A stretch of DNA of 64,000 nucleotides. Origin: Candidatus Oxydemutatoraceae bacterium. GTDB taxonomy: Bacteria > Pseudomonadota > Gammaproteobacteria > Poriferisulfidales > Oxydemutatoraceae. The translations under genes were made by a program, and so were the position numbers. The notes below the pieces were generated by a model. That model did not search any database. It was not told the DNA's origin and saw only the letters and a list, made by a program, of their open reading frames with translations. Shown one piece after another: positions 1 through 64,000 of the stretch. Each line of letters opens with the position of its first letter. Position 1 is the stretch's first letter. The stretch covers positions 1,900,769 through 1,964,768 of the forward strand of contig OZ244779.1 in the NCBI GenBank assembly GCA_965219575.1. The letters run 5' to 3'.

Positions 1-693
1 GGCAAGCAAAAAATTATAGATTATCTCGTTATGCTTCCCGACAACCACCATATTGTCATAGATAGCAAAGTCTCGTTGCTCGCTTATGACCGGGCTGTTG
101 CGGCAAAAGACGAAAACGCGCAGGTCATTGCGATGGATGAACACATCAGAGCCGTTAAAAAACATATAGACGATTTGGCAACAAAAGATTACACCGATTT
201 AATCGGCGTACACAGTCCTAATTATGTTCTGATGTTTATGCCGATAGAGTCGGCTTATATAGAAGCACTCAAATGGAGTAAAGATTTATTCGTTTACGGC
301 TACGACAAAAATATTGTTTTGGTCTCTCATACGACACTGATACCGATACTGCGGGTCGTCGCCAATCTGTGGATACTCGAACAAAGCAATCGGGAGGCAC
401 GAGAAATCGGCAACAGTGCCGGCGATATCTATAACTCGGTATGCCGGCTCACCGGGCATGTACAAAAACTCGGCAACACACTCAATACCGCAAGCAGACA
501 CTACAACGAGGCGGTCACGACCATTTCCGGACGGCAAGGAATACAAGGAAAAGTGGAACGTTTCGACCGCCTTTCAACCAAAGCACTCAAAGAAATGCCT
601 GATTTAGAGCGCCGCCATTTTGAATTTAAGACAGATTTGCTTAAGATAGAACCTGCCGAGAAAAATCCCTCCGAAGATGATGAAATAAAATAA
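1..693 (+). CDS. rmuC: DNA recombination protein RmuC, 5'-truncated by the window edge
   Basis: Frame open from position 1; motifs VIDSKVSL, VLMFMPIESAY, LVSHTTLIPILRVV typical of the RmuC C-terminal half. Confidence 0.9.
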   Translation, partial: GKQKIIDYLVMLPDNHHIVIDSKVSLLAYDRAVAAKDENAQVIAMDEHIRAVKKHIDDLATKDYTDLIGVHSPNYVLMFMPIESAYIEALKWSKDLFVYGYDKNIVLVSHTTLIPILRVVANLWILEQSNREAREIGNSAGDIYNSVCRLTGHVQKLGNTLNTASRHYNEAVTTISGRQGIQGKVERFDRLSTKALKEMPDLERRHFEFKTDLLKIEPAEKNPSEDDEIK

Positions 694-774
694 ATAATTG
701 CAAAAATGTGTTACAATGCCCTAGCGTCTTGATGATATCATTAAACATAGACAGAGTATACGAGGAATAGAACT

Positions 775-1494
775 ATGAAAAAGGAAGTCACTAAGAAAAA
801 ATCCTCCTCTCGCCCTAAAACCCCTCCGAAAAAGAAGACTGCAACGAAGAAATCCTCGATGCAGAAAAAGCGTACGCCCGAAAAAAAAGTCGTCAAGAAA
901 AAGGCTCCGCTTCGGAAAAGCCGCACGCCCGAAAAAAAAGTCGTTAAGAAAAAGGCTCCGCTTCGGAAAAGCCGCACGCCCGAAAAAAAAGTCGTTAAGA
1001 AAAAGGCTCCGCTTCGGAAAAGCCGCACGCCCGAAAAAAAAGTCGTTAAGAAAAAGACCTCGGCTCGGAAAACTGCTATCGTGCAGATCAGTGCGGCCAG
1101 AAGCAAATCGCGCAGGTTGCCGCAAAGCAAAAAGTATATGAATGCTCGTCAGTTGGATTACTTTCGCGATATCCTACTATCGCGCAGAGACGAATTGATA
1201 AGCGAAGCAGACCGTATGGTCGATTATATGCAAACCGGCTCTAATACCTATGCCGATGCCATAGATCAGGCAAGCCAAGAAGAAGAATTTACTCTGCAGT
1301 TGAAGGAACGCGATCGAGAAAGAAAACTGCTACAAAAAATAGACGAAGCGATCGCTAAAATAGACAAGAAAGAATACGGTTTCTGTGTCTCGTGCGGTGC
1401 CGAAATCGGCATCAGTAGATTACAAGCGAGGCCGACAACCGACCAGTGCATAGATTGCAAAGAACTAGACGAACTCAAAGAGCGACAGTATTAA
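775..1494 (+). CDS. dksA: RNA polymerase-binding transcription factor DksA with Lys-rich repetitive N-terminal extension
   Basis: C-terminal part has YMNARQLDYF, DxxDxA coiled-coil tip (DAIDQASQEEE), RDRERKLL and a CxxC...CxxC zinc finger. Confidence 0.93.
   Translation: MKKEVTKKKSSSRPKTPPKKKTATKKSSMQKKRTPEKKVVKKKAPLRKSRTPEKKVVKKKAPLRKSRTPEKKVVKKKAPLRKSRTPEKKVVKKKTSARKTAIVQISAARSKSRRLPQSKKYMNARQLDYFRDILLSRRDELISEADRMVDYMQTGSNTYADAIDQASQEEEFTLQLKERDRERKLLQKIDEAIAKIDKKEYGFCVSCGAEIGISRLQARPTTDQCIDCKELDELKERQY
871..1074 (+). repeat. 51-bp in-frame tandem repeat (3 near-identical units plus 1 diverged) encoding RTPEKKVVKKKAPLRKS
   Basis: Units start at 871, 922, 973 and 1024; each contains an A8 run. 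Confidence 0.95.
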
Positions 1495-1540
1495 GCACTC
1501 GCTCGCTTATAAAATCAACCGCGTAACTCCACACCGAACG

Positions 1541-1568
1541 CAACGCGCCATGCGAACACGGCGCGTTG
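1541..1568. terminator. Hairpin between convergent dksA and nrdB
   Basis: CAACGCGCC-N10-GGCGCGTTG; no clear U tract. Confidence 0.5.
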
Positions 1569-1603
1569 GTATGCAGATAAACGTTTGCGGTAGTGCGATA
1601 ATG

Positions 1604-2794
1604 TTATTCCCAGTTTAGCGCACCGCCGGTTTGGTATTCGGTCACTCTGGTCTCAAAGAAATTCTTTTCTTTCTTTAAGTCCAGCACTTCGGACATCCAC
1701 GGGAAAGGGTTGACTACGCCGGGAAATTGCTCCGGCAATCCGATTTGATTAAAACGGCGGTTGGCTATGAATTCCACATACTGTTTGAATAAGCCGGCGT
1801 TCATTCCCAACATGCCGCGCGGCATCGTATCTTCTGCATAGAGCTTCTCGTAGTTGACACCGTCTATAATCAAATCTATGATTTCGCGCTTAAACTCCTC
1901 GGTCCACAAATGAGGATTCTCGAGTTTGATTTGGTTGATTACGTCTATACCGAAGTTCATATGCATCGATTCGTCTCGTAATATATATTGAAATTGCTCC
2001 GAGACACCGGTCATCTTATTACGCCGCCCCATAGATAAAATCTGGGCAAAACCGACATAAAAGAAAATACCTTCGAATACGACATAAAAAGCAATCAGAT
2101 CGCGTAATAGACGTTGGTCGTTTTCCATCGTGCCGGTTCTAAAGTTAGGGTCGCTGAGGCTCTGCGTGTAAGGTAACGCCCACTCCGATTTTTTGGCTAC
2201 CGACGGGAGTTCTCTATACATATTGAACACCTCGCCCTCGTCCAAAGATAAGGACTCGATACAATACTGGTAGGCGTGAGTATGCACGGCCTCTTCAAAA
2301 GCCTGACGCAATAAGTATTGGCGACATTCCGGATTAGTAATATGACGGTATACCGCCAGTACTAAATTATTTGCAACTAAAGAATCGGCAGTAGAAAAAA
2401 ATCCTAAATTACGCTTGACCACCATGCGCTCGTCTTCGCTCAAACCTTCCGCGTCTTTCCATAATTTTATATCCGCAGTCATATTAATCTCTTGCGGCAT
2501 CCAATGGTTGCCGCACGCGGCAAGATATTTGTCCCATGCCCATTCGTATTTGAACGGCACCAGCTGATTGAGGTCGGCACGGCAATTGATAATCTGCTTA
2601 TCGTCTACCCTGATGCGAGACGCACCCATCTCTATGGACTCCAGACCCGTAGTGCCACCTTGCTCTATCTCCGGTTGCGGTTCCGAATTAACCACCGGCG
2701 GATTTTCCGTAGTAGGTTTTGTAGACCTAAAACTATTCGTTGCCGATTCGGTAAAGGGGTCTTCCCAATCCGGCAAAAACTCACTTTGCTGCAT
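1604..2794 (-). CDS. nrdB: Class Ia ribonucleotide reductase beta subunit
   Basis: [16 protein letters not shown] (radical Tyr retained), [22 protein letters not shown]; ATG at 2794 has an AAGGAG RBS (the track starts the ORF at 2818). Confidence 0.95.
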
Positions 2795-2824
2795 AATGTC
2801 TCCTTCTGTGTTTATCAAATCAAT

Positions 2825-5740
2825 CTACTGACATACCTCGCAGTCCGGATCCGGCACCGAGCATCTCTGCCCACCGTTATCCAAAATATCGACTGCATTC
2901 AACTTGCCGTCGACGGTCTCCATCGTGCTCTTTTCAACATGGGTTGCGCCGAGGGCTCGCAAATAATATGTCGTTTTTAATCCTTGTAGCCAAGCTAACT
3001 TATAAAGTGTGTCTAATTTCTTTCCCGACGGTTCCGCCATATAGAGATTCAGCGATTCCGATTGATCTATCCATTTCTGACGTCGTGCGGCAGCTTCGAC
3101 CAACCATCTCGGGTCAAGTTCAAACGCAGTTGCATAAATCGCTTTCAAATCGTCGGGAACACGCTCTATTTTTTGTATGCTACCGTCGTAATACTTGAGA
3201 TCGTTGACCATAACCTCATCCCATAAATCGAGTTTTTTCAAATCTTTCACCAAATACTCGTTGATTACCGTAAACTCACCCGATAGATTCGATTTCACAT
3301 AAAGGTTTTGGTAAGTCGGCTCTATGCTTTGAGAAATCGAGCAGATATTGGAAATCGTTGCGGTCGGTGCAATTGCCATCGTGTTAGAATTGCGCATCCC
3401 GTATTTTTTAACACGCTTACGCAGCGCATCCCAATCCATCGTCTTGGAGGTATCCATCTTCAACAATCCGTCGTCGCCGCGACTCTCGGCGAGTAACCGT
3501 ATAGAGTCTATAGGCAATATTCCCCGACTCCACAACGAACCGTCGTAGGTCGAATAAACGCCTCTTTCCTTCGCCAGTTCAACCGATGCTTCAATCGCAT
3601 AATAGCTGATCGCCTCCATAGAACGGTCGGCGAATTCAACCGCCTCCGGGGTTGCATAAGGAATACGCAATTTATAGAGTGCGTCTTGAAAACCCATCAC
3701 GCCCAGACCGACCGGGCGGTGCCTCAGATTAGAATTTCTCGCTTTTATGACACTGTAATAATTATATTCGATAACATTGTCCAACATCCGCATCGCAGTA
3801 TGTATGGTTTTGCGTAGCTTGGCGGTATCGATCCCTTTGGTTCCCAAGTGCGCAACTAAATTGACCGAGCCCAAGTTGCATACCGCAATCTCTTCGTCGC
3901 TGGTGTTGAGCGTAATCTCGGTACATAAATTGGAAGAGTGAACGGTGCCTTTATGTTGTTGCGGTGAACGTATATTGCAAGGATCCTTGAATGTCAACCA
4001 CGGGTGTCCTGTTTCATATAGCATGCTCAACATTTTGCGCCACAAATCAACCGCTTTGATCCGCTTGTAACGTCTGATATCGCCACGCTCGGCTGCAGAT
4101 TCGTACTCTGCATAACGTTTTTCAAATTCTATACCGTACAGTTCGTGTAAATCGGAAACTTCGTCGGGTGAAAACAAAGTCCACATTTCATCGCTTTTGA
4201 CGCGCTTCATAAAGAGGTCGGGAATCCAATTTGCGGTATTCATATCGTGAGTACGACGACGATCATCACCGGTATTTTTTCTAAGTTCCAAAAACTCCTC
4301 TATGTCCAAGTGCCAGGTTTCCAGATAAGCGCAAACTGCGCCTTTGCGTTTGCCTCCTTGATTGACGGCAACCGCGGTGTCGTTCGCTACTTTCAAAAAA
4401 GGTACGATGCCCTGCGATTCGCCGTTAGTACCCTTGATGTAAGAACCCATCGCACGCACGCGCGACCAGTCGTTGCCCAGACCGCCGGCGAACTTCGACA
4501 GCATCGCGTTATCCTGTATCGCACCGAATATACCCAGCAGGTCGTCGGAGACAGTCGTCAAATAACAAGACGACAACTGTGGGCAACGCGTACCGGAATT
4601 AAACAAGGTCGGCGTAGAACTCATAAAAGCAAAACTCGATAGCAAATTATAAAACTCTATGGCCTTATCCTCTCGGTCAATCTCGTTAATCGCCAACCCC
4701 ATCGCAACACGCATAAAAAATGCTTGCGGCAACTCAAAACGCACTTTTCGATAGTGTATAAAATAGCGGTCGTACAAGGTTTGCAAGCCCAAGTAATTAA
4801 AAAGCAAATCGTTCTCGGGCTTTAATGCAGCTGCCAATTTCTGCAAATCAAATTCGTTCTGCAGACGCATATCGAGCAACTCGAACTCACAAGCCCGTCT
4901 GATATATCGGACAAAATAGTCCGGATACTGTTGCGCCATTTCACTAAAGGTTGCTTCGGTATAGTGTTTATCCATAAACGATAACGCCTCGCAGCGTAGC
5001 TTGTCCAACAACAAGCGCGCCGCAACCTTAGCGTATGCAGGCTCTTTTTCCACCATAGAACGGGCACTGAAGATTAGCGCATCGCTGAGATTTTTAACAT
5101 CGATACCACTGAATATATTATGGCGCGCTTCTTTTATAATCGTCTCGCTATCGACATCGGCGATGTCTTCGCACGCTTCGTCGGATATCTTAAGCACACG
5201 ATCCCAATCGAGTGGTCTACTTTCGTCGTCTCCGTAGCGAACTAGAATTTCGTCGCTTTCGGTTTTTTTACCGGGTTGCTTCTCTAACGCTTCGGCACTA
5301 CGCTCGCGAGAACGCTGTTCGCGATACAGCACATAAGAGCGAGCAACCTTGTAGTGACCGTTGCGCATCAAGGCTAATTCGACTTGATCCTGTATATCTT
5401 CTATATGGAAAGTGGAACCTGCGGTGCGTGAACGGGTCAAGCCCTCTACGATTTGCTCGGTCAGGCCGGCAATCGTCTCCCGAACCCTGGACGATGCCGC
5501 AGCAGCACTTCCCTCTACCGCAATAAATGCCTTGCTCATCGCAACGTATATTTTAGTATTATCGAATACGGTGACCTTGCCGTTGCGGCGTATCACTTTG
5601 AATTGTCCCGGCGCGGTGTTTGACATCTCGGCAACATCGAGTCCGGATATATCGTGAGAGATACGAGAGGACATAGTCGATTGGGGATGAACGCGGTCTA
5701 TCGTTTGTGATTTACCACCGTTCTTATTTATTGCTTTCAT
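2825..5740 (-). CDS. nrdA: Class Ia ribonucleotide reductase alpha subunit with N-terminal ATP-cone region
   Basis: VIRRNG ATP cone, TPTLFNSGT, SSCYL, SNLCTEI, APTATIS, KTTYYLR, C-terminal CxxC; exact start uncertain. Confidence 0.95.
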   Translation of the reverse strand: MKAINKNGGKSQTIDRVHPQSTMSSRISHDISGLDVAEMSNTAPGQFKVIRRNGKVTVFDNTKIYVAMSKAFIAVEGSAAAASSRVRETIAGLTEQIVEGLTRSRTAGSTFHIEDIQDQVELALMRNGHYKVARSYVLYREQRSRERSAEALEKQPGKKTESDEILVRYGDDESRPLDWDRVLKISDEACEDIADVDSETIIKEARHNIFSGIDVKNLSDALIFSARSMVEKEPAYAKVAARLLLDKLRCEALSFMDKHYTEATFSEMAQQYPDYFVRYIRRACEFELLDMRLQNEFDLQKLAAALKPENDLLFNYLGLQTLYDRYFIHYRKVRFELPQAFFMRVAMGLAINEIDREDKAIEFYNLLSSFAFMSSTPTLFNSGTRCPQLSSCYLTTVSDDLLGIFGAIQDNAMLSKFAGGLGNDWSRVRAMGSYIKGTNGESQGIVPFLKVANDTAVAVNQGGKRKGAVCAYLETWHLDIEEFLELRKNTGDDRRRTHDMNTANWIPDLFMKRVKSDEMWTLFSPDEVSDLHELYGIEFEKRYAEYESAAERGDIRRYKRIKAVDLWRKMLSMLYETGHPWLTFKDPCNIRSPQQHKGTVHSSNLCTEITLNTSDEEIAVCNLGSVNLVAHLGTKGIDTAKLRKTIHTAMRMLDNVIEYNYYSVIKARNSNLRHRPVGLGVMGFQDALYKLRIPYATPEAVEFADRSMEAISYYAIEASVELAKERGVYSTYDGSLWSRGILPIDSIRLLAESRGDDGLLKMDTSKTMDWDALRKRVKKYGMRNSNTMAIAPTATISNICSISQSIEPTYQNLYVKSNLSGEFTVINEYLVKDLKKLDLWDEVMVNDLKYYDGSIQKIERVPDDLKAIYATAFELDPRWLVEAAARRQKWIDQSESLNLYMAEPSGKKLDTLYKLAWLQGLKTTYYLRALGATHVEKSTMETVDGKLNAVDILDNGGQRCSVPDPDCEVCQ

Positions 5741-5971
5741 TTGTGTAGAGACATAAATCTAAAATTATATAATTATAAGGATATATTTTATCGGTTTTTT
5801 AATACCGCTCGTCCGAAATAATCTATTACCGGATTTTTTATCGATTTACCAAAATATACCGATACCAGTATATTCAATCTAAGCGCGGTAATCAAGAAAA
5901 ATCGGATAATTGTCAATCGGAAGAGAAATATGGACTAATTGGGGTTTTAAAAATACTTATGTATTGCCGCT

Positions 5972-6089
5972 TGTGGATAACTTTGTAGACAAATCTGTTT
6001 TTATAGCTATTTCAGGTAGTTAATATAAGATAGAGTTGTGGATAAGTTATTTACTAAGCTGCACTAATCTGTGCATAAGCTGTGGATAA
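5972..6089. promoter_or_regulatory. Cluster of DnaA boxes in the AT-rich nrdA/ctpA divergent intergenic region
   Basis: TGTGGATAA at 5972, 6037 and 6081; TGTGCATAA at 6070; all in the same orientation. Confidence 0.8.
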
Positions 6090-6346
6090 GTAACCTATAC
6101 AGAGGATTTATCGTCTACTCCATCGATATAAGTCGGCAATTCGACGGTCTAGCTTAAGGATTCTCATTTACGGATTTTGGAGTTGAAAACTATACATTGC
6201 TATATTTATTTGAATATGTGGTTTATAGGTTTATAATATCAACATGATTTTTGGATGAACCTCTTGTATCTTGATGCCTGTGCTTCACTTGCAGACTAGG
6301 CAAATAAGCATACAATGGATACTTTACCTCTATTAGCAAGGAAACT

Positions 6347-7615
6347 ATGAACAAATATTTATCTTTACGTATTATCATGGCATCGTTATTGGTGTTAGTG
6401 ATTAGCGGTGGATTTTGGGAAAGCGGCATCTACTCCGCCAATGCCGAGCAAGCAACTTTACCACTCAAAGAACTACGCACATTCAGCGATGTCTACGGGC
6501 GCATCAAAACTTCGTATGTAGACGAAATAGACGATGCCACTTTAATCGAAGGTGCCATCGACGGGATGCTCTCCAAACTCGATCCTTATTCGGTTTTTCT
6601 TAAAAAGAAATCGTACGAAGAACTCAAAGTCAACACAACCGGTAGATTCGGTGGTCTAGGCATAGAAGTAGACAAGGAAGGAGGTTTCGTTCATGTGATC
6701 GCACCGATAGACGACACACCCGCAGAACGCGCAGGAATACAAGCGGGTGACTTGATATCGGAGATTAATAACAAATCGACTAAAAGCCTGTCCTTGCAGG
6801 AGGCGGTAGAGCAAATGCGCGGCGAAGTAGGCACCACGATTACTTTAACGATACTTCGCAAAAAAGAAAAAGAACCCGATCAAGAAGCAACTCTATACAA
6901 GAAATTATCTATCAACTTGGCGCGCGCAGTTATCAAGGTTCAAAACTCTCGCCACGCGCTACTCGAACCCGATATCGGTTATGTGCGTATCTCTAAATTC
7001 CAGCAACGCACCAGTCTAGATTTGATGACGAGCATCGAAGAGCTAAACAAGGAAAACAAAAAACCGCTACAAGGTTTGATTGTCGATTTGCGCAATAATC
7101 CCGGCGGCATGCTCAACGAAGCAATCAGTGTTGCCGACTTGTTTTTGCCCGCTAAAACACCGGTGGTCTATACCAAAGGCAGGATTGAAGGTTCGACCAC
7201 AGAATATAAAACATCCAGGCCCGACCAAACCAGCGGGCTAATCGTAATGCTACTAATCAACAAAGGCTCGGCTTCGGCTTCCGAAATTGTTGCCGGTGCG
7301 CTACAAGATAACGATCGTGCGATGATCTTAGGCACGCAATCTTTCGGAAAGGGGTCGGTACAAACCGTACATCCCTTCGATGCCGAACACGCACTCAAGC
7401 TGACAACCGCCAAGTATTACACACCTTCGGGTATTTCAATTCAAGATGTGGGTATCACACCGGACTTTAATTACGATTTTGAACAGCTCAGCGACGAACA
7501 GGCGGAAGCGCGCAACAAATTGAGTAGAAAAGACTTAAAAGCTCGCCTCGGCTACGATAGCCAAGTACAACAGGCAATCAGAGAACTGAAAAAACTGGCA
7601 TTAAAGCCGTCGTAG
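6347..7615 (+). CDS. ctpA: S41-family carboxy-terminal processing protease
   Basis: Signal anchor, LDPYS, PDZ (GGLGIEV), DLRNNPGG, SASASEIVAGALQD, SFGKGSVQ. Confidence 0.92.
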   Translation: MNKYLSLRIIMASLLVLVISGGFWESGIYSANAEQATLPLKELRTFSDVYGRIKTSYVDEIDDATLIEGAIDGMLSKLDPYSVFLKKKSYEELKVNTTGRFGGLGIEVDKEGGFVHVIAPIDDTPAERAGIQAGDLISEINNKSTKSLSLQEAVEQMRGEVGTTITLTILRKKEKEPDQEATLYKKLSINLARAVIKVQNSRHALLEPDIGYVRISKFQQRTSLDLMTSIEELNKENKKPLQGLIVDLRNNPGGMLNEAISVADLFLPAKTPVVYTKGRIEGSTTEYKTSRPDQTSGLIVMLLINKGSASASEIVAGALQDNDRAMILGTQSFGKGSVQTVHPFDAEHALKLTTAKYYTPSGISIQDVGITPDFNYDFEQLSDEQAEARNKLSRKDLKARLGYDSQVQQAIRELKKLALKPS

Positions 7616-7628
7616 AAGGAACGATACG

Positions 7629-8162
7629 ATGCCCGAAGTACTTATCCCACTGGCAACCGGCTGCGAAGAGGTAGAAGCGGTTACATTAATAGACCTGTTG
7701 CGCCGTGCCGATATTAAGGTCACCACCGCCTCCTTGGACGCCAAAGAAGTGTGTGGTCTACACGGCCTAAACTTGGTCGCCGATACTACGCTCGACGAAG
7801 TTAAGGAATACAACTTCGATATGGTCGTGCTGCCCGGTGGACAACCCGGTGCCGACAACCTGAATGCCGATGCCAGAATCCACGAAATTCTAAAACGCCA
7901 TCGTACGACGCAATGGATCGGTGCCATTTGTGCGGCACCTAAGGTGCTGGTCGATGCGGGTGTTGTAGATCAACTAAAAATTACCGCTTACCCCGGCGTT
8001 TTAGATGGGCAAAGTTCCCCGACCGAAGCGGTAGAATGCGACGACAAAGTAATCACCTCACGCAGTCCCGGCACGGCAATGGAATTTGCGCTGACAATCA
8101 TAGAAAAACTGGCCGGAACCGAAAAGAGAAAGGCGGTAGAAAGCGACCTCATAACGGCATAA
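7629..8162 (+). CDS. DJ-1/ThiJ/YajL family glyoxalase III/deglycase
   Basis: GCEEVEAV, VLPGGQPG, AICAAP, ITSRSPGTA. Confidence 0.9.
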   Translation: MPEVLIPLATGCEEVEAVTLIDLLRRADIKVTTASLDAKEVCGLHGLNLVADTTLDEVKEYNFDMVVLPGGQPGADNLNADARIHEILKRHRTTQWIGAICAAPKVLVDAGVVDQLKITAYPGVLDGQSSPTEAVECDDKVITSRSPGTAMEFALTIIEKLAGTEKRKAVESDLITA

Positions 8163-8164
8163 AC

Positions 8165-8680
8165 CGCCGGTGGGTCAATCGGCATGACATTGTGCCAACC
8201 TGCACTATTTAATTCCCCTCCTGTGGAGGGGTGGCCTATGCATTTTGCAATGCATGCGTTTAGCAGTCATGCTGAGGTTCTGAACAAAGTCACGCCGATT
8301 GACCTACTGGAGCAATCGGCGGTTCTATTCAGCCTGACGGGGTGGTTGCTGCGTGGGGCTGTTGAAAAAGTAAGGGTGTCGCTCAAACCCAATCGCTGTG
8401 CGCCGTGAATATTTGCAAACCACCTGTAGGGGCGGACTTGCATGTCCGCCCGTAACGCATTGGTCGACACGATTTGCACATTCATCCATCCAATTGTATG
8501 GAAACCAAAACCAAATGGCACAAGCAGTTGGGTTTGTGCAGAACGGTACTTGAGGGCAAACATCATAATTGCCGATTGACCTACTGGCTCAATCGGCGAC
8601 TTTATATTGCCGATTGACCTACCGGCTCAATCGGCGGCTTTATATTGCCGATTGACCTACCGGCTCAATCGGCGACTCCA
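8165..8680. repeat. Composite intergenic repeat locus A: cassette-filled REP-like element, MITE-like arm and core, 3x38-bp hairpin tandem
   Basis: Shares blocks with 15003-15426, 17054-17186, 22712-22779, 23098-23392 and 58720-59065. Confidence 0.9.
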
Positions 8681-8687
8681 TTTGTCA

Positions 8688-10073
8688 TTACGATGCGATT
8701 CGTAAATACGGAGCCAGTTTGTGTCGCGCAACATAGAGTAGCAACAAGCTGGGAACGACCATCACCGTTGTCAAAATAAAAAACTGCATCCAATCGCCGT
8801 CTAAGAAATCAACGAGTTGTCCGCTGTGCGCCGATAGCGTAGTACGCGATAGGTTTCCCAGAGAAGCGAGTAGCGCATACTGGGTTGCCGTATAAACACG
8901 ACCGCACAGCTGCGATATAAAAGCGACAAAAGCAACCGTAGAAATTGCCGTGGTGAATTGATCGCCGATCACCGCCACTGCAAATAACCGTGTGTCCGGT
9001 CCTACTGCGGCGAGTAGCGCAAACAGTAGATTGGTGGTAGCCATAGCAATCCCGCAAATTATCAAACCTTTGAACAAACCGTAACGCACGCTTAAAATGC
9101 TCCCTATTATAGAAAATGCAATGATGCTACCCCAACCGACTAATTTAGAGTATGTAGCAATCTGGGTTTCGTCAAAGCCGACTTCGGAATAGAACAACAA
9201 AGACATGCGCCCCAAAAAGGCTTCTCCTATCTTAAACAGGAATATAAAACCCAGTATCAGTACCGATAAATGTAAACCGTTGCGACCGAAAAAGTCCGCC
9301 AAAGGTTTCCACACCAGAGAAATAAACCACGCCGATAGTGCCGCTAAGGCGGGGGACATATAATGTCGTTTGAGCCAATTCGAGTACAGTGCCGTACGGG
9401 TTTGTGTCTGTAACTGCAATCGCTTATTTGCCGATTTTTCCGGAATCAACATCAACCCGATATTGCTCAAAACAATGATTATCGTCATCAATAAATAACT
9501 CAGGTTCCACGGTTCTGCTACACCGATCTCTTTCAATGCCGCAACCCCGTAGAGTGCGACTGCACCACCGGCGTTATAACCGGTATACCATCCCGCCGTT
9601 GCCATCGCTGCGCCGGCCACAACCAAAGCCTGTTCGTTTTTGGCAACCAACTCGATGCGCAGTGCGTCTATCGCAACATCTTGGGTTGCGGCAGCGGCTG
9701 CAATCACCAAGGCGGTTGCTGCAACATACGCCAGCGAGGTCTGTGCCGAGATAAAATACATCGCAACGGCTGCCGAGAAAATAACAATTTGCATCGTCGC
9801 TATCCACGCTTTGCGCTGACCTATGCGTTTGGATAAAAACGGAATACGCATCGTATCGACCAAAGGTGCCCACAGAAAATTGATTGCGAATACCACAAAC
9901 ACATAACCGAACAAACCGATCGCACTGCGGCTCAAGCCTTCGTCTTTGAGCCATAAAGTCATCATCGAGCCGATCAGTACCCACGGGAAGCCGCTGATCG
10001 TTCCGATTAGGAGTATTTGCAGTACGCGAACATCCCTATACGGTCTTAAGTAATCGAGCCGATTTTTTGACAT
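8688..10073 (-). CDS. ampG: AmpG-family muropeptide MFS transporter
   Basis: SGFPW, FLWAPLVD, GQRKAW, ATQDVAIDALRIE, TATQYALLASL. Confidence 0.88.
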   Translation of the reverse strand: MSKNRLDYLRPYRDVRVLQILLIGTISGFPWVLIGSMMTLWLKDEGLSRSAIGLFGYVFVVFAINFLWAPLVDTMRIPFLSKRIGQRKAWIATMQIVIFSAAVAMYFISAQTSLAYVAATALVIAAAAATQDVAIDALRIELVAKNEQALVVAGAAMATAGWYTGYNAGGAVALYGVAALKEIGVAEPWNLSYLLMTIIIVLSNIGLMLIPEKSANKRLQLQTQTRTALYSNWLKRHYMSPALAALSAWFISLVWKPLADFFGRNGLHLSVLILGFIFLFKIGEAFLGRMSLLFYSEVGFDETQIATYSKLVGWGSIIAFSIIGSILSVRYGLFKGLIICGIAMATTNLLFALLAAVGPDTRLFAVAVIGDQFTTAISTVAFVAFISQLCGRVYTATQYALLASLGNLSRTTLSAHSGQLVDFLDGDWMQFFILTTVMVVPSLLLLYVARHKLAPYLRIAS

Positions 10074-10118
10074 ACCATCTTGCGGTCGAAGACTAATAAA
10101 AGATCATACCGATATATT

Positions 10119-10892
10119 TTAAGAAGTGCTTTTATAATCGATGATCAACGGTGCGTGGTCGGAAAAACGTTTGTCTTTATAGATGCGTGCCGCCTGCGGA
10201 TGATAGGGTGTGCGTGCAGAACTGAGTTGATAGTCGATGCGCCACCCTACATTGTTTTCCCATGCGCGCCCGCGATTAGACCACCAGGTATATTGATCGG
10301 GATCACGACACAGCACTCTGAATGTATCGCAGTAGCCGACATAGTCGAACAAGGTATCCAACCATTGTCTTTCTTCGGGTAGAAAACCCGAGTTTTTTTT
10401 GTTACCCCGCCAGTTTTTTATATCTATCTCCTTGTGTGCGATATTGATGTCGCCGCAAATAATATAATGTCTGCGCCGTCGCTTCAGGCGAATCAAGTGA
10501 TCCATAAAGCTGTCCATGAAACGATATTTTGCCTGTTGACGCGCCTCGCCGGAAGACCCCGACGGCGCATAAACCGAAACCACCGATAAATTACCGAATT
10601 GCCCTTCTAGGTAGCGTCCTTCGTTATCAAACTCGGAATCGCCGTATGCCTTGATAATTTTATCGGGTTTTCGTTTTGAATACAGTGCCACACCGCTATA
10701 ACCCTTTTTTTCGGCACTATGGTAGTGACAATGAAAACGGCTCGGGAAAAACTTCTTGTCGTCGAGTTGCTCGGGCTGTATGCGCAGTTCCTGTAAGCAT
10801 ACGAAATCGGCATTCTGGCGCGCGAGCCAGCGATAAAAACCCTTGCCGGCAGCCGATCGTATGCCGTTGACATTGAGCGTGATAATCCGCAT
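10119..10892 (-). CDS. xth: Exodeoxyribonuclease III
   Basis: NVNGIRS, CLQE, GYSGVA, GDINIAH, GWRIDY, SDHAP. Confidence 0.95.
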   Translation of the reverse strand: MRIITLNVNGIRSAAGKGFYRWLARQNADFVCLQELRIQPEQLDDKKFFPSRFHCHYHSAEKKGYSGVALYSKRKPDKIIKAYGDSEFDNEGRYLEGQFGNLSVVSVYAPSGSSGEARQQAKYRFMDSFMDHLIRLKRRRRHYIICGDINIAHKEIDIKNWRGNKKNSGFLPEERQWLDTLFDYVGYCDTFRVLCRDPDQYTWWSNRGRAWENNVGWRIDYQLSSARTPYHPQAARIYKDKRFSDHAPLIIDYKSTS

Positions 10893-13800
10893 TATCGGAT
10901 GCGCTTTCTAACATAGTTCTTTAGATCTTCGGTGACCATGTAAAGGCACGGTAGTACGGTAAGTATCAGCACCGTTGCAAAAATCAGCCCGAAACCCAGA
11001 CTGATTGCCATCGGCGATAGAAATTTGGTTTGACCGGTGGCGAAGAAAATCAGCGGCGACACACCCAAGAAGGTCGTAATCGTAGTCAGTATAATCGGAC
11101 GCGCTCGCCTGCACGATGCAGAGATCACCGCCTCCTCACAGCCATAGCCTTGCTCACGACGTTTTTTGACCTGATTCAACATAATCAGAGAGTCGTTGAC
11201 GATAATCCCGCTGAGTGCAACCAATCCGACTACGGACACAAACTGCAAATTATAACCGAGCAACGCATGTCCCATAATCACGCCGATGAAACCGAACGGC
11301 ACGGTGAGCAAAATAAGAACCGGTTCCCGCAAAGTACGAAATAGTACCAGCAGAATCAGAAATATCCCCATAACGGCAACTATACCGGCAACGCGGATAC
11401 CTCTGAACGAATCGTCGGCGCGTTTTTTCGCCCCTCTAAAGACCATATCGTATTCGGGAAGCTGTTCGTATAGCGGTCCGAATTGGCGTGCAACTTGGCC
11501 GTATACTTGAAACGGGGTCAGTTCCTCGCTGTCTACTTCACCGGTAATCGTAACGATGCGACGACCGTCGAGGCGGGTCAAGCGGTTAAAACTACGGTCT
11601 AGCTTGATCGTTGCCACTTCGTTGAGGTAGACCACTCTGCCGTCGGATAAAGTCAACGGTAACTGCATCAGACGATTGCTGTCGTTGCGTATCTCTTCGT
11701 CGAAGATAACTCGTACCGGATAGCGTTCGTCACCCCAGTTGACGTAGACCGCTTTGACACCCAAATAACCGGTGCGTAGTGCATCGGCGACTTGCTGTTG
11801 GGTAAGCCCCAGACGCTGTCCGCGTTCGTTCAACTGATAGCGCACTTCCAGTTTGCCTCTATCCATATCGTGCTGCATATCGTAGACACCGGCGATACCC
11901 CCCAGATAATCTATCATTTCTTCCGCACGATCCTCCAATCTCTCCAGGTCCGAACCTGCGATGCTAATTTCAATATCCGCCCCCGTCGGACCGGCTTCCG
12001 GGCGCACTATCGAAAAACGCTTGACACCGGACATACCCGATACCCGTTCGCGTATTAATACGATAATCTCCTCGACATCGCGCTTGCGAGAACCTTGCTC
12101 GTCAAACTTGAAACTCACCAGCGGCACGATGAAGCGTTCGACAAAAGTCTGTGGTTCTCGCTTGGTCAACGACACGACGAACTGACAGTAGTTGTCGCCG
12201 ACTTTGGATTGCCTGCTGCCACCGCGCCCACTCAATAACACGCCGATATTGCTCAGCATCGTGTTCAATTCGTATTCGTGTCCGTCGAACACCGTGTAGA
12301 TCTCTTTTTCGACGCGCGTCGACAACGCCTCGGTCTCCTCTATGCTGTAATTGCTGGGAGCTTCTATGTTGACGAAAAACTCGTCTACCTCCACATGACC
12401 GAATAGTTGAAAAGGAACGCGCGTTGTCAGAATAATGAGTGCCAATACCAATGTGCAGGTGGCCGTGACAAAAACAAAATATCTGTTGCGCAGACCCCAG
12501 CGTAGATAACGTTTATAGGGTGCCAGTAATTTTTCCCAGTCGACGAAACCTTGCTTTTCATCCTTTGACGGCAGCAGGCTCGATCCCACCGCAGCGGCAC
12601 CTACCGAAAGACTTTTGATACGAGTGCGCGCTTTCAAGAATAAATTCGCATGCGACGGCAACACAAAAAAGGCTTCCAACAAAGAGCCCAACAACGCGGC
12701 ACTGACTACCACCGGAATAACCTTGACGAACTCCCCCATCCTGCCGCCGATGGCGAGCAACGGTAAAAAGGCAATGACCGTAGTCAAGGTTGCGGCAAGA
12801 ACCGGTGCGACAATCTCGCGCGTCCCGCGCAAAGCCGCCTGTCTAACCGGCATACCCTCCTCTATATAGTGGTGGATATTTTCGGTCACAATAATGGCGT
12901 CGTCGACGATCATTCCCAGCGCAATCAAAAAAGCGAACAAAGACACCATGTTGATCGTGAAACCCAAATAATAAATGCTGATTACGGCAACCAAAAAGGA
13001 AATCGGAATGCCGAAAGCGGTAATCAACGCAACTCTAAAATTCAATAATAAATAAAGCGACGCAAGCAGTAACACCAAGCCGATCAACCCGGACGAGAAA
13101 ACGGTCTTCAATCGGGTGTCTATATAAACCGAGAAATCGTTGTGATAACCGACTTGTATCGCCGCCGGGAGCAGGTCGGGTATCTCTTCCTTCACCAACC
13201 TCCTGATCTCTGCTGCAATATCGTTGGTAGACGCTCTCACATCTTTGGTTACGACCAAGTTCAACGATTGCAATCCCGAAAATCGCCCTTGGGTTTGTAC
13301 GGTTTCAAGTGTCATTTCCACATCGGCAATATCGCCTATTCGTAATTGACCTCCGTCTCTATTGGTTCTAATAGCGATATCCTTAACCGCCTGCACATTA
13401 TCGGCGACACTCATTCCACGCAGTTGTATATCGCCCTCCAGGGCGGACAAAGAACCGCCCGGACGATCTCCCAGATTCGATGCCAACGCATTGCGAATTT
13501 CTTCCAGAGAAACCTCTTTGGCAGCGATTTCATAGGGGTCTACAACCACCCAAACTTCGGTATCGCGCTCGCCGGCGATATTTACCCCGCCGACTCCCTC
13601 GACTTTCTGTATCGCTTCCTTGACTATCTCGCTGGCGCGGATGAGCTCGGCTTCGCCGACATCACCGTAGACACTGACACTGATAACCGGAAAATTACTC
13701 TTACGACGAGAGATACGCGGCGTTTCTATGTCGTCGGGCAGATCTTCTATCGAGTCGACTTCAATTTCCACATTGCGCACTACCTCCTCTACATCGACAC

Positions 13801-14086
13801 CCGGTTTGAGGTCCAAGTAAATGCGCGAAACTCCCTCGAGGCTGACAGACTGCAATTCGTCTATCTCGCTGATATCGTCGACCTCGTCTTCTATCGGGAT
13901 AGTCAGTTGACGCTCGACTTCAACCGGTGGAGCACCCTCGAAATCGGTCTCTATAGAAATCGTATCCGATTCGATTACCGGAAACATTTCTTGCGGCATC
14001 GCCCGCCACGACAAAATACCGACGACTATAATCGACAGTAGTAAGAAGTTGGTGATGATGGGGTTTTTGATAAAGTACTCAACCAT
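10892..14086 (-). CDS. RND (AcrB/AcrD/AcrF family) transporter permease
   Basis: 1064 aa with two TM bundles; GMIVDDAIIVTENI, GIIVNDS, RARPIILTT. Confidence 0.9.
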   Translation of the reverse strand: MVEYFIKNPIITNFLLLSIIVVGILSWRAMPQEMFPVIESDTISIETDFEGAPPVEVERQLTIPIEDEVDDISEIDELQSVSLEGVSRIYLDLKPGVDVEEVVRNVEIEVDSIEDLPDDIETPRISRRKSNFPVISVSVYGDVGEAELIRASEIVKEAIQKVEGVGGVNIAGERDTEVWVVVDPYEIAAKEVSLEEIRNALASNLGDRPGGSLSALEGDIQLRGMSVADNVQAVKDIAIRTNRDGGQLRIGDIADVEMTLETVQTQGRFSGLQSLNLVVTKDVRASTNDIAAEIRRLVKEEIPDLLPAAIQVGYHNDFSVYIDTRLKTVFSSGLIGLVLLLASLYLLLNFRVALITAFGIPISFLVAVISIYYLGFTINMVSLFAFLIALGMIVDDAIIVTENIHHYIEEGMPVRQAALRGTREIVAPVLAATLTTVIAFLPLLAIGGRMGEFVKVIPVVVSAALLGSLLEAFFVLPSHANLFLKARTRIKSLSVGAAAVGSSLLPSKDEKQGFVDWEKLLAPYKRYLRWGLRNRYFVFVTATCTLVLALIILTTRVPFQLFGHVEVDEFFVNIEAPSNYSIEETEALSTRVEKEIYTVFDGHEYELNTMLSNIGVLLSGRGGSRQSKVGDNYCQFVVSLTKREPQTFVERFIVPLVSFKFDEQGSRKRDVEEIIVLIRERVSGMSGVKRFSIVRPEAGPTGADIEISIAGSDLERLEDRAEEMIDYLGGIAGVYDMQHDMDRGKLEVRYQLNERGQRLGLTQQQVADALRTGYLGVKAVYVNWGDERYPVRVIFDEEIRNDSNRLMQLPLTLSDGRVVYLNEVATIKLDRSFNRLTRLDGRRIVTITGEVDSEELTPFQVYGQVARQFGPLYEQLPEYDMVFRGAKKRADDSFRGIRVAGIVAVMGIFLILLVLFRTLREPVLILLTVPFGFIGVIMGHALLGYNLQFVSVVGLVALSGIIVNDSLIMLNQVKKRREQGYGCEEAVISASCRRARPIILTTITTFLGVSPLIFFATGQTKFLSPMAISLGFGLIFATVLILTVLPCLYMVTEDLKNYVRKRIR

Positions 14087-14120
14087 GACAATATATATTC
14101 CTAGAGATTATAAATGAGAA

Positions 14121-14981
14121 TTATTGTATACCCAAACTATGCGGTTTTGGATAGATTGCCGGCAAATCGTCGCACCGAATCTGGAATTCCCGCTCATTTC
14201 CACCTTCGAGGCGATACGCAGTCAGGCAACCGCCCCAGACACATCCGGAATCGAGTGCGATATATGACTTCATCCTTCGATATCCGAGTGCCGCCCAGTG
14301 CCCGAATAGCACCGTATAATCGGGGTCTCGTTCGTGCGCAAGCGTATACCACGGATACAGTCCCGGAGGATGTTCGCCCGGTGGGGTCTTGGCACGAAAA
14401 TCCATACGCCCCCGAGCATCGCAAAAACGAATACCGGTCATTGCATTGACGGTAATCACCGAACGCTCGATACCTTGCAAATGGTCTTCCCATAATTTCG
14501 GCGTATTTTTTTGGTTGAGTAGTTGCTTTAGAAAAATTTTTCGGTCGGGACTTTGTAATTGTTGGCGGACATGCTCCGCTAATTGCACTGCCAATGTTAT
14601 ATCCCATTGCGGTAACAAACCGGCATGGACGAGTATCAGTTTTCTTTGATGATCAACCCTCAATAACGGTTGCCTTGCGACCCATTCGAGCAGAAGGTCG
14701 GCATCGGGTGCATCGAGTACCGCATCGAGCGTGCTTTTAGATCTTGCTATTAACCCGTCGGCAAGTTTGAGCAAATGCAACTCGTGATTGCCGAGTACCC
14801 ATTTTGCTTTATTCCCCAAACTCCTGACGAAATTCAGCGTCTCTAAAGATTGCGCACCTCGGTTGACAATATCACCGGCGAACCATAGCTCGTCTTCGGC
14901 AGGGTCGTAGTTAATGTGGTCGAGCAGACGACACAACGCATCATAACATCCCTGGACATCGCCGATTGCGTATAAACTCAT
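14121..14981 (-). CDS. apaH: Symmetrical bis(5'-nucleosyl)-tetraphosphatase
   Basis: IGDVQGC, GDIVNRG, LGNHE, VHAG, FGHWAAL, LDSGCVWG. Confidence 0.95.
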   Translation of the reverse strand: MSLYAIGDVQGCYDALCRLLDHINYDPAEDELWFAGDIVNRGAQSLETLNFVRSLGNKAKWVLGNHELHLLKLADGLIARSKSTLDAVLDAPDADLLLEWVARQPLLRVDHQRKLILVHAGLLPQWDITLAVQLAEHVRQQLQSPDRKIFLKQLLNQKNTPKLWEDHLQGIERSVITVNAMTGIRFCDARGRMDFRAKTPPGEHPPGLYPWYTLAHERDPDYTVLFGHWAALGYRRMKSYIALDSGCVWGGCLTAYRLEGGNEREFQIRCDDLPAIYPKPHSLGIQ

Positions 14982-15002
14982 CGGGTATTTTTAGTTTGCA
15001 TC

Positions 15003-15426
15003 ATTTCCCTCCTTGTAGGGGGTGGCATGTCTGCACCAGTACATTCCCCTCCTTTGGAGGGGTGGCCTATGCATTTTGCAATGCATGCGTTTAGCAGTCA
15101 TGTTGAGGTTCTGAACGAAGTCACGCCGATTGACCTACCGGAGCAATCGGCGGTTCTATTCAGCCTGACGGGGTGGTTGTCAAATATGGAAACCATTATC
15201 GTGTGGCGCAAGCGGTTACGGCTGTGCAGAACGATACTTAAGGGCAGACATCAGAATTGCCGATTGACCTACCGGCTCAATCGGCGGCTTTATCCTGCCC
15301 CTACAGGTGGGTTGGATAATTATGTGGCGCATAGCGGTTGCAATTGTGCAAACACAGTACTTTTTCAACAGCCCCGTCGTATCTGCACAGTGTAACAACG
15401 ATCGACCTACTGGCACACTCGGCGAC
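15003..15426. repeat. Composite intergenic repeat locus B, between apaG and apaH
   Basis: CCCCTCC..GGAGGGGTGGC element with 95-bp cassette; GGGCAGAC..CCCCTAC with hairpin insert; ACTTTTTCAACAGCCCC end near 15375. Confidence 0.9.
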
Positions 15427-15804
15427 TCAATGTATGGTGCGCGGTGCCGACAGCAAAAATTCTTTTATTTCGGCATCAAATTCCGAACCGTCTTCGGCGA
15501 GCATCTTATAGCTTCCGCGCATCGTTCCGAACGGTGTTTCCAATACCGTCCCGCTGGTATAGGAAAAACGAGTACCCGGATGCAAATAAGGCTGTTCTCC
15601 AACTACCCCTTCACCTTTAACTTCTTGCACTTTTTGGTTTGAATCGGTAATAACCCAATGCCTAGAAATCAACTGAGCCGAGATATTTCCTTTGTTTTCA
15701 ATCGTAACCGTATATACGAAAACATATCGGTCTTCCGAGGAATCGGATTGCTCTTCTAAGTACTGTGTTTCTACATTAATTTCTATGTCTTTACCGGGTG
15801 GCAT
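15427..15804 (-). CDS. apaG: ApaG protein
   Basis: QLISRHWVITD, VKGEGVVGEQP, YTSG. Confidence 0.95.
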   Translation of the reverse strand: MPPGKDIEINVETQYLEEQSDSSEDRYVFVYTVTIENKGNISAQLISRHWVITDSNQKVQEVKGEGVVGEQPYLHPGTRFSYTSGTVLETPFGTMRGSYKMLAEDGSEFDAEIKEFLLSAPRTIH

Positions 15805-15805
15805 A

Positions 15806-16585
15806 CTATTTCCTCTGCTTGCGTAGATATTCTAACATGTTTATAAATCGATCGATCTCTAAACTGTCGGCACGGCAATCGGGATCTATTCCTAAACATT
15901 TTAATTCTTCTTTGGCAAATAGTCCGGACAACGCATTTGCCAAGGTTTTGCGCCTACCAGAAAATGCAAGCCGCACAATGCTATCGAGTTCTTTTAATTC
16001 CGATTGCCGAAGCGTAGGTTGCGGCTTAAAACGAACAAAGGTGGATACGACTTTGGGGGACGGCGCAAAGGCTTGCGGCGAAACATCGAAAAGCGCGTCT
16101 ATTTCAAAACAGCATCGCGCTACGACACTCAACCTGCCGTATTGTTTGTCGGCAGCCGATGCAGTTAATCTTTGAACGACTTCGCGCTGCAACATGAGGT
16201 GCATATCGATGATAAGGTCTTGAAACGAGGCAAGATGAAAAATCAATGCGGTCGATATATTGTACGGAAGATTACCGACTAAACGCACCGGCTGCTTTCC
16301 TAAAAGTTCCGCGAAATCCATTTTAAGTGCGTCGGCGCAATGTACTCGTAGTTTCGGATATCGTACGGTTTTTAGTTCCAAATCACTTGCCAGATCGCGA
16401 TCTATCTCCACGACATGTATTAGAGAAACCCGATCGTGCAAAGGATAAGTCAAAGCACCTTCACCGGGACCTATCTCCACAATCGTGTCCTTGGGTGCGG
16501 GGGAAATCGCAGAAATGATGCGAGAAATAATGTTAGAGTCGGATAAGAAATGCTGCCCGAAACGTTTGCGAGGATACCGTGCCAT
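15806..16585 (-). CDS. rsmA: 16S rRNA m6,2A dimethyltransferase (KsgA)
   Basis: RKRFGQHFL, VEIGPGEG, GNLPYNIS. Confidence 0.95.
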   Translation of the reverse strand: MARYPRKRFGQHFLSDSNIISRIISAISPAPKDTIVEIGPGEGALTYPLHDRVSLIHVVEIDRDLASDLELKTVRYPKLRVHCADALKMDFAELLGKQPVRLVGNLPYNISTALIFHLASFQDLIIDMHLMLQREVVQRLTASAADKQYGRLSVVARCCFEIDALFDVSPQAFAPSPKVVSTFVRFKPQPTLRQSELKELDSIVRLAFSGRRKTLANALSGLFAKEELKCLGIDPDCRADSLEIDRFINMLEYLRKQRK

Positions 16586-16652
16586 AGCCCATTCAATTTA
16601 GTCTGCTTTATCAACGAGTGCTTTATTGTATACGACGAAGGCATTGCATCCG

Positions 16653-16661
16653 TGTTATAAT
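16653..16661 (+). promoter_or_regulatory. Extended -10 promoter element for ssrA
   Basis: TGTTATAAT about 11 nt upstream of the mature tmRNA 5' end. Confidence 0.6.
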
Positions 16662-16672
16662 GCCTGCTTTAC

Positions 16673-17030
16673 GGGGGCGATCTTGGTTTCGACGGATATT
16701 ATGAAACTTGAGGTGCATGTCGAGCAGGTAAGAAACTCGTTAAACTTTTTGCGCAAAATTAGTTGCCAATCAACAAGACAACTACGCATTAGCGGCCTAA
16801 ACAACCGGCTATGCCTCCTCTCTTGGGGTGCTTGTAACTTAAGCAGAGGAGTCGATCAACAAGCTCGCGTGCGAATAGACTCGAAGTTCAAGCGTTAAAT
16901 CTTCATTCGAGGAAGCCGACTACTCAGCCTGTTTGCCGGCCGTAGACGGTGTGATTAAAGACGAACTAAACATGTAGTACCGAGAGCGGAATGTATGCGG
17001 ACGCGGGTTCAATTCCCGCCGCCTCCACCA
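16673..17030 (+). ncRNA. ssrA: tmRNA; tag peptide ANQQDNYALAA* at 16765-16800
   Basis: 5' GGGGGCG pairs with 3' CGCCTCC-ACCA (G3:U alanine determinant); T-arm GGTTCAATTCC; tag ends YALAA. Confidence 0.96.
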
Positions 17031-17053
17031 CCGAATATACATCATCGGCTAAG

Positions 17054-17186
17054 CTACCCCGTCAGGCTCAATAGAACCGCCGATTGAACCGGTAGGTCAA
17101 TCGGCGTGACTTTGTTCAGAACCTCATCATGACTTCTAGACGCATGCATTGTAAAATGCATAGGTCACCCCTCCGAAGGAGGGGAG
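17054..17186 (-). repeat. Composite repeat locus C: cassette-filled REP-like element, reverse orientation
   Basis: Reverse complement of the blocks at 8213-8346 and 15043-15177. Confidence 0.9.
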
Positions 17187-17324
17187 TTAACTACAGCCGA
17201 AAGAACTAAGTAATAGCTGATTTCTCAAAGCCGTACAGTAATCGTCACCTAAACTGTTGCCACTTAAATCCAACCCCTGCAGACTAGTTAGACTGCTAAA
17301 GATACCCGATGGGAGCGAAATCAA
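17187..17324 (-). other. Second LRR + C-terminal cap module, in frame directly after the stop of the 1777-aa gene
   Basis: Manual translation: LISLPSGIFSSLTSLQGLDLSGNSLGDDYCTALRNQLLLSSFGCS*. Confidence 0.8.
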
Positions 17325-20300
17325 TCACAAATCACAATTAACAACAACAAGCGGTAACTGGTTCTCCAGTGACGTACAGTAACTGGAACCTAAATTGTTG
17401 CGGCTCAAACCCACCCACTGCAGACTAGTTAAACCGCTAAAGATACCCTCGGGGAGCGTGCTTAGATCGTTGTCATGCAAATCCAACTCATCCAGCCTAG
17501 TTAAACCGCTAAAGATACCCTCGGGGAGCGTGCTTAGATCGTTGTTATACAAATCCAAATACCGCAGATTGGTTAAACCGCTAAAGATACCCTCTGGGAG
17601 CGTACTTAGCTCGTTGTCATACAAATCCAAATTCCGCAGACTAGTTAAACCGCTAAAGATACCCTCGGGGAGCGTACTTAGCTTGTTGTTATCCAACCTC
17701 AACTCATACAGCCTAGTTAAACCGCTAAAGATACCCTCGGGGAGCGTACTTAGCTTGTTGTTATCCAAACTCAACTCATACAGCCTAGTTAAACCGCTAA
17801 AGATACCCTCGGGGAGCGTACTTAGCTCGTTGCCATCCAAATCCAACCGCCCCAGACTAGTTAAACCGCTAAAGATACCCTCGGGGAGCGTGCTTATATC
17901 GTTTCCAGCCAAAATCAATTCATCCAGACTAGTTAAACCGCTAAAATCACCGGTCAATAAAGAAGATAATGAAGGAAATATCGACTCTTCATCAAGAAAC
18001 ATTCTTGTAATCGTAGCGAGGTCTTCCGCACTAATCTCGGCACAGTCGTCTTTGTCAACCCGTTGTTTGATTTCATCCCGCACCTGTGGTGTTCTATCGC
18101 ATACACCCAGTAGTTGCACAGCGATTGGTATTTCCTGATATTGCTGAATTACTCTACCGTATCGACTGTGTCCGGTATAGCGTAGCTTGTATTTGTCTTC
18201 TTCTATCTCTTGTGAGTCATCCACTCGGACGGTGTTTTCGTCAACTCTTATCAATCTAGGCGCACCTTCGGGTGGAACAACCGACCACATGCCCTGTTGG
18301 ATTTTGTTCCTCTCCCTACCAAACCATTGCCCCGGTGTAACCCGCACGGTATAGGTATTTTCGTCATTTCTACCTTGTCTCAGCTGCATTTCCGGTAGCG
18401 ATGTAATCGCACGACGCAAGTCAAATAATTCATACGATTCGGCGAAGGGGATAAGAATAGGTTCAAGATCCACATTTATGTTTGACGCAATTCCTAAACT
18501 TGAATCCAACCTCGTGAAGCGATAATCACTGCTGTCAATAGCTGCCTCTAAAGAAACACCACTCCCTCGCTCGAATATTCCCTCAACATCGCCATTGCCC
18601 TGCACATAAGGAATTAATTGAACATTCGTAAGAATGGAGGCGTAAAGCCCCAAGTCCAGTTGAGGAATCAGCGAAAACTTAACCATCATTCCGGCTGCTG
18701 TCTTAACCGTGATTTCGTATTCGCTGCTACTGTCGGCACTGCTGATAGGCACAAATCTACCGTTTTTGTATCTAAAACCTGCCCTTAATTTATAGGTTGA
18801 TTGAAATGTCTGGGCAATGTTCATCTCGGCCGATACTCCAGCCTCACCTCTTACCTTAAAGCCAAGCTCACCGTTAACCACAACCGGTATCGGTATTCCC
18901 AAAGTAGGTACAAATATGAGCCGATAGAAACTTTTCTTTTTACCTATTTCTTTTTCTCCATCTAGCGTATATCCGGATGCAGTAATTATTTCTAGTAGTA
19001 TGTCTAGATCTACATCGCCACCGACAACGACCTCGAGAGTTCCGTGTTTGGATGATTCTCGATCATAAGAGATTTTAATTTCAGGGTCAAAATCCAGATC
19101 CATATCGCCATGGAATCGCTGTTCGCCATCGGGTATTGAGGGTATCGGTATCGTCACCTCTCCTTGGAAGGAAAGATTCACAGGTTTATCGGAAGAAACA
19201 GCAATCGGCACCGTAATACTTCGCTCGCATGGATAGCCGAACAAAAGCTCCATTTTCCATTCATCGCGACTCTTATGCCGTTCGTAAGTTCGCCAGCGCA
19301 CACGATGTTCCACAATCCTTGCATCGGCACTTGCCGGTTTAGCTCTCACCGAAGCACCCTGCCTTCCCCGGCTCGTACCTCTTTGGGTGATGTCGTCTAT
19401 GGTCACCGAACACCGTTCGCTAAAGTTCTCGGGATATTCAACATAAACATCAAACGAGGCAACCTTGTTGACTTCGGCTGTCACATAAGGCGGATACCAA
19501 ACTTTTATGATGTCGCCGAATAGACCGAAAAAGCCTGTTGTGATAATGCGGATATTTTCATGTTCATAAGTCGCAGGAATATCCGGTTCGGACGGCTGTT
19601 GCTCCGAGCGTAGCCCTACCGCATCTTTGATGCTATCGAGTAGATCGTCGGTTTGGCTGAGCGGTTCGGACTGGCGTAGTCTAAAGCCGCTATCCGGCCA
19701 GTGCATCTCACGGATTTGCTCGCCGCCCTCGAAGATCGGTTGATACGGCCACACTTCGGACGGCGGAACCGACATCGGCGAGCGCAGTGCCGGGGAGAAC
19801 CGCCTGAGTTTGGTGTCCGCCGGCGGTGCCGGCTCGCCTCGTTGCTCGGCACGCACTTGTGCCGATTTCGCTGCCGCAATCGCCGCATCGTCGTCCACAT
19901 CCTCCAGTCTAACATTCATGTTCAAGCTGAGGTCTGAGAATACATCGGCCAGCGATGCCTGTTCGGTATAGAGTAGCATTTGGTCGCTACCGACGATTTC
20001 AATACGGGTAATCCTTCTCAGATAGCTGTCGTCTTGTCCCATCATGATCGCAACTTGTCCCACTTTCAGATCGTCGCGACGGTCTACGATAATCGTGCCG
20101 TCGGCGTTCAGTTCCGTATCAATCCGTATCAGCACCACCTCGTTTTGGGTGGACAATTTCGGCATCATCGACATCGTGCGTATCGATATCATCTCCGAGA
20201 GGCTACGGTTGCCTGCCTCGTCCAGTGCGGCAACATGCACATAGTAGGTCTGGCTGGTTTTGAGGTCATCGACATTGGCACTATAGATGCCCTGCACCAT

Positions 20301-22658
20301 CACCCGTTCGGTGTCTTTGCCGATCGTGGTTGCGGTGCTTTCGGAGACATGCACTTCGTAGACGATCTGCTCGGCAGCACTGCGGTCGTCGGTCGATGCC
20401 ATCCAATCCAGTGCAATGGCGGTCGTGGAAGAAGCATACGCAGACACGATGACCGGCGCAGTCGGGGGTGTTTCGTCGTTGCCGGTTGGTAGCGGCAACA
20501 TTATGCTCACCGCCGGGCTGACGGCACTCTCACCCTGCTCATTGACTGCACTCACCGCGTAGTAATAAAGTTGCCCTCGGATTAGCCCGGTGTGTACATA
20601 GCCGGTGCCGTAGATATCCGAGATGACTTGATCCGCTTGAGCGGCATTAATATCGGCAAAGCTGTTCCAATAAATCTTATACGAGGTTGCCCGATTTACC
20701 GGTCGCCAGCTGAGCGCAATGACATCGTCGCGTGCCTCAAGAATCAAATCGCGCGGCGGCGCAGGCGGCGAGGTTGCGGTGCTTCCGGTTCTGATATAGG
20801 TCGTTAGTTGCGTCGGGGTGCGCGCCGCTTGGGGAATCGCAGTCAGCGAACCGTCGGCATCACTGTAGACCAGCACCCGCTCCGTGTCTGCGTCTAAGAT
20901 CAGATGATACGGTGCTCGGACGGTGACCGGACTCAATAGAACGGTGCGGTTGCCGTTATCAAGGTCAACCTCGACTACAGCCCTCAAACCATTGTCCGCA
21001 ACATACGCCAAACCGGCATCGTCGTCCAGCACGACTGCAATCGGTTGATCGAACGAGGGGCCGGAACCTCTTTCCGGTATCACGCATATCGCTCGCACCA
21101 AACAGCCCGAAACGATGGCTCTCTCACCGGTCGTCGCATCCACCATGAGCAGTGCGTCCAGCTGGTCGTCTACGACGACGATACGCGTCGCAGAACTATT
21201 GATGCTCAACGCTTGCGGGTGTAGCATGACGGTGCCGTCTCCGATGTTGCGTTCCTCAACAGGACATAAATCGCTTGCCGTACATCCCGAAACTACACTG
21301 CGGTTGCCGTTCGTTAAATCTACTGCGATAAGTGCGCTCAAATAGGTATCGGTGATAATCAGGCGATTGCCGGCCTCGTCCAACACCGCATCGGTCGGTT
21401 GCGTTAACGGCACACCGCCGCCCACCCGGTATTGCCCCGACGGACAGCGGTTGACGATGTCGCACCCGGAAACCACACTGCGACTGCCGTCGGTCAAATC
21501 AACCGCAATCACCGCACGCAGAAAACTATCGACGATATACAACCTGTCGGTGCTGTCGCTATGCCCGACAAAGACCAAATCATGAATATCCACCTCGCCG
21601 ACCTGAGTGCCGGTATCCACCAGTTGTTGTCTCGAACCCGACGGGTTAACCGTCCATAGCGTGTGGTCGTCTCCCAATGCGTATAATGCCCCCGACTCGG
21701 ACAGCACCGTGTCTTGCACGCGCTCGGGCAGCGTAGGCAGTGTAGCACCTGAAACTATATTAGAAATACCGCCACTCAGCGCACCTTCTAAAAATACCCG
21801 CGCCCGTACTTTGATCGCCCCCGATCGCTTGCGGTATTGCACCTCGTAAGTGCCACGACACAGGTTGCCGTCGGCGCGTTGGTACGACCAGTACGCGCGC
21901 CCGTTGCCGTTATCGTTGTCGCTAAACTCGGCTCGCACGATCAGTGTGCGCGTGCCGTTAAATGCCAGGGCAGTACTGTATTGCCCGGTGAATATATAAG
22001 TGCTCGAGCTTATCGCTGCCGACAGCATCGCCGACAATCCGAAATCGTCGGTGAAACGATAACTTGCCGTGTTGCCTGCTTGGCTCATCTCAATTCGCTG
22101 TTCTCGCTCACGCACCGCAGCACACGACCCCGATACCACGGTCGATGTTGTGATAGACAGCCGGTAATTCCCGTTTATATCACGGCTCGGCATGTCGCTT
22201 AGATAATCGACATTGAAAGCCTCCGTACAGAGTGTTTGCGTATCGTCGCAATATCTAAAAGCAACCGTTCCGACAAGACCGATGCCTGCCGTCCCTCGTG
22301 CATTGATCATAGCAGAAGTTCTGATACCTAAAGCGGGTATGAAAACCTGTCTTTGCAACGGCAAAAATTCGTTTGCCAGACCATAGGGCGTTTCATCTAT
22401 GCGCCTGCTGATACCATTCTCCGTTATGTGGAGCGTCAGCGTCGTCGCTTGCGTGGCTTGCTCTCGGCTAGTCGCAATAAACGATAGTGTATAATTCCCT
22501 CCCCAGCGAAGTTCGGAAGGTGTAATCGACGGCGTGCCGAATACCAAAGCGGGTTGTGCAGCACCGATAACCGGCAAGCAACACAAGACAGATAAAGCGA
22601 TTGCTTGCCGAATGACCCGAGAGGTAAATAAACCCCACATTATTATATTTTTAAGCAT
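17325..22658 (-). CDS. Large secreted mosaic protein: signal peptide, NHL/SGL-like beta-propeller, two fibronectin type III domains, unassigned beta-rich region, C-terminal leucine-rich repeats
   Basis: Signal-like ..PVIGAA-QP; repeated VDLxxGxRxVVSGC blades; PPAPPRDL..LSW..YYYAVSAVNEQGES and PPTAP..YYVHVAALDEAGNRS FN3 motifs; 24-aa LSTLPEGIFSGLTxL repeats. Confidence 0.85.
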   Translation of the reverse strand: MLKNIIMWGLFTSRVIRQAIALSVLCCLPVIGAAQPALVFGTPSITPSELRWGGNYTLSFIATSREQATQATTLTLHITENGISRRIDETPYGLANEFLPLQRQVFIPALGIRTSAMINARGTAGIGLVGTVAFRYCDDTQTLCTEAFNVDYLSDMPSRDINGNYRLSITTSTVVSGSCAAVREREQRIEMSQAGNTASYRFTDDFGLSAMLSAAISSSTYIFTGQYSTALAFNGTRTLIVRAEFSDNDNGNGRAYWSYQRADGNLCRGTYEVQYRKRSGAIKVRARVFLEGALSGGISNIVSGATLPTLPERVQDTVLSESGALYALGDDHTLWTVNPSGSRQQLVDTGTQVGEVDIHDLVFVGHSDSTDRLYIVDSFLRAVIAVDLTDGSRSVVSGCDIVNRCPSGQYRVGGGVPLTQPTDAVLDEAGNRLIITDTYLSALIAVDLTNGNRSVVSGCTASDLCPVEERNIGDGTVMLHPQALSINSSATRIVVVDDQLDALLMVDATTGERAIVSGCLVRAICVIPERGSGPSFDQPIAVVLDDDAGLAYVADNGLRAVVEVDLDNGNRTVLLSPVTVRAPYHLILDADTERVLVYSDADGSLTAIPQAARTPTQLTTYIRTGSTATSPPAPPRDLILEARDDVIALSWRPVNRATSYKIYWNSFADINAAQADQVISDIYGTGYVHTGLIRGQLYYYAVSAVNEQGESAVSPAVSIMLPLPTGNDETPPTAPVIVSAYASSTTAIALDWMASTDDRSAAEQIVYEVHVSESTATTIGKDTERVMVQGIYSANVDDLKTSQTYYVHVAALDEAGNRSLSEMISIRTMSMMPKLSTQNEVVLIRIDTELNADGTIIVDRRDDLKVGQVAIMMGQDDSYLRRITRIEIVGSDQMLLYTEQASLADVFSDLSLNMNVRLEDVDDDAAIAAAKSAQVRAEQRGEPAPPADTKLRRFSPALRSPMSVPPSEVWPYQPIFEGGEQIREMHWPDSGFRLRQSEPLSQTDDLLDSIKDAVGLRSEQQPSEPDIPATYEHENIRIITTGFFGLFGDIIKVWYPPYVTAEVNKVASFDVYVEYPENFSERCSVTIDDITQRGTSRGRQGASVRAKPASADARIVEHRVRWRTYERHKSRDEWKMELLFGYPCERSITVPIAVSSDKPVNLSFQGEVTIPIPSIPDGEQRFHGDMDLDFDPEIKISYDRESSKHGTLEVVVGGDVDLDILLEIITASGYTLDGEKEIGKKKSFYRLIFVPTLGIPIPVVVNGELGFKVRGEAGVSAEMNIAQTFQSTYKLRAGFRYKNGRFVPISSADSSSEYEITVKTAAGMMVKFSLIPQLDLGLYASILTNVQLIPYVQGNGDVEGIFERGSGVSLEAAIDSSDYRFTRLDSSLGIASNINVDLEPILIPFAESYELFDLRRAITSLPEMQLRQGRNDENTYTVRVTPGQWFGRERNKIQQGMWSVVPPEGAPRLIRVDENTVRVDDSQEIEEDKYKLRYTGHSRYGRVIQQYQEIPIAVQLLGVCDRTPQVRDEIKQRVDKDDCAEISAEDLATITRMFLDEESIFPSLSSLLTGDFSGLTSLDELILAGNDISTLPEGIFSGLTSLGRLDLDGNELSTLPEGIFSGLTRLYELSLDNNKLSTLPEGIFSGLTRLYELRLDNNKLSTLPEGIFSGLTSLRNLDLYDNELSTLPEGIFSGLTNLRYLDLYNNDLSTLPEGIFSGLTRLDELDLHDNDLSTLPEGIFSGLTSLQWVGLSRNNLGSSYCTSLENQLPLVVVNCDL
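17390..17960 (-). repeat. 72-bp LRR-coding tandem repeat, 8 units
   Basis: GTTAAACCGCTAAAGATACCCTCGGGGAGCGT recurs every 72 bp on the + strand. Confidence 0.95.
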
Positions 22659-22711
22659 GATGTTGAGGAGTGTTGGAATAAATTATATAGCAACCGAGCC
22701 TATCCGCAAAT

Positions 22712-22779
22712 TTACGATTTAACCTATTGGTTCAAACGGTGGTTCTCACGCCTGCCACCCCTCTACAGGAGAGGAATAA
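22712..22779 (-). repeat. Degenerate composite repeat locus D1
   Basis: CGCCTGCCACCCCTCTACAGGAGAGGAAT plus a degenerate copy of the 27-bp hairpin. Confidence 0.7.
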
Positions 22780-22875
22780 TACTTTTTCTATAGCCTCTAA
22801 TCTTCATACCAAAAGTGCCTAGTGCCTTGCAATAGGATATAATATGATTTTGTTAATATGAAGTAGTGAATAAAG

Positions 22876-23079
22876 ATGTCCGAGATAGCTATGTACAATG
22901 TATTGACAAAACTAGGTGCGACCCCTGAGGAAGCCGAGAAAGCCGTAGCCGATGTTGCTAGTACGAAAAATGTCGCAACTAAAACAGACATAGTGGAACT
23001 AAAAACAGAACTGAAGTATTTACGATGGCTAATTGTCGTCGTAGTCGGTATTGCAGTAGGACTTATCAAATATCTGTAA
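22876..23079 (+). CDS. Small coiled-coil membrane protein, DUF1640/CCDC90-like
   Basis: LTKLGATPEEAE..VATKTDI..LKTELKYLRW followed by a C-terminal TM helix; family call from remembered motif only. Confidence 0.7.
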   Translation: MSEIAMYNVLTKLGATPEEAEKAVADVASTKNVATKTDIVELKTELKYLRWLIVVVVGIAVGLIKYL

Positions 23080-23097
23080 TTTAATTTAAGCCATATG

Positions 23098-23392
23098 GGC
23101 CGTCCCGTCAGACGTAGCCTGCCACCTCTCCACAGGAGGGGAATGTACCAATACGATACTCGTGCAGATACTTTTGGGGCTGTTGAAAAAGTATTGGCAC
23201 TGCATAAATCCAACCGCTTGCGCCAACAAATAATGGTTTCCATAATATTAATGGGTAAACGCGTTAATCGTTCAAACATGATACGGTTTCGGGCGGACAT
23301 GTTAGTCCGCCCCTACGGTTGGTTTACAAATATTCATGGCGCAAGCGGTTGTGACCACCCCGTCAGGCTGCGCCTGCCACCCCTCCACAGGC
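23098..23392. repeat. Composite repeat locus D2: two empty CCCCTCC-type elements, a MITE-like end and an empty GTAG hairpin
   Basis: CCCGTCAGGCTGCGCCTGCCACCCCTCCACAGG, GGGGCTGTTGAAAAAGT, GGGCGGACATGTTAGTCCGCCCCTAC. Confidence 0.85.
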
Positions 23393-23408
23393 GATGACTG
23401 GTTCGTCC

Positions 23409-24257
23409 CTACCGGTCGGGGGGTAGCGATAACTGCATCAATACCGCCGAGAACTCTCGCCAAAGATCGCCCGGTGTGCCGTCTCCTATTTGTTGTTCGT
23501 CGACACGGGTCACCGGTACTATGTTGCGCGTCGAACTCGTCAGCCAAATCTCGTCGGCATCCAGTAAGTCTGCACGAGTTAGTGCTTTTTCTTTACAGTC
23601 GACTTTTAACCGCAACGCTATTTCCATTACAACCTTGCGGGTAATCCCTCCCAATATCTTGTTATCGAGCGGCGGTGTCGATAAGCAACCCTCGGTTACG
23701 ATGAATAGGTTGCTCGAGGCACCCTCGGTCACATAACCTTCGTGTATCATGATCGCTTCGTGGCATCCGCGGCTTTCGGTTTGCATGCTGAGCATCACAT
23801 TTGCCAATAAATTGGTGGATTTGATATCACAACGGGCCCACCGTATGTCGTCGGTAGTTATAACACTTACACCGTTTTTGACCTTCTCTTCAAAACCCAC
23901 CCTTGCCGGCATGGTCATTGCAAATACCGTAGGGTGGATGTCGTTGCCGGGAACATGTAATCTAATCGGAGACTGCCCTCTACTGACTTGTAAGTAAATG
24001 GAGAGTTCGGACAATCCGCAACGGCTAATCAACTCGGAAAATATCGTTTTCCATTGTTCATCGGTTTGAGGATTATCGATGCTTATATTCTGTAGACTAC
24101 GATCGAGCCTACGCAGATGGTCGTCGCAACGGAAAATCGTGCCGTAGTATACCGGCAATACCTCGTACACACCGTCTCCGAATAGGAACCCTCTATCCAA
24201 AGGGCTGATAGTACACGCTTCGGCCGGTTGATACTTTCCGTTGAGATAAGCTATCAC
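23409..24257 (-). CDS. dat: D-amino acid aminotransferase (PLP class IV)
   Basis: DRGFLFGDGVYEV, DIKSTNLL, EGASSN, ILGGITR; follows dacA. Confidence 0.88.
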   Translation of the reverse strand: MIAYLNGKYQPAEACTISPLDRGFLFGDGVYEVLPVYYGTIFRCDDHLRRLDRSLQNISIDNPQTDEQWKTIFSELISRCGLSELSIYLQVSRGQSPIRLHVPGNDIHPTVFAMTMPARVGFEEKVKNGVSVITTDDIRWARCDIKSTNLLANVMLSMQTESRGCHEAIMIHEGYVTEGASSNLFIVTEGCLSTPPLDNKILGGITRKVVMEIALRLKVDCKEKALTRADLLDADEIWLTSSTRNIVPVTRVDEQQIGDGTPGDLWREFSAVLMQLSLPPDR

Positions 24258-25405
24258 TGAAATAGATGGATAACGCTATCCGATATACGTGTCCACAGAC
24301 CACCTTCGGCAATAGCGTATAAAGAAACCAATGTGCTTTGTTCTATCGTTTTACCGTCGAAAGATACTGCGACCGAACCCAGCCTTTGACCTTTTTGAAC
24401 CGGTGCGATAATATCCTCGTAGACCATGAGTTCGGTTTTGACATCGGTATTTTTAGTGCGCGGCAATGTGACATAGATGTCTGCAGGCACACCCAGTTCC
24501 AGTTGCTTTCGGTCACCTCCCCAAACCCGCACTTCGGTCAATGCTTTCTGCTTGTCGAACAACTTTGAAGTTTTATAAAAACGATAACCGTAGCGCAATA
24601 ATTCACTCGCTTCGTCGAAACGTTTTTGCCGACCGCTTCCCATAATCACTGCGATTAAACGCATACCGTCTTGTTGAGAGGACACCGCTACACAATAACC
24701 GGCCTTCCGTGTATACCCTGTTTTCAAACCGTCGACATTCATATTCCGCCATAATAACGAATTGCGATTGGGTTGCCGTATATCGTTATAGGTATAATCG
24801 GGTTCGGAATACATGGCATAGTGTTCGGGATAATCGCGTATCAGAACTTGGCTTAAGACGGCAATATCTCGCGAGCTCATATAGTGGTTATCATCGGAAA
24901 GTCCGGTCGAGTTGGTAAAATGCGATTCGCTCAAGCCGAGCTCTTGTGCTTTTTTATTCATTAAATCGGCAAATACCTCTTCGCTGCCCGCTACATGCTC
25001 CGCCAAAGCAACGCTGGCATCGTTGCCGGATTGTATCACCACGCCGGAGAGTAAATCGTCAACCGAAACCAGACTGTCCACCTCTATAAACATTCTGGAA
25101 CCTTCCAAGGCAGCCGCTGTTCTACTAATCGTGACTTTATCGTCTATATTAATCAGACCGTCTTCTATCGCTTGGTAGACGATATAGGCGGTCATCAGTT
25201 TGGTTATACTGGCCGGGTCTATCCTTTGATCCGCATTTTTTTCCGCTAAAACTTTGTTGCTATGGAAATCCATCAATATATAGTTGCGCGCCGCCAAAGC
25301 GGGTGCTTTGGGCACCCATTCGACGGCATACGAAAGCGACGATGCGAGTAGGGCTACAAAAAATAGTAGAACCGAGTTTATATTTTGAAGAGATAAATTT
25401 TTCAT
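24254..25405 (-). CDS. dacA: D-alanyl-D-alanine carboxypeptidase (PBP5/6)
   Basis: PASITK (SxxK), SGN, KTG motifs. Confidence 0.92.
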   Translation of the reverse strand: MKNLSLQNINSVLLFFVALLASSLSYAVEWVPKAPALAARNYILMDFHSNKVLAEKNADQRIDPASITKLMTAYIVYQAIEDGLINIDDKVTISRTAAALEGSRMFIEVDSLVSVDDLLSGVVIQSGNDASVALAEHVAGSEEVFADLMNKKAQELGLSESHFTNSTGLSDDNHYMSSRDIAVLSQVLIRDYPEHYAMYSEPDYTYNDIRQPNRNSLLWRNMNVDGLKTGYTRKAGYCVAVSSQQDGMRLIAVIMGSGRQKRFDEASELLRYGYRFYKTSKLFDKQKALTEVRVWGGDRKQLELGVPADIYVTLPRTKNTDVKTELMVYEDIIAPVQKGQRLGSVAVSFDGKTIEQSTLVSLYAIAEGGLWTRISDSVIHLFQ

Positions 25406-25407
25406 TT

Positions 25408-26247
25408 CTAAAATCTATGCAGAACTTGATAATCGTCAAAACCGTTGCGGACCAGTAGTTTGCCGACCGCGTTCAATTCGTGCCGTGTATTAAAAGGTCC
25501 TAAACGTACGTAGTGGATGTCGGTCGCACCGAGATGACTCGTTCGTCCGAGACTAGGAACCAAATTCTGTTGTTTTAACAAACGCACGGCCCTAGATGCA
25601 TTTTCTATCTCTTTATACGAACCTACTTGTATATAGCTGCGACGACGCTTGCTATCTAAGTTGGATACTTGGGTCTCGGGCTCGGAAACCGGCGCATCGA
25701 TTACTTCTATGGTGACGGGTGCCAAGCCCGCTTCGGTCATATCTATTTTTTTTGCTGCAGCATAAGAGAGATCTACAATACGCCCTTTCACAAAGGGACC
25801 GCGATCGTTGACTCTGACGATTACACTCTTTCCGTTATTATGGTTCAAAACTTTTATATACGAGGGCAACGGTAGGCTTTTATGCGCAGCCGTCATCCGA
25901 TACATATCGTAGACTTCCTGATTAGCGGTTAAACGACCGTGAAACTTTTTTCCGTACCAAGAAGCCAGTCCGTTTTCTCGATAACCTACCGCGACCGGTT
26001 TGATCCAGTAGCGGTTACCGTTAACCACATACGATTCTCCCTTGTTCTCGGGTATCGGGGCGGGTATATACTCGGGTATATACCTAAATGTCTTAGGCAA
26101 CGACACCGGAATTTTCCATTGATCCCTATGCGTGATATTCGGAGTTGAAGTGCTACATCCGACGAAAAGCGTTGCGACCATTGTCGTTATAGCGATCGTA
26201 TAGATACTCGGACGCACTCGGCTATGCATGATTTTGTTTATCGCCAA
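25408..26247 (-). CDS. rlpA: Septal ring lytic transglycosylase RlpA lipoprotein with SPOR domain
   Basis: Lipobox FVGC, GLASWYG, AAHKSLP, RVNDRGPF, IQVGSY. Confidence 0.92.
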   Translation of the reverse strand: MAINKIMHSRVRPSIYTIAITTMVATLFVGCSTSTPNITHRDQWKIPVSLPKTFRYIPEYIPAPIPENKGESYVVNGNRYWIKPVAVGYRENGLASWYGKKFHGRLTANQEVYDMYRMTAAHKSLPLPSYIKVLNHNNGKSVIVRVNDRGPFVKGRIVDLSYAAAKKIDMTEAGLAPVTIEVIDAPVSEPETQVSNLDSKRRRSYIQVGSYKEIENASRAVRLLKQQNLVPSLGRTSHLGATDIHYVRLGPFNTRHELNAVGKLLVRNGFDDYQVLHRF

Positions 26248-26248
26248 T

Positions 26249-27247
26249 CTAGTATTGTTGTTTGATCAGCCGACTCAGTTGATGGATAACCATTGCGTAG
26301 CGATGGCTGTGGTTATATCTTGTAATGACATAGAAGTTATTATAACCTACCCAAATTTTCGGGGCTAAACTCTCATTCTCATTTTCAAACTTAAACAGGG
26401 AGAATACCGGTTCCTGCGGTTCAAAGTTTTGAAGTTCGATGTTGCGTTGCTTCAAATCGGCAACCGAAAGCCACGGTTGAAATTTTTTATTTAACAACGA
26501 CTCGTAATCGCCACCTTCTATCTCCACATAAACGCCCACCGGTTTTTGCGACATCCAACCGTGTCGTTTTATATAATTGGCTACGCTGCCGATTGCGTCG
26601 GCTCGACTATTCCATAAATCTCTGATACCGTCATTATCAAAATCAACCGCATAACTCCTATAACTGCTCGAGATGAATTGCCCGGTGCCCATGGCACCGG
26701 CGTAAGAACCTTTGAGTTTATCGCATTGCAGTGTACTTTCTTGACGACACAATAACAAAAACTCACTGAGTTCTCGCTTGAAAAAATCGGCTCGACGAGG
26801 ATAATCGAAACCTAAGGTGACCAGCGTGCTGAATACCGGAAAACTACCGGTATTTCTTCCGTAAAAGGTCTCTACACCGATAATTGCAACGATCAGTGAT
26901 GCCGGCACACCGAACTCGGCCTCGGCTTTTTCCAGAAAATCCTTATACCGACTCCAGAACATGACACCACCGCTAATGCGCAACGGGGTGATGAATATCT
27001 CCCTGTATTCCGGCCATGGCTTAGCTTCCGCCGGCCTATCCATCGCCGCAATCGCTCGCTCTTGTTTTACCGCAGCTTTGAATTTCTGCTCTAGATCGGC
27101 ACGGTCGAATGCGTGCATAGCGACCATCCGATCTATATAGGCTTTGACATCGTCGCGTTGATAGTAATCCTCGGCAACCGTAAAATCGGCCGGCAGTAGA
27201 ATTAAAAAGACACTCGGCAATAAACGCACATACAAAAATATATTCAT
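26249..27247 (-). CDS. mltB: Lytic murein transglycosylase B
   Basis: IIGVETFYG, GSYAGAMG, ITRYNHS. Confidence 0.92.
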   Translation of the reverse strand: MNIFLYVRLLPSVFLILLPADFTVAEDYYQRDDVKAYIDRMVAMHAFDRADLEQKFKAAVKQERAIAAMDRPAEAKPWPEYREIFITPLRISGGVMFWSRYKDFLEKAEAEFGVPASLIVAIIGVETFYGRNTGSFPVFSTLVTLGFDYPRRADFFKRELSEFLLLCRQESTLQCDKLKGSYAGAMGTGQFISSSYRSYAVDFDNDGIRDLWNSRADAIGSVANYIKRHGWMSQKPVGVYVEIEGGDYESLLNKKFQPWLSVADLKQRNIELQNFEPQEPVFSLFKFENENESLAPKIWVGYNNFYVITRYNHSHRYAMVIHQLSRLIKQQY

Positions 27248-28389
27248 AATCTCTGACTCATCATCGGGCGGTACCTCAGTACCGATATCAACATACCGAA
27301 AGACGCCAATACCGACACGACCGAACTCCCGCCATAACTCACCAACGGCAAAGGCACACCCACAACCGGAAGTAAGCCGCTAACCATCGCAACATTTATA
27401 AAAAAATAGGTGGCAAAAGAAAATGTCAAGCTACCCGCCAACAAGCGCCCGAAATAATCTGCTGCGTTAAGTGTAATTATTATACCCCTAACAACGATAG
27501 CAAGGTATATTAAAATCAATAAACAGCAGCCTATAAACCCGAATTCCTCGGCGAACACCGAAAAAACAAAATCGGTCGAATGTTCGGGTACGAACCCCAA
27601 ATGCGACTGCGTGCCGTTCAACCAACCCTTACCCCAAAGACCACCCGAACCGATAGCGACCTTCGATTGATAGATATGATAACCCCCCTCGCTAAGATAA
27701 TTTTCCGGGTTTAAGAACACGATGATGCGTTGCCTCTGATACTCGTGTAGCGACTCCCATATCGGCACCGACAAAGAGGCCAACAAAACTACAAACAGTA
27801 GAATCCACGACCAGCGAACGCCGGCTAAAAAGATAACCCATGCAGCGGAGATAAAAATTAACACCGATGTGCCTAAATCGGGCTGTTTGAGAACCAAAAT
27901 AACCGGTATCGCCACGACAATCAGTGCCGATAATACCGAACCGAGCGACGGTAGATGATTTTCACGACTCGCAAATATTTTGCAAAGAAATAGAGGCACC
28001 GCAAATTTAAGTATCTCCGACGGCTGAAAAGTCAACAGCCATAGATTGAGCCATCGCTGCGAGCCTCTACCTACCTCCCCCATAGTTAATACAAAAATCA
28101 GAAGTATCAAGCCCACGGCATACGATAACCACGCCCACCTGCGATACACGATCAAAGGCACCGACGCAAACACGATAAAGCAAGCAAAACCTATGGCTAA
28201 ACGCCATACTTGCTTCCACAACAACTCGGCACTTTGTCCCTCCGAACTGTATAGTATCATTAAACCGATACACGATAACGCAATAAGTAAAATAAATAAC
28301 GGATAATCTATCTTTGAAAATATATCTTTTGCTAAAGTGCGCAACCCGACAAAAGAAACGACATTCCGGTCTATACCGTTTGCGATCAT
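27244..28389 (-). CDS. rodA: Rod shape-determining protein RodA
   Basis: GSQRWL, FQPSE, QPDLGT, PEHSTDF, SYGGSS. Confidence 0.94.
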   Translation of the reverse strand: MIANGIDRNVVSFVGLRTLAKDIFSKIDYPLFILLIALSCIGLMILYSSEGQSAELLWKQVWRLAIGFACFIVFASVPLIVYRRWAWLSYAVGLILLIFVLTMGEVGRGSQRWLNLWLLTFQPSEILKFAVPLFLCKIFASRENHLPSLGSVLSALIVVAIPVILVLKQPDLGTSVLIFISAAWVIFLAGVRWSWILLFVVLLASLSVPIWESLHEYQRQRIIVFLNPENYLSEGGYHIYQSKVAIGSGGLWGKGWLNGTQSHLGFVPEHSTDFVFSVFAEEFGFIGCCLLILIYLAIVVRGIIITLNAADYFGRLLAGSLTFSFATYFFINVAMVSGLLPVVGVPLPLVSYGGSSVVSVLASFGMLISVLRYRPMMSQRL

Positions 28390-30243
28390 CTATTCGATAG
28401 GCTCCCGAGCACTTAATGTTGTTTTTCCGAAATAAGCATCCAAAACTCGGCGAGCTACGGGGGCTGCATATTTTGAACCGCTACCGCTGTGTTCGACAAC
28501 GACCGCAATTGCGATTTCCGGTGCCGACGATGGCGCAAAGCCGATGAACATTGCGTGGTCACGCAACTCTCTTTGCAACTCGATTTCTTTCTCTTTCTGT
28601 CTATCGAGAATACGACGGGTTTGTACGGTACCGGTTTTGCCGGCAATTTTATATTCGGCAAATTGCCCGATTTTATAAGCGGTTCCGTTGGGACGGTGTA
28701 CCGTATCGACCATCGCGTCTATCACATAACCCCAATCTTGTTGCGAATTATCCTCCAGTTGTACGGGTAATTCGGGTATTTTTTTTTGCCACTCGGCCTG
28801 TCCGGTTTTGCGATGCGCTTGCACTAAATAAGGTGTTATTCTTTTGCCTCTATTGGCGAGTGTTGCGGTCATCACCGCCAGCTGTAAAGGGGTCGTTAGT
28901 AAATAACCTTGTCCTATACCCATCATAATCGTCTCGGCGGGAAACCATTTTTCGTTACGTTTAGAATATTTCCATTGCGGGGTCGGAACCAAACCCGGGG
29001 CTTCGGCAGCCGTATCGATATTCGTTTTATACCCCAACCCAAAATCTTGCAGAAACGAGGACAACCTCGATACACCCATGCGATACGCAGTGTCGTAAAA
29101 GAACACATCACACGATTGCGTTATCGATAAACTTAAATCTACCAAACCGTGTCCCTGTTCTCGCCAATCTCTATAGTGACGTTGGAAACCGGGGATTTGA
29201 TAATAAGGGCCTGCATACATCCGATACGACGGATCGACGATTTTGAATTTCAATGCAGCCAGTCCGACCACCGGCTTGAGCGTGGAACCGGGTGCATACT
29301 GCCCACTCACTGCGCGATGAAAAAAAGGATTAAACGAATTATCGGCTCTGAGTTCTGCGTATTTTTTCTCCGAAAAATTATAGGTGAACAAATTAGGGTT
29401 AAAGGTCGGCTTGCTGACCATCGCCAATACGGCACCGCTACGCGGGTTCAATGCAACAACCGCCCCCTGATGTTTTGCCAGTGCCTCGTAGGCAACCCGT
29501 TGCAAACGAGTATCTATGGTTAGCATAATATCGTCCCCGGCCAACGCCGGACGCAAATTAGTACTCGCAAGTATCTTCCTACGCGCATTGACTTCCACTC
29601 TGCGTAAACCCAATTTTCCGCGCAACATGGGTTCGTAATATTTTTCTATGCCCGTCTTGCCGATATCGTCGCGATCTAAATAATTCTTTCTATCAATTCT
29701 GGCTAGATCTTCGGAGTCTACCGTGCCGACATAGCCTACGACATGTGAGAATAGATGATTTTCGGGATAATAACGAACTAGACGACCGACGATTTCTACT
29801 TCGGGCATGTGATAAAGTTCGGACGCTATCCGTGCCACTTCCTCCTCGAAGAGATTGGACTGTAAAACCAATCTCTGCGAGTTCGGATTTGCCTTAATCC
29901 TACTTTCTAAATCGGATAATTCCCCGATGTTTAGATGCGGCAGACTCTGCAACTTTTCTATAACGGCATCTCTATCGGTGATTAGATCGGGTAAAAGTTC
30001 AAGGTCGTAACTTGTGCGGTTTGCCGCCAAGATCCGGCCTTTACTGTCGTATATCAACCCACGCTGAGGACTGATAGATCTCAGATCGAAACGATTACCG
30101 TCCGATGTTGTTCGATAATCGCTATATCGGGTAACCTGCAGGTTGTATAAGTTATACAGCAGTACCGAGAGCAGTATTAGGATAATGATAGTGGCGATTA
30201 AAACTCTGGACTTAAAAAGCCGCTTGGGTATATAATCCACCAC
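28390..30243 (-). CDS. mrdA: Penicillin-binding protein 2
   Basis: RGLIYD, PGSTLKP, SCD, KTGT; adjacent to rodA. Confidence 0.94.
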   Translation of the reverse strand: MVDYIPKRLFKSRVLIATIIILILLSVLLYNLYNLQVTRYSDYRTTSDGNRFDLRSISPQRGLIYDSKGRILAANRTSYDLELLPDLITDRDAVIEKLQSLPHLNIGELSDLESRIKANPNSQRLVLQSNLFEEEVARIASELYHMPEVEIVGRLVRYYPENHLFSHVVGYVGTVDSEDLARIDRKNYLDRDDIGKTGIEKYYEPMLRGKLGLRRVEVNARRKILASTNLRPALAGDDIMLTIDTRLQRVAYEALAKHQGAVVALNPRSGAVLAMVSKPTFNPNLFTYNFSEKKYAELRADNSFNPFFHRAVSGQYAPGSTLKPVVGLAALKFKIVDPSYRMYAGPYYQIPGFQRHYRDWREQGHGLVDLSLSITQSCDVFFYDTAYRMGVSRLSSFLQDFGLGYKTNIDTAAEAPGLVPTPQWKYSKRNEKWFPAETIMMGIGQGYLLTTPLQLAVMTATLANRGKRITPYLVQAHRKTGQAEWQKKIPELPVQLEDNSQQDWGYVIDAMVDTVHRPNGTAYKIGQFAEYKIAGKTGTVQTRRILDRQKEKEIELQRELRDHAMFIGFAPSSAPEIAIAVVVEHSGSGSKYAAPVARRVLDAYFGKTTLSAREPIE

Positions 30244-30254
30244 TATTTCAGAAG

Positions 30255-30782
30255 TTATGATTTATAACGTTTGATACTTCGGGTAATCTCTTGCTGCATT
30301 TTTTCGGGTGCCAACCAACCCTCTACCTTTACCCATTTATCGGTCTCGAGCTTCTTATAATGCTCAAAAAAGTGGACGATTTGATCGAGTAGATTTTGAT
30401 CCAACTGTTCGACGCGATCTATGTGGTCATAACCGCTGTTCATACCTTTCTCGGGCATCGCCAGCAACTTAAGATCGCGGCCCGATTCATCGCTCATGTC
30501 GAGTGCCCCCAAAGGGCGGCTCGGTATCACGCATCCCACCATCAAAGGCGTCGGGGTGACGACTAAAACATCCAGAGGGTCGCCATCTTCGGAAAGGGTT
30601 TGCGGAACAAAACCGTAATTCGCAGGATAATACATAGGAACATTCATAAATCTGTCAACCCATACCGAACCGCTCTCTTTATCGAGTTCATACTTGATAG
30701 GATCGGCGTGCGCCGGTATTTCTATGACGACATTCAATACTTCGGATACCGAATCGCTTGCGGGTATCTTATCTACATTCAT
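30255..30782 (-). CDS. ppa: Inorganic pyrophosphatase
   Basis: KYELDK, YPANYG, DGDPLDVLV, FFEHYK. Confidence 0.95.
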   Translation of the reverse strand: MNVDKIPASDSVSEVLNVVIEIPAHADPIKYELDKESGSVWVDRFMNVPMYYPANYGFVPQTLSEDGDPLDVLVVTPTPLMVGCVIPSRPLGALDMSDESGRDLKLLAMPEKGMNSGYDHIDRVEQLDQNLLDQIVHFFEHYKKLETDKWVKVEGWLAPEKMQQEITRSIKRYKS

Positions 30783-30795
30783 GTTTTAGAGGCCT

Positions 30796-31125
30796 TTATT
30801 GTTCGGCGGACTCGGCAACGGCATCCGCCACCATTTTCTGCAATTCGCCTTTCTCGAATAGTTCGACAACGATGTCACACCCGCCGACCAATTCACCGTC
30901 GATATAAATTTGCGGAAATGTAGGCCAGTTTGCAAAATGCGGCAGATTCTGAAAAATATCGGGGTCCGACAATACATTGACATATGCGAATTCATGACCG
31001 CAATGTTGCAACGCCATAGCCGCCCTACTTGAAAAACCACATTGGGGCATTTGGGGGGTACCCTTCATGTAGATAATAACGGCATTATCTTCAACCTGTT
31101 TTTTAATTTTGTCCATTATGTTCAT
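30796..31125 (-). CDS. grxD: Monothiol glutaredoxin Grx4
   Basis: MKGTP, CGFS, WPTFPQ, GGCD. Confidence 0.95.
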   Translation of the reverse strand: MNIMDKIKKQVEDNAVIIYMKGTPQMPQCGFSSRAAMALQHCGHEFAYVNVLSDPDIFQNLPHFANWPTFPQIYIDGELVGGCDIVVELFEKGELQKMVADAVAESAEQ

Positions 31126-31251
31126 TGAGTTTCTCCGGTTATAAAATCATTAAATTATATATAAATTGAGCATTGTTGTATTTTACAAGGCTTTGACAGA
31201 GATACAATACGACGGACGAAATAAAGACTCGTCGTTATTGAAAGGTCTAAA

Positions 31252-32064
31252 TCAATAGAAGGCTGCGCGACGGCGGTGATAGTATTTAACATCGCGAAAC
31301 GATGCTCTGCCTTCTTTACCGACCCCCATATAGAGTTCTTGTATATCCTCGCGTTCCATCATCTCTTCTGCACTGCCTTTGGTGACAACACGGCCGTTTT
31401 CTATGACATAGCCATAATCTGCATAATTTAGGGCAATAACCGCATTCTGTTCGGCAACCAAGAAACTAACGCCTTCATTTTTATTCAAGTCTCTAACTAT
31501 CTTGAATACCTCTTCGACAAACTGTGGTGCCAGACCCATAGAGGGTTCGTCCAAAAGGATAAGGCGCGGACGCGCCATCAGTGCGCGACCTATGGCGGTC
31601 ATTTGCTGTTCACCGCCCGATGTGAAACCGGTTAGGCTTTTACGTCGATCCCGGATACGCGGAAAATATTCGTAGACTTTTTCTAAATCTTCTTTTATTT
31701 CGGCCTGGGTTGCCGTCTTTCTTATAAAAGAACCGGTTAATAGGTTCTCTTCGACGCTAAGACGAGGGAAACAGTGGCGACCCTCTAGAACTTGAACCAC
31801 GCCGCCTTTGACTAGATCGTACGGCATCATTTCGGCAATGTTATCACCGTCGTATTCTATAGAACCTTTGGTTACCACACCGCGTTCGGCGTGTAATAAA
31901 TTTGAACATGCCTTGAGCGTAGTCGTTTTCCCGGCACCGTTGGCACCCAACAAAGAGACGACACTCCCTTCGGGCACCTCTAAGGTCACGCCGCGCAATG
32001 CCAATATCACCTGACTATATACGACTTCTATGTTTTGTATCGATAGTAGTATTTTTCCTGCCAC
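31252..32064 (-). CDS. ABC transporter ATP-binding protein, LivF-like
   Basis: GANGAGKTT, SGGEQQM, LLDEPSMGLAP. Confidence 0.9.
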   Translation of the reverse strand: MAGKILLSIQNIEVVYSQVILALRGVTLEVPEGSVVSLLGANGAGKTTTLKACSNLLHAERGVVTKGSIEYDGDNIAEMMPYDLVKGGVVQVLEGRHCFPRLSVEENLLTGSFIRKTATQAEIKEDLEKVYEYFPRIRDRRKSLTGFTSGGEQQMTAIGRALMARPRLILLDEPSMGLAPQFVEEVFKIVRDLNKNEGVSFLVAEQNAVIALNYADYGYVIENGRVVTKGSAEEMMEREDIQELYMGVGKEGRASFRDVKYYHRRRAAFY

Positions 32065-32085
32065 GGCTTATCTTGATTCTTTATT

Positions 32086-32124
32086 AAAAAAGAGGGCAGG
32101 AAGATGTTTAATCTTCCCACCCTC
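32086..32124 (-). terminator. Rho-independent terminator-like hairpin after the substrate-binding protein gene
   Basis: GAGGG..GGAAGAT-N5-ATCTTCC..CCCTC preceded by an A run (U tract on the - strand). Confidence 0.7.
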
Positions 32125-32151
32125 ATTCACATATAATTGACTGTTTATGAA

Positions 32152-33513
32152 TTAAATATCGAAGTCATCTCTATCTTCCGGATTGTTGCAATCGCGTTGC
32201 TTGAACTCAGGATTTTCTTCAACGTATTTTGCAGCGTTTTCATTCACGACTTGGCGAGAAAAATCGCTACTGCCGTCAATCCAGCCACTGATCAACTTCC
32301 ACTCGCGTGCATCGGCATCCCATTGCTGGAAGCGTGCCAAGTGCACGGCTGCATGATCCATGCAGGTTACCTGTATAGGCGGTACGACATCCATCAGTCC
32401 CATTTCGTTCAGATCGTCTTGGGTCAAACTAATGTTTTCAAAACCCCAACGCACTTGTGCGCTCGTGAGTTCTTTACCGAAACGCTTTTGCGCAACACGG
32501 ATTGCCTCTGCAGACATAACCGCAGCCCAAAGGCCTAAGTTCCAGTAGACACTCCCGATGCGAGAGCGATCTTCCAGATCACCTTTGCCTTGGTTGTAAA
32601 GACTTTCGATAATTTCTTGGGCTACCGGGAAATCGGTACCGGCACGATGCACCGTCACCGCTTGATAGCCGTCGGCAGTTTTACCGGCGGGAATTACGTC
32701 TTCGTCCGAGTTGCTCCACTCGTTGCCGATTAGATTGGACACCGAGTAGCCGGTGCGAGCGGCAGTCTGCATAGCGACCGGATTCATAACACCCCAGCCT
32801 CTTAAAAAGACATAAGCGGGCTTGAGTCTACGAATTTTCAGCCATTGAGAACCTTGCTCGTTACCGGGGTGGGGAACTTCTATAGGCTCGTGTGTGAAAC
32901 CGTATTGCTCACCTAATCCGGTCAAGAACTCATTGGCTTCACGACCGTAAGGCGAACCGTGATACAAAGTCACGATAGTCTCACCTTTGAGCTTATCCAT
33001 GCCTCCCATTTGCTGCCCCATGTGCTTGATCGTTGCGAAGGCAAAGTCATAAGCATTGGTGCCCAAGGGAAATTGATAAGGGAAAACATCGCCGCGTTCG
33101 GTTTCCGTTCTACCGTGGTTTACACTGATAATGGAAATTTTATCACGACGCCCTTGCTCGATTAGGCCGGATGAAATACCTACACTCAGAGGGTCAAAAT
33201 AAAGTGCTTCACCTAATTCGCTTTTCTTTTGGCGGTGATAGCATTCTATACCTTTAGTTCTGTTGTATTCCGTCTCGCATTCGTCCCAGACTACTTGGAC
33301 GCCACCGATACCACCATCGCGCTCGTTCAAGAGCGTGTAGTAGTCGATAATGCCTCCAAAGTACCCGGTACCACCTGCGGCATAAGGACCAGTTCGGTAG
33401 ACAGGCATAGGAACATAATACTGCGCATCAGCTCCATGATTGTCTGCAGCTGCCGGGAGCGAACCCAGCAACATAGCTACCATTGTGGTCATAAGTACAA
33501 ATAATTTTTTCAT
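32152..33513 (-). CDS. ABC transporter substrate-binding protein, Liv/PBP1 type
   Basis: Signal peptide, YRTGPYA, ECETEY, LRGWGVM; ATG at 33513 has a GGAGG RBS. Confidence 0.88.
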   Translation of the reverse strand: MKKLFVLMTTMVAMLLGSLPAAADNHGADAQYYVPMPVYRTGPYAAGGTGYFGGIIDYYTLLNERDGGIGGVQVVWDECETEYNRTKGIECYHRQKKSELGEALYFDPLSVGISSGLIEQGRRDKISIISVNHGRTETERGDVFPYQFPLGTNAYDFAFATIKHMGQQMGGMDKLKGETIVTLYHGSPYGREANEFLTGLGEQYGFTHEPIEVPHPGNEQGSQWLKIRRLKPAYVFLRGWGVMNPVAMQTAARTGYSVSNLIGNEWSNSDEDVIPAGKTADGYQAVTVHRAGTDFPVAQEIIESLYNQGKGDLEDRSRIGSVYWNLGLWAAVMSAEAIRVAQKRFGKELTSAQVRWGFENISLTQDDLNEMGLMDVVPPIQVTCMDHAAVHLARFQQWDADAREWKLISGWIDGSSDFSRQVVNENAAKYVEENPEFKQRDCNNPEDRDDFDI

Positions 33514-34047
33514 TATTTCCTCCATAATTACTTTTAATCAAAAGTCGCTGCATCCTTGCAACTTCCTTCCTGAAATTTTAGCTAGTTACTAATAACTAAT
33601 TAACCAGCCTCCTTTAAGTGCTCATCCATAAGAAACTGCATAAAGAAGTCTGTCTAAACAGAGTAGCCTAACATATATTCAAACATACTGCAATAATCGG
33701 GGAAAACCCTTAAATTCTACGGCTTATTCATCCCAACCGAGGTATAACATATTTGATTTTAATGGCTTTATACAACTTTCCGAACGGCTACCGTTCTACC
33801 CCTATACTCGGTTAATAAATTGATTTATTTTTAATCCGTATCGGTACGATAAAATCCATCGCTGTTCGCGTTTATAGAATTTCGGCTCTTTCGAAGATTT
33901 TATAAAAACACTCGGTGAATTTCTTATGTGAAATTTCATTTTATTGTAATATATACGCTTGAATACTTCCTAAGATTAAAAATATCGTCCCCACATGTCA
34001 GCAAATTTGTTACAGCATACATACAATCAGAAAATCAAAACCCACTC

Positions 34048-35166
34048 ATGCTGAATACGCTGCTCAAAAAAAAGTATCAGGTACTTCTAGAAAAAGCGGA
34101 TATAAAAATTAACGGTACCCGACCTTGGGATATACAGGTGCACAATGAAAATTTATACAAAAGAGTATCGCTACAAGGTTCGCTGGGTTTAGGCGAAGCC
34201 TATATGGACGGTTGGTGGGAATGTGAGCGCATAGAGGAGCTGGTGATGCGAGTCCTCCGGCATAAGATCTACGGTTCTATGAAATCCTTCTCGTATTTAT
34301 ACGATTTTTTTCTAAGTGTATGCCTCAATTTGCAAAAGATTAAGCGCGCTTTTAGGGTCGGAGAACTACACTACGACTTGAGTTACGAATTATTCGAGGC
34401 GATGCTCGATAAGCGTATGATTTATAGTTGCGGCTACTGGAAAACGGCAAACAACCTCGACGATGCACAAGAAGCGAAACTCAAGCTGATTTTCGATAAA
34501 TTATTATTGAAACCCGGTATGCGTTTGCTCGATATAGGCTGTGGGTGGGGTGGTGCCGCTCGCTACGCCGCCGAACATTACGATGTGTCGGTGACCGGCA
34601 TTACAATTTCTAAAGAGCAAGCGCGTTACGCACGGAATAACTGTCGCGGACTACCCATAGAAATACATTTGCAAGATTATAGAAAATTGAATACACAATA
34701 CGATCGTGTTTATTCAATAGGAATGTTCGAACATGTAGGCCGTAAAAATCACAAGACCTATCTTCAAGCCGTACGCAATGCTTTAACATCGGAGGGTCTG
34801 TCGGTGCTTCATACTATCGGCAACAATACGACAAATTATATTACCGATCCTTGGATCTCCAGATATATATTCCCCAACTCTCTGATCCCTTCGGCGAAAC
34901 AAATCACGACTGCCTGCGAAGATCGCTTCGTGATAGAAGACTGGCAAAATTTCGGGCTCGATTATGCCGAGACATTACTCGCATGGTTCGGTAATTTCAA
35001 TGCACACTGGGAAAAAATCAAGCAAAGTTACGATGAACGTTTTTACAGAATGTGGAAGTATTACTTGCTAAGTTGCGCCGGTGCCTTCTTGGCGAGAGAC
35101 TGCAATACTTGGCAAATCGTCTTATCTCCGAACGGTACTCGGCAGTGCTATCACGCACCCAGATAA
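34048..35166 (+). CDS. cfa: Cyclopropane fatty acyl phospholipid synthase
   Basis: SLGLGEAYMDGWW, HYDL, YSCGYW, LDIGCGWG, SIGMFEHVG; start chosen at ATG 34048 (track 33928). Confidence 0.93.
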   Translation: MLNTLLKKKYQVLLEKADIKINGTRPWDIQVHNENLYKRVSLQGSLGLGEAYMDGWWECERIEELVMRVLRHKIYGSMKSFSYLYDFFLSVCLNLQKIKRAFRVGELHYDLSYELFEAMLDKRMIYSCGYWKTANNLDDAQEAKLKLIFDKLLLKPGMRLLDIGCGWGGAARYAAEHYDVSVTGITISKEQARYARNNCRGLPIEIHLQDYRKLNTQYDRVYSIGMFEHVGRKNHKTYLQAVRNALTSEGLSVLHTIGNNTTNYITDPWISRYIFPNSLIPSAKQITTACEDRFVIEDWQNFGLDYAETLLAWFGNFNAHWEKIKQSYDERFYRMWKYYLLSCAGAFLARDCNTWQIVLSPNGTRQCYHAPR

Positions 35167-35170
35167 CGCG

Positions 35171-35202
35171 AAAAAACCGAGGCAATGCGTACATCGCCTC
35201 GG
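35171..35202 (-). terminator. Terminator between convergent cfa and comEA
   Basis: A6 followed by CCGAGGC-N12-GCCTCGG. Confidence 0.65.
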
Positions 35203-35233
35203 AATCCACTAAGAGGTACGGTATATAAATCCC

Positions 35234-35587
35234 TTAGTTCGCTTTATCTACCTTAGAGGAAGTCGCTTTCGGGATAAGCGTTTTCTCCGCAGGCATCATA
35301 TGCTCGGTCGGTAAAACTTTGTCCTCCCGATCGGTCCCTACGGTTAGCATGTCTCTGTTTGCTTCTAAAATTGCCAACCCGATACCGTTCACCTTCAACA
35401 GCGCGTCGACACTTTCAAAATGACCGTGCTTGTTTCTGTATTCAACGATCGCAGCCGCTTTGACCGAACCGATATTATCCAGTTCGGTAAACTGTTGCAC
35501 CGTTGCAGTGTTGATATTGACTTCGGCATGAACAAGAGCGGTAAAGCAAAAAACCGCCGTTGCCATAATGGTTTTAAGTATATACAT
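35234..35587 (-). CDS. comEA: ComEA-family helix-hairpin-helix DNA-binding protein
   Basis: Signal peptide, VNINTA, IGSVKAAAIVEYR, VNGIG. Confidence 0.88.
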   Translation of the reverse strand: MYILKTIMATAVFCFTALVHAEVNINTATVQQFTELDNIGSVKAAAIVEYRNKHGHFESVDALLKVNGIGLAILEANRDMLTVGTDREDKVLPTEHMMPAEKTLIPKATSSKVDKAN

Positions 35588-35657
35588 AGTTTTTCTCCTT
35601 TAAGTTAATGAAAAGGACTATCTTAAAACCCTATACAATGACGATTTTCGGAAATCC

Positions 35658-35688
35658 GTCGAACGGTAGCAAATATCCGACGAACGGT
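35658..35688 (-). promoter_or_regulatory. Pair of AlgR/LytTR-like direct repeats upstream of comEA
   Basis: ACCGTTCGTC and ACCGTTCGAC on the - strand, 21-bp period. Confidence 0.5.
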
Positions 35689-35755
35689 CATAGACCGTGT
35701 ATGTGGGTGGACTAGCATGCCCATCCCGGGTGATTTAAGAATACTTTTTCGGTGA

Positions 35756-36961
35756 TTATGCGCTCTGCGCAGTATTTTCCTGCGTATCTTTTACCAAATC
35801 TATAGAATCACTGCTGTCCCATGTATGGCAACTAGGGCATTGCCAATAGAGTTGATGTGCCCTGAAACCGCATTTTCCACACATATAAAAATAATCCGAA
35901 CTCAGGCTCGCATTGATCTCGTCGATAATCTGACGAATCATTTTATCTTCGAATAATTCGGTGCCTTTGAGTTTTTCCTCCATAAAAATCTTCAGCACTT
36001 GCAACGGTGCCCGTTTGGTCTTGATCAAATAGAACAAGAACGCCTCGGCTTCGTCTATATGCTCCGCTTCGAACAGTGCTTGTATGTAATTCACTATATA
36101 CAAGACGGTCATATCCTTAATATCCAAGTTTTTTACATAGCGTGCATATTCGCTCGGATTATACGGTGAAAAACATTTTTTAATTTTAGGCAACAAGATA
36201 TCCGCATAACCCGGGTAATCCAAAAAGGCCCGAGAATAGCACCCGAGTGCTTTTTCTCTATCCTGCTTGCTCAGTGCCAGATCTCCTTGAATAATCTTTA
36301 CTCTGATAGACGATTGCTTGAAAGCTTGTGCTTTGGCTAAGTATTTTTGAGCCTTGCCGTAATTTTGTTCGGATAATTCTTTTTCGGCAAGTTCGCAATA
36401 GTAATGAACGATATGTCTGCTGTAGTCCGAACCTAAAGTCCGCAATCGTCGGGCGCATGTAATCGCTTGATGCCAAGATTTCTCGGTCTCGTAGATCGTA
36501 ACCAAACATCGATAGCCTCTGCGGAGCGTTTCCGGTGTGCCGATCTTAATCAATCGCTTAAAGACATCTTCGGCATTACTCAACAAACCGGCGTGCAGAT
36601 AATCCTGCCCCAATTCATACAGGGCTTCGGACTTGGCGGCATCGCTCAAACGGGAGCGTTGTATCAGATTGCTATGTATACGAATTGCTTTTTCCAGTTC
36701 ACCTTTGCGACGAAATAAATTTCCCAATAAAACATGCGTTTCCAAAGTCGTCATATCGACTCGGAAAAATCTGATGAAAATTTCTACGGCTTTATCGGTT
36801 TGTTGGTCGAGCAGATAATTTAAGCCTTTGATGTATTCGGGTGCGATATCTCGCTTGGAGTCATTGCGCTGGCTACAGGCTTGCCATCCGCTCAGTGCCG
36901 CAACCGGTAATAGTGCAATCGGCACTAAAACCCAGTACCAATCAAATACCAAATCTCCCAC
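35756..36961 (-). CDS. lapB: Lipopolysaccharide assembly protein B
   Basis: N-terminal TM, GLNYLL, LGNLFRRKGE, TPRs, C-terminal CxxC..WQCPSC rubredoxin domain. Confidence 0.9.
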   Translation of the reverse strand: MGDLVFDWYWVLVPIALLPVAALSGWQACSQRNDSKRDIAPEYIKGLNYLLDQQTDKAVEIFIRFFRVDMTTLETHVLLGNLFRRKGELEKAIRIHSNLIQRSRLSDAAKSEALYELGQDYLHAGLLSNAEDVFKRLIKIGTPETLRRGYRCLVTIYETEKSWHQAITCARRLRTLGSDYSRHIVHYYCELAEKELSEQNYGKAQKYLAKAQAFKQSSIRVKIIQGDLALSKQDREKALGCYSRAFLDYPGYADILLPKIKKCFSPYNPSEYARYVKNLDIKDMTVLYIVNYIQALFEAEHIDEAEAFLFYLIKTKRAPLQVLKIFMEEKLKGTELFEDKMIRQIIDEINASLSSDYFYMCGKCGFRAHQLYWQCPSCHTWDSSDSIDLVKDTQENTAQSA

Positions 36962-37016
36962 TACACATCAACCGTTTCTGACAACTACCGAAACCGGCAA
37001 TCGCTTTAGCCGTGTG

Positions 37017-37361
37017 TCAATCGTTATCGGAGTCATAAGCACTCGCTACGGCATCGCCACGACCGGCTTTGTTCAGGCGTCGGTTGACTAGGTTGCTGGG
37101 TTTGAAGTGAGGAATGTTTCGCCCGGAAACATTAATGATTTCTTTGGTTTTCGGATTACGCATGGTTTTAGACCTCTTGAAATGTAAAGTAAAAGAACCG
37201 AAGCCGCGAATCTCTATACGCTCCCCCAAACTAAGAACCTGACTCAGGTAATCAAAAGAACTCTGAACCGCGAGCTTAACATCTTCGTTCTGCAACCGAT
37301 CTTGTTTGTCCGCTATTCGCTCTATCAGGTGCGAGCGGCTAATCGCTGATTCGGAGTCCAT
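37017..37361 (-). CDS. ihfB: Integration host factor beta
   Basis: RIEIRGFGSF, RNPKT, PHFKP; follows rpsA. Confidence 0.88.
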   Translation of the reverse strand: MDSESAISRSHLIERIADKQDRLQNEDVKLAVQSSFDYLSQVLSLGERIEIRGFGSFTLHFKRSKTMRNPKTKEIINVSGRNIPHFKPSNLVNRRLNKAGRGDAVASAYDSDND

Positions 37362-37378
37362 CGGATTTTTTTGATACC

Positions 37379-39070
37379 TCAGTTTCTGCTCGAAAACAAT
37401 CCTTTAATAACATCCCCCAGCGAAGTCTTGGCAGGCTTCTTGGAAGTATATCCTTTGGTTATTTCTATTTGCTCGTCTTTCTCTTTTCTCTTTACCGACA
37501 AATTGATTCTAAAGTTTCTTCTATCGATACCGATGATTTTAGCTTCTATTTCTTCTCCTTTTTCTATTTCTTCTCTTTTTTCTGCGGAGGAATCCTCGGT
37601 GTTTTTGTCGTTCACCAATTCGGACTGCGGTATATAACCTCTGACATGTTCGGCTAAATCGATCATCACATACTTGTCCCCGGCACTTATCACTTTGCCT
37701 TTGACAACCGAACCTTTGGGATGTGCATTTAGATAATCACCCATAGGATCTTCTTCGAGCTGCCTAATGCTCAAAGAAACTCTGCTGCGCTTGACATCGA
37801 CATTCAGCAACGAAAACTTAACCGTGTCGCCTTTTTTGTATTTGCGTATCGCCTGTTCGGGATGTTCGGTATTGGAAATATCGTTAATATGAACCAAGCC
37901 GTCTATACCGAAATCTCCCAAGCCGACAAAAATACCGAAATCATTGATAGACTTAATCTCGCCTTCCATTTGAGTTCCCGGCGAATGTGTCTTGGCAAAC
38001 TCTTTCCACGGATTCGGCGCGCACTGCTTGATACCCAGCGATATTCTACGTTTCTCTTTGTCGATATCGAGTACCATAACATCTATTTCTTCGTTTTCGG
38101 ACACGACTTTAGACGGGTTTATGTTTTTATTTATCCAGTCCATCTCGGAGACATGTACTAAACCTTCGACATTGTCTTCTATTTCTACGAAACAACCGTA
38201 GTCGGTGATACTGGTGACCTTACCTTTTATACGCGCACCTTTAGGATAGCGTTCGATTAACTTGTCCCACGGGTCTTCACTCAGTTGCTTGAGTCCTAAA
38301 GAAATACGATTCTTCTCCTTGTCTACTTTAAGTATTTTGACATCTATTTCATCACCTACGGATAATACTTCGGAAGGTCGATGTATACGTTTCCATGCCA
38401 TATCGGTAATATGGAGTAAGCCGTCAAAGCCGTTGAAGCCGACGAAAGCACCGTAGTCGGTGATGTTTTTCACTATGCCTTTTACAACCGTTCCGCTTTC
38501 CAGATTTTTAAGCATTGCTTCCCGGTCGATGTTCCCTTCCGCTTCTAATACCGCACGTCTCGAAACGACGACATTATTACGACCTTGATCGAGTTTAATG
38601 ACCTTAAAGTCTAAGATTTTGCCTTCGAGATGATCGAGGTCGCGTACCGGCTGTACATCGGCGAGAGAACCCGGCAAAAAAGCCTCTACACTTAAAACGG
38701 AAACTATAAATCCTCCTTTGACTCTACCTTTCAAGACTCCTTGAACCGTCTTGCCGGCCTCGTGCATCGCTTCTAATCGCTGCCACGCTTCGATGATCTT
38801 CGCCTGTTCACGGGATAACACCGTTTCGCCGAAACCGTCCTCTAAACTTTCCACGGCAACTTCCACCGTATCTCCTTCGTCGACTTCCAGTTCGCCGTTG
38901 ATATTGTAAAATTCCTCTATCGGTATGATACCTTCGGATTTTAATCCTGCGTTGACAATGACACTGGTTTTAGTAATACCGGTTACTTTCCCTTTAATCA
39001 GAGAACCTATATCTACCTTCTGATTTTGCATTTTCTGCGAATCAAAAATATCGGAAAAATTTTCCATCAA
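37379..39070 (-). CDS. rpsA: 30S ribosomal protein S1
   Basis: Six S1 repeats; AFLPGSL, DGLLHITDMAW. Confidence 0.97.
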   Translation of the reverse strand: MMENFSDIFDSQKMQNQKVDIGSLIKGKVTGITKTSVIVNAGLKSEGIIPIEEFYNINGELEVDEGDTVEVAVESLEDGFGETVLSREQAKIIEAWQRLEAMHEAGKTVQGVLKGRVKGGFIVSVLSVEAFLPGSLADVQPVRDLDHLEGKILDFKVIKLDQGRNNVVVSRRAVLEAEGNIDREAMLKNLESGTVVKGIVKNITDYGAFVGFNGFDGLLHITDMAWKRIHRPSEVLSVGDEIDVKILKVDKEKNRISLGLKQLSEDPWDKLIERYPKGARIKGKVTSITDYGCFVEIEDNVEGLVHVSEMDWINKNINPSKVVSENEEIDVMVLDIDKEKRRISLGIKQCAPNPWKEFAKTHSPGTQMEGEIKSINDFGIFVGLGDFGIDGLVHINDISNTEHPEQAIRKYKKGDTVKFSLLNVDVKRSRVSLSIRQLEEDPMGDYLNAHPKGSVVKGKVISAGDKYVMIDLAEHVRGYIPQSELVNDKNTEDSSAEKREEIEKGEEIEAKIIGIDRRNFRINLSVKRKEKDEQIEITKGYTSKKPAKTSLGDVIKGLFSSRN

Positions 39071-39085
39071 ATTATTTTGCCTCTT

Positions 39086-39760
39086 TCAGTTTAATTTAAC
39101 TTTTACTACATTCATAAGTTCGTCCACAACCTCGGCTATAGACAATCGCGTTGTATCGAGTAAAACTGCATTATCGGCGATTTTCAATTGGGCAATAGGC
39201 CGTTCGCTATCGCGTTGATCCCTCTGTAGTAATTCTTTATTTAGCCTATCTAGTTTAGCATAAATGCCTTGTTGTCTCAATTGCAGATGTCTTCTACGGG
39301 CGCGTTCTGCTATATCCGCCTGCAAGAATATCTTCAACGGTGCGTCGGGAAAAACCACCGTTCCCATATCGCGTCCGTCCGCCACCAACCCGGGCAAAGC
39401 CCTAAACCGCCTTTGCATCGGCAATAAAGCATTGCGCAAAGCAACGCTTTCTCCGGCCACCGAGGCGACTTCGGCATAGTCTTCGCCGTAAATATCGTCT
39501 TCCACGAGGATACCGTTCAAGTAGGTCTTAATCTGCCCACCGTCTAGGATAAATCTTATATCGGTATCGGCAACCAAAGTTTCTATTTCCGGGATATTAT
39601 CTAATGCAATATTGCGTTTATGTAGCTGCATCCCCAGTACACGATACAAAGCACCGCTGATCAAAATGTGATAACTCAGCCTTGTCGCCAGACGGCGCGC
39701 AATCGTGCTTTTGCCGACACCGGCAGGACCGTCTATTGCAATGACCGGTATCTCCGACAT
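39086..39760 (-). CDS. cmk: Cytidylate kinase
   Basis: IDGPAGVGKST, ADGRDMGTVVFPDA. Confidence 0.94.
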   Translation of the reverse strand: MSEIPVIAIDGPAGVGKSTIARRLATRLSYHILISGALYRVLGMQLHKRNIALDNIPEIETLVADTDIRFILDGGQIKTYLNGILVEDDIYGEDYAEVASVAGESVALRNALLPMQRRFRALPGLVADGRDMGTVVFPDAPLKIFLQADIAERARRRHLQLRQQGIYAKLDRLNKELLQRDQRDSERPIAQLKIADNAVLLDTTRLSIAEVVDELMNVVKVKLN

Positions 39761-39761
39761 C

Positions 39762-41084
39762 TTATACCGATAGATCGAGACCTACGCTATTCGCCACTGC
39801 GACAAAATCGGGAAACGAAGTTTCAATATTCAGACAACGTTGTACGGAAATCATATCGTCGGCAACGGCACCGGCCACGGCGAACGCCATTGCCACGCGA
39901 TGATCTTCGAAACTCTCCACGATACCACCTTTTAAGCGACCACCTTTTATGGTCATCCCGTCACGATGCACTTCAACCCTAATCCCACAACTGCGCAACC
40001 CTTTCGCCATCGCTTCGATACGGTCGCTCTCTTTGACTCTAAGCTCTTCGGCACCACGCAAATGCGTGTGTCCCTCGGCACACGCTGCAGCGATAAACAA
40101 AGCCGGAAATTCATCTATAGACGACGGTACCCAATGTTTCGGGATATCGATACCTTTCAATTTTGCGAAACGCACACGCAGATCGCCGACCGGTTCGTTG
40201 CATACGATTTGCCGATCGAGTATCTCTATATCGGCACCCATACGGCGAAGAATTCGCATCGCACCGCTGCGCGTATCGTTTAAGCCCACTTTTTCTATGA
40301 TAATATCACTATTCGGGACTATAGTAGCCGCGACCATCAGAAATGTAGCCGACGAAATATCACCCGGCACATCGATGCGCGTTGCTTCGAGGCGACTGCC
40401 TCCCGGCAAGCGTACCATGCACCCTCGCCGCTCGACCCGACAACCGAAGTTGCTCAGCATTCGCTCGCTGTGATCACGGCTCGGTGTCGGTTCGACGACA
40501 ACGGTCTCTCCTTGTGCATCCAACCCGGCGAGTAACAATGCCGATTTGACTTGTGCACTCGCAATCTTCAGTTCGGTATGCACACCGTGCAGATGTTCGA
40601 CGGGTTTGATAATCAGCGGCGGCGTGCCGTGTTCCGAAGTATCGATAGCCGCGCCCATCTTTAGTAAGGGATCGACGACGCGGCGCATCGGACGACGATT
40701 TAACGAAGCATCGCCGCTTAAGGTTACCGAAATTTTCTTTGCTGCCAACAATCCGGTGAGCAGGCGTATAGAAGTTCCCGAATTGCCCAAATCTATAACT
40801 CGGTCGGCGGGGCATAACCCCTCTCGGCAACCGTACACCCGTATTAAGTCATCGGCGGACTCTATGCGTACCCCCAGTCGGCTCAAGGCTTGCATCGTCG
40901 CAAGGCAATCACGACTATGCAAAAAATTGGATACCTCGCTGACACCGTCGGCAAGCGTAGCAAACATTAATGCGCGGTGCGATATGGATTTATCGCCGCC
41001 AACCCGAACGATGCCGTTCAAAGATTCTACGGGGCTGGAATAAAGGGTGTCCGGCATAGTCACATATTTAATAGCACGATGCAA
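39762..41084 (-). CDS. aroA: EPSP synthase (true start may be 41057)
   Basis: DKSISHR, GNSGT, SAQVKSA, ELRVKESDR, DHRVAM. Confidence 0.96.
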   Translation of the reverse strand: MHRAIKYVTMPDTLYSSPVESLNGIVRVGGDKSISHRALMFATLADGVSEVSNFLHSRDCLATMQALSRLGVRIESADDLIRVYGCREGLCPADRVIDLGNSGTSIRLLTGLLAAKKISVTLSGDASLNRRPMRRVVDPLLKMGAAIDTSEHGTPPLIIKPVEHLHGVHTELKIASAQVKSALLLAGLDAQGETVVVEPTPSRDHSERMLSNFGCRVERRGCMVRLPGGSRLEATRIDVPGDISSATFLMVAATIVPNSDIIIEKVGLNDTRSGAMRILRRMGADIEILDRQIVCNEPVGDLRVRFAKLKGIDIPKHWVPSSIDEFPALFIAAACAEGHTHLRGAEELRVKESDRIEAMAKGLRSCGIRVEVHRDGMTIKGGRLKGGIVESFEDHRVAMAFAVAGAVADDMISVQRCLNIETSFPDFVAVANSVGLDLSV

Positions 41085-41094
41085 AGACTTGGGG

Positions 41095-41961
41095 TTAATC
41101 TTTGAGATTCAAATTTTTCTTTTCGTCTACCGTTTTTTCGAGTAATCGAAGCAACCGGTCGCCTTGTTTGTTTTCGATCAGCTTGCGTATCGAAGACATG
41201 CTTTTCTCGAAGGCTTTTATGGCTCGGAGCACGTGGTCTTCGTTGGCAATAAATATATCTCGCCACATCGTCGGATCGCTGACTGCGATGCGCGTGAAAT
41301 CTTTCAAACCACCGGCGGAAAAACCGGTTTTTACACCGGCTTGCTCGAGCGAATTTATTAATGCATAAGCGACGATATGCGGCAAGTGGCTCGTTGCCGC
41401 AAATAATTCGTCGTGCAGTTTTGCCGATAATACTTCGATTTTAGCTCCGGCTTTACACCATAATGCACGCACCGTATTCATTGCGACTTCGTCGGCATGT
41501 GGTTCGGGCGTTAAAAAAACATAACGCGAAACAAACAAATCCTCCGACGCCGTCGCCGGTCCGCTGTTCTCGGTTCCGGCAATCGGATGCGCCGGCACCA
41601 TGCGGGTGGGAACATTACCCCAAACCGAACACGCATCGGCGATGACACTGCGCTTGACACTGCCTACATCGGTAATGACGATGCGCTCGGCTGCTTCTTT
41701 GATTTGTTCAAAAATACTACAAATCGCACCCACGGGCGTTGCGACAACCAGAATATCGCAGTGTTCTGCAAGTGCGAGCGGGTGTTCCTCGATGCCGTCG
41801 AATGCGCCTCTCTCGGCTGCTTGCCGCGCATGTATCTCGTCGGTATCGCAGCCTAAGATACTTTGCTCGGGGTCACGATTTTTTAGAGCCAACGCCAACG
41901 AAGTGCCGATTAAACCGGTACCGACGATACCGACGACGAAACGCTCTATATCTTCCATCAC
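41095..41961 (-). CDS. tyrA: Prephenate/arogenate dehydrogenase
   Basis: GTGLIG, DVGSVK, HPIAGTE, SHLPH, DFTRIA. Confidence 0.9.
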   Translation of the reverse strand: MMEDIERFVVGIVGTGLIGTSLALALKNRDPEQSILGCDTDEIHARQAAERGAFDGIEEHPLALAEHCDILVVATPVGAICSIFEQIKEAAERIVITDVGSVKRSVIADACSVWGNVPTRMVPAHPIAGTENSGPATASEDLFVSRYVFLTPEPHADEVAMNTVRALWCKAGAKIEVLSAKLHDELFAATSHLPHIVAYALINSLEQAGVKTGFSAGGLKDFTRIAVSDPTMWRDIFIANEDHVLRAIKAFEKSMSSIRKLIENKQGDRLLRLLEKTVDEKKNLNLKD

Positions 41962-43082
41962 TCGGACTCGAGTATTTGTTTCAGAGTCTCTAGAAAACGT
42001 CGGTTTTGTTCCGCCGAACCTACCGTCACCCGTAAATGCCGTGGCATATCGTAATTTTCTATGGCGCGTATAATCACGCCGCGTTCCAACAACGCGTCAT
42101 AAATTACCGCCGCTTGCGCGCCGATTTCTATACATAAAAAATTAGCTGCCGACGGCAAACATTTTAAACCCAGTTTGCTACACCCATCCGACAAATAAGC
42201 CAAGCCTTCGCTATTCAACCGTACACTTTTCTCGAGATACACCGTATCGTCGAGCGACGCAATCGCAGCCTTCAACGCCAAAGCATTATTATTAAAAGGT
42301 TGACGCAGACGGTCGAACAAATCGGCAATCTCAACCGACGAGAGCGCATAACCTATGCGTAGACCGGCGAGTGCATAAATTTTAGAAAAAGTTTGAGTAA
42401 CGATCAGATTCGGATAGTCGTCCAACCATTTCGATGCATCGGGATAGTCGTGGACTTGCGCGTATTCGGCATACGCTTGATCGACGACGACGACGATATG
42501 CTCGTCCACGGACTCCATAAACCGTCTGAGGTCGGCTTCTTTAATCCAAGTACCGGTAGGGTTATTGGGGTTGGCAATGAATACAACCGCGGTACGCTCG
42601 TCTATCACCTCTAAAAAGCGTTGCATATCGTGTCCGTAAGGCATCTCGTCATCGGCGGTTTGAGGTGTCGCTCGATGCGCTGCCGCACCCGAGATTCGGG
42701 TTACCAAGTCATAGATTTCAAACGCATGCTCGGAGTAGACTGCATTTTTGCTTTTATCCAGAAAGCAACGGGCAACGAATTCGAGCAACTCGTTGGAACC
42801 GTTTCCCAGAGTAATCCGGTTCGCCGAGATACCGTGCCGTTCGGCGAGCTTGGCTTTGAGTAGCAAGCCGGTACCACTCGGATAAAGATGTACTCGGTCG
42901 GCGTGGTCGCACATCGCCGCTACCGCACGAGGGCTGGGACCCAAAGCGTTTTCGTTCGAGGACAGCTTGATCGCTTCGAGTGTCGCAGACGATTTCCCCA
43001 AATCCTCGACGCTCTTACCCGGCTGATAGGGTTTTATATCGAGTAAGGAGGCTGAGCAATGTTGTTCGGGCTTAAAGGTCAT
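41958..43082 (-). CDS. hisC: Histidinol-phosphate aminotransferase
   Basis: KLSSNEN, GNGSNE, NPNNPTG, TFSKIYALAGLRIGY. Confidence 0.93.
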   Translation of the reverse strand: MTFKPEQHCSASLLDIKPYQPGKSVEDLGKSSATLEAIKLSSNENALGPSPRAVAAMCDHADRVHLYPSGTGLLLKAKLAERHGISANRITLGNGSNELLEFVARCFLDKSKNAVYSEHAFEIYDLVTRISGAAAHRATPQTADDEMPYGHDMQRFLEVIDERTAVVFIANPNNPTGTWIKEADLRRFMESVDEHIVVVVDQAYAEYAQVHDYPDASKWLDDYPNLIVTQTFSKIYALAGLRIGYALSSVEIADLFDRLRQPFNNNALALKAAIASLDDTVYLEKSVRLNSEGLAYLSDGCSKLGLKCLPSAANFLCIEIGAQAAVIYDALLERGVIIRAIENYDMPRHLRVTVGSAEQNRRFLETLKQILESE

Positions 43083-43094
43083 CGTTTTTTATCT

Positions 43095-43589
43095 CTATCT
43101 CGGTAGTTGATTATAAAATCCTAAACATCCATCCTCTATCAAGTCGAATAGATGCGTATAAACATCGATCGCATTATCGGTCTCCTGCATCAGTACTTCT
43201 CGATTACCGAAGTACTCCGAATAAGCCATTATATACTCGGGTTCGTTGTGTCCTTCCATCCAATACCGCACCGGTACATAATGCGCTCGCTCGAAGATGA
43301 ATACCCGATTATAGCTTTGCGGATTCAGCACTTGCAACGGTGTCGAACGATAAACCGATAAATCATAGCCACGCCGTGCGGCGACATCGCCGATCATCGG
43401 GTCGCAAGGCCGACCGTGGCAAGCCCGAATACCTGCAGAATCTATGTGCATTGCCAGAGAGGTTTGATTTTTAATATACTCGAAAACCGCGTGTCCGACG
43501 ATCGAACGGCACGTGTTCAGAGTGCATACAAAAAGTAATGCCGAAGTATTAAATTGTGTCTTCTGCGGTTTTGGCATCCTCTTTTTCAA
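43095..43589 (-). CDS. Low-molecular-weight protein tyrosine phosphatase-like protein
   Basis: [12 protein letters not shown]-loop and IDSAGI; start uncertain and overlaps the rpoC end. Confidence 0.75.
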
Positions 43590-46500
43590 GAGTGCTTTGC
43601 AGGTTCATTTCAAACTCGTCCATTAAATTTTTCTCGGGAACATCCCAAGCCGTTCCTGCCGGGATCAAGCGACCGACGATTACATTCTCCTTTAATCCTC
43701 TCAACATATCGCTGGAACCTTTGATTGCCGATTCGGTCAGTATCTTCGTCGTCTCTTGGAAAGAAGCCGCGGAAATAAACGACTCGGTCGATAAAGAAGC
43801 CTTTTTGATGCCCTGCAGTAAAGCCTCGTACTTGGCGGGTTCTTTGCCTGCAGCCTCGAGGTTTTTATTAATCTCGGCGAGCTTGATTTTCTCGACGGTA
43901 TCGTCCACCAGATATTTACTGTCGCCCGGGTCTACGATACGCACCCTACGCATCATTTGTCTGATAATGACCTCTATATGTTTATCGTTAATTTTTACAC
44001 CTTGTAGTCTATAGACATCTTGTATTTCTTTCACCAAATAATCGGCCATTTCGTTGATACCCAACAACCGCAAGATGTCGTGCGGATTTCTTTCGCCTTC
44101 GGATATAACCTCGCCTTTCTCTACATACTCGCCTTCGGCAATTTCTATACGACGCCATTTGGGTACGAATACATGGTGCTTTTCCTGCTTGCCGGTAATG
44201 ACAATCTTTTGCTTGCCACGAATTTCCCTATCGAAGCCGATGGTTCCCGAACACTCGGCCAGAATAGCCGCTTCTTGTGGGATGCGTGCCTCGAATAAAT
44301 CGACGACTCGCGGCAAACCACCGGTGATATCGCGCGTCTTCGAACTCTCCTGCGGGATACGGGCGATTGTGTCACCGACATTGATCTTATCTCCGTCGTC
44401 TACGGTGACTATCATGCCCGGCATCAACCGATAGTGCGCGGTTCTGCCGTCGCTTAATTTTATTTCCTTGCCTTTTTTGGTAATAGAAATCGCCGGTGTT
44501 TGATCTTTCACGACCGGCATAACCACATAGGTACTCAATCCGGTCACCTCGTCGGTCTGCTTGTAGACGGTACTGCCCTCGGTGAAATTCTCCAACTTAA
44601 TGGTGCCTTTGGTTTCGGCAATGACCGGGTGCATGTGGGGATCCCAGTTGACGATCACCGTGCCGGCTTCGACGACATCTCCCTCCTTATGACTCAAACG
44701 TGCGCCATAAGGAATTTTGTAGCGTTCTCTCTCGTTGCCGGCCTCGGTGACGATGCTAATCTCTCCCGAGCGCGAAACGACGATGTAACTGTCGTCGTGT
44801 TCTATCAATTTAACTTTGTGTAGACGAACGATACCGTCGGTTTTAGGTGCAATGCTATTGACCGAAACCGAACGGCTTACCGCACCGCCGATATGGAAAG
44901 TCCGCATCGTCAGTTGTGTGCCCGGCTCGCCTATGGATTGTGCGGCGATAATGCCTACCGCCTCTCCCTCACTCACCAAGCTACCCCTAGCCAAGTCTCG
45001 TCCATAGCACATCGCACAAACACCGTATGCGGACTCGCATGTGATGGGTGAACGCACTTTGATTTGATCTATACCGTGTTGCGTTAACAATGCGATCGCT
45101 TTTTCATCCAACAATTCGCCTTCGGCAATAATCGTCTTTTTATTCATTTTTACATCTTCTGCAAGTACTCTGCCCAAAGTACGTTCGGCCAGGCTCTCCA
45201 CAACTTCACCGCCTTCTATATTGGATTTGATATAAATACCCTCCCGAGTACCGCAGTCTTTCTCGACGACTATAACATCCTGCGATGCATCGACCAATCG
45301 GCGCGTCAAATAGCCCGAGTTTGCCGTTTTGAGTGCGGTGTCTGCGAGACCTTTGCGAGCACCGTGCGTAGAAATGAAGTACTGCAAGAGATTCAATCCC
45401 TCTCGGAAATTGGCGGTGATCGGCGTTTCGATAATAGAACCGTCGGGTTTCGCCATCAGTCCGCGCATCCCGGCGAGCTGTCGAATCTGTGCAGCGGAAC
45501 CACGAGCACCCGAGTCGGCCATCATGAATATAGAGTTGAACGAAGGTTGCGAGGTGTTCTTACCGCTGTGATCCTTGACTATTTCGGTGCTCAATTCGTC
45601 CATCATGTGAGATGCGATGCGGTCGTTGGCATTAGACCAAATATCGACGGTTTTGTTGTATTTTTCACCACCGGTCACCAAACCCGCTGCGTATTGACGT
45701 TCTATACCTTTGACTTCGTTCTCCGCTTCGGCTAAAACAGCCTGCTTGTCGCGAGGAATAACCATATCGTCGACACCGAAGGAGATTCCCGCCTTGGTCG
45801 CATAATAAAAGCCGGTATACATTAAGTGATCGGCAAAGACCGCCGTCGCCTTAAGTCCCGCTTCTCTATAACTCACATCTATGAGCTCCAGTATGCGGCG
45901 TTTATCCAGTACTCTATCAACCAATTCGAAAGCTAATCCCTCGGGCAAAATACGAGACAAGATGGCACGACCGGTTGTGGTTTCGGTTAGCTGTAGCCTC
46001 TCTTCCCCGGGTATCTTCAGACGTACTTTGATTCGCGCATGCAAGTCGACTTGTTTGGTTTCATACGCCCGCTCGACTTCATCCAAATCGGCAAACAGAC
46101 TCCCTTCGCCTTTGGCATTGATACGCTCACGCGTCATATAATACAAGCCCAAGACGATGTCCTGCGTAGGCACGATGATAGGGGAACCACTCGCCGGTGA
46201 AAAGATATTGTTGGTGGACATCATCAAACAACGCGCTTCGGCTTGAGCCTCCAGAGACAAAGGCACATGAACCGCCATTTGGTCGCCGTCGAAATCGGCA
46301 TTGAAGGCGGTACAAACCAGAGGATGCAACTGTATCGCCTTACCTTCGATCAAAATCGGTTCGAACGCCTGTATGCCCAAGCGATGCAGGGTCGGCGCAC
46401 GGTTCAACAATATCGGGTATTCTCTGATAATTTCGTCTAATACATCCCAAACCTCGGGGCCTTGTTTTTCGACCAACTTCTTGGCATTTTTGATCGTGTC

Positions 46501-47676
46501 GACGACCCCTCTCAAATAGAGTTTGCTATAGATAAAGGGTCTAAACAATTCCAGCGCCATTTGTTTAGGTATCCCGCACTGATGGAGCTTTAGCGAAGGT
46601 CCTACGACAATGACCGAACGCCCGGAATAATCGACACGCTTACCGAGTAGGTTCTGGCGAAATCGCCCTTGTTTGCCCTTGATCATATCGGCTAAGGACT
46701 TCAGCTGCCGTTTATTGTTTGCGACGGCGACACGACCACAGCGGCCGTTATCGAGCAGCGCATCGACCGATTCCTGCAACATACGCTTCTCGTTGCGTAC
46801 GATGATGTCGGGAGCCTTGATCTCGAGCAGTCGTCTCAAACGGTTATTTCGGTTAATCACCCTACGGTACAAATCGTTTAAATCCGAACTTGCAAAACGA
46901 CCGTCGCTCAAAGGCACCAAAGGGCGCAAATCGGGAGGTAATATAGGCAACACCGTCAAAACCATCCATTCGGGCTTGTTGCCCGAGTCTATAAAGGCTT
47001 TGACGAGTTTGAGGCGCTTGGTCAAACGTTTGATCTTCGCCTCGGATTTGGTTTTAGAAATCTCCTCTCGTAACTCTATAACTTGTTTTTCCAAGTCCAA
47101 ATCTTGGAGCAACCGCATAATGGCTTCCGCCCCCATGCCGACCTCGAATTGCTCTCCTTGCTCTTCGATGATGTCGAAGTATTCATCGTCGGTGAGTATT
47201 TGCTTGACCTTCAAATCGGTCATGCCGCTATCGAGCACTACATGACTTTCAAAATACAAAACGCGCTCTATATCGCGCGGTGCCATATCGAGTAACAGTC
47301 CTATTTTGGAAGGCAGCGATTTAAGGAACCAGATGTGTACGACCGGGCTGGCAAGATCGATATGTCCCATCCGCTCTCGCCGAACACGCGAAAGGGTTAC
47401 TTCGACCCCGCACTTTTCACAAACCACGCCGCGGTGTTTGAGACGCTTATATTTTCCGCACAGACATTCGTAATCTTTAATAGGTCCGAAAATTTTGGCG
47501 CAAAACAATCCGTCGCGCTCGGGTTTCAAAGTCCTGTAGTTGATCGTTTCCGGTTTTCTCACCTCGCCGTAAGACCAAGAGCGAATTTCATCCGGCGACG
47601 CAATACTGATTTTCAGAAAATTGAATTTTTTCTCGTCGTACTGCGACTTTTTGAGTATGTCAAATAAACCTTTCAT
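43549..47676 (-). CDS. rpoC: RNA polymerase beta' subunit
   Basis: [16 protein letters not shown], zinc-binding cysteines. Confidence 0.99.
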
Positions 47677-47697
47677 TGGATTCTCTCCTTAATAATC

Positions 47698-50600
47698 TTA
47701 AGACTCTTTTTGTCCGAGATCCATATTGAGGCCTAAAGAACGTATCTCTTTGACCAAAACATTAAAGGACTCGGGAATATTCGCTTCGACATTACAGTTG
47801 TTATTGACTATGCTTTTGTATACTTTGTTTCGCCCGCGCACATCGTCCGACTTGACGGTCAGCATCTCCTGCAAAACATGCGCGGCACCGTAAGCCTCGA
47901 GTGCCCATACCTCCATCTCACCGAAACGCTGCCCGCCGAACTGTGCTTTACCTCCCAAGGGATGCTGGGTAATCATGCTATAAGGACCTGTCGCACGCGC
48001 ATGCATTTTGTCGTCAACCATATGATTTAACTTCATAATATACATATAGCCGACCGTAATCGGTCTATCGAATAAATCGCCGGTTCGCCCGTCTTGCAAA
48101 ATTGCCTGCCCGGATTGCGGCAACCCGGCCAAAGACAGCATGCCTTTTACTTCTTTTTCTTTGACACCGTCGAAAACCGGTGTTGCAATAGGTATACCAT
48201 TGCTCAAATTGTCGGCTAAACTTAATATCTCCTTATCTTTGATCTTTTGTAAGTTTTCCTTGTGAACCATATCACCTTCGTTATAATCGTAAATTTTCTG
48301 AAGGAAATCGCGTATCGTCGATGCTTTGTCGTTGCCGCTACGCATTTTCCCGATATTCCATCCCAAAGCCTTGGCCGCCCACCCCAAGTGAGTCTCCAAT
48401 ACTTGCCCGACATTCATCCGAGAAGGCACACCCAGAGGATTCAATACGATATCTACCGGTGTCCCGTCTTCCAGATAAGGCATATCTTCGGTAGGGACGA
48501 TCGCCGACACGACCCCCTTGTTGCCATGTCGACCGGCGAGTTTGTCGCCCGGCTGTATGCGGCGTTTGACCGCCAGATACACCTTGACCGTTTTCAAAAT
48601 ATCGGGCGGCATGACATCGCCGGCTTGTAACTTTTTCTGTTTTTTCTTGAAATTCGCTTCTAAACGCGCCCGTTGCTCTTGCAAGCGTTTTGCCAATTTT
48701 TCCAGTTGCAAACTGACCTCGTCGTTCTGCATCCGTACGCTAAACCACTTGTCGCGCTCCAGTCGGTCCAAATAAGACTGCGTGACCTTCATGCCTTTTT
48801 CCAAAGCATTCGGACCTCCGGCTACGACCTTGTTGAGGATTAAATTTTTAACTCGATTAAAAACATCGTTCTCGTAAATGCGCAATTCGTCGTTATAGTC
48901 TTTGCGCGCTTTTTCTATCTCCTGCTTTTGTATCTCCTGTGCACGACTATCCTTGGGTATGTCTTCTCGGGTGAAAATTTTAACGTCTACGACAGTACCC
49001 TCTATGCCCGACGGCACGCGTAAAGAATTGTTCTTTACATCCGAAGCCTTTTCGTCGAATATCGCTTGTAGCAGTTTCTCTTCCGGCGTCAGCGGACTCT
49101 CGCTCTTCGGTGTCACCTTGCCGACTAAAATATCGCCGGATTTGACTTCGGCACCCATATAAACGACACCGGAGTCATCTAATTTAGATAGCAGACTTTC
49201 GCTAACATTCGGTATATCGGCGGTAATTTCCTCGTCGCCCAACTTGGTGCTACGCGCCACACAGGTGAGTTCTTCTATATGAATAGAAGTAAAACTATCC
49301 TCCTCGACGACGCGATCGGAAATGAGTATCGAGTCTTCGTAGTTATAACCGTTCCACGGCATAAAAGCCACCAACACATTCTTACCCAAAGCCAGTTCTC
49401 CTAAATCGGTTGCCGAGCCGTCGGCTAAAACATCTCCTTGTTCTATCACATCGCCGACTTTGACCAAAGGACGCTGATTGATGCAGGTGTTATAGTTTGA
49501 ACGCATATACTTGGTCAGTTCATAAATATCCACACCGGCTTCGTCGGCAGAAACCTCTTTATCGTCGACTCGAACGACAATCCGCGCCGCATCGACCGTG
49601 TCGACGACACCGCCTCGGCGAGCTACCAATAACGCACCCGAATCGGTTGCGACCGTAGCCTCCAGACCCGTTCCCACCAACGGCTTTTCGCTGGTCAATA
49701 ACGGCACCGCCTGACGCTGCATATTGGATCCCATCAATGCACGATTTGCATCGTCGTGTTCCAAAAACGGAATGAGTGCCGCTGCCGCCGAAGCGATCTG
49801 TTTGGGAGAAACATCTATCAATTGCACCTTGTCCGGCGGGAACAAACTAAATTCGTTATTCTTTCTACACGAAACGAACTCTCCGACTAATTTGTTTCGC
49901 TCGTCGACTTCGGCATTTGCTTGTGCAATGACATACTCTCCTTCTTCTATCGCCGATAAAAAACGTATTTTATCGGTCACTACCGAGTTTTTAACTTCCA
50001 AATAACACGTTTCTATAAAACCGTAATGGTTGGGGTGTGCATAGACCGCCAGCGAGTTAATCAATCCGATATTGGCACCCTCGGGGGTTTCTATAGGGCA
50101 CAACCGACCGTAATGCGTCGGGTGCACATCTCGAACTTCAAAACCGGCGTGCTCACGCGCCAATCCACCCGGACCGAGTGCCGAAATTCGACGTTTGTGG
50201 GTAACCTCGGATAACGGATTATTCTGCTCCATAAATTGCGACAGTTGACTAGAACCGAAAAATTCCTTTATCGACGCCGAGACGGGTTTTGAGTTAACCA
50301 GATCCTTCGGCTTCAATTTATCGACTTCCGCTGTCGCCAGACGTTCTCTAACGACATGCTCAACCCGAACCAATCCGATGCGCAATGCGTTGCCTACCAT
50401 TTCGCCCACACAACGTACTCGGCGATTTCCCAAATGGTCGATATCGTCGACCGAACCCTCGCCGTTATGTATGCCGATGAGTGTCGAGATGACATCGATA
50501 ATGTCCTGCTTGTCTAATATGGTTGCGCCGGTATTGGAAGCTCTCTTTAGACGACTGTTGAATTTCATGCGTCCCACTTCGGATAAATTGTAGCGGTCGG

Positions 50601-51798
50601 GGTTGCTGAATAAATCGACAAATCTGGTTTTGGCGTGCTCTTCCGGTGGTTGTTTCTCGCCCGGATGCATCCTGCAATAAATTTCGAAATAAGATGCTTT
50701 TTGCGTACGCGGACAAACATCGATGTTTAAGGTATCCGAGATGTAAGAACCTCGGTTGATATCGTTCACATAAATTATGTCGAAGCTGTCTATGCCGGAG
50801 GCTTCGAATTTTTTCAGCCATGCCTCGGTGATCTCCTCGTTGACTCTTGCCAATAGTTCACCGGTACGGGGGGCGACTATATCTTTTGCGTGCACCTTTC
50901 CGCATAAGTATTCGGGAGGAATTGTCAGCTTTTTCAATCTAGATTTTTCCAACTCTTTAATGTGTGAGACATTGATACGCCTATTGGCTTCGACGATTAC
51001 ACGAGACGGTGTCTCTATGGCAAAATCCAAGGTCTGACCTCGCAAACGCTCGGGTACGAGTGCCATGCTATAGGTTCCCTTATCGTATTTGATAGTCTCC
51101 AACTCGAAGAAGGTACTCAATATTTCCTCGTCGCTCATCCCCAATGCCCTCAGAAAAACCGTAACCGGTATTTTGCAACGCCTGTCGATACGAACATACA
51201 AACATTCCTTGGAGTCGAATTCAAAATCCAACCACGAACCGCGATAAGGAATGATTCGTGCGGTATAAGTGGACTTACCCGAACCTTGTGTTTTTCTTTT
51301 ATCGTGTTCAAAAAAGACACCCGGAGAACGATGCAACTGCGACACGACGACGCGCTCGGTTCCGTTGATGACGAAAGTTCCGGTATCGGTCATCAACGGC
51401 AACTCACCCATATAAACTTCTTGTTCCTTAACTTCCTTCGGCGCACCTATTTTGTTCGCACCTTTTTTCTCATAAAATATTAAGCGCATCGTAACATGAA
51501 CAATCGCTGCATAAGTACGCCCTCTCAACTTACATTCTCTAACATCAAAAAGCGGGTCGCTTAGACGGTAGCTGACAAACTCGATCGCTGCCGTCTTGGA
51601 ATGGCTCACTATCGGAAATATAGATTTGAATATGGCTTGCAAACCCATATCTTTTCTATCCTTTTCGGCTATGTCGCTTTGTAAAAAGTCTTGATACGAA
51701 GATATCTGCATCTGTAACATATAAGGAATGTGATGCCTTTCGACGAATTTTCCGAAGCGTTTGCGTATGCGCTTCTTTGCTGTATAACTATAAGACAT
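47698..51798 (-). CDS. rpoB: RNA polymerase beta subunit
   Basis: [44 protein letters not shown]. Confidence 0.99.
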
Positions 51799-51896
51799 GT
51801 GCTAGTCTCCTATGGCGGTGAATGCGCAGTGCGCGCGAAATCGTGGGCGCATCGCATGCGACCGGCTTAAATTGCATAAACTGCAATTCAATCTGC

Positions 51897-52274
51897 TTAT
51901 TTAAGTTCAACCGAAGCCCCTGCCTCTTCCAGTTGCTTCTTCATTTCTTCGGCTTCTTCGGTCGCCACACCCTCTTTAACATTAGCCGGTGCGCTTTCAA
52001 CCAAATCTTTAGCCTCTTTAAGACCCAAGCTGGTAACCGCCCTAACCGCTTTGATTACCGCAACCTTGTTAGCACCGAAACCGGTCAATACGACATCGAA
52101 AGCACTTTTAGCCTCCTCTTCCGCAGCGGCGGCACCGCCGGCAGCGGCCGGTGCTGCGGCAACCGCGGCCGCCGACACACCGAACTTTTCCTCCATCGCC
52201 GAGACTAAATCGACAACTTCCATAACCGACATATTAGAAATAGCGTCTAGTATCTCTTCTCTTGAAACAGCCAT
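51897..52274 (-). CDS. rplL: 50S ribosomal protein L7/L12
   Basis: MAVSREEI.., [19 protein letters not shown]. Confidence 0.97.
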
Positions 52275-52317
52275 TTTATTTACTCCTTGTGTATTTATAA
52301 ATGAAAAACTTAAAACT

Positions 52318-52845
52318 TTAACTTTGCTCTTTGAGCTCGCGTGTCGCTGCCACGACACGTACTATTTGCACCACAGGTGCTTGAATCGTTCTTAGCAATT
52401 TCTCTATCGGTGCCTTCATAACCGCCATCGTCAAACTCAGTGCTTGTTCGTAAGTCGGCAATTCGGCGAGCTGCTTAAGTTTCGAAATATCGTGTAGCTC
52501 ACCGTCCAGGGAAATTAATTTAACCTCGACATCTTTAATCTCCTTGACAAGGCTATGGATGATGCGCGCCGCAGCGACAGGGTCGTCCATCGAAAAAGCG
52601 ACCATCATAGGCCCGGATAAATGTTCGTTCATGCACGCGAACGGCGTGTCCGCCAATGCGCGTCGGGCAAGACTATTTTTGATAACCCGAATACGTACAC
52701 TCTGTTCGCGCGCCTGCTTGCGCAAATCGGTCATTCGGTTCGCAGCAATGCCGTGATAATCTATGGCCACGGCAGATTTGGCATCTGCGGCTATCGCTGC
52801 AACTTCCTCGACTATTCGTTTCTTGTCTTCGATCTTTAATGCCAT
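52318..52845 (-). CDS. rplJ: 50S ribosomal protein L10
   Basis: MALKIEDK.., [10 protein letters not shown]; gene order. Confidence 0.95.
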
Positions 52846-52852
52846 TTTTGCT

Positions 52853-53548
52853 TCAAATTGATAGACTACTACGGTCTATGGTTAAACCCGGTCCCATCGT
52901 CGAAGAGACACTGACTTTCTTCAGATATTGACCTTTAGCGGAAGCCGGTTTTGCCTTAATCACATCACCCAATAATGTATTGAAATTCTCCTCCAGTTGC
53001 CGTGCCGAAAAGGTTCGGCTCCCTATACTACAGTGCAATATACCCGCTTTATCGACACGATATTTGGCTCGCCCCGATTTTATACTGCGCACCGTCTCGG
53101 CAACATCCTTGCTTACCGTACCGTCTTTGGGGTTCGGCATCAAACCACGAGGCCCTAATATCTGACCGATGCTGCCGACCACCGGCATGACATCGGGAGA
53201 GGCAACAACCGCGTCATAATCAAAATCGCCTTGCTTTGCCTTCTCTACCAAATCTTGCAAGCCGACTACATCGGCACCCGCAGCTTCGGCTACCGCAACC
53301 TGCTCGCCTTGGGTAAAAACCGCAACTTTCACCTGCTTGCCCAGACCGTGCGGTAACGCGGTTGAACCGCGAACCAGCTGATCGTTCTTGCGTGGATCGA
53401 TACCCAGTCTAATACTCACATCTATGGACTCGTCGAATTTAACGCTCGAACACTCTTTCAATAGATCGAAGGCTTCGGTTAGCGAATACGACTCTTGCTT
53501 TTCGCACTTCTCTTTTATCGCCTTCATTCTTTTCGATAATTTAGCCAT
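52853..53548 (-). CDS. rplA: 50S ribosomal protein L1
   Basis: KFDES, LGPRGLMPNPK, STMGPG. Confidence 0.97.
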   Translation of the reverse strand: MAKLSKRMKAIKEKCEKQESYSLTEAFDLLKECSSVKFDESIDVSIRLGIDPRKNDQLVRGSTALPHGLGKQVKVAVFTQGEQVAVAEAAGADVVGLQDLVEKAKQGDFDYDAVVASPDVMPVVGSIGQILGPRGLMPNPKDGTVSKDVAETVRSIKSGRAKYRVDKAGILHCSIGSRTFSARQLEENFNTLLGDVIKAKPASAKGQYLKKVSVSSTMGPGLTIDRSSLSI

Positions 53549-53550
53549 AT

Positions 53551-53982
53551 CTATATTTCCTCAACCGTGATGCCCATACTACGCGCACTGCCGGCGATGG
53601 TTCTAACCGCCGCATCCATCTCCGCCGCAGTCAGGTCGGCTTGCTTGGTCTTGACTATTTCCTCTATTTGCGCACGAGTAACCTTGCCTACCTTATCCAT
53701 ATTGGGGGTGCCGCTCCCTTTACCGATACCGGCGGCTTTTTTCAGCAATACCGCTGCCGGCGGCGATTTAATAATGAAACTAAAACTACGGTTATCGTAG
53801 ACCGTAATCACTACCGGCACCGGCATCCCCTTCTCGAAGTCTCCGGTACGGCTGTTGAATTCCTTACAAAAGTCTTGTATCGCTAAGCCGTGCTGACCCA
53901 AAGCCGGGCCTACCGGCGGGCTCGGGTTAGCCTCGCCTGCTGGTATTTGCAACTTTATATAAGTTTTTACTTCTGCTGCCAT
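53551..53982 (-). CDS. rplK: 50S ribosomal protein L11
   Basis: [22 protein letters not shown]. Confidence 0.97.
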
Positions 53983-53993
53983 ACTCTATGCCG

Positions 53994-54530
53994 CTATATC
54001 TTCTCAACCTGATTAAAGGTGATCTCCACCGGAGTGGAACGACCGAAAATCTGCACACTCACCTGCAGTCTATTTTTCTCGTAATCCACCTCTTCGACAA
54101 CACCGTTAAAATCGTTAAAAGGTCCTCCGGTCACACGTATCACTTCGCCAACCTCGTACAATATCTTGGGTTTAGGCTTGCTCGCATCTTCTTTTATACG
54201 GCTGATGATGCTTTCAACTTCCTTTTGCGGCACCGGTGTGGGCTTGCTGGGTGAACTACCGATAAAACCCACAACTCTAGGAACGCCGTTGACCAGGTGC
54301 CAAGTGCGCTCGTCCATAACCATCTCTATTAACACATAGCCGGGAAAAAATTTACGCTCCACCTGATGCTTTTTTCCTGCCCGCATCTCAACCACAGTCT
54401 CTTGAGGTATCATGATTTCACCGAAACGATCTTCCAGCTTGTTTCGCTGCACTCTTTCTTCCAAAGATTTCTTCACCGAACCCTCGTATCCGGAATAGGT
54501 TTGCACTGCGTACCACTCCATTCTATTCAT
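53994..54530 (-). CDS. nusG: Transcription factor NusG
   Basis: WYAVQTYSGYE, FFPGYV, GPFNDF, IFGRSTPVE. Confidence 0.97.
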   Translation of the reverse strand: MNRMEWYAVQTYSGYEGSVKKSLEERVQRNKLEDRFGEIMIPQETVVEMRAGKKHQVERKFFPGYVLIEMVMDERTWHLVNGVPRVVGFIGSSPSKPTPVPQKEVESIISRIKEDASKPKPKILYEVGEVIRVTGGPFNDFNGVVEEVDYEKNRLQVSVQIFGRSTPVEITFNQVEKI

Positions 54531-54886
54531 TTAATAATGATTTGCATGAACCAAGCTAAAAACAAATCCAGTGCCCACAAAAAAAGTGCCACTATTAAAA
54601 CCATGACAAAAATCAGCAAGGTCGTCTGAAGGGTCTCGGCTTTCGTCGGCCATACCGTCTTTTGCAATTCAACCTGTGCACCCTGCAAAAAGATCGCAGT
54701 ACTTTTACCCGGTTTGGTCAAAAAGAATAATACGGCAGCAACCACGACCATCGCAAGTATAGCAAGCACGCGATACAGCAATATCTCGTCCGATAAATAA
54801 TAAAATAGAGCAAGCCCCGACGCTAAGGACAGAAACACACCTGCCAATTTAATGCGATCCATCAATAAATCATTGGTATTTGCCAT
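54527..54886 (-). CDS. secE: Preprotein translocase SecE
   Basis: Three TMs, ELQKTVWPT; ATG at 54886 because the longer track ORF overlaps tRNA-Trp. Confidence 0.92.
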   Translation of the reverse strand: MANTNDLLMDRIKLAGVFLSLASGLALFYYLSDEILLYRVLAILAMVVVAAVLFFLTKPGKSTAIFLQGAQVELQKTVWPTKAETLQTTLLIFVMVLIVALFLWALDLFLAWFMQIIIK

Positions 54887-54922
54887 CGGATAACCTCGCT
54901 TAATTAGGCCGCCAAAGTCCGG

Positions 54923-54995
<73 letters not shown>

Positions 54996-55052
54996 ATCAT
55001 GACCCCATAAACTATACATCATAGAAACGCTGCAATTCGTTCAGCTAACAGT

Positions 55053-56246
55053 TTATTCTATGATTTTAGCTACTACGCCTGCGCCTACCGTGCGACCTCC
55101 TTCCCTGATCGCAAAACGCAGACCTTCTTCCATCGCAATCGGTCCTATTAAACTCACCGTCATCTTCACATTGTCCCCCGGCATCACCATCTCTACACCC
55201 GACTCCAACTCTACCGCACCGGTCACATCGGTCGTCCTAAAATAAAACTGCGGTCGGTAGCCTTTGAAAAACGGCGTGTGTCGACCGCCTTCCTCTTTCG
55301 ACAATATATACACCTCGGCCTCGAACTTCTTGTGCGGGGTGATCGAACCCGGCTTGCACAATACCTGACCTCGCTCTACCTCCTCTCGCTTCGTCCCCCG
55401 CAACAACACCCCGACATTGTCTCCGGCACGACCTTCGTCCAACAACTTCCTGAACATCTCTACTCCCGTACAGGTCGTCTTGTTCGTCTCTCTTATCCCG
55501 ACAATCTCTATCTCGTCTCCTACCTTCACGATGCCTCGCTCTATACGACCAGTCACCACCGTCCCCCGTCCCGATATCGAAAATACATCTTCCACCGGCA
55601 TCAGATAGTCTCCGTCTATCGCTCGCTCCGGCTCCGGGATATACTTGTCCATCTCGGTTATCAACTGCTCTACCGACGACACCCCCATCTCCGAACCGTC
55701 TCCTTCCAACGCCTTCAGTGCCGAACCCGCCACAATCGGTATGTCGTCTCCCGGAAACTCGTAGTTCGACAATAACTCGCGCACTTCCATCTCTACCAAC
55801 TCCATCAACTCCTTGTCGTCCACCATGTCGGCTTTGTTCAAATATACGACGATATGCGGCACACCCACTTGCCGTGCCAACAAAATATGCTCTCGCGTCT
55901 GGGGCATCGGACCGTCCGCCGCACTCACCACCAATATCGCCCCGTCCATCTGTGCCGCGCCGGTTATCATGTTCTTGATATAGTCGGCGTGTCCCGGACA
56001 ATCTACATGCGCATAGTGTCTCGCTTGCGACTCATACTCCACATGCGCCGTCGCGATCGTGATCCCTCGCTCTCGTTCCTCCGGCGCATTGTCTATCTGC
56101 TCATACGAGCGATACTCGCCGGCACCCTGATTATCCGACATCACCTTGGTCATCGCCGCCGTCAGTGTCGTCTTGCCGTGATCCACATGTCCTATGGTTC
56201 CTACATTGACATGCGGTTTCGTTCTTTCAAATTTTTCTTTAGACAT
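55053..56246 (-). CDS. tuf: Elongation factor Tu
   Basis: [26 protein letters not shown]. Confidence 0.99.
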
Positions 56247-56272
56247 AATTTATTCCTAAATTGGGTTATTGA

Positions 56273-56347
<75 letters not shown>

Positions 56348-56375
56348 GAGCAAACAGGGGTCGCAACATATCCGG

Positions 56376-56446
<71 letters not shown>

Positions 56447-56513
56447 CATTGTAACTACAACTAAAGATCCCAAAACACTGCTCCCTATCGTCGCTTCCGC
56501 TGCCGGCCATCAC

Positions 56514-56595
56514 TGGAGGGGGTAGGATTTGAACCTACGAAGGCATAGCCAGCAGATTTACAGTCTGCCCCCGTTGACCGCTTGGGTACCCCTCC
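56514..56595 (-). tRNA. tRNA-Tyr(GTA)
   Basis: GGAGGGGTACCCAAGCGG..CTGTAAA..long variable arm..GGTTCAAATCC..CCCCTCC-A; followed by GTG. Confidence 0.95.
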
Positions 56596-56614
56596 ACAAT
56601 CTAGTGGATTGCGG

Positions 56615-56643
56615 ATTATCCCAAAAAATCAAGCGATTTGCAA
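56615..56643 (-). promoter_or_regulatory. Sigma70 promoter of the tRNA-tuf operon
   Basis: TTGCAA-N17-GATAAT on the - strand followed by a CCGC discriminator. Confidence 0.65.
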
Positions 56644-56709
56644 GTATAACATATTTTTGGCATACATGCTAGAATATTCTACCTTATAAATTAAAGGAGG
56701 GTTATAACG

Positions 56710-57684
56710 ATGAACGATACAAAACCACTTAAAGTAGCGATTACCGGCGCAGCCGGCAATATCGGTTATGCGCTTGCTTTTAGAATTGCAAGCGGCGCAA
56801 TGCTGGGTTCGCACCCCGTTGTGCTACATCTGATTGAAATCAGACAAGCCGAGAAACAACTCGACGGCGTGCTGATGGAATTAGAGGACTGCGCTTTTCC
56901 TTTGCTCGATGCCTGCATCGGCACGAGCGACACAGAAGCAGGTATGGAAGATGTGGATATCGCTATCTTGGTCGGATCCAAACCTCGGAGGGCGGGCATG
57001 GAGCGCAAAGACTTACTGAAAGATAACGGCGAAATTTTCAAACGCCAAGGGCAGATAATAAATGCAGTGGCATCCAGAGAAGTCAAAGTGCTTGTCGTCG
57101 GCAATCCGGCGAATACCAACGCATTGATTGCATATCGAAACGCACCCGATCTAAACCCCGACCAATTTAGTTGCATGACCCGCTTGGACCACAACCGAGC
57201 ATTGACGATGATTGCCAAGAAATATAACAAAGCCGTCGGGCAGATAAAGAAAATGATCATTTGGGGGAATCACTCGGCAACACAATTTCCCGATCCACTG
57301 CACTGCGAAATAGACGCAAAAGCCCTACAGCCGGATCACGACTGGGTGGAACAAGAATTTGTTCCTGCGGTGCAGCAACGTGGTGCAGAAGTCATAGAGG
57401 CACGCGGCGCATCGTCGGCAGGCTCTGCGGCAAACGCAATCGTCGATCATCTACGCGATTGGACCTTTGCTACCGCCGAAAACGATTGGGTCAGCATGGG
57501 GGTCGTCTCCGACGGTCATTACGGCATAGAACCCGGCATCGTCTATTCCTTCCCGGTTATTACGAAGAACGGACAATGGCGTATCGTGCCCGACCTGACG
57601 GTCAACGACTTTGAGACTAAAATGATGTTAGAGACCGAAAAAGAGTTGCACGAAGAACGTTCGGCTGTTGAACACTTACTCTAA
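56710..57684 (+). CDS. mdh: Malate dehydrogenase
   Basis: [38 protein letters not shown]. Confidence 0.96.
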
Positions 57685-57732
57685 GTTACTTGAGTTTCTA
57701 GGGGATTTGTTATATTGTTGCGATTTACTCCA

Positions 57733-57759
57733 AGGGGTGGAGCCGGTAGCCCCACCCCT
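57733..57759. terminator. Hairpin between convergent mdh and porin genes
   Basis: AGGGGTGG-N11-CCACCCCT. Confidence 0.55.
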
Positions 57760-57766
57760 GTATACA

Positions 57767-58597
57767 TTACCAGCTACTCGATACCGAAAAAACAACTGCC
57801 TCGCAAGCGTCGTCGCATCCGTCTAAATCGGACGCATCTTGCCACGATAAATCAAATGTAAATTTATCGATAGACTTGGATACCCCGACCGCATAATATG
57901 TGTAATCAAAACCGTCGGGCGAGGTTTTATCGCCGTCCACATCTTGATAACCGACTTGAACATAAGGATCTACCATATCGGGAATACTGAAGCCGAGTCC
58001 ACCATGTACCCAAACCCCGGTATCATCTTCGCCATAAAAATCCGGCGAATAGGCGATGCCTATGTCCGCAGACGGTTGATAGTCGGTATCCCAAGTGTAG
58101 CTCAACGAACCATAAAACTCTAAAAAGTCATAGTCATTACCTGCATCCTCATTCTGGTCGGGATAAATATAGTATAAAGCACCGACATCCCAGCCTAAGC
58201 CGTTTTGGAACTCACCGGATATACCGCCGTAGACATCAATTTCTAATGACCCAAAATCCGGATTGGTATCAATAACCGCAGTTTGACCAGCAGGAACCGG
58301 CATTGGTATTGGTACTTCGGTTTCGGCTCCTGATTGGAACTCCAGACTGGAAGCCCATACGCCCAAATAGAAGCCCGATTCGTGCGAATAATCAAATCCG
58401 CCCTGCAATGCCGGATCCTCGTTGGTTTGAGAAATCCCACGGTAGACATAGTCGGATGTGAGTGTCACATTCGCGCTGAAACTGTGGGGTGAATGTCCAT
58501 CCGCAAAAGCGGAAGGAACATAGGTAGTAAATAATAGGAATAATAAGCCTCCGATAGAAGCCTTATAAGCCCTACTGAAAATATATAGATATTTCAT
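57767..58597 (-). CDS. TorF-family putative outer-membrane porin
   Basis: SDYVYRGISQT, PALQGGFDY, GFYLGVWAS, EIDVYGG, terminal Trp. Confidence 0.85.
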   Translation of the reverse strand: MKYLYIFSRAYKASIGGLLFLLFTTYVPSAFADGHSPHSFSANVTLTSDYVYRGISQTNEDPALQGGFDYSHESGFYLGVWASSLEFQSGAETEVPIPMPVPAGQTAVIDTNPDFGSLEIDVYGGISGEFQNGLGWDVGALYYIYPDQNEDAGNDYDFLEFYGSLSYTWDTDYQPSADIGIAYSPDFYGEDDTGVWVHGGLGFSIPDMVDPYVQVGYQDVDGDKTSPDGFDYTYYAVGVSKSIDKFTFDLSWQDASDLDGCDDACEAVVFSVSSSW

Positions 58598-58635
58598 TTT
58601 AATAACCTCACTATGAGTTGATCTTAATAACGAAT

Positions 58636-58654
58636 GATAATTAGAATAATTATC
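58636..58654. promoter_or_regulatory. Fur-box-like palindrome upstream of the porin gene
   Basis: GATAATTAGAATAATTATC, 16/19 match to GATAATGATAATCATTATC. Confidence 0.65.
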
Positions 58655-58719
58655 GTTATGATTATTATATTAAATCACTGCTGATAAGTCAATGAATGGC
58701 TTATAAAAATCACAAATGC

Positions 58720-59065
58720 GGGGGCGCAAGCGATTGAGATCGCGTGCAAGTACGACACCAGTTCATTCCTCCCCTGTGGAGAGAAATGGGGCTGTTGAAA
58801 AAGTCCGGACATCGCAAAAATCTGACCGCTGTGCGCCACATAATTATCCAAACCACCTGTGGGGGCAGACCTGTCTGCCCTTAAGTGCCGTTCTGCACAG
58901 CCGTAATCGCTTGCACCATTTGGTTTTAGTGTCCATAAATCGGGTGGATGAATGTATAAATCGTGCCGACCAACGCGTTACGGGCAGAACAGAGCCGCCG
59001 ATTGAGCTAGTAGGTCAATCGGCAATTTAATTTTAGTCCGCCCCTACACGCTCAATCGGCGGTTG
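58720..59065. repeat. Composite repeat locus F: MITE-like arm, core and hairpin-filled GTAG element
   Basis: GGGGCTGTTGAAAAAGT; core is the reverse complement of the locus A core; GCCGATTGAGCTAGTAGGTCAATCGGC. Confidence 0.88.
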
Positions 59066-59139
59066 CCCTTGTGTTTTTCCCTTATTATTGATATGCTTTA
59101 CATCAAATTTTGATAAACCTAAAGACAAAAGAAAATCTT

Positions 59140-59445
59140 ATGAAATTATTTATTAGCACATTACTATTAGCACTTACGATAGCCTTGTCCGCTTGTGTCA
59201 GCGAGGAAGGTGCACGCAAACACGCTGCGAAAGGTCATGCGGTTGCCTCAAAAGTCGGCATGATGTCGGGAATGATGTGGAGAGCGGTTGTCTACAACAC
59301 AAATGCAGAAGAGCAGATGGAGTTGGGACATTTTGAATCGCGTGACGGATGCCACGAAGCAGTGCAAGCACACATGACCGGACACGAGCAACCTAAGGAA
59401 GGACATCTTGCCTCGGCTTGCGTGGTCGTAAAGGCCGATAACTAA
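59140..59445 (+). CDS. Small His/Met-rich hypothetical lipoprotein
   Basis: MKLFISTLLLALTIALSA-C lipobox; no family recognised. Confidence 0.7.
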   Translation: MKLFISTLLLALTIALSACVSEEGARKHAAKGHAVASKVGMMSGMMWRAVVYNTNAEEQMELGHFESRDGCHEAVQAHMTGHEQPKEGHLASACVVVKADN

Positions 59446-59481
59446 AAGCTCTAATTATTTTACAACTTGAACACAAGCGAG

Positions 59482-60363
59482 TTACGCTTTATACGCCTGC
59501 TCGCTTACGATTTTAGCCATTGCCGACGAGTCAAGGTCGGCATCGCCGCGTTCTACCACCGACTGCAGACAAGCGTACGCCCGCTTGAGACCTTCTAAAT
59601 CTATGCCTTTGCCGTCTGCCGATTGGCAAGCAATTCTCAAGTCTTTACAATGCAAACCTGCCTTAAACCCCGGTTTATAATCGTCGGCAAGCATGCGTTG
59701 ACCATGTACCTCGAGTATTTTGCTGTTCGCAAAACCACCCAGCAGTGCTTTGCGCACTTGTCCGGCATCCACCCCGGCCGCTTTAGCAAACTCTATCGCC
59801 TCGGCGGTTGCCATGATGGTTTGTGCCACCAATAACTGGTTGCACGCCTTGGCAACTTGCCCGGCCCCGTGTTCACCGATACGGACGATATTGTGTCCGA
59901 TGATTTGAAACACCGGTAAGACCCGATTGAAGACTGCTTCCTTGCCGCCGACCATGATCGACAACTTACCTTCTATCGCACCCTGCTCCCCACCCGAGAC
60001 GGGCGCATCCAACATCTCAATGCCCTGCGCCGAGAGCACACTTGCAATCTCCCGCGTAACTTCGGGAGAGATGGTACTCATATCAACGATGACATCGCCG
60101 CGTGTCGCACCGTCGGCCAAACCGTGCTTGCCTAATATCACTTGTTCTACATCGGGTGTGTCCGACACCATAGAAAAACAAAGGCTCGCCTCGGTAGCCG
60201 CACTCGCCGGTGTATCGCATAAAATAGCACCCTGTTCTATTAAAGGTTTGGCAACTTCGGGGCGGCGTGCGAAAATGGACACCGAATATCCGGCGGACAG
60301 CAATCTCCGCACTAGAGGCTGTCCCATAATGCCGATACCGACAAAAGCAATTTTTTCGGACAT
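59482..60363 (-). CDS. Beta-hydroxyacid dehydrogenase (2-hydroxy-3-oxopropionate reductase-like)
   Basis: GIGIMG, DMSTISP, LDAPVSGG, KACNQ, PGFK..KDL. Confidence 0.88.
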   Translation of the reverse strand: MSEKIAFVGIGIMGQPLVRRLLSAGYSVSIFARRPEVAKPLIEQGAILCDTPASAATEASLCFSMVSDTPDVEQVILGKHGLADGATRGDVIVDMSTISPEVTREIASVLSAQGIEMLDAPVSGGEQGAIEGKLSIMVGGKEAVFNRVLPVFQIIGHNIVRIGEHGAGQVAKACNQLLVAQTIMATAEAIEFAKAAGVDAGQVRKALLGGFANSKILEVHGQRMLADDYKPGFKAGLHCKDLRIACQSADGKGIDLEGLKRAYACLQSVVERGDADLDSSAMAKIVSEQAYKA

Positions 60364-60397
60364 TTCTTAAATATGTAAATCTTTTATTGATTGTGAG

Positions 60398-61423
60398 ATG
60401 AAAACTTATTTTAACCAATTAGGCGGATTATTAGAAAAAAATTTAGGTTGTTTTTATTTAATCTCCGGCGAGGAACCGCTACAACTGATGGAAGCCGGCG
60501 ATCTCATCAGGTCGGCAGCAAAAAAACACGCCTACGAACAACGGCATCTATTTTTCGTAGACAGCGGTTTTGATTGGCAAAGCGTGGCACAACAAGCCGA
60601 CAATCTCTCGTTGTTTTCACAACGGCGTGTTATAGACATTCGCCTCGGCGGTTCTAAATTGACCGGCAAAGGAAACGATTTTTTCAAGCGTGTGCTTGAA
60701 ACACCCCCGCCGGATGTGCTGTTTATAGTGCAGGCATCCAAAGTAGACGGGCGTTCGGCTTGGGTAAAACGGGTTAACGAAAAAGCCGTATGGATACAAG
60801 TTTATTCCAAGAACTATAGCGAAACTAAAAGCTGGTTGGTAGAGAGGATGCTACGCAATAATCTCAATGCCGAAGACGGTGTCGTCGATATTATTGCGCA
60901 ACGATCGGAAGGCAATTTGCTATCGGCAGCCCAAGAAATAGAAAAGCTGAAGCTGAATTACGAAAACCAAACGATTAGTCTGCAACAAGCCGAGCAAGTC
61001 ATCGGCGACAGCGCGCACTACAGTGTCTACGAACTTGCCGACGCCGCAGTATGCGGCGATGCCGAACGTGCATTGAGAATTCTCAATAGTCTGCAAAGCG
61101 AAGCGGCACCCGAACAGTTAATTTTGTGGTCGTTGGCGAACACTATACGCACCTTGATTAAAATGGAATATCGCATCGCTACGGGTGAATCTCCGCCGGT
61201 GGTTATCAATACCGTGTGGAAAAGCAAGCAAGCAACATTCCGCAAGGCACTGCAACGGAAATTAAAAAGTCGCTGGTTAGCGATGCTATACGCCTGCTAC
61301 GATGCAGATCTGGCGATTAAAGGACAATCTTTGGAAGATAGTCGACAACAATTACACCGCTTGGTATTGACTATTTGTGGGGTGCCCGTATTGGAGGAAA
61401 AACCAAATAGCCGTATACTATGA
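60398..61423 (+). CDS. holA: DNA polymerase III delta subunit
   Basis: [28 protein letters not shown]. Confidence 0.9.
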
Positions 61424-61430
61424 GGGTCTT

Positions 61431-62702
61431 ATGAACGACCCACTATCTAAAAACACCGATTCTATTGCCGAGATCGGCAAACGCGTTAAAGCAAGCGCAC
61501 CGTTCATTGCGAATGCCGATACTCGGACAAAAAACCGAGTGCTTTCGGCAACCGCAGAAATTATAATCTCAAAACGCAACACCTTGATTGCGGAAAACAG
61601 CAAGGATTTGGAAGCTGCACGCGAACGCAAAATCGGTGCCGCATTGATTGACCGTTTGGAACTCAACGCTGTGCGCATCGAGGCCATGGTGGAAGGCTTG
61701 AATCAGATAGCGGGCTTGGACGATCCGGTCGGTGAGATCTCGGATTTATGCACCCGTCCCTCGGGCATACGCGTAGGACGCATGCGGGTGCCTCTGGGTG
61801 TCATCGGTATCATTTACGAGTCGCGACCGAATGTAACGATAGACGCCGCAGCACTGTGTATTAAATCCGGCAACGCCGCCCTATTGCGCGGCGGTTCCGA
61901 AGCGATACACTCTAATATCGCCATTGCACAGTGTCTATCCGAAGGCTTACAACAAGCCGGGCTTCCGGTAGACTGCGTGCAACTGATTCAAACACCGGGG
62001 CGCGCAACGGTCGGCGAAATGCTAAAGCTCGGTGATTGCTTAGACCTCATCATCCCGCGCGGCGGCAAAGCACTGATTGAGCATATTTGCCGGAACTCGT
62101 CTATTCCGATTATCAAACATCTGCACGGGGTCTGCCATGTTTATGTCGACGACGGTGCCGATTTAGAACAAGCACTCGCTATTGCGGTGAATGCCAAAAC
62201 GCAACGATTCGGTGTCTGCAATGCGATGGAAACCCTACTCGTTGCACAATCGGTAGCCGAGGCTTTTTTACCGCGCTACGCACGCGAGATGGAAACACAC
62301 CGAGTTGAAATGCGGGGATGTGAACAAAGTTGTGCCATTCTACCCGACATAAAGCGCGCCGATGAAGCGGATTGGGGCGAGGAATATCTGGCACCGATAC
62401 TTGCAGTTAAAGTCGTCTCGGATATGGACGCGGCGATCGCACATATCAAACAATACGGTTCTCATCACACCGATGCTATCGTCAGCCGCGATTACACCCG
62501 CACGATGCGCTTTCTTCGTGAAGTCGATTCGAGTTCGGTGATGGTCAACGCCTCCACCCGCTTTGCCGACGGTTATGAATACGGACTGGGTGCCGAAATC
62601 GGCATCAGCACCGATCGCCTGCATGTACGCGGACCGGTCGGGCTACACGGATTGACGATACAAAAATATATCGTATTCGGGAACGGTCATATACGTGAAT
62701 GA
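61431..62702 (+). CDS. proA: Gamma-glutamyl phosphate reductase
   Basis: [42 protein letters not shown]. Confidence 0.96.
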
Positions 62703-63342
62703 GCAAACTCGCATTACGGCAATCTACGGCGGTGCTTTCGACCCCGTTCATTTGGGACACATTAAAATCGCGTTGCACATCCTCGCCCAACCCGAAATCT
62801 CCCAGCTTCGTCTACTACCATGCTATCTGCATCCGGATAAAAACGAACCCTATGCAACCTCGACACATCGCTACAATATGTTAAAACTCATCGCCAAAGA
62901 TTCCTTAACCGTAGATCATTGCGAGCTGGATCGTCAAGGCGTTTCTTACACCATCGATACGGTAAAACATTTGCGCAGAACATTGACGGCCGAGATACCG
63001 CTGGCATTGGTACTCGGGCTGGACACTTATGCGACGATCGACAGCTGGCAAAGTGCCGAGCAATTGCCTTCGTTGCTACATTTGATAGTCGTCGCCCGTC
63101 CTAAAGCGAAGTTCGAGAACAGCAATGGTAATAAAAGTTGGCAGTCGGTTGATACATTACAAGAAATGACACACCACACCGCAGGCACAGTTCACTTCAT
63201 GTCCGAGCCGTTAATAGATATATCCTCGAGCCAAATTAGAACGATGATTGCACAGGGCATACAACCCCGCTATCAATTACCGGGGGTAGTGTGGAGCTAC
63301 ATCAAAAGAAACCGATTGTACGATTACAAAGAGTCGGCATGA
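62695..63342 (+). CDS. nadD: Nicotinate-nucleotide adenylyltransferase
   Basis: [25 protein letters not shown]. Confidence 0.93.
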
Positions 63343-63698
63343 ACTCCGAAGCACTAAAACAACTCGTGATAACCCAGCTCGAAGCCTTGAAAGCGCAAGA
63401 CATCGTCGCCTTGGATATAAGCAACAAAACAACCGTCGCAGATTTTTTTATCATCGCCGGCGGCACCTCCACACGACACCGCCAAGCAACCGCCGAGCGT
63501 GTTATCGAAGCGAGCAAACTAAACGGTGTCAAAGTGCTGGGTTGCGAGGGTTTTGACACCGCCGATTGGATATTAATAGACTTGGGCGATGTCGTACTAC
63601 ATATAATGAAACAAGCGGCACGCACGCGCTACGATTTGGAGAGTTTGTGGCAAGATACCGACACGCAAGCGCAGGCACCGCATGCCGACACACATTAA
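63339..63698 (+). CDS. rsfS: Ribosome silencing factor
   Basis: LKAQDI, WILIDLGDVVLHIM, YDLESLW. Confidence 0.93.
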   Translation: MNSEALKQLVITQLEALKAQDIVALDISNKTTVADFFIIAGGTSTRHRQATAERVIEASKLNGVKVLGCEGFDTADWILIDLGDVVLHIMKQAARTRYDLESLWQDTDTQAQAPHADTH

Positions 63699-64000
63699 AA
63701 TACTCGCAGTGGGTCGGCGCATGCCGTCGTGGGTCAACGACGGCATTGCAGACTACCGAAAACGCATGCGCGATATACGCTTAGAGATACTGGAAATACC
63801 GCAAGTCAAACGCACGACATCGCAACCTCCCGCGAACGCCGTGCAGCAGGAGTGTGAAAAACTACTTTCGGCAACACCGACGGATGCCTATCTCGTTGCG
63901 CTCGATCAATCGGGATTACCGCTCGGCAGCGAACAACTCGCCGCACAACTCAAACAGTGGATGCAAAACCATCAACCGGTTGCTTTTATGATCGGCGGCA
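63682..64000 (+). CDS. rlmH: 23S rRNA pseudouridine-1915 N3-methyltransferase, truncated by the window end; not in the ORF track
   Basis: Manual translation: MPTHIKILAVGRRMPSWV..YRKRM..LVALD..SEQLA..FMIGG; follows rsfS. Confidence 0.9.
   Translation, partial: MPTHIKILAVGRRMPSWVNDGIADYRKRMRDIRLEILEIPQVKRTTSQPPANAVQQECEKLLSATPTDAYLVALDQSGLPLGSEQLAAQLKQWMQNHQPVAFMIGG

Follow-up and report, generated by a model that had tools for sequence, protein, structure and literature searches.

Small selfish hairpins stacked inside one another's loops in the genome of an uncultured sponge symbiont

How does one short hairpin come to lie inside two unrelated families of intergenic repeats, both of which also occur without it? 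The question is raised by a 64,000-nt stretch of DNA (the window) from Candidatus Oxydemutatoraceae bacterium (GCA_965219575.1, contig OZ244779.1, positions 1,900,769-1,964,768, forward strand), an uncultured sponge-symbiont bacterium with a 2.37-Mb genome, G000. The original prediction, whose quoted sequences were all found in place, was that a tiny non-autonomous element carrying a 27-bp hairpin enters the loops of two host repeats and spreads with them. We compared five genomes of the genus, including the closest sister species (G003) and two outgroup species (G001 and G004), and 36 from other genera. What was seen proves genuine: these are small selfish DNA hairpins, each nested in the loop of another, and the prediction is partly supported.

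Searching the window for GCCGATTGA-N9-TCAATCGGC with up to two mismatches gave eight matches, against 0.01 expected and none of 100 shuffles reaching eight. The genome holds 246 oriented copies, 238 of them outside open reading frames of at least 200 codons (83% of the genome), and the hairpin occurs in four of the five genomes of the genus (four species) and in 0 of the 36 searched from other genera. Seven of the nine positions of its loop, CCTAC-Y-GG-Y, which contains GTAG, are at least 94% conserved. Pairing is maintained, with compensatory double changes outnumbering unpaired ones 10 to 1 in G000 and 18 to 1 at sister loci. When flanks were tabulated, 83 copies lay between both arms of a REP hairpin and 28 between both arms of host 1, 24 were in tandem arrays, 53 were chimeric or partial, and 58 had other contexts, mainly solo GTYAC-hairpin-GGTTCTATT copies at gene ends. 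A truncated copy at 8166-8183 (+), which the original prediction did not mention, retains the loop and 3' arm in an ATAAACC / GTGAC-type context and overlaps the stop codon of the open reading frame at 7629-8162; its 5' arm is deleted, whereas the hairpin is intact at the orthologous place in G003.

Host 1 is present in 110 empty and 29 filled copies. Its strong hairpin, CCCCTCC-NNN-GGAGGGG, lies just upstream of the cassette site and is left intact; in filled copies AGGCG is replaced by E, a two-hairpin element of 94-96 nt, with identical junctions in 28 of 29. The filled copy at 8215-8345 (+) reads CCCCTCC-TGT-GGAGGGG, TGGC, a 94-nt E (8236-8329, with the 27-bp hairpin at 8294-8320) and CAGCCTGACGGGGTGG. 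Two others lie at 15046-15176 (+; site 1, E at 15067-15160, hairpin at 15125-15151) and 17054-17184 (-; site 2, hairpin at 17079-17105), the latter beside a landmark, the tmRNA gene (16673-17030, +; RF00023, 191 bits). An empty copy at 23354-23391 (-), with loop AGGCGCA and a truncated strong hairpin, marks the far-side boundary of a 6.2-kb segment absent from G003, and a degenerate empty variant lies at 23100-23141 (-). Placement in the apical regions of two unrelated families was borne out, but a hairpin loop at the host-1 site is not convincing: on folding, the small stem CAGGC-GCA-GCCTG is no more stable than shuffled sequences (z = -0.21).

Comparison with the sister species showed empty and filled alleles at shared sites. 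Across 400 kb compared with G003 (35 colinear gaps, of which 28 contain repeats), most syntenic gaps differ in their intergenic content. Of seven shared host-1 sites, four are empty in both species, three are empty in G003 and filled here, and none shows the reverse. G003 has AGGCGT in place of E at site 1 and a single empty host 1 at site 2; neither G001 nor G004 has host 1 at these two sites, so the difference is unpolarised and may be insertion or loss. The alleles differ by replacement (AGGCG vs. E) with no clean insertion, and no copy shows a 0-2-nt footprint at the site. Subtype markers have the same spectrum in filled and empty copies (chi-square p = 0.68), a pattern more in keeping with recurrent gain or loss than with a single founder. 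The host-1 alleles could be accounted for just as well by gene conversion among paralogs. The E consensus is identical in G000 and G003, and similarity is 0.939 between the two and 0.940 and 0.935 within them, values that could reflect continuing activity as well as selection or conversion.

Host 2 is a GTAG-tagged REP-type hairpin with an 8-bp stem and a 6-nt loop, found outside genes in hundreds of copies that lie in either orientation and show two covarying stem variants. There are 300 empty copies (6-nt loop in 298, GTAG in 293) and 83 filled ones. Host 2 forms the core of a 200-300-bp miniature transposon with ends matching an IS1182-type element of sister genomes. The terminal repeat occurs 494 times in the genome (its reversed control twice) and forms 164 inward-facing pairs; 246 of the 300 empty REPs are within 150 nt of one. 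Its sequence agrees at 17 of 18 bases with that of the autonomous insertion sequence in G004 and G001, which ends in GGGACTGTTGAAAAAGTA and is itself lodged in a REP-like hairpin, within the loop, where ACAT is duplicated; no IS1182-type transposase gene was found in G000 itself. In the window, the terminal inverted repeat (GGGGCTGTTGAAAAAG, matching the insertion-sequence end in G004) is at 8355-8370 (+), and empty REPs are at 8426-8451 (+; GTAG, GGGCGGAC-TTGCAT-GTCCGCCC, then GTAAC) and 23291-23316 (-; GTAG on the minus strand, terminal repeat at 23176-23191). The segment 58788-58880 (+) consists of a terminal repeat (58788-58803), an arm and a REP whose loop is 2 nt long (58859-58880, GTGG-GGGCAGAC-CT-GTCTGCCC).

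Filled REPs carry a hairpin unit of about 39-42 bp at the junction of loop and 3' arm. Read in the orientation of the hairpin, they consist of the 5' arm (8 nt), the loop (6), RTT or TAAATT, the hairpin, 9 nt and the 3' arm (6), a geometry that is the same with GTAG at left (34 copies) or CTAC at right (35). The 6-nt loop is retained and 2 nt of the 3' arm are missing, so that in host 2 as in host 1 (where AGGCG is replaced) the prediction of a few missing bases and no target duplication held. The copy at 15242-15304 (+) reads GGGCAGAC-ATCAGA-ATT-hairpin (15259-15285)-GGCTTTATC-CTGCCC-CTAC; as a single strand it would fold into an outer 6-bp stem around the inner hairpin, and it sits in the right half of a transposon unit ending in a terminal repeat at 15360-15375 (-). 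That at 58982-59047 (-) reads, on the minus strand, GTAG-GGGCGGAC-TAAAAT-TAAATT-hairpin (58997-59023)-GGCTCTGTT-CTGCCC. The cassette can also expand into tandem arrays with a 38-bp period. One array, absent from the original prediction, lies at 8556-8673 (+), where a degenerate REP 5' arm (GGGCAAAC) is followed by three hairpin units (8571-8597, 8609-8635 and 8647-8673); the REP 3' arm and the remainder of the transposon are missing.

The two hairpin-bearing cassettes are different elements, 94-96 nt and about 39-42 nt long, with the 27-bp hairpin and GGYTYTRTW in common. The 27-mer is not itself the mobile unit: two different cassettes carry it, it occurs in solo and tandem copies, and it is itself a host for REPs. 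Neither cassette shows a target duplication, and apart from the hairpin arms neither has terminal repeats; no enzyme was found for them, and we know of no circles or donor sites.

Nesting is reciprocal, as REPs also lie inside the hairpin's own GTAG loop. The arrangement GCCGATTGA-GCTT-GTAG-REP-GATAGG-TCAATCGGC occurs in about seven complete copies and about six halves in the genome, and a hairpin{REP{hairpin}} composite is present as well. Hairpin/REP composites are also found in G003 and G004, and one REP lies inside the strong hairpin of host 1 with an IS110 element inside that REP. At 59052-59060 (+), a 3' arm (TCAATCGGC) preceded by CTAC-ACGC is half of an outer hairpin enclosing the filled REP at 58982-59047, and thus half of a REP-in-hairpin-loop composite; the original prediction had passed over it.

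We consider it reasonably probable that these are genus-specific non-coding palindromic repeats stacked in one another by rare site-specific nesting, followed by passive spread and allele exchange. Hairpin apices would receive insertions in rare, position-specific events, composites would multiply passively as the whole miniature transposon transposes, and exchange between paralogous copies would produce chimeras. The passive step agrees with the predicted spread with the host: most filled REPs are in transposon-like units, they vary between species only as whole transposons, and G003 lacks one whole filled transposon that this genome carries together with an ACTT duplication. The median unit with one filled REP is 295 bp, against 258 bp with two empty REPs (+37 bp). 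Filled units reach at most 94.6% identity with their best full-length partner (median 88.7%), compared with up to 100% for unfilled ones, and the filled REPs appear to go back to a small number of old founders. That the filled state arose by insertion is what we infer.

It is possible, if rather unlikely, that the cassettes have no mobility of their own and that composites are diverged host-repeat subfamilies whose centers are swapped, and chimeras created, by homologous or microhomology-mediated exchange or gene conversion among hundreds of paralogous copies, loops being favored only since changes in the stem destroy the element and stop its propagation. The age of the filled units and the host-1 replacements with their near-uniform junctions are in line with such exchange. 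Of the 83 filled REPs, 80 have CTGCCC as their 3' arm, while empty REPs have 201 CCGCCC-type and 72 CTGCCC-type arms, so the arm moves together with the cassette, a linkage that points to few founders or recombination. In about one-fifth of hairpins the left flank and the right flank are of types that are not cognate (L1-R2 in four copies, L3-R1 in two), including joints of half-hairpins to REPs at the shared GTAGG, and 11 GTAG-left REPs carry the ATCAAA loop in the orientation typical of CTAC-right copies. However, arm homology is a mere 8-30 bp, and the same mirrored geometry recurs on either strand, in the REP palindrome as well as at the host-1 site (R2, R5 joints). The loops retained in filled REPs vary (TAACAT, TTACAT, TTATAT and TACAAT, all seen in empty copies) beside an identical cassette boundary without homology there, and two known insertion sequences demonstrably target these loops.

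For insertion as we propose it, candidate enzymes would be a RAYT-like Y1 transposase and IS110 recombinases using the same REP junction. We doubt that the cassettes are moved in trans by either as a specific enzyme encoded in these genomes, be it a Y1 (HUH) enzyme that works on folded single-stranded DNA and takes the GTAG loop for its tag or an RNA-guided IS110-type recombinase. The RAYT-like gene matches Pfam Y1_Tnp (24.1 bits, cut-off 23) and NCBIfam REP_Tyr_transpos (E = 5e-13, a score under NCBI's family cut-off), and its copy number tracks REP count in the five genomes (5/479, 2/293, 1/106, 0/50 and 0/0). REPs join hairpin halves at the GTAGG of the conserved loop. Yet published RAYTs, as far as PMC8266576 describes them, cut outside the REP, at CT or CA, and their GTAG lies 5' of the stem and not in a loop. 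Moreover, REPs flank the gene consistently only in two duplicate G000 copies (partly in one of two G004 copies, and not in the one G001 copy examined), and G003 lacks the gene while having 105 hairpins and 50 REPs. The hairpin has no replication-strand bias (130 vs. 116 of the 246 genome copies, p = 0.41), a result that does not favor a mechanism working on single-stranded DNA of the lagging strand. All seven IS110 copies lie exactly between REP loop and 3' arm, without duplication, at the junction used by the TAAATT-type cassette, and IS110 transposase is described as moving small modules into REPs, with ssr9 riding on ISPpu9 in Pseudomonas putida (PMC12288879); the cassette ends, however, match neither IS110 nor IS1182 ends.

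That the modules are kept mainly for host service (as transcript-end stabilizers, terminators or protein-binding sites), with placement reflecting selection rather than parasitic spread, is highly improbable: the conserved loop, compensated stem and shared E consensus would suit it, as would copies at gene ends and the TAG of ATAGAACC that is the stop codon of an open reading frame of at least 100 codons in 5 of 77 copies, but the copies face either way, form tandem arrays and sit within other repeats, intergenic content differs between sister species, no T-run follows the hairpin in the window sequences inspected, and an Rfam comparison returned no match for the hairpin modules.

Several known systems resemble these repeats. 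As in the REP/BIME/REPIN and RAYT (TnpA-REP) systems of the GTAG superfamily, so far as described by Di Nocera et al. (2013; PMC3733652) and Corneloup et al. (2021; PMC8266576), host 2 is a short, perfect, GC-rich palindrome with GTAG immediately on its 5' side, is scattered outside genes in hundreds of copies of either orientation with covarying stems, and shares its genome with a REP-associated-type Y1/HUH transposase gene. Unlike what those accounts describe, most host-2 copies lie inside units bounded by terminal repeats, the RAYT-like gene is multi-copy, missing in one REP-bearing species and below the NCBI cut-off, and the GTAG of the 27-bp hairpin is in the loop rather than 5' of the stem. 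The fixed REP position of IS110 recalls IS621, ISPpu9 and ISPpu10, IS110-family elements that target REPs (Tobes and Pareja, 2006; PMC1525189), and the TAAATT-type cassette, at the same junction, recalls ssr9 as a small non-coding passenger spreading into REPs; the cassettes here, however, are 39-96 bp and lack similarity to IS110 ends. The nested palindromes of T. roseum likewise place a small palindromic repeat at the center of another, with hundreds of unoccupied targets beside occupied ones. Here, by contrast, elements nest in each other reciprocally and up to three levels deep, no fewer than three repeat families and two insertion-sequence families take part, and syntenic empty and filled alleles are documented between species. 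Bacterial MITEs derived from insertion sequences (here of the IS1182 type) offer another parallel, as do the NIMEs and Correia elements of Neisseria, which are nested or mosaic intergenic repeats. The carrier of host 2 resembles such MITEs in its length, its insertion-sequence-matching ends, its presence or absence between species and its one clean case of a 4-bp duplication, whereas the hairpin cassettes are not strict MITEs because they lack terminal repeats and duplications. This genome offers a dense and well-resolved case of a bacterial repeat type already known, the nesting of REPs and MITEs.

At up to two mismatches, the 27-bp hairpin GCCGATTGA-N9-TCAATCGGC occurs eight times in the window, against 0.01 in dinucleotide-preserving shuffles, none of 100 of which reaches eight. 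The nested repeats described in the original prediction thus lie far above chance, and every sequence quoted there was found where it had been placed. Five of the eight copies are those already recognized; the remaining three form a head-to-tail array with a 38-bp period at 8571-8673. Also missed were a hairpin at 8166-8183 that lacks its 5' arm and overlaps the stop codon of the ORF 7629-8162 and, at 59052-59060, half of an outer hairpin around the filled element at 58982-59047 (host repeats with and without a cassette are called filled and empty, respectively). For five of the 77 copies with a GGTTCTAT flank, at window 8160-8162 and at four other sites in the genome, an ORF of at least 100 codons ends on the TAG or TAA within ATAGAACC.

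The genome that holds the window, G000 (a single contig, C1, of 2,369,097 bp and 47% G+C), contains 246 hairpins at up to five substitutions; oriented by the asymmetric loop CCTAC-Y-GG-Y, 122 of them are on the plus strand and the other 124 on the minus. All except eight (238 of 246) lie outside ORFs of at least 200 codons, which make up 83% of the genome. With exact arms the pattern is found 174 times in G000 and 173, 0, 105, and 153 times in four other genomes of the genus (G001, G002, G003, and G004, respectively); it has 0 copies in each of 36 genomes from other genera of the family and order. Replication-strand bias, examined as a possible trace of a single-strand mechanism, is absent for the hairpin in G000 (130 vs. 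116, p = 0.41). The loop is conserved like the stem (seven of nine loop positions at 94% or more), compensatory double changes in the stem outnumber unpaired ones (10 vs. 1 in G000 and 18 vs. 1 in sister loci, counted as copies, not events), and the hairpin folds as single-stranded DNA at -9.7 kcal/mol (z = -6.4). Its GTAG is located in the loop, not in the standard REP position directly 5' of the palindrome. Rfam returned the tmRNA (16673-17030) and four tRNAs alone for the window, with no family for the repeats. Another hairpin, ACCACTTG...CAAGTGGT, whose loop contains CAGTAG, is found in the ATAGAACC / GTGAC context of the 27-bp hairpin at sister loci of G003 (L083, ~2880-2910) and G004 (L085, ~2830-2860), and the G000 copy at 967885 has a stem intermediate between the two hairpin types (GCCACTTGA/TCAAGTGGC).

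The hairpin sits in two host repeat families. Host 2, GTAG + GGGCRGAC-N6-GTCYGCCC, has 300 empty copies in G000 and the features of a REP: GTAG is directly 5' of the palindrome in 293, an 8-bp stem and 6-nt loop are present in 298, and 283 lie outside ORFs of at least 200 codons, as expected of a high-copy, extragenic repeat. Its arms covary (201 copies with GGGCGGAC/GTCCGCCC, 72 with GGGCAGAC/GTCTGCCC), and the REP has a weak replication-strand bias in G000 (173 vs. 127) among copies that are not independent. One REP in the window, at 58859-58880, has its loop cut to 2 nt (GTGG-GGGCAGAC-CT-GTCTGCCC).

Host 2 does not stand alone as a REP but is the hairpin at the center of a miniature transposon: an IS1182-type insertion sequence (Pfam DDE_Tnp_1_6) has the 16-mer GGGRCTGTTGAAAAAG as its terminal repeat, and no more than 150 nt separate this 16-mer from 246 of the 300 empty copies. 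G000 contains 494 copies of the 16-mer, compared to 2 for its reversed control, with 164 pairs facing inward at spacings of 100-500 bp. The insertion sequence matches nine times in G001, 12 times in G004, and twice, partially, in G003, and none was found in G000. Its ends in G004 and G001 read GGGACTGTTGAAAAAGTA, and the repeat ends in G000 read GGGGCTGTTGAAAAAGTA, so that the carrier of host 2 has the terminal repeats of a MITE. Units with one hairpin have a median length of 209 bp, those with two inverted hairpins 258 bp, and those with one filled hairpin 295 bp (+37). The carrier also shows target-site duplication with syntenic presence and absence: in the one clean case, a complete, filled unit at G000 1333520-1333736 has ACTT on both sides and is absent in G003, and several more whole units differ from G003. 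As a caution, a hairpin called a REP can belong to the inside of a DDE-type miniature transposon.

Read in the hairpin's orientation, a filled host 2 consists of the 5' arm (8 nt), the 6-nt loop, RTT/TAAATT, the hairpin, 9 nt, and a 3' arm cut to 6 nt. This geometry is constant, with GTAG on the left in 34 copies, CTAC on the right in 35, both in 5, and neither in 9. The 3' arm travels with the cassette, since it is CTGCCC in 80 of 83 filled REPs although most empty copies have CCGCCC. Tandem arrays of the hairpin plus GGCTTTATATT have a 38-bp period, which is the size of the unit in REP loops. The loops kept in filled REPs include TAACAT, TTACAT, TTATAT, and TACAAT, and the same variants among empty copies suggest that the cassette entered REPs in more than one event; the CTGCCC arm that accompanies it speaks against this. 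REP-loop copies in sister species have linkers other than those of G000.

Host 1, ATTCCCCTCC-NNN-GGAGGGGTGGC-AGGCGNA-GCCTGACGGGGTGG, has 110 empty copies in G000 and 29 with an insert of 94-98 nt, exactly 96 nt in 28 of them. The insert, cassette E, is a two-hairpin element that takes the place of AGGCG (CTATGCATTTTGCAATGCAT...GTCAC-hairpin-GGTTCTATT). It had been placed in a hairpin loop, which is not convincing: E lies just downstream of host 1's strong hairpin (CCCCTCC/GGAGGGG), not in its loop, and the stem at the insertion point, CAGGC-GCA-GCCTG, folds like shuffled sequence (z = -0.21). In a related element, E2 (eight copies), the GGTTCTATT end is joined to the opposite host-1 strand at the mirrored position. 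No intermediate with a 0-2-nt “footprint” was seen among the host-1 copies. The empty and filled alleles could have arisen by gene conversion. The subtype marker of host 1 (the hairpin NNN) has the same spectrum whether a copy is filled or empty (p = 0.68). The E consensus is equal in G000 and G003, and identity is the same between species (0.939) as within them (0.940 and 0.935), so it does not date the events. A solo E-type context is the commonest for the hairpin in sister species (33/60, 21/58, and 25/59 sampled copies).

The two cassettes do share a hairpin, as had been claimed, and otherwise are different elements with only the hairpin and GGYTYTRTW in common. Nesting at apices, the existence of empty and filled alleles, and spread together with the host all survive from the original prediction. 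The 27-mer is not itself the mobile unit; it is the common core of two different cassettes. The lack of target duplication noted there was borne out at both host-1 and REP junctions, where bases are replaced or lost. Nor do the cassettes themselves resemble MITEs, as their sole inverted repeat is the 9-bp hairpin stem and they have no duplication.

Nesting is reciprocal. In GCCGATTGA-GCTT-GTAG-[REP]-GATAGG-TCAATCGGC, a REP occupies the loop of the hairpin, adjoining the loop's own GTAGG; G000 has about seven complete composites and about six halves, some of whose REPs are filled by a hairpin in turn, and such composites also occur in G004 and G003. At G000 1985723 a REP lies inside the strong hairpin of host 1, and in G003 such a REP carries an IS110 element. 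The proposed search for IS110 next to these motifs was productive: all seven IS110-family elements of G000 (~1320 bp; G000:C1 884371, 1307300, 1376132, 1385431, 1429726, 2071822, and 2328815) lie exactly between the 6-nt loop and the 3' arm of a REP, without duplication. This junction is identical to that of the TAAATT-type cassette. A variant hairpin, GGGAGGGC-TAACAT-GCCCTCCC, holds the IS1182-type elements of G004 and G001 in its loop, and ACAT flanks them at either end. Given this placement of IS110 and IS1182-type elements, hairpin apices are real landing sites of at least two enzyme-encoding elements in this genus. In G001, IS110 copies are likewise inserted at the loop/3'-arm junction, here of a variant hairpin whose stem is different.

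Synteny was compared for the window region in G001-G004 and for a 400-kb sample of G003, the closest relative (~91% identity in genes). Repeats are present in 28 of 35 colinear gaps against G003, and nearly all of these differ in content. For host-1 sites shared with G003, module maps give three that are filled in G000 and empty in G003 (window 15046-15176; window 17054-17184, adjoining the tmRNA gene; and G000 ~1752400), four that are empty in both, and none of the reverse; at the two window sites, which were also checked in G001 and G004, host 1 is absent from both genomes. Filled REPs differ from G003 only as whole transposon units. The best full-length partner of a filled unit matches at a median of 88.7% (maximum 94.6%, n = 31), vs. 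94.2% and up to 100% for unfilled units (n = 103). Having no close full-length partner, the filled lineages are old in G000, and most filled REPs look like descendants of a few old founders. Strain-level empty and filled alleles were sought in short-read contigs of four public runs, which end at repeats, none spanning an intergenic region; apparent “joints” in them were rejected, having sides of 20-38 letters derived from other genomic copies.

Larger rearrangements were also observed. Between a filled and an empty host 1, beside the tmRNA gene, window 17185-23353 is a 6.2-kb segment with one gene of 1777 aa (17325-22658, minus strand), whose C-terminal leucine-rich repeats are similar to those of secreted effector families. 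Its counterpart is a single empty host 1 in G003 and ~35 bp in G001 and G004, where homologous pieces of the gene occur elsewhere; the segment looks to have been relocated through the repeats. The synteny table pairs a single G003 region, at 75-86% identity, with five to six parallel stretches of G000:C1 ~1,232,000-1,332,000, implying a large block of diverged tandem duplications in that 100 kb.

An origin of the hairpin as a remnant of an insertion-sequence end was rejected. No GCCGATTGA is present in the inspected end stretches of IS3-like, rve/HTH, IS1595, and TnpB-type elements of G000, and IS1182-type elements contain neither a full hairpin nor a match at up to 12 substitutions in 38. About 60 nt from the right end of three of the latter (L107, L108, and L111, in G004 and G001) is a 21-nt stretch, AAAACCTCCGATTGAATCAGT, that matches AGAACC/ATAGAACC plus the hairpin's 5' arm and loop start at 19 of 21 positions and forms no hairpin. 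IS110 and the cassettes have the same target junction and different ends (GATGCC...ATATACCT vs. TAAATT...GGCTCTGTT). In Pseudomonas putida, a small non-coding module, ssr9 of ISPpu9, is described as spreading into REPs with an IS110 transposase (PMC12288879).

A candidate enzyme is a RAYT-like ORF of 188 aa, which scores 24.1 bits with Pfam Y1_Tnp (cut-off 23) and 49.1 bits with NCBIfam REP_Tyr_transpos (E = 5e-13, under the cut-off of 80). It was missed by the whole-genome Pfam Y1_Tnp search and found via the ORFs of multi-copy segments, and a sequence search of solved structures gave no match. The gene lies at G000:C1 66437-67003 and 1094898-1095461, within a 1.1-kb segment that is present in duplicate and has terminal repeats of the miniature transposon at its edges. 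Copies number two intact (in segments 99.5% identical) and one partial in G000, five in G004, one plus a fragment in G001, and none in G003 or G002, which is not the pattern of a single-copy, vertically inherited RAYT. Copy number parallels REP count across the five genomes, which, being related, do not amount to a test. Inverted REPs flank both G000 copies, 99.5% duplicates of one segment, and partly one of two G004 loci; the G001 locus has none within 700 bp. Published RAYTs are described as being guided by a GTAG that lies 5' of the stem and cutting at CT or CA outside the REP (PMC8266576); with GTAG inside its loop, the 27-bp hairpin differs from this and is not a known substrate.

Little is understood about the spread of REP-type repeats. 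RAYT enzymes cleave REPs in vitro, and to our knowledge full RAYT transposition of REPs has not been demonstrated. The system in this genus is a variant of known REP/MITE nesting: GTAG-tagged REPs within other palindromes are on record, including one case with hundreds of unoccupied targets (PMC3733652), and REPs are reported as insertion-sequence targets (PMC1525189). No description of these repeats or their motif strings was found in the literature, supplements aside (string matches were unrelated, of primer type), and publications listed as naming this genus gave nothing on its repeats. A bolder and rather improbable reading is that a 39-96-bp module lacking terminal repeats and target duplication would integrate position-specifically at hairpin apices, and REPs reciprocally at its loop GTAG, with “Russian-doll” nesting driven by an enzyme that reads hairpins, whether the divergent Y1 transposase of RAYT type or, in trans, an IS110 recombinase. 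If this is true, REPs would be disseminated in a way yet to be demonstrated for any RAYT.

The genus makes REP spread testable: its empty and filled alleles are defined, hairpin and REP nest in each other at a common GTAG, IS110 uses a REP junction, and the set of candidate enzymes varies among four species. These alleles and junctions are concrete substrates for tests of hairpin-apex integration. Even if the cassettes prove immobile, the locus would still show clearly how mosaic intergenic repeats evolve in a small-genome symbiont.

Follow-up and report, generated by a model that had tools for sequence, protein, structure and literature searches.

Silent-cassette variation is known from pilE/pilS, vlsE and tprK, and the lamprey VLR genes are assembled from flanking leucine-rich repeat (LRR) cassettes. 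Duplicated genes can also evolve in concert when they are homogenised by ectopic gene conversion. The motifs PxxxxDPxGL and VENN mark the boundary between core and tip in rhs and CdiA proteins, and C-terminal displacement and orphan ends at the corresponding loci were reportedly treated by Poole and colleagues in 2011. As set out by Jackson et al. (2009; PMC2935791), displaced C-terminal ends are present at rhs and cdiA loci as orphans downstream of the working gene. A narrow literature search returned no bacterial LRR silent cassette, which is not proof that none has been published.

The locus analysed here lies within the window (the whole stretch of 64,000 nucleotides under study). A full-length gene, gene A, is followed directly downstream by a homologue of its own 3′ end (Table 1). 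Translation of the minus strand over 17100-22658 ends with LPEGIFSGLTSLQWVGLSRNNLGSSYCTSLENQLPLVVVNCDL, a stop, LISLPSGIFSSLTSLQGLDLSGNSLGDDYCTALRNQLLLSSFGCS and a second stop. The TGA of gene A is at 17325-17327, behind a protein that ends in ...NCDL; the first codon of the second segment, module 2, comes directly after it and the TAA of module 2 is at 17187-17189. A sequence-only reading of the locus had described a second last repeat plus cap in frame behind the stop. This was borne out by the translation (46 codons at 17187-17324), as was its statement that both cap cysteines are kept with neither an internal stop nor a frameshift; their spacing in module 2 is that of working caps. The DNA string that it quoted is the reverse complement of 17280-17315, and its description of the gene needed correction in that gene A lies on the minus strand. 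The arrangement resembles an rhs/cdiA orphan (Jackson et al. 2009): what would be the former end lies directly downstream, retains a core or repeat stretch able to pair, and a new end is attached to the gene. Unlike such orphans, module 2 has no toxin domain or immunity gene and is followed by a structured repeat element and then a tmRNA gene. No boundary motif of either type was found by eye in the last 300 residues of A or in module 2. The piece itself also differs, being a single 45-codon structural LRR cap that is homologous to the end that would have replaced it.

Table 1. Positions of the features at the 3′ end of gene A, in window coordinates
Feature	Position	Strand	Basis
tmRNA gene, converging on gene A	16673..17030	+	ARAGORN; Rfam RF00023, 191 bits
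Structured repeat element of about 130 bp, MITE-like, right after the module 2 stop	17056..17185	-	Genome copies, fold
Module 2: second last LRR + cap 2, 45 codons + TAA	17187..17324	-	Translation, homology to the end of B
Polymorphic patch in the cap-2 tail	17191..17212	-	Run contigs; allele rebuilt and translated
Tandem repeat of 7 bp across the TGA stop, coding-strand unit TGTGATT	17323..17337	-	Tandem Repeats Finder
Gene A, secreted protein of 1777 aa	17325..22658	-	ORF list, translation, Pfam
Module 1: last LRR + cap 1, C-terminus in use, STLPEGIFSGLTSLQWVGLSRNNLGSSYCTSLENQLPLVVVNCDL	17328..17462	-	Translation, comparison with B
LRR array, 72-bp (24-aa) units of LxxLxLxxNxLSTLPEGIFSGLTx type	17421..17945	-	Tandem Repeats Finder
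LRR N-terminal cap, cysteine-containing, GVCDRTPQVRDEI...DDCAEISAEDLATIT	~18003..18107 (approximate)	-	Translations

The gene A product consists, in order, of a signal peptide, beta-propeller-like repeats, two fn3 domains, an uncharacterised body, an N-cap, eight LRR units and cap 1. Pfam assigned LRR_8 (E 1.7e-39) and fn3 (E 8e-13), and the LRR profiles scored 133.8 bits for LRR_8 (cut-off 27), 67.8 for LRR_4 and 56 for LRR_5. All 11 Pfam families listed for gene A are of LRR, fn3 or Ig type, and LRRCT is absent among them. The array has a period of 72 with 7.3 copies and 87% matches. Gene A had been called a giant LRR gene; it is large and bears LRRs, but the repeat part was overstated, as about 190 of the 1777 residues (eight units of 24 aa) are LRR. 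In the metagenome proteins P0001 and P0004 the N-cap motif likewise stands ahead of each LRR block. Single-sequence AF2 models of the LRR domain gave a solenoid of eight (A) or seven (B) parallel strands followed by a helix and a short strand, so that both models contain a C-terminal capping element, as in a typical-type solenoid with cap. The pLDDT was 85-88 for the cap blocks of paralog B and only 46-63 for cap 1 of A, which is no more than a hint as to whether cap 1 is fully competent. The top Foldseek matches were designed LRRs, VLRs (2o6q at 45% identity, 2o6s and 5ufb) and LRRTM2. In its 24-residue units (LxxLxLxxNxLxxLPxGxFxxLxx) and its cysteine-containing N- and C-caps the domain resembles the extracellular typical-type LRR proteins (LRR_8; VLR, LRRTM2 and chondroadherin by fold). 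Unlike in those proteins, the C-cap is a short helix plus strand with two cysteines, nearer in sequence to a ribonuclease-inhibitor-type unit; a profile of the cap also matches P0124.

The tail of cap 1 is the most diverged among all caps seen, with a synonymous difference of about 0.6 to the other tails. It reads ...VVVNCDL, the odd one against the canonical ...FSC[DS] before the stop, which is found in G003, P0128 and P0131 and to which module 2 and B conform. No tail similar to that of cap 1 was found among proteins of 476-2000 aa, a search that gave three candidates (best E 1.5), and a VVVNC-type end was present in none of the five proteins retrieved from a profile search of 1.84 billion representatives. 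The 7-bp repeat over the stop codon (period 7, 2.1 copies, 100%) bears on the reading frame. Read by eye, the sequence minus one TGTGATT copy gives ...NCD-TGA and leaves module 2 out of frame; judged from these letters, the in-frame position of module 2 may be an accident of the 7-bp duplication. Among 19 family genomes the cap profile matched four times, in two genomes, and module 2 was the only match in a short (45-aa) frame. Three caps are present in this genome (that of B and caps 1 and 2 of A), one of them an orphan. P0001 and P0004 are multi-module relatives. Both have an Ig-like domain after the cap, and in neither does a cap lead straight into an LRR unit. A first homologue search was dominated by long LRR proteins and gave no information on the cap. 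Scanning genome contigs with the non-LRR body of gene A gave 105 pattern hits, none of which was confirmed.

In BLASTP comparisons, module 2 shared 25 of 42 residues with the last module of gene A (E 7e-16) and 29 of 42 with that of B (E 2e-19). At the DNA level it was 82.6% identical to B over 121 nt (E 1e-29) and 81% identical to module 1 over 86 nt. The homology greatly exceeds what chance would give. The claimed homology to the constant half of the LRR units held, but at only about 81-83% identity; the constant half of module 1 is 95-98% identical to the array units. The head of module 2 departs from the near-invariant consensus (LIS for LST, FSS for FSG). Of simulated copies carrying 30 random substitutions 32% remained open, and the chance of sharing the frame of gene A is 1 in 3, so that the open and in-frame state of module 2 is weak evidence when taken alone. 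The dN/dS of the module, a check that had been proposed, was below 1 against both B (0.40) and G003 (0.31) but 0.91 for the tail alone against B; with 45 codons and no strain series these pairwise ratios have little power and cannot place changes on a silent branch.

Paralog B lies elsewhere in the genome. It has a frame of 1760 aa and shares 97.1% identity with A along 5247 nt; there are no mismatches across 18000-21000, and the flanks differ by 3-6%. B ends in a single terminal module, ...LQWLVLRNNNLGNDYCTALRNQLSLSRFSCD before the stop, and is then followed by the same repeat element of about 130 bp that follows module 2 in A. The similarity between the two ends is mosaic. In the heads, B is closer to module 1 (85.6%) than to module 2 (76.3%), and in the tails it is closer to module 2 (82.2%) than to module 1 (57.8%). 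In head and tail alike, the nearest cap to that of B is the one of G003, from the same genus. Since B shares both its tail type and the repeat element with module 2, module 2 corresponds by position and homology to a working C-terminus. On sequence grounds it appears to be the counterpart of that C-terminus, moved into the 3′ untranslated region. The protein-collection cluster around gene A holds only A, B and two fragments. One fragment (P0123, on a 5.7-kb contig) joins a B-type 5′ part to an A-type LRR array; it was set aside as evidence, because the 3-kb tract identical in A and B may have led the assembler to join the two genes.

Contigs from four public runs belonging to three studies were compared with the locus. 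A 234-nt contig over 17216-17449 with no differences was present in all four runs, and a 291-nt contig in run X3 spans 17159-17449 and connects cap 1 with a copy of module 2 in which the final 59 nt are those of B. The region lies next to the 72-bp array and to a repeat element with many copies, a setting in which a collapsed or mis-joined repeat could mislead an assembler, and an artefact had been held open by the sequence-only reading. Because identical contigs were recovered from every run, the tandem modules are not an assembly artefact for practical purposes, and we attach next to no probability to it. The patch in the cap-2 tail comprises eight substitutions within 22 nt, with ...LLLSSFGCS in the reference and ...LSLSRFSCD in X3, X5 and X6. 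In the allele of these three runs the tail of module 2 is identical to that of B. That all eight differences lie inside 22 nt is the signature of a conversion tract, and the patch points to gene conversion between the A and B loci. B is a known donor for this common allele; no donor for the reference tail was found in the genome itself. None of X3, X5 and X6 contains the reference tail, and reciprocal exchange is thus not indicated. The 3-kb tract without mismatches and the patch equal to the tail of B are as expected for concerted evolution, and the case would differ from the usual one only in that one partner is an untranslated relic.

These observations are best explained if module 2 is an untranslated displacement or duplication relic, the former end of gene A, and we consider this probable. 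Module 2 would be the old C-terminal module of the gene, a last LRR with its helix-and-cysteine cap. A 138-bp event would have set another last LRR, cap and stop (module 1) ahead of it, either by tandem duplication of the terminal module or by replacement of the 3′ end through recombination within the LRR array. A simple recent duplication in place would be insufficient by itself, because it leaves unexplained the strong divergence of cap 1, for whose tail the search gave nothing similar. Translation would now end at the TGA of module 1, and module 2 would lie in an untranslated 3′ part that runs as far as the hairpins of the repeat element. This element has 29 near-full copies and many more partial ones in the genome, and its fold has a z-score of -5.8. 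Its first hairpin, CCCCTCC-TTCG-GGAGGGG at about 17163-17185, is likely to form the transcript end; a terminator scan gave no call for this hairpin. No ORF was found between module 2 and the repeat element and tmRNA gene. An island integrated at the tmRNA gene was considered and rejected, as no second tmRNA 3′ end was present in the genome beyond 14-nt chance matches. A and B would still trade sequence through gene conversion, the terminal module of B pairing on the left with the head of module 1 and on the right with the tail of module 2 and the repeat element. The outer parts of the tandem would thus be B-like because they pair with B, whereas the cap-1 tail, the stop and the head of module 2 would have diverged for want of a partner. 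Module 2 would still be open because it is short, has no indels and has its tail overwritten from B now and then; use is not needed for it to remain open. Counting against a relic are the lack of any stop or indel, the two cysteines at the spacing of a working cap and, within their small power, the pairwise dN/dS values below 1. The perfectly canonical tail of the allele in three of four runs is also what selection to keep a spare in usable form would give.

Two other readings were considered. Module 1 could be the newcomer, the end of a foreign LRR gene with head, cap 1 and stop, which entered the array by recombination and pushed out the resident end, as in Rhs C-terminal displacement; module 2 would be a relic all the same, of another origin. 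The tail of cap 1 is further from those of module 2 and B than is the G003 tail (57.8% against 78-82%), and cap 1 shares YCTSL with G003, P0128 and P0131, whereas module 2 and B have YCTAL. The searches described above found neither a donor-like tail nor a second VVVNC-type end, and the head of module 1 is nearly identical to the resident array units; we regard a foreign origin as unlikely. Slightly less likely still, in our estimate, is the proposal of the sequence-only reading that module 2 is an active spare cassette, whose crossover or conversion with the array or with the end of B would swap the cap and reset the repeat number. In much the same doubtful degree, this would give population-level variation in a host-facing binding protein. 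Module 2 is an intact, in-frame homologue of module 1 in an orphan-like position, and it takes part in recombination, as the allele with the tail of B shows. The module of B has a module-1-like head and a module-2-like tail, as a single crossover between modules 1 and 2 would give, and members of the family within the genus differ in their C-terminal domain: in the G001 orthologue the end is what we take, by eye, to be an FGE-sulfatase-like domain, and not LRRs. Like the silent-cassette systems, the locus has, next to an expressed gene, a partial and promoterless copy of a segment from a variable surface protein, and by fold its LRR type is that of the lamprey VLRs. Unlike those systems it has one copy and not an array of cassettes. 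No contig of the four runs joined an LRR unit to module 2 without cap 1 (contigs drop rare variants), and within that scope no genome or contig uses module 2 as the end of gene A. The head is off consensus, the 7-bp repeat means that the frame may be shared by accident, and no reciprocal exchange was seen. The end of B could be the product of a cassette transfer, but judged from the sequences it is accounted for just as well by conversion confined to the flanks. In the analogy to orphan modules, homology, position and a part in recombination are supported; use and number are not. In a rather improbable version, module 2 and the end of B would form a small two-locus exchange system storing an alternative LRR and cap, in which crossover or conversion with the arrays of both genes would exchange caps and alter the number of repeats; it is similarly improbable that the present end of B is one fixed product of such exchange.

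Module 2 might instead be translated, if the TGA were read through or recoded or if ribosomes re-initiated at the TTG directly after it. The frame is shared without a gap and the TTG is in place, but none of the 42 tRNAs is tRNA-Sec, TGA closes 158 of 500 long frames, and the fold downstream of the TGA contains no obvious SECIS-like element. Hence read-through, which had been named as an alternative, found no support, and no sign of programmed UGA recoding, including TGA reassignment, was obtained. A T after the stop codon is a strong termination context in E. coli, and the base after the TGA of gene A is a T. A read-through product would have an architecture absent from P0001 and P0004, where the cap leads to an Ig-like domain; the product of re-initiation would have 45 aa and no signal peptide. 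We consider translation of module 2 highly improbable. The decaying duplication that had been listed as a further alternative to the spare cassette comes nearer than the cassette itself to the displaced relic that we prefer.

Most likely, then, module 2 is a tidy but fairly ordinary relic, and the 45-codon frame should not be named a gene in annotation. If the module were used after all, this would be a bacterial case in which a eukaryote-like LRR binding domain varies by cassettes. A true two-locus exchange would mean that a symbiont varies a VLR-like host-binding surface, a counterpart of cassette-based LRR receptor assembly. If the reading of module 2 as a displaced relic is right, the locus is a small-scale case of end turnover in large repeat-bearing surface proteins, in which the displaced end is left in the 3′ untranslated region and parts of it are kept fresh by conversion with a paralog. 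The C-terminal binding domain of this gene family turns over quickly, with LRRs here and an apparent FGE-sulfatase-like domain in a relative of the same genus.

Gene A, which encodes the secreted LRR protein, ends ...LPEGIFSGLTSLQWVGLSRNNLGSSYCTSLENQLPLVVVNCDL followed by TGA; its last LRR and cap are referred to here as module 1. A second last LRR and cap (module 2) match module 1 at 25 of 42 residues (E 7e-16), confirming the sequence-only reading that such a unit lies in frame behind the stop codon. The LRR part of gene A comprises only the last ≈ 190 residues (eight units; 72-bp period, 7.3 copies), and the rest consists of a signal peptide, repeat-rich regions, two fn3 domains and an uncharacterised body. 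The TGA itself falls within a 7-bp tandem repeat. As we read it, loss of one copy would shift module 2 to another frame and give gene A the end ...NCD-TGA, which looks canonical; the frame common to gene A and module 2 may thus be accidental. The tmRNA gene convergent with gene A specifies the tag peptide ANQQDNYALAA; sequencing run X5 also has a divergent tmRNA contig, with 39 differences, that comes from another organism.

Features of the locus and its relatives (window coordinates unless a contig is named)
Feature	Location	Strand	Remarks
Gene A ORF	17325..22658	minus	1777 residues; ORF list
Module 2	17187-17324	minus	45 codons + TAA, frame of gene A; translation LISLPSGIFSSLTSLQGLDLSGNSLGDDYCTALRNQLLLSSFGCS
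tmRNA gene	16673-17030	plus	convergent with gene A
~130-bp structured repeat element	17056-17185; 15043-15175 (inverted)		
Gene B (paralog)	G000 C1:1308319-1313601		1760-aa frame
L004 (third LRR gene)	G000:C1:371091-374015		974-aa frame
L029 (orthologue of gene A non-LRR body)	G001:C1:1598201-1605814		73% identity, 1917-aa frame
L030	G004:C2:84422-88690		truncated copy, N-terminal ~424 residues, internal TGA

A profile built from four caps (modules 1 and 2, gene B and the same-genus genome G003) gave 24 matches at E ≤ 1e-3 among 1.84 billion representative proteins, five of which were examined. Two giant metagenome proteins (P0001 and P0004) repeat a super-module 6-7 times in the order Ig-like domain, cysteine N-cap (VCxRTxQVRD...DC...), LRR units and NxLGxxYCxxLxxQLSIxxFSCGG; the cap is followed by an Ig-like domain and never directly by an LRR unit. 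P0128 and P0131 end ...YCTSLRNQLS...FSCD, and the G003 gene ends ...YCTSLRSQLSLRRFSCS. Taken together, these ends show that the element is a genuine C-terminal cap with the canonical end FSC[D/S/G]. P0001 and P0004 also contain an apparent inserted domain that looks lipase- or esterase-like by eye. Among 19 family genomes, the profile matched only in this genome (gene B and both modules of gene A) and in G003; of these matches, module 2 alone lay in a short frame. The end of L004, ...DCTTLRDSF...ANFSCS, is related to this cap but is longer and diverged, and the profile missed it. Single-sequence AF2 models predicted a solenoid, as expected, with a helix and a strand closing it and block pLDDT of 85-88 for the gene B cap and 46-63 for cap 1; the best Foldseek matches were designed LRRs, hagfish and lamprey VLRs (2o6q, 45% identity) and LRRTM2.

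The genome is a single 2.37-Mb contig, and its two paralogs are 97.1% identical over 5247 nt. A 3-kb tract (window 18000-21000; gene B at G000:C1 ~1310000-1313000) has no mismatches, next to 3-6% divergence in the 5' third, which indicates that genes A and B exchange sequence by recent ectopic gene conversion. The 1373-aa protein P0123, on a 5.7-kb contig, joins a B-type N-terminal part to an A-type LRR array, which reflects either true recombination or a chimeric assembly over the identical tract. Gene B carries seven LRR units and, after them, one terminal module, which ends ...STLPEDIFSGLTSLQWLVLRNNNLGNDYCTALRNQLSLSRFSCD and a stop codon. The same ~130-bp element directly follows this stop and module 2, which makes module 2 the positional homologue of gene B's working end. 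The element has a strong fold (z -5.8) and 29 near-full copies genome-wide; in many of these the flanks read ...GGTACA / GGTTGT..., as though the element were nested within a further repeat.

In the LRR head (first 90 nt), identity is 85.6% between module 1 and gene B, 78.9% between the two modules and 76.3% between module 2 and gene B; in the cap tail (last 45 nt), the corresponding values are 57.8%, 48.9% and 82.2%. Thus, the end of gene B looks like a module 1 head joined to a module 2 tail; its nearest relative in head and tail alike is G003. Two histories agree equally well with these data. Starting from a B-like ancestor, a 138-bp duplication or displacement would have arisen in gene A; A-B conversion would then have preserved the similarity of the outer parts, and the inner segment (cap-1 tail, stop, module 2 head), having no partner in gene B, would have diverged. 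Alternatively, the ancestor was A-like; after a copy had arisen at B, the inner segment would have been removed by a single crossover between modules 1 and 2. The crossover imagined in the sequence-only reading corresponds to this second history and fits the mosaic of gene B, no better than the first.

Thirteen public runs contain part of 17031-17530, and six of them, from three studies, at least half of the sampled words. We examined four of these six (X1, X3, X5 and X6), all as contigs. A 234-nt contig over 17216-17449 with no differences is present in each; it includes module 1 in full, most of module 2 and the beginning of the array, which excludes an assembly artefact; in X3, a single 291-nt contig crosses 17159-17449. 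At 17191-17212, X1 equals the reference and all X3, X5 and X6 contigs differ from it. The variant allele, as rebuilt by program, has eight substitutions, all inside 22 nt, with no net indel; its module 2 ends ...NQLSLSRFSCD and a stop codon, and its last 59 nt are identical to gene B. Since the strains are otherwise identical over 270 nt, the clustered changes indicate a conversion tract. The X5 and X6 evidence is an 87-nt unitig that gene B could share; the X3 contig ties the variant tail to cap 1 unambiguously. Gene B is an available donor for this common allele, and the genome holds no donor for the reference tail. Whichever direction the patch moved, module 2 recombines with the end of gene B.

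On balance, we consider it probable that module 2 is a former gene end, real and intact, that is most likely untranslated and has been renewed in part by conversion with the paralog. That module 1 is of foreign origin, a variant of the same explanation, seems unlikely. Nei-Gojobori dN/dS values were 0.40 for module 2 and gene B (head 0.26, tail 0.91), 0.31 for module 2 and G003, 0.24 for gene B and G003 and 0.41 for module 1 and gene B, all pairwise over 45 codons, such that the silent branch is not separable. In a simulation, 32% of copies remained open after 30 random substitutions, and the module 2 head deviates at positions usually conserved across the LRR units examined (LIS for LST, FSS for FSG). 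Translation of module 2 is very improbable: none of the 42 tRNAs is tRNA-Sec, TGA ends 158 of 500 long frames and no obvious SECIS-like fold lies 3' of the gene A stop, leaving TGA read-through unsupported.

An active cassette is also unlikely, slightly more so than a foreign module 1. The layout resembles that of C-terminal displacement at rhs loci, as outlined in PMC2935791, but module 2 has no toxin, immunity gene or boundary motifs and is thus not a member of that family. Unlike silent-cassette systems, it is a single copy with no transfer observed in the contigs of the four runs. The proposed role as a spare cassette lacks support; one query of the literature for silent LRR cassettes of bacteria gave no match.

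The sequence ...VRARVFLEGAL... is internal in genes A and B (window ~21770-21810, residues ~283-296 of gene A); a similar ...IRSKVFLEGPLQ closes a frame at G000:C1 ~2003000, and in the LRR gene of G003, ...QIRVFPEGLL... lies right behind the signal peptide. A second fragment of 224 aa lies 3 kb from L029 in G001, a genome of the same genus. At its C-terminus, L029 has what we take by eye to be an Ig-like stretch and an FGE-sulfatase-like domain in place of LRRs, and L030 is probably a pseudogene. The end without LRRs and the truncated piece show that the putative C-terminal binding part of this family turns over within the genus.
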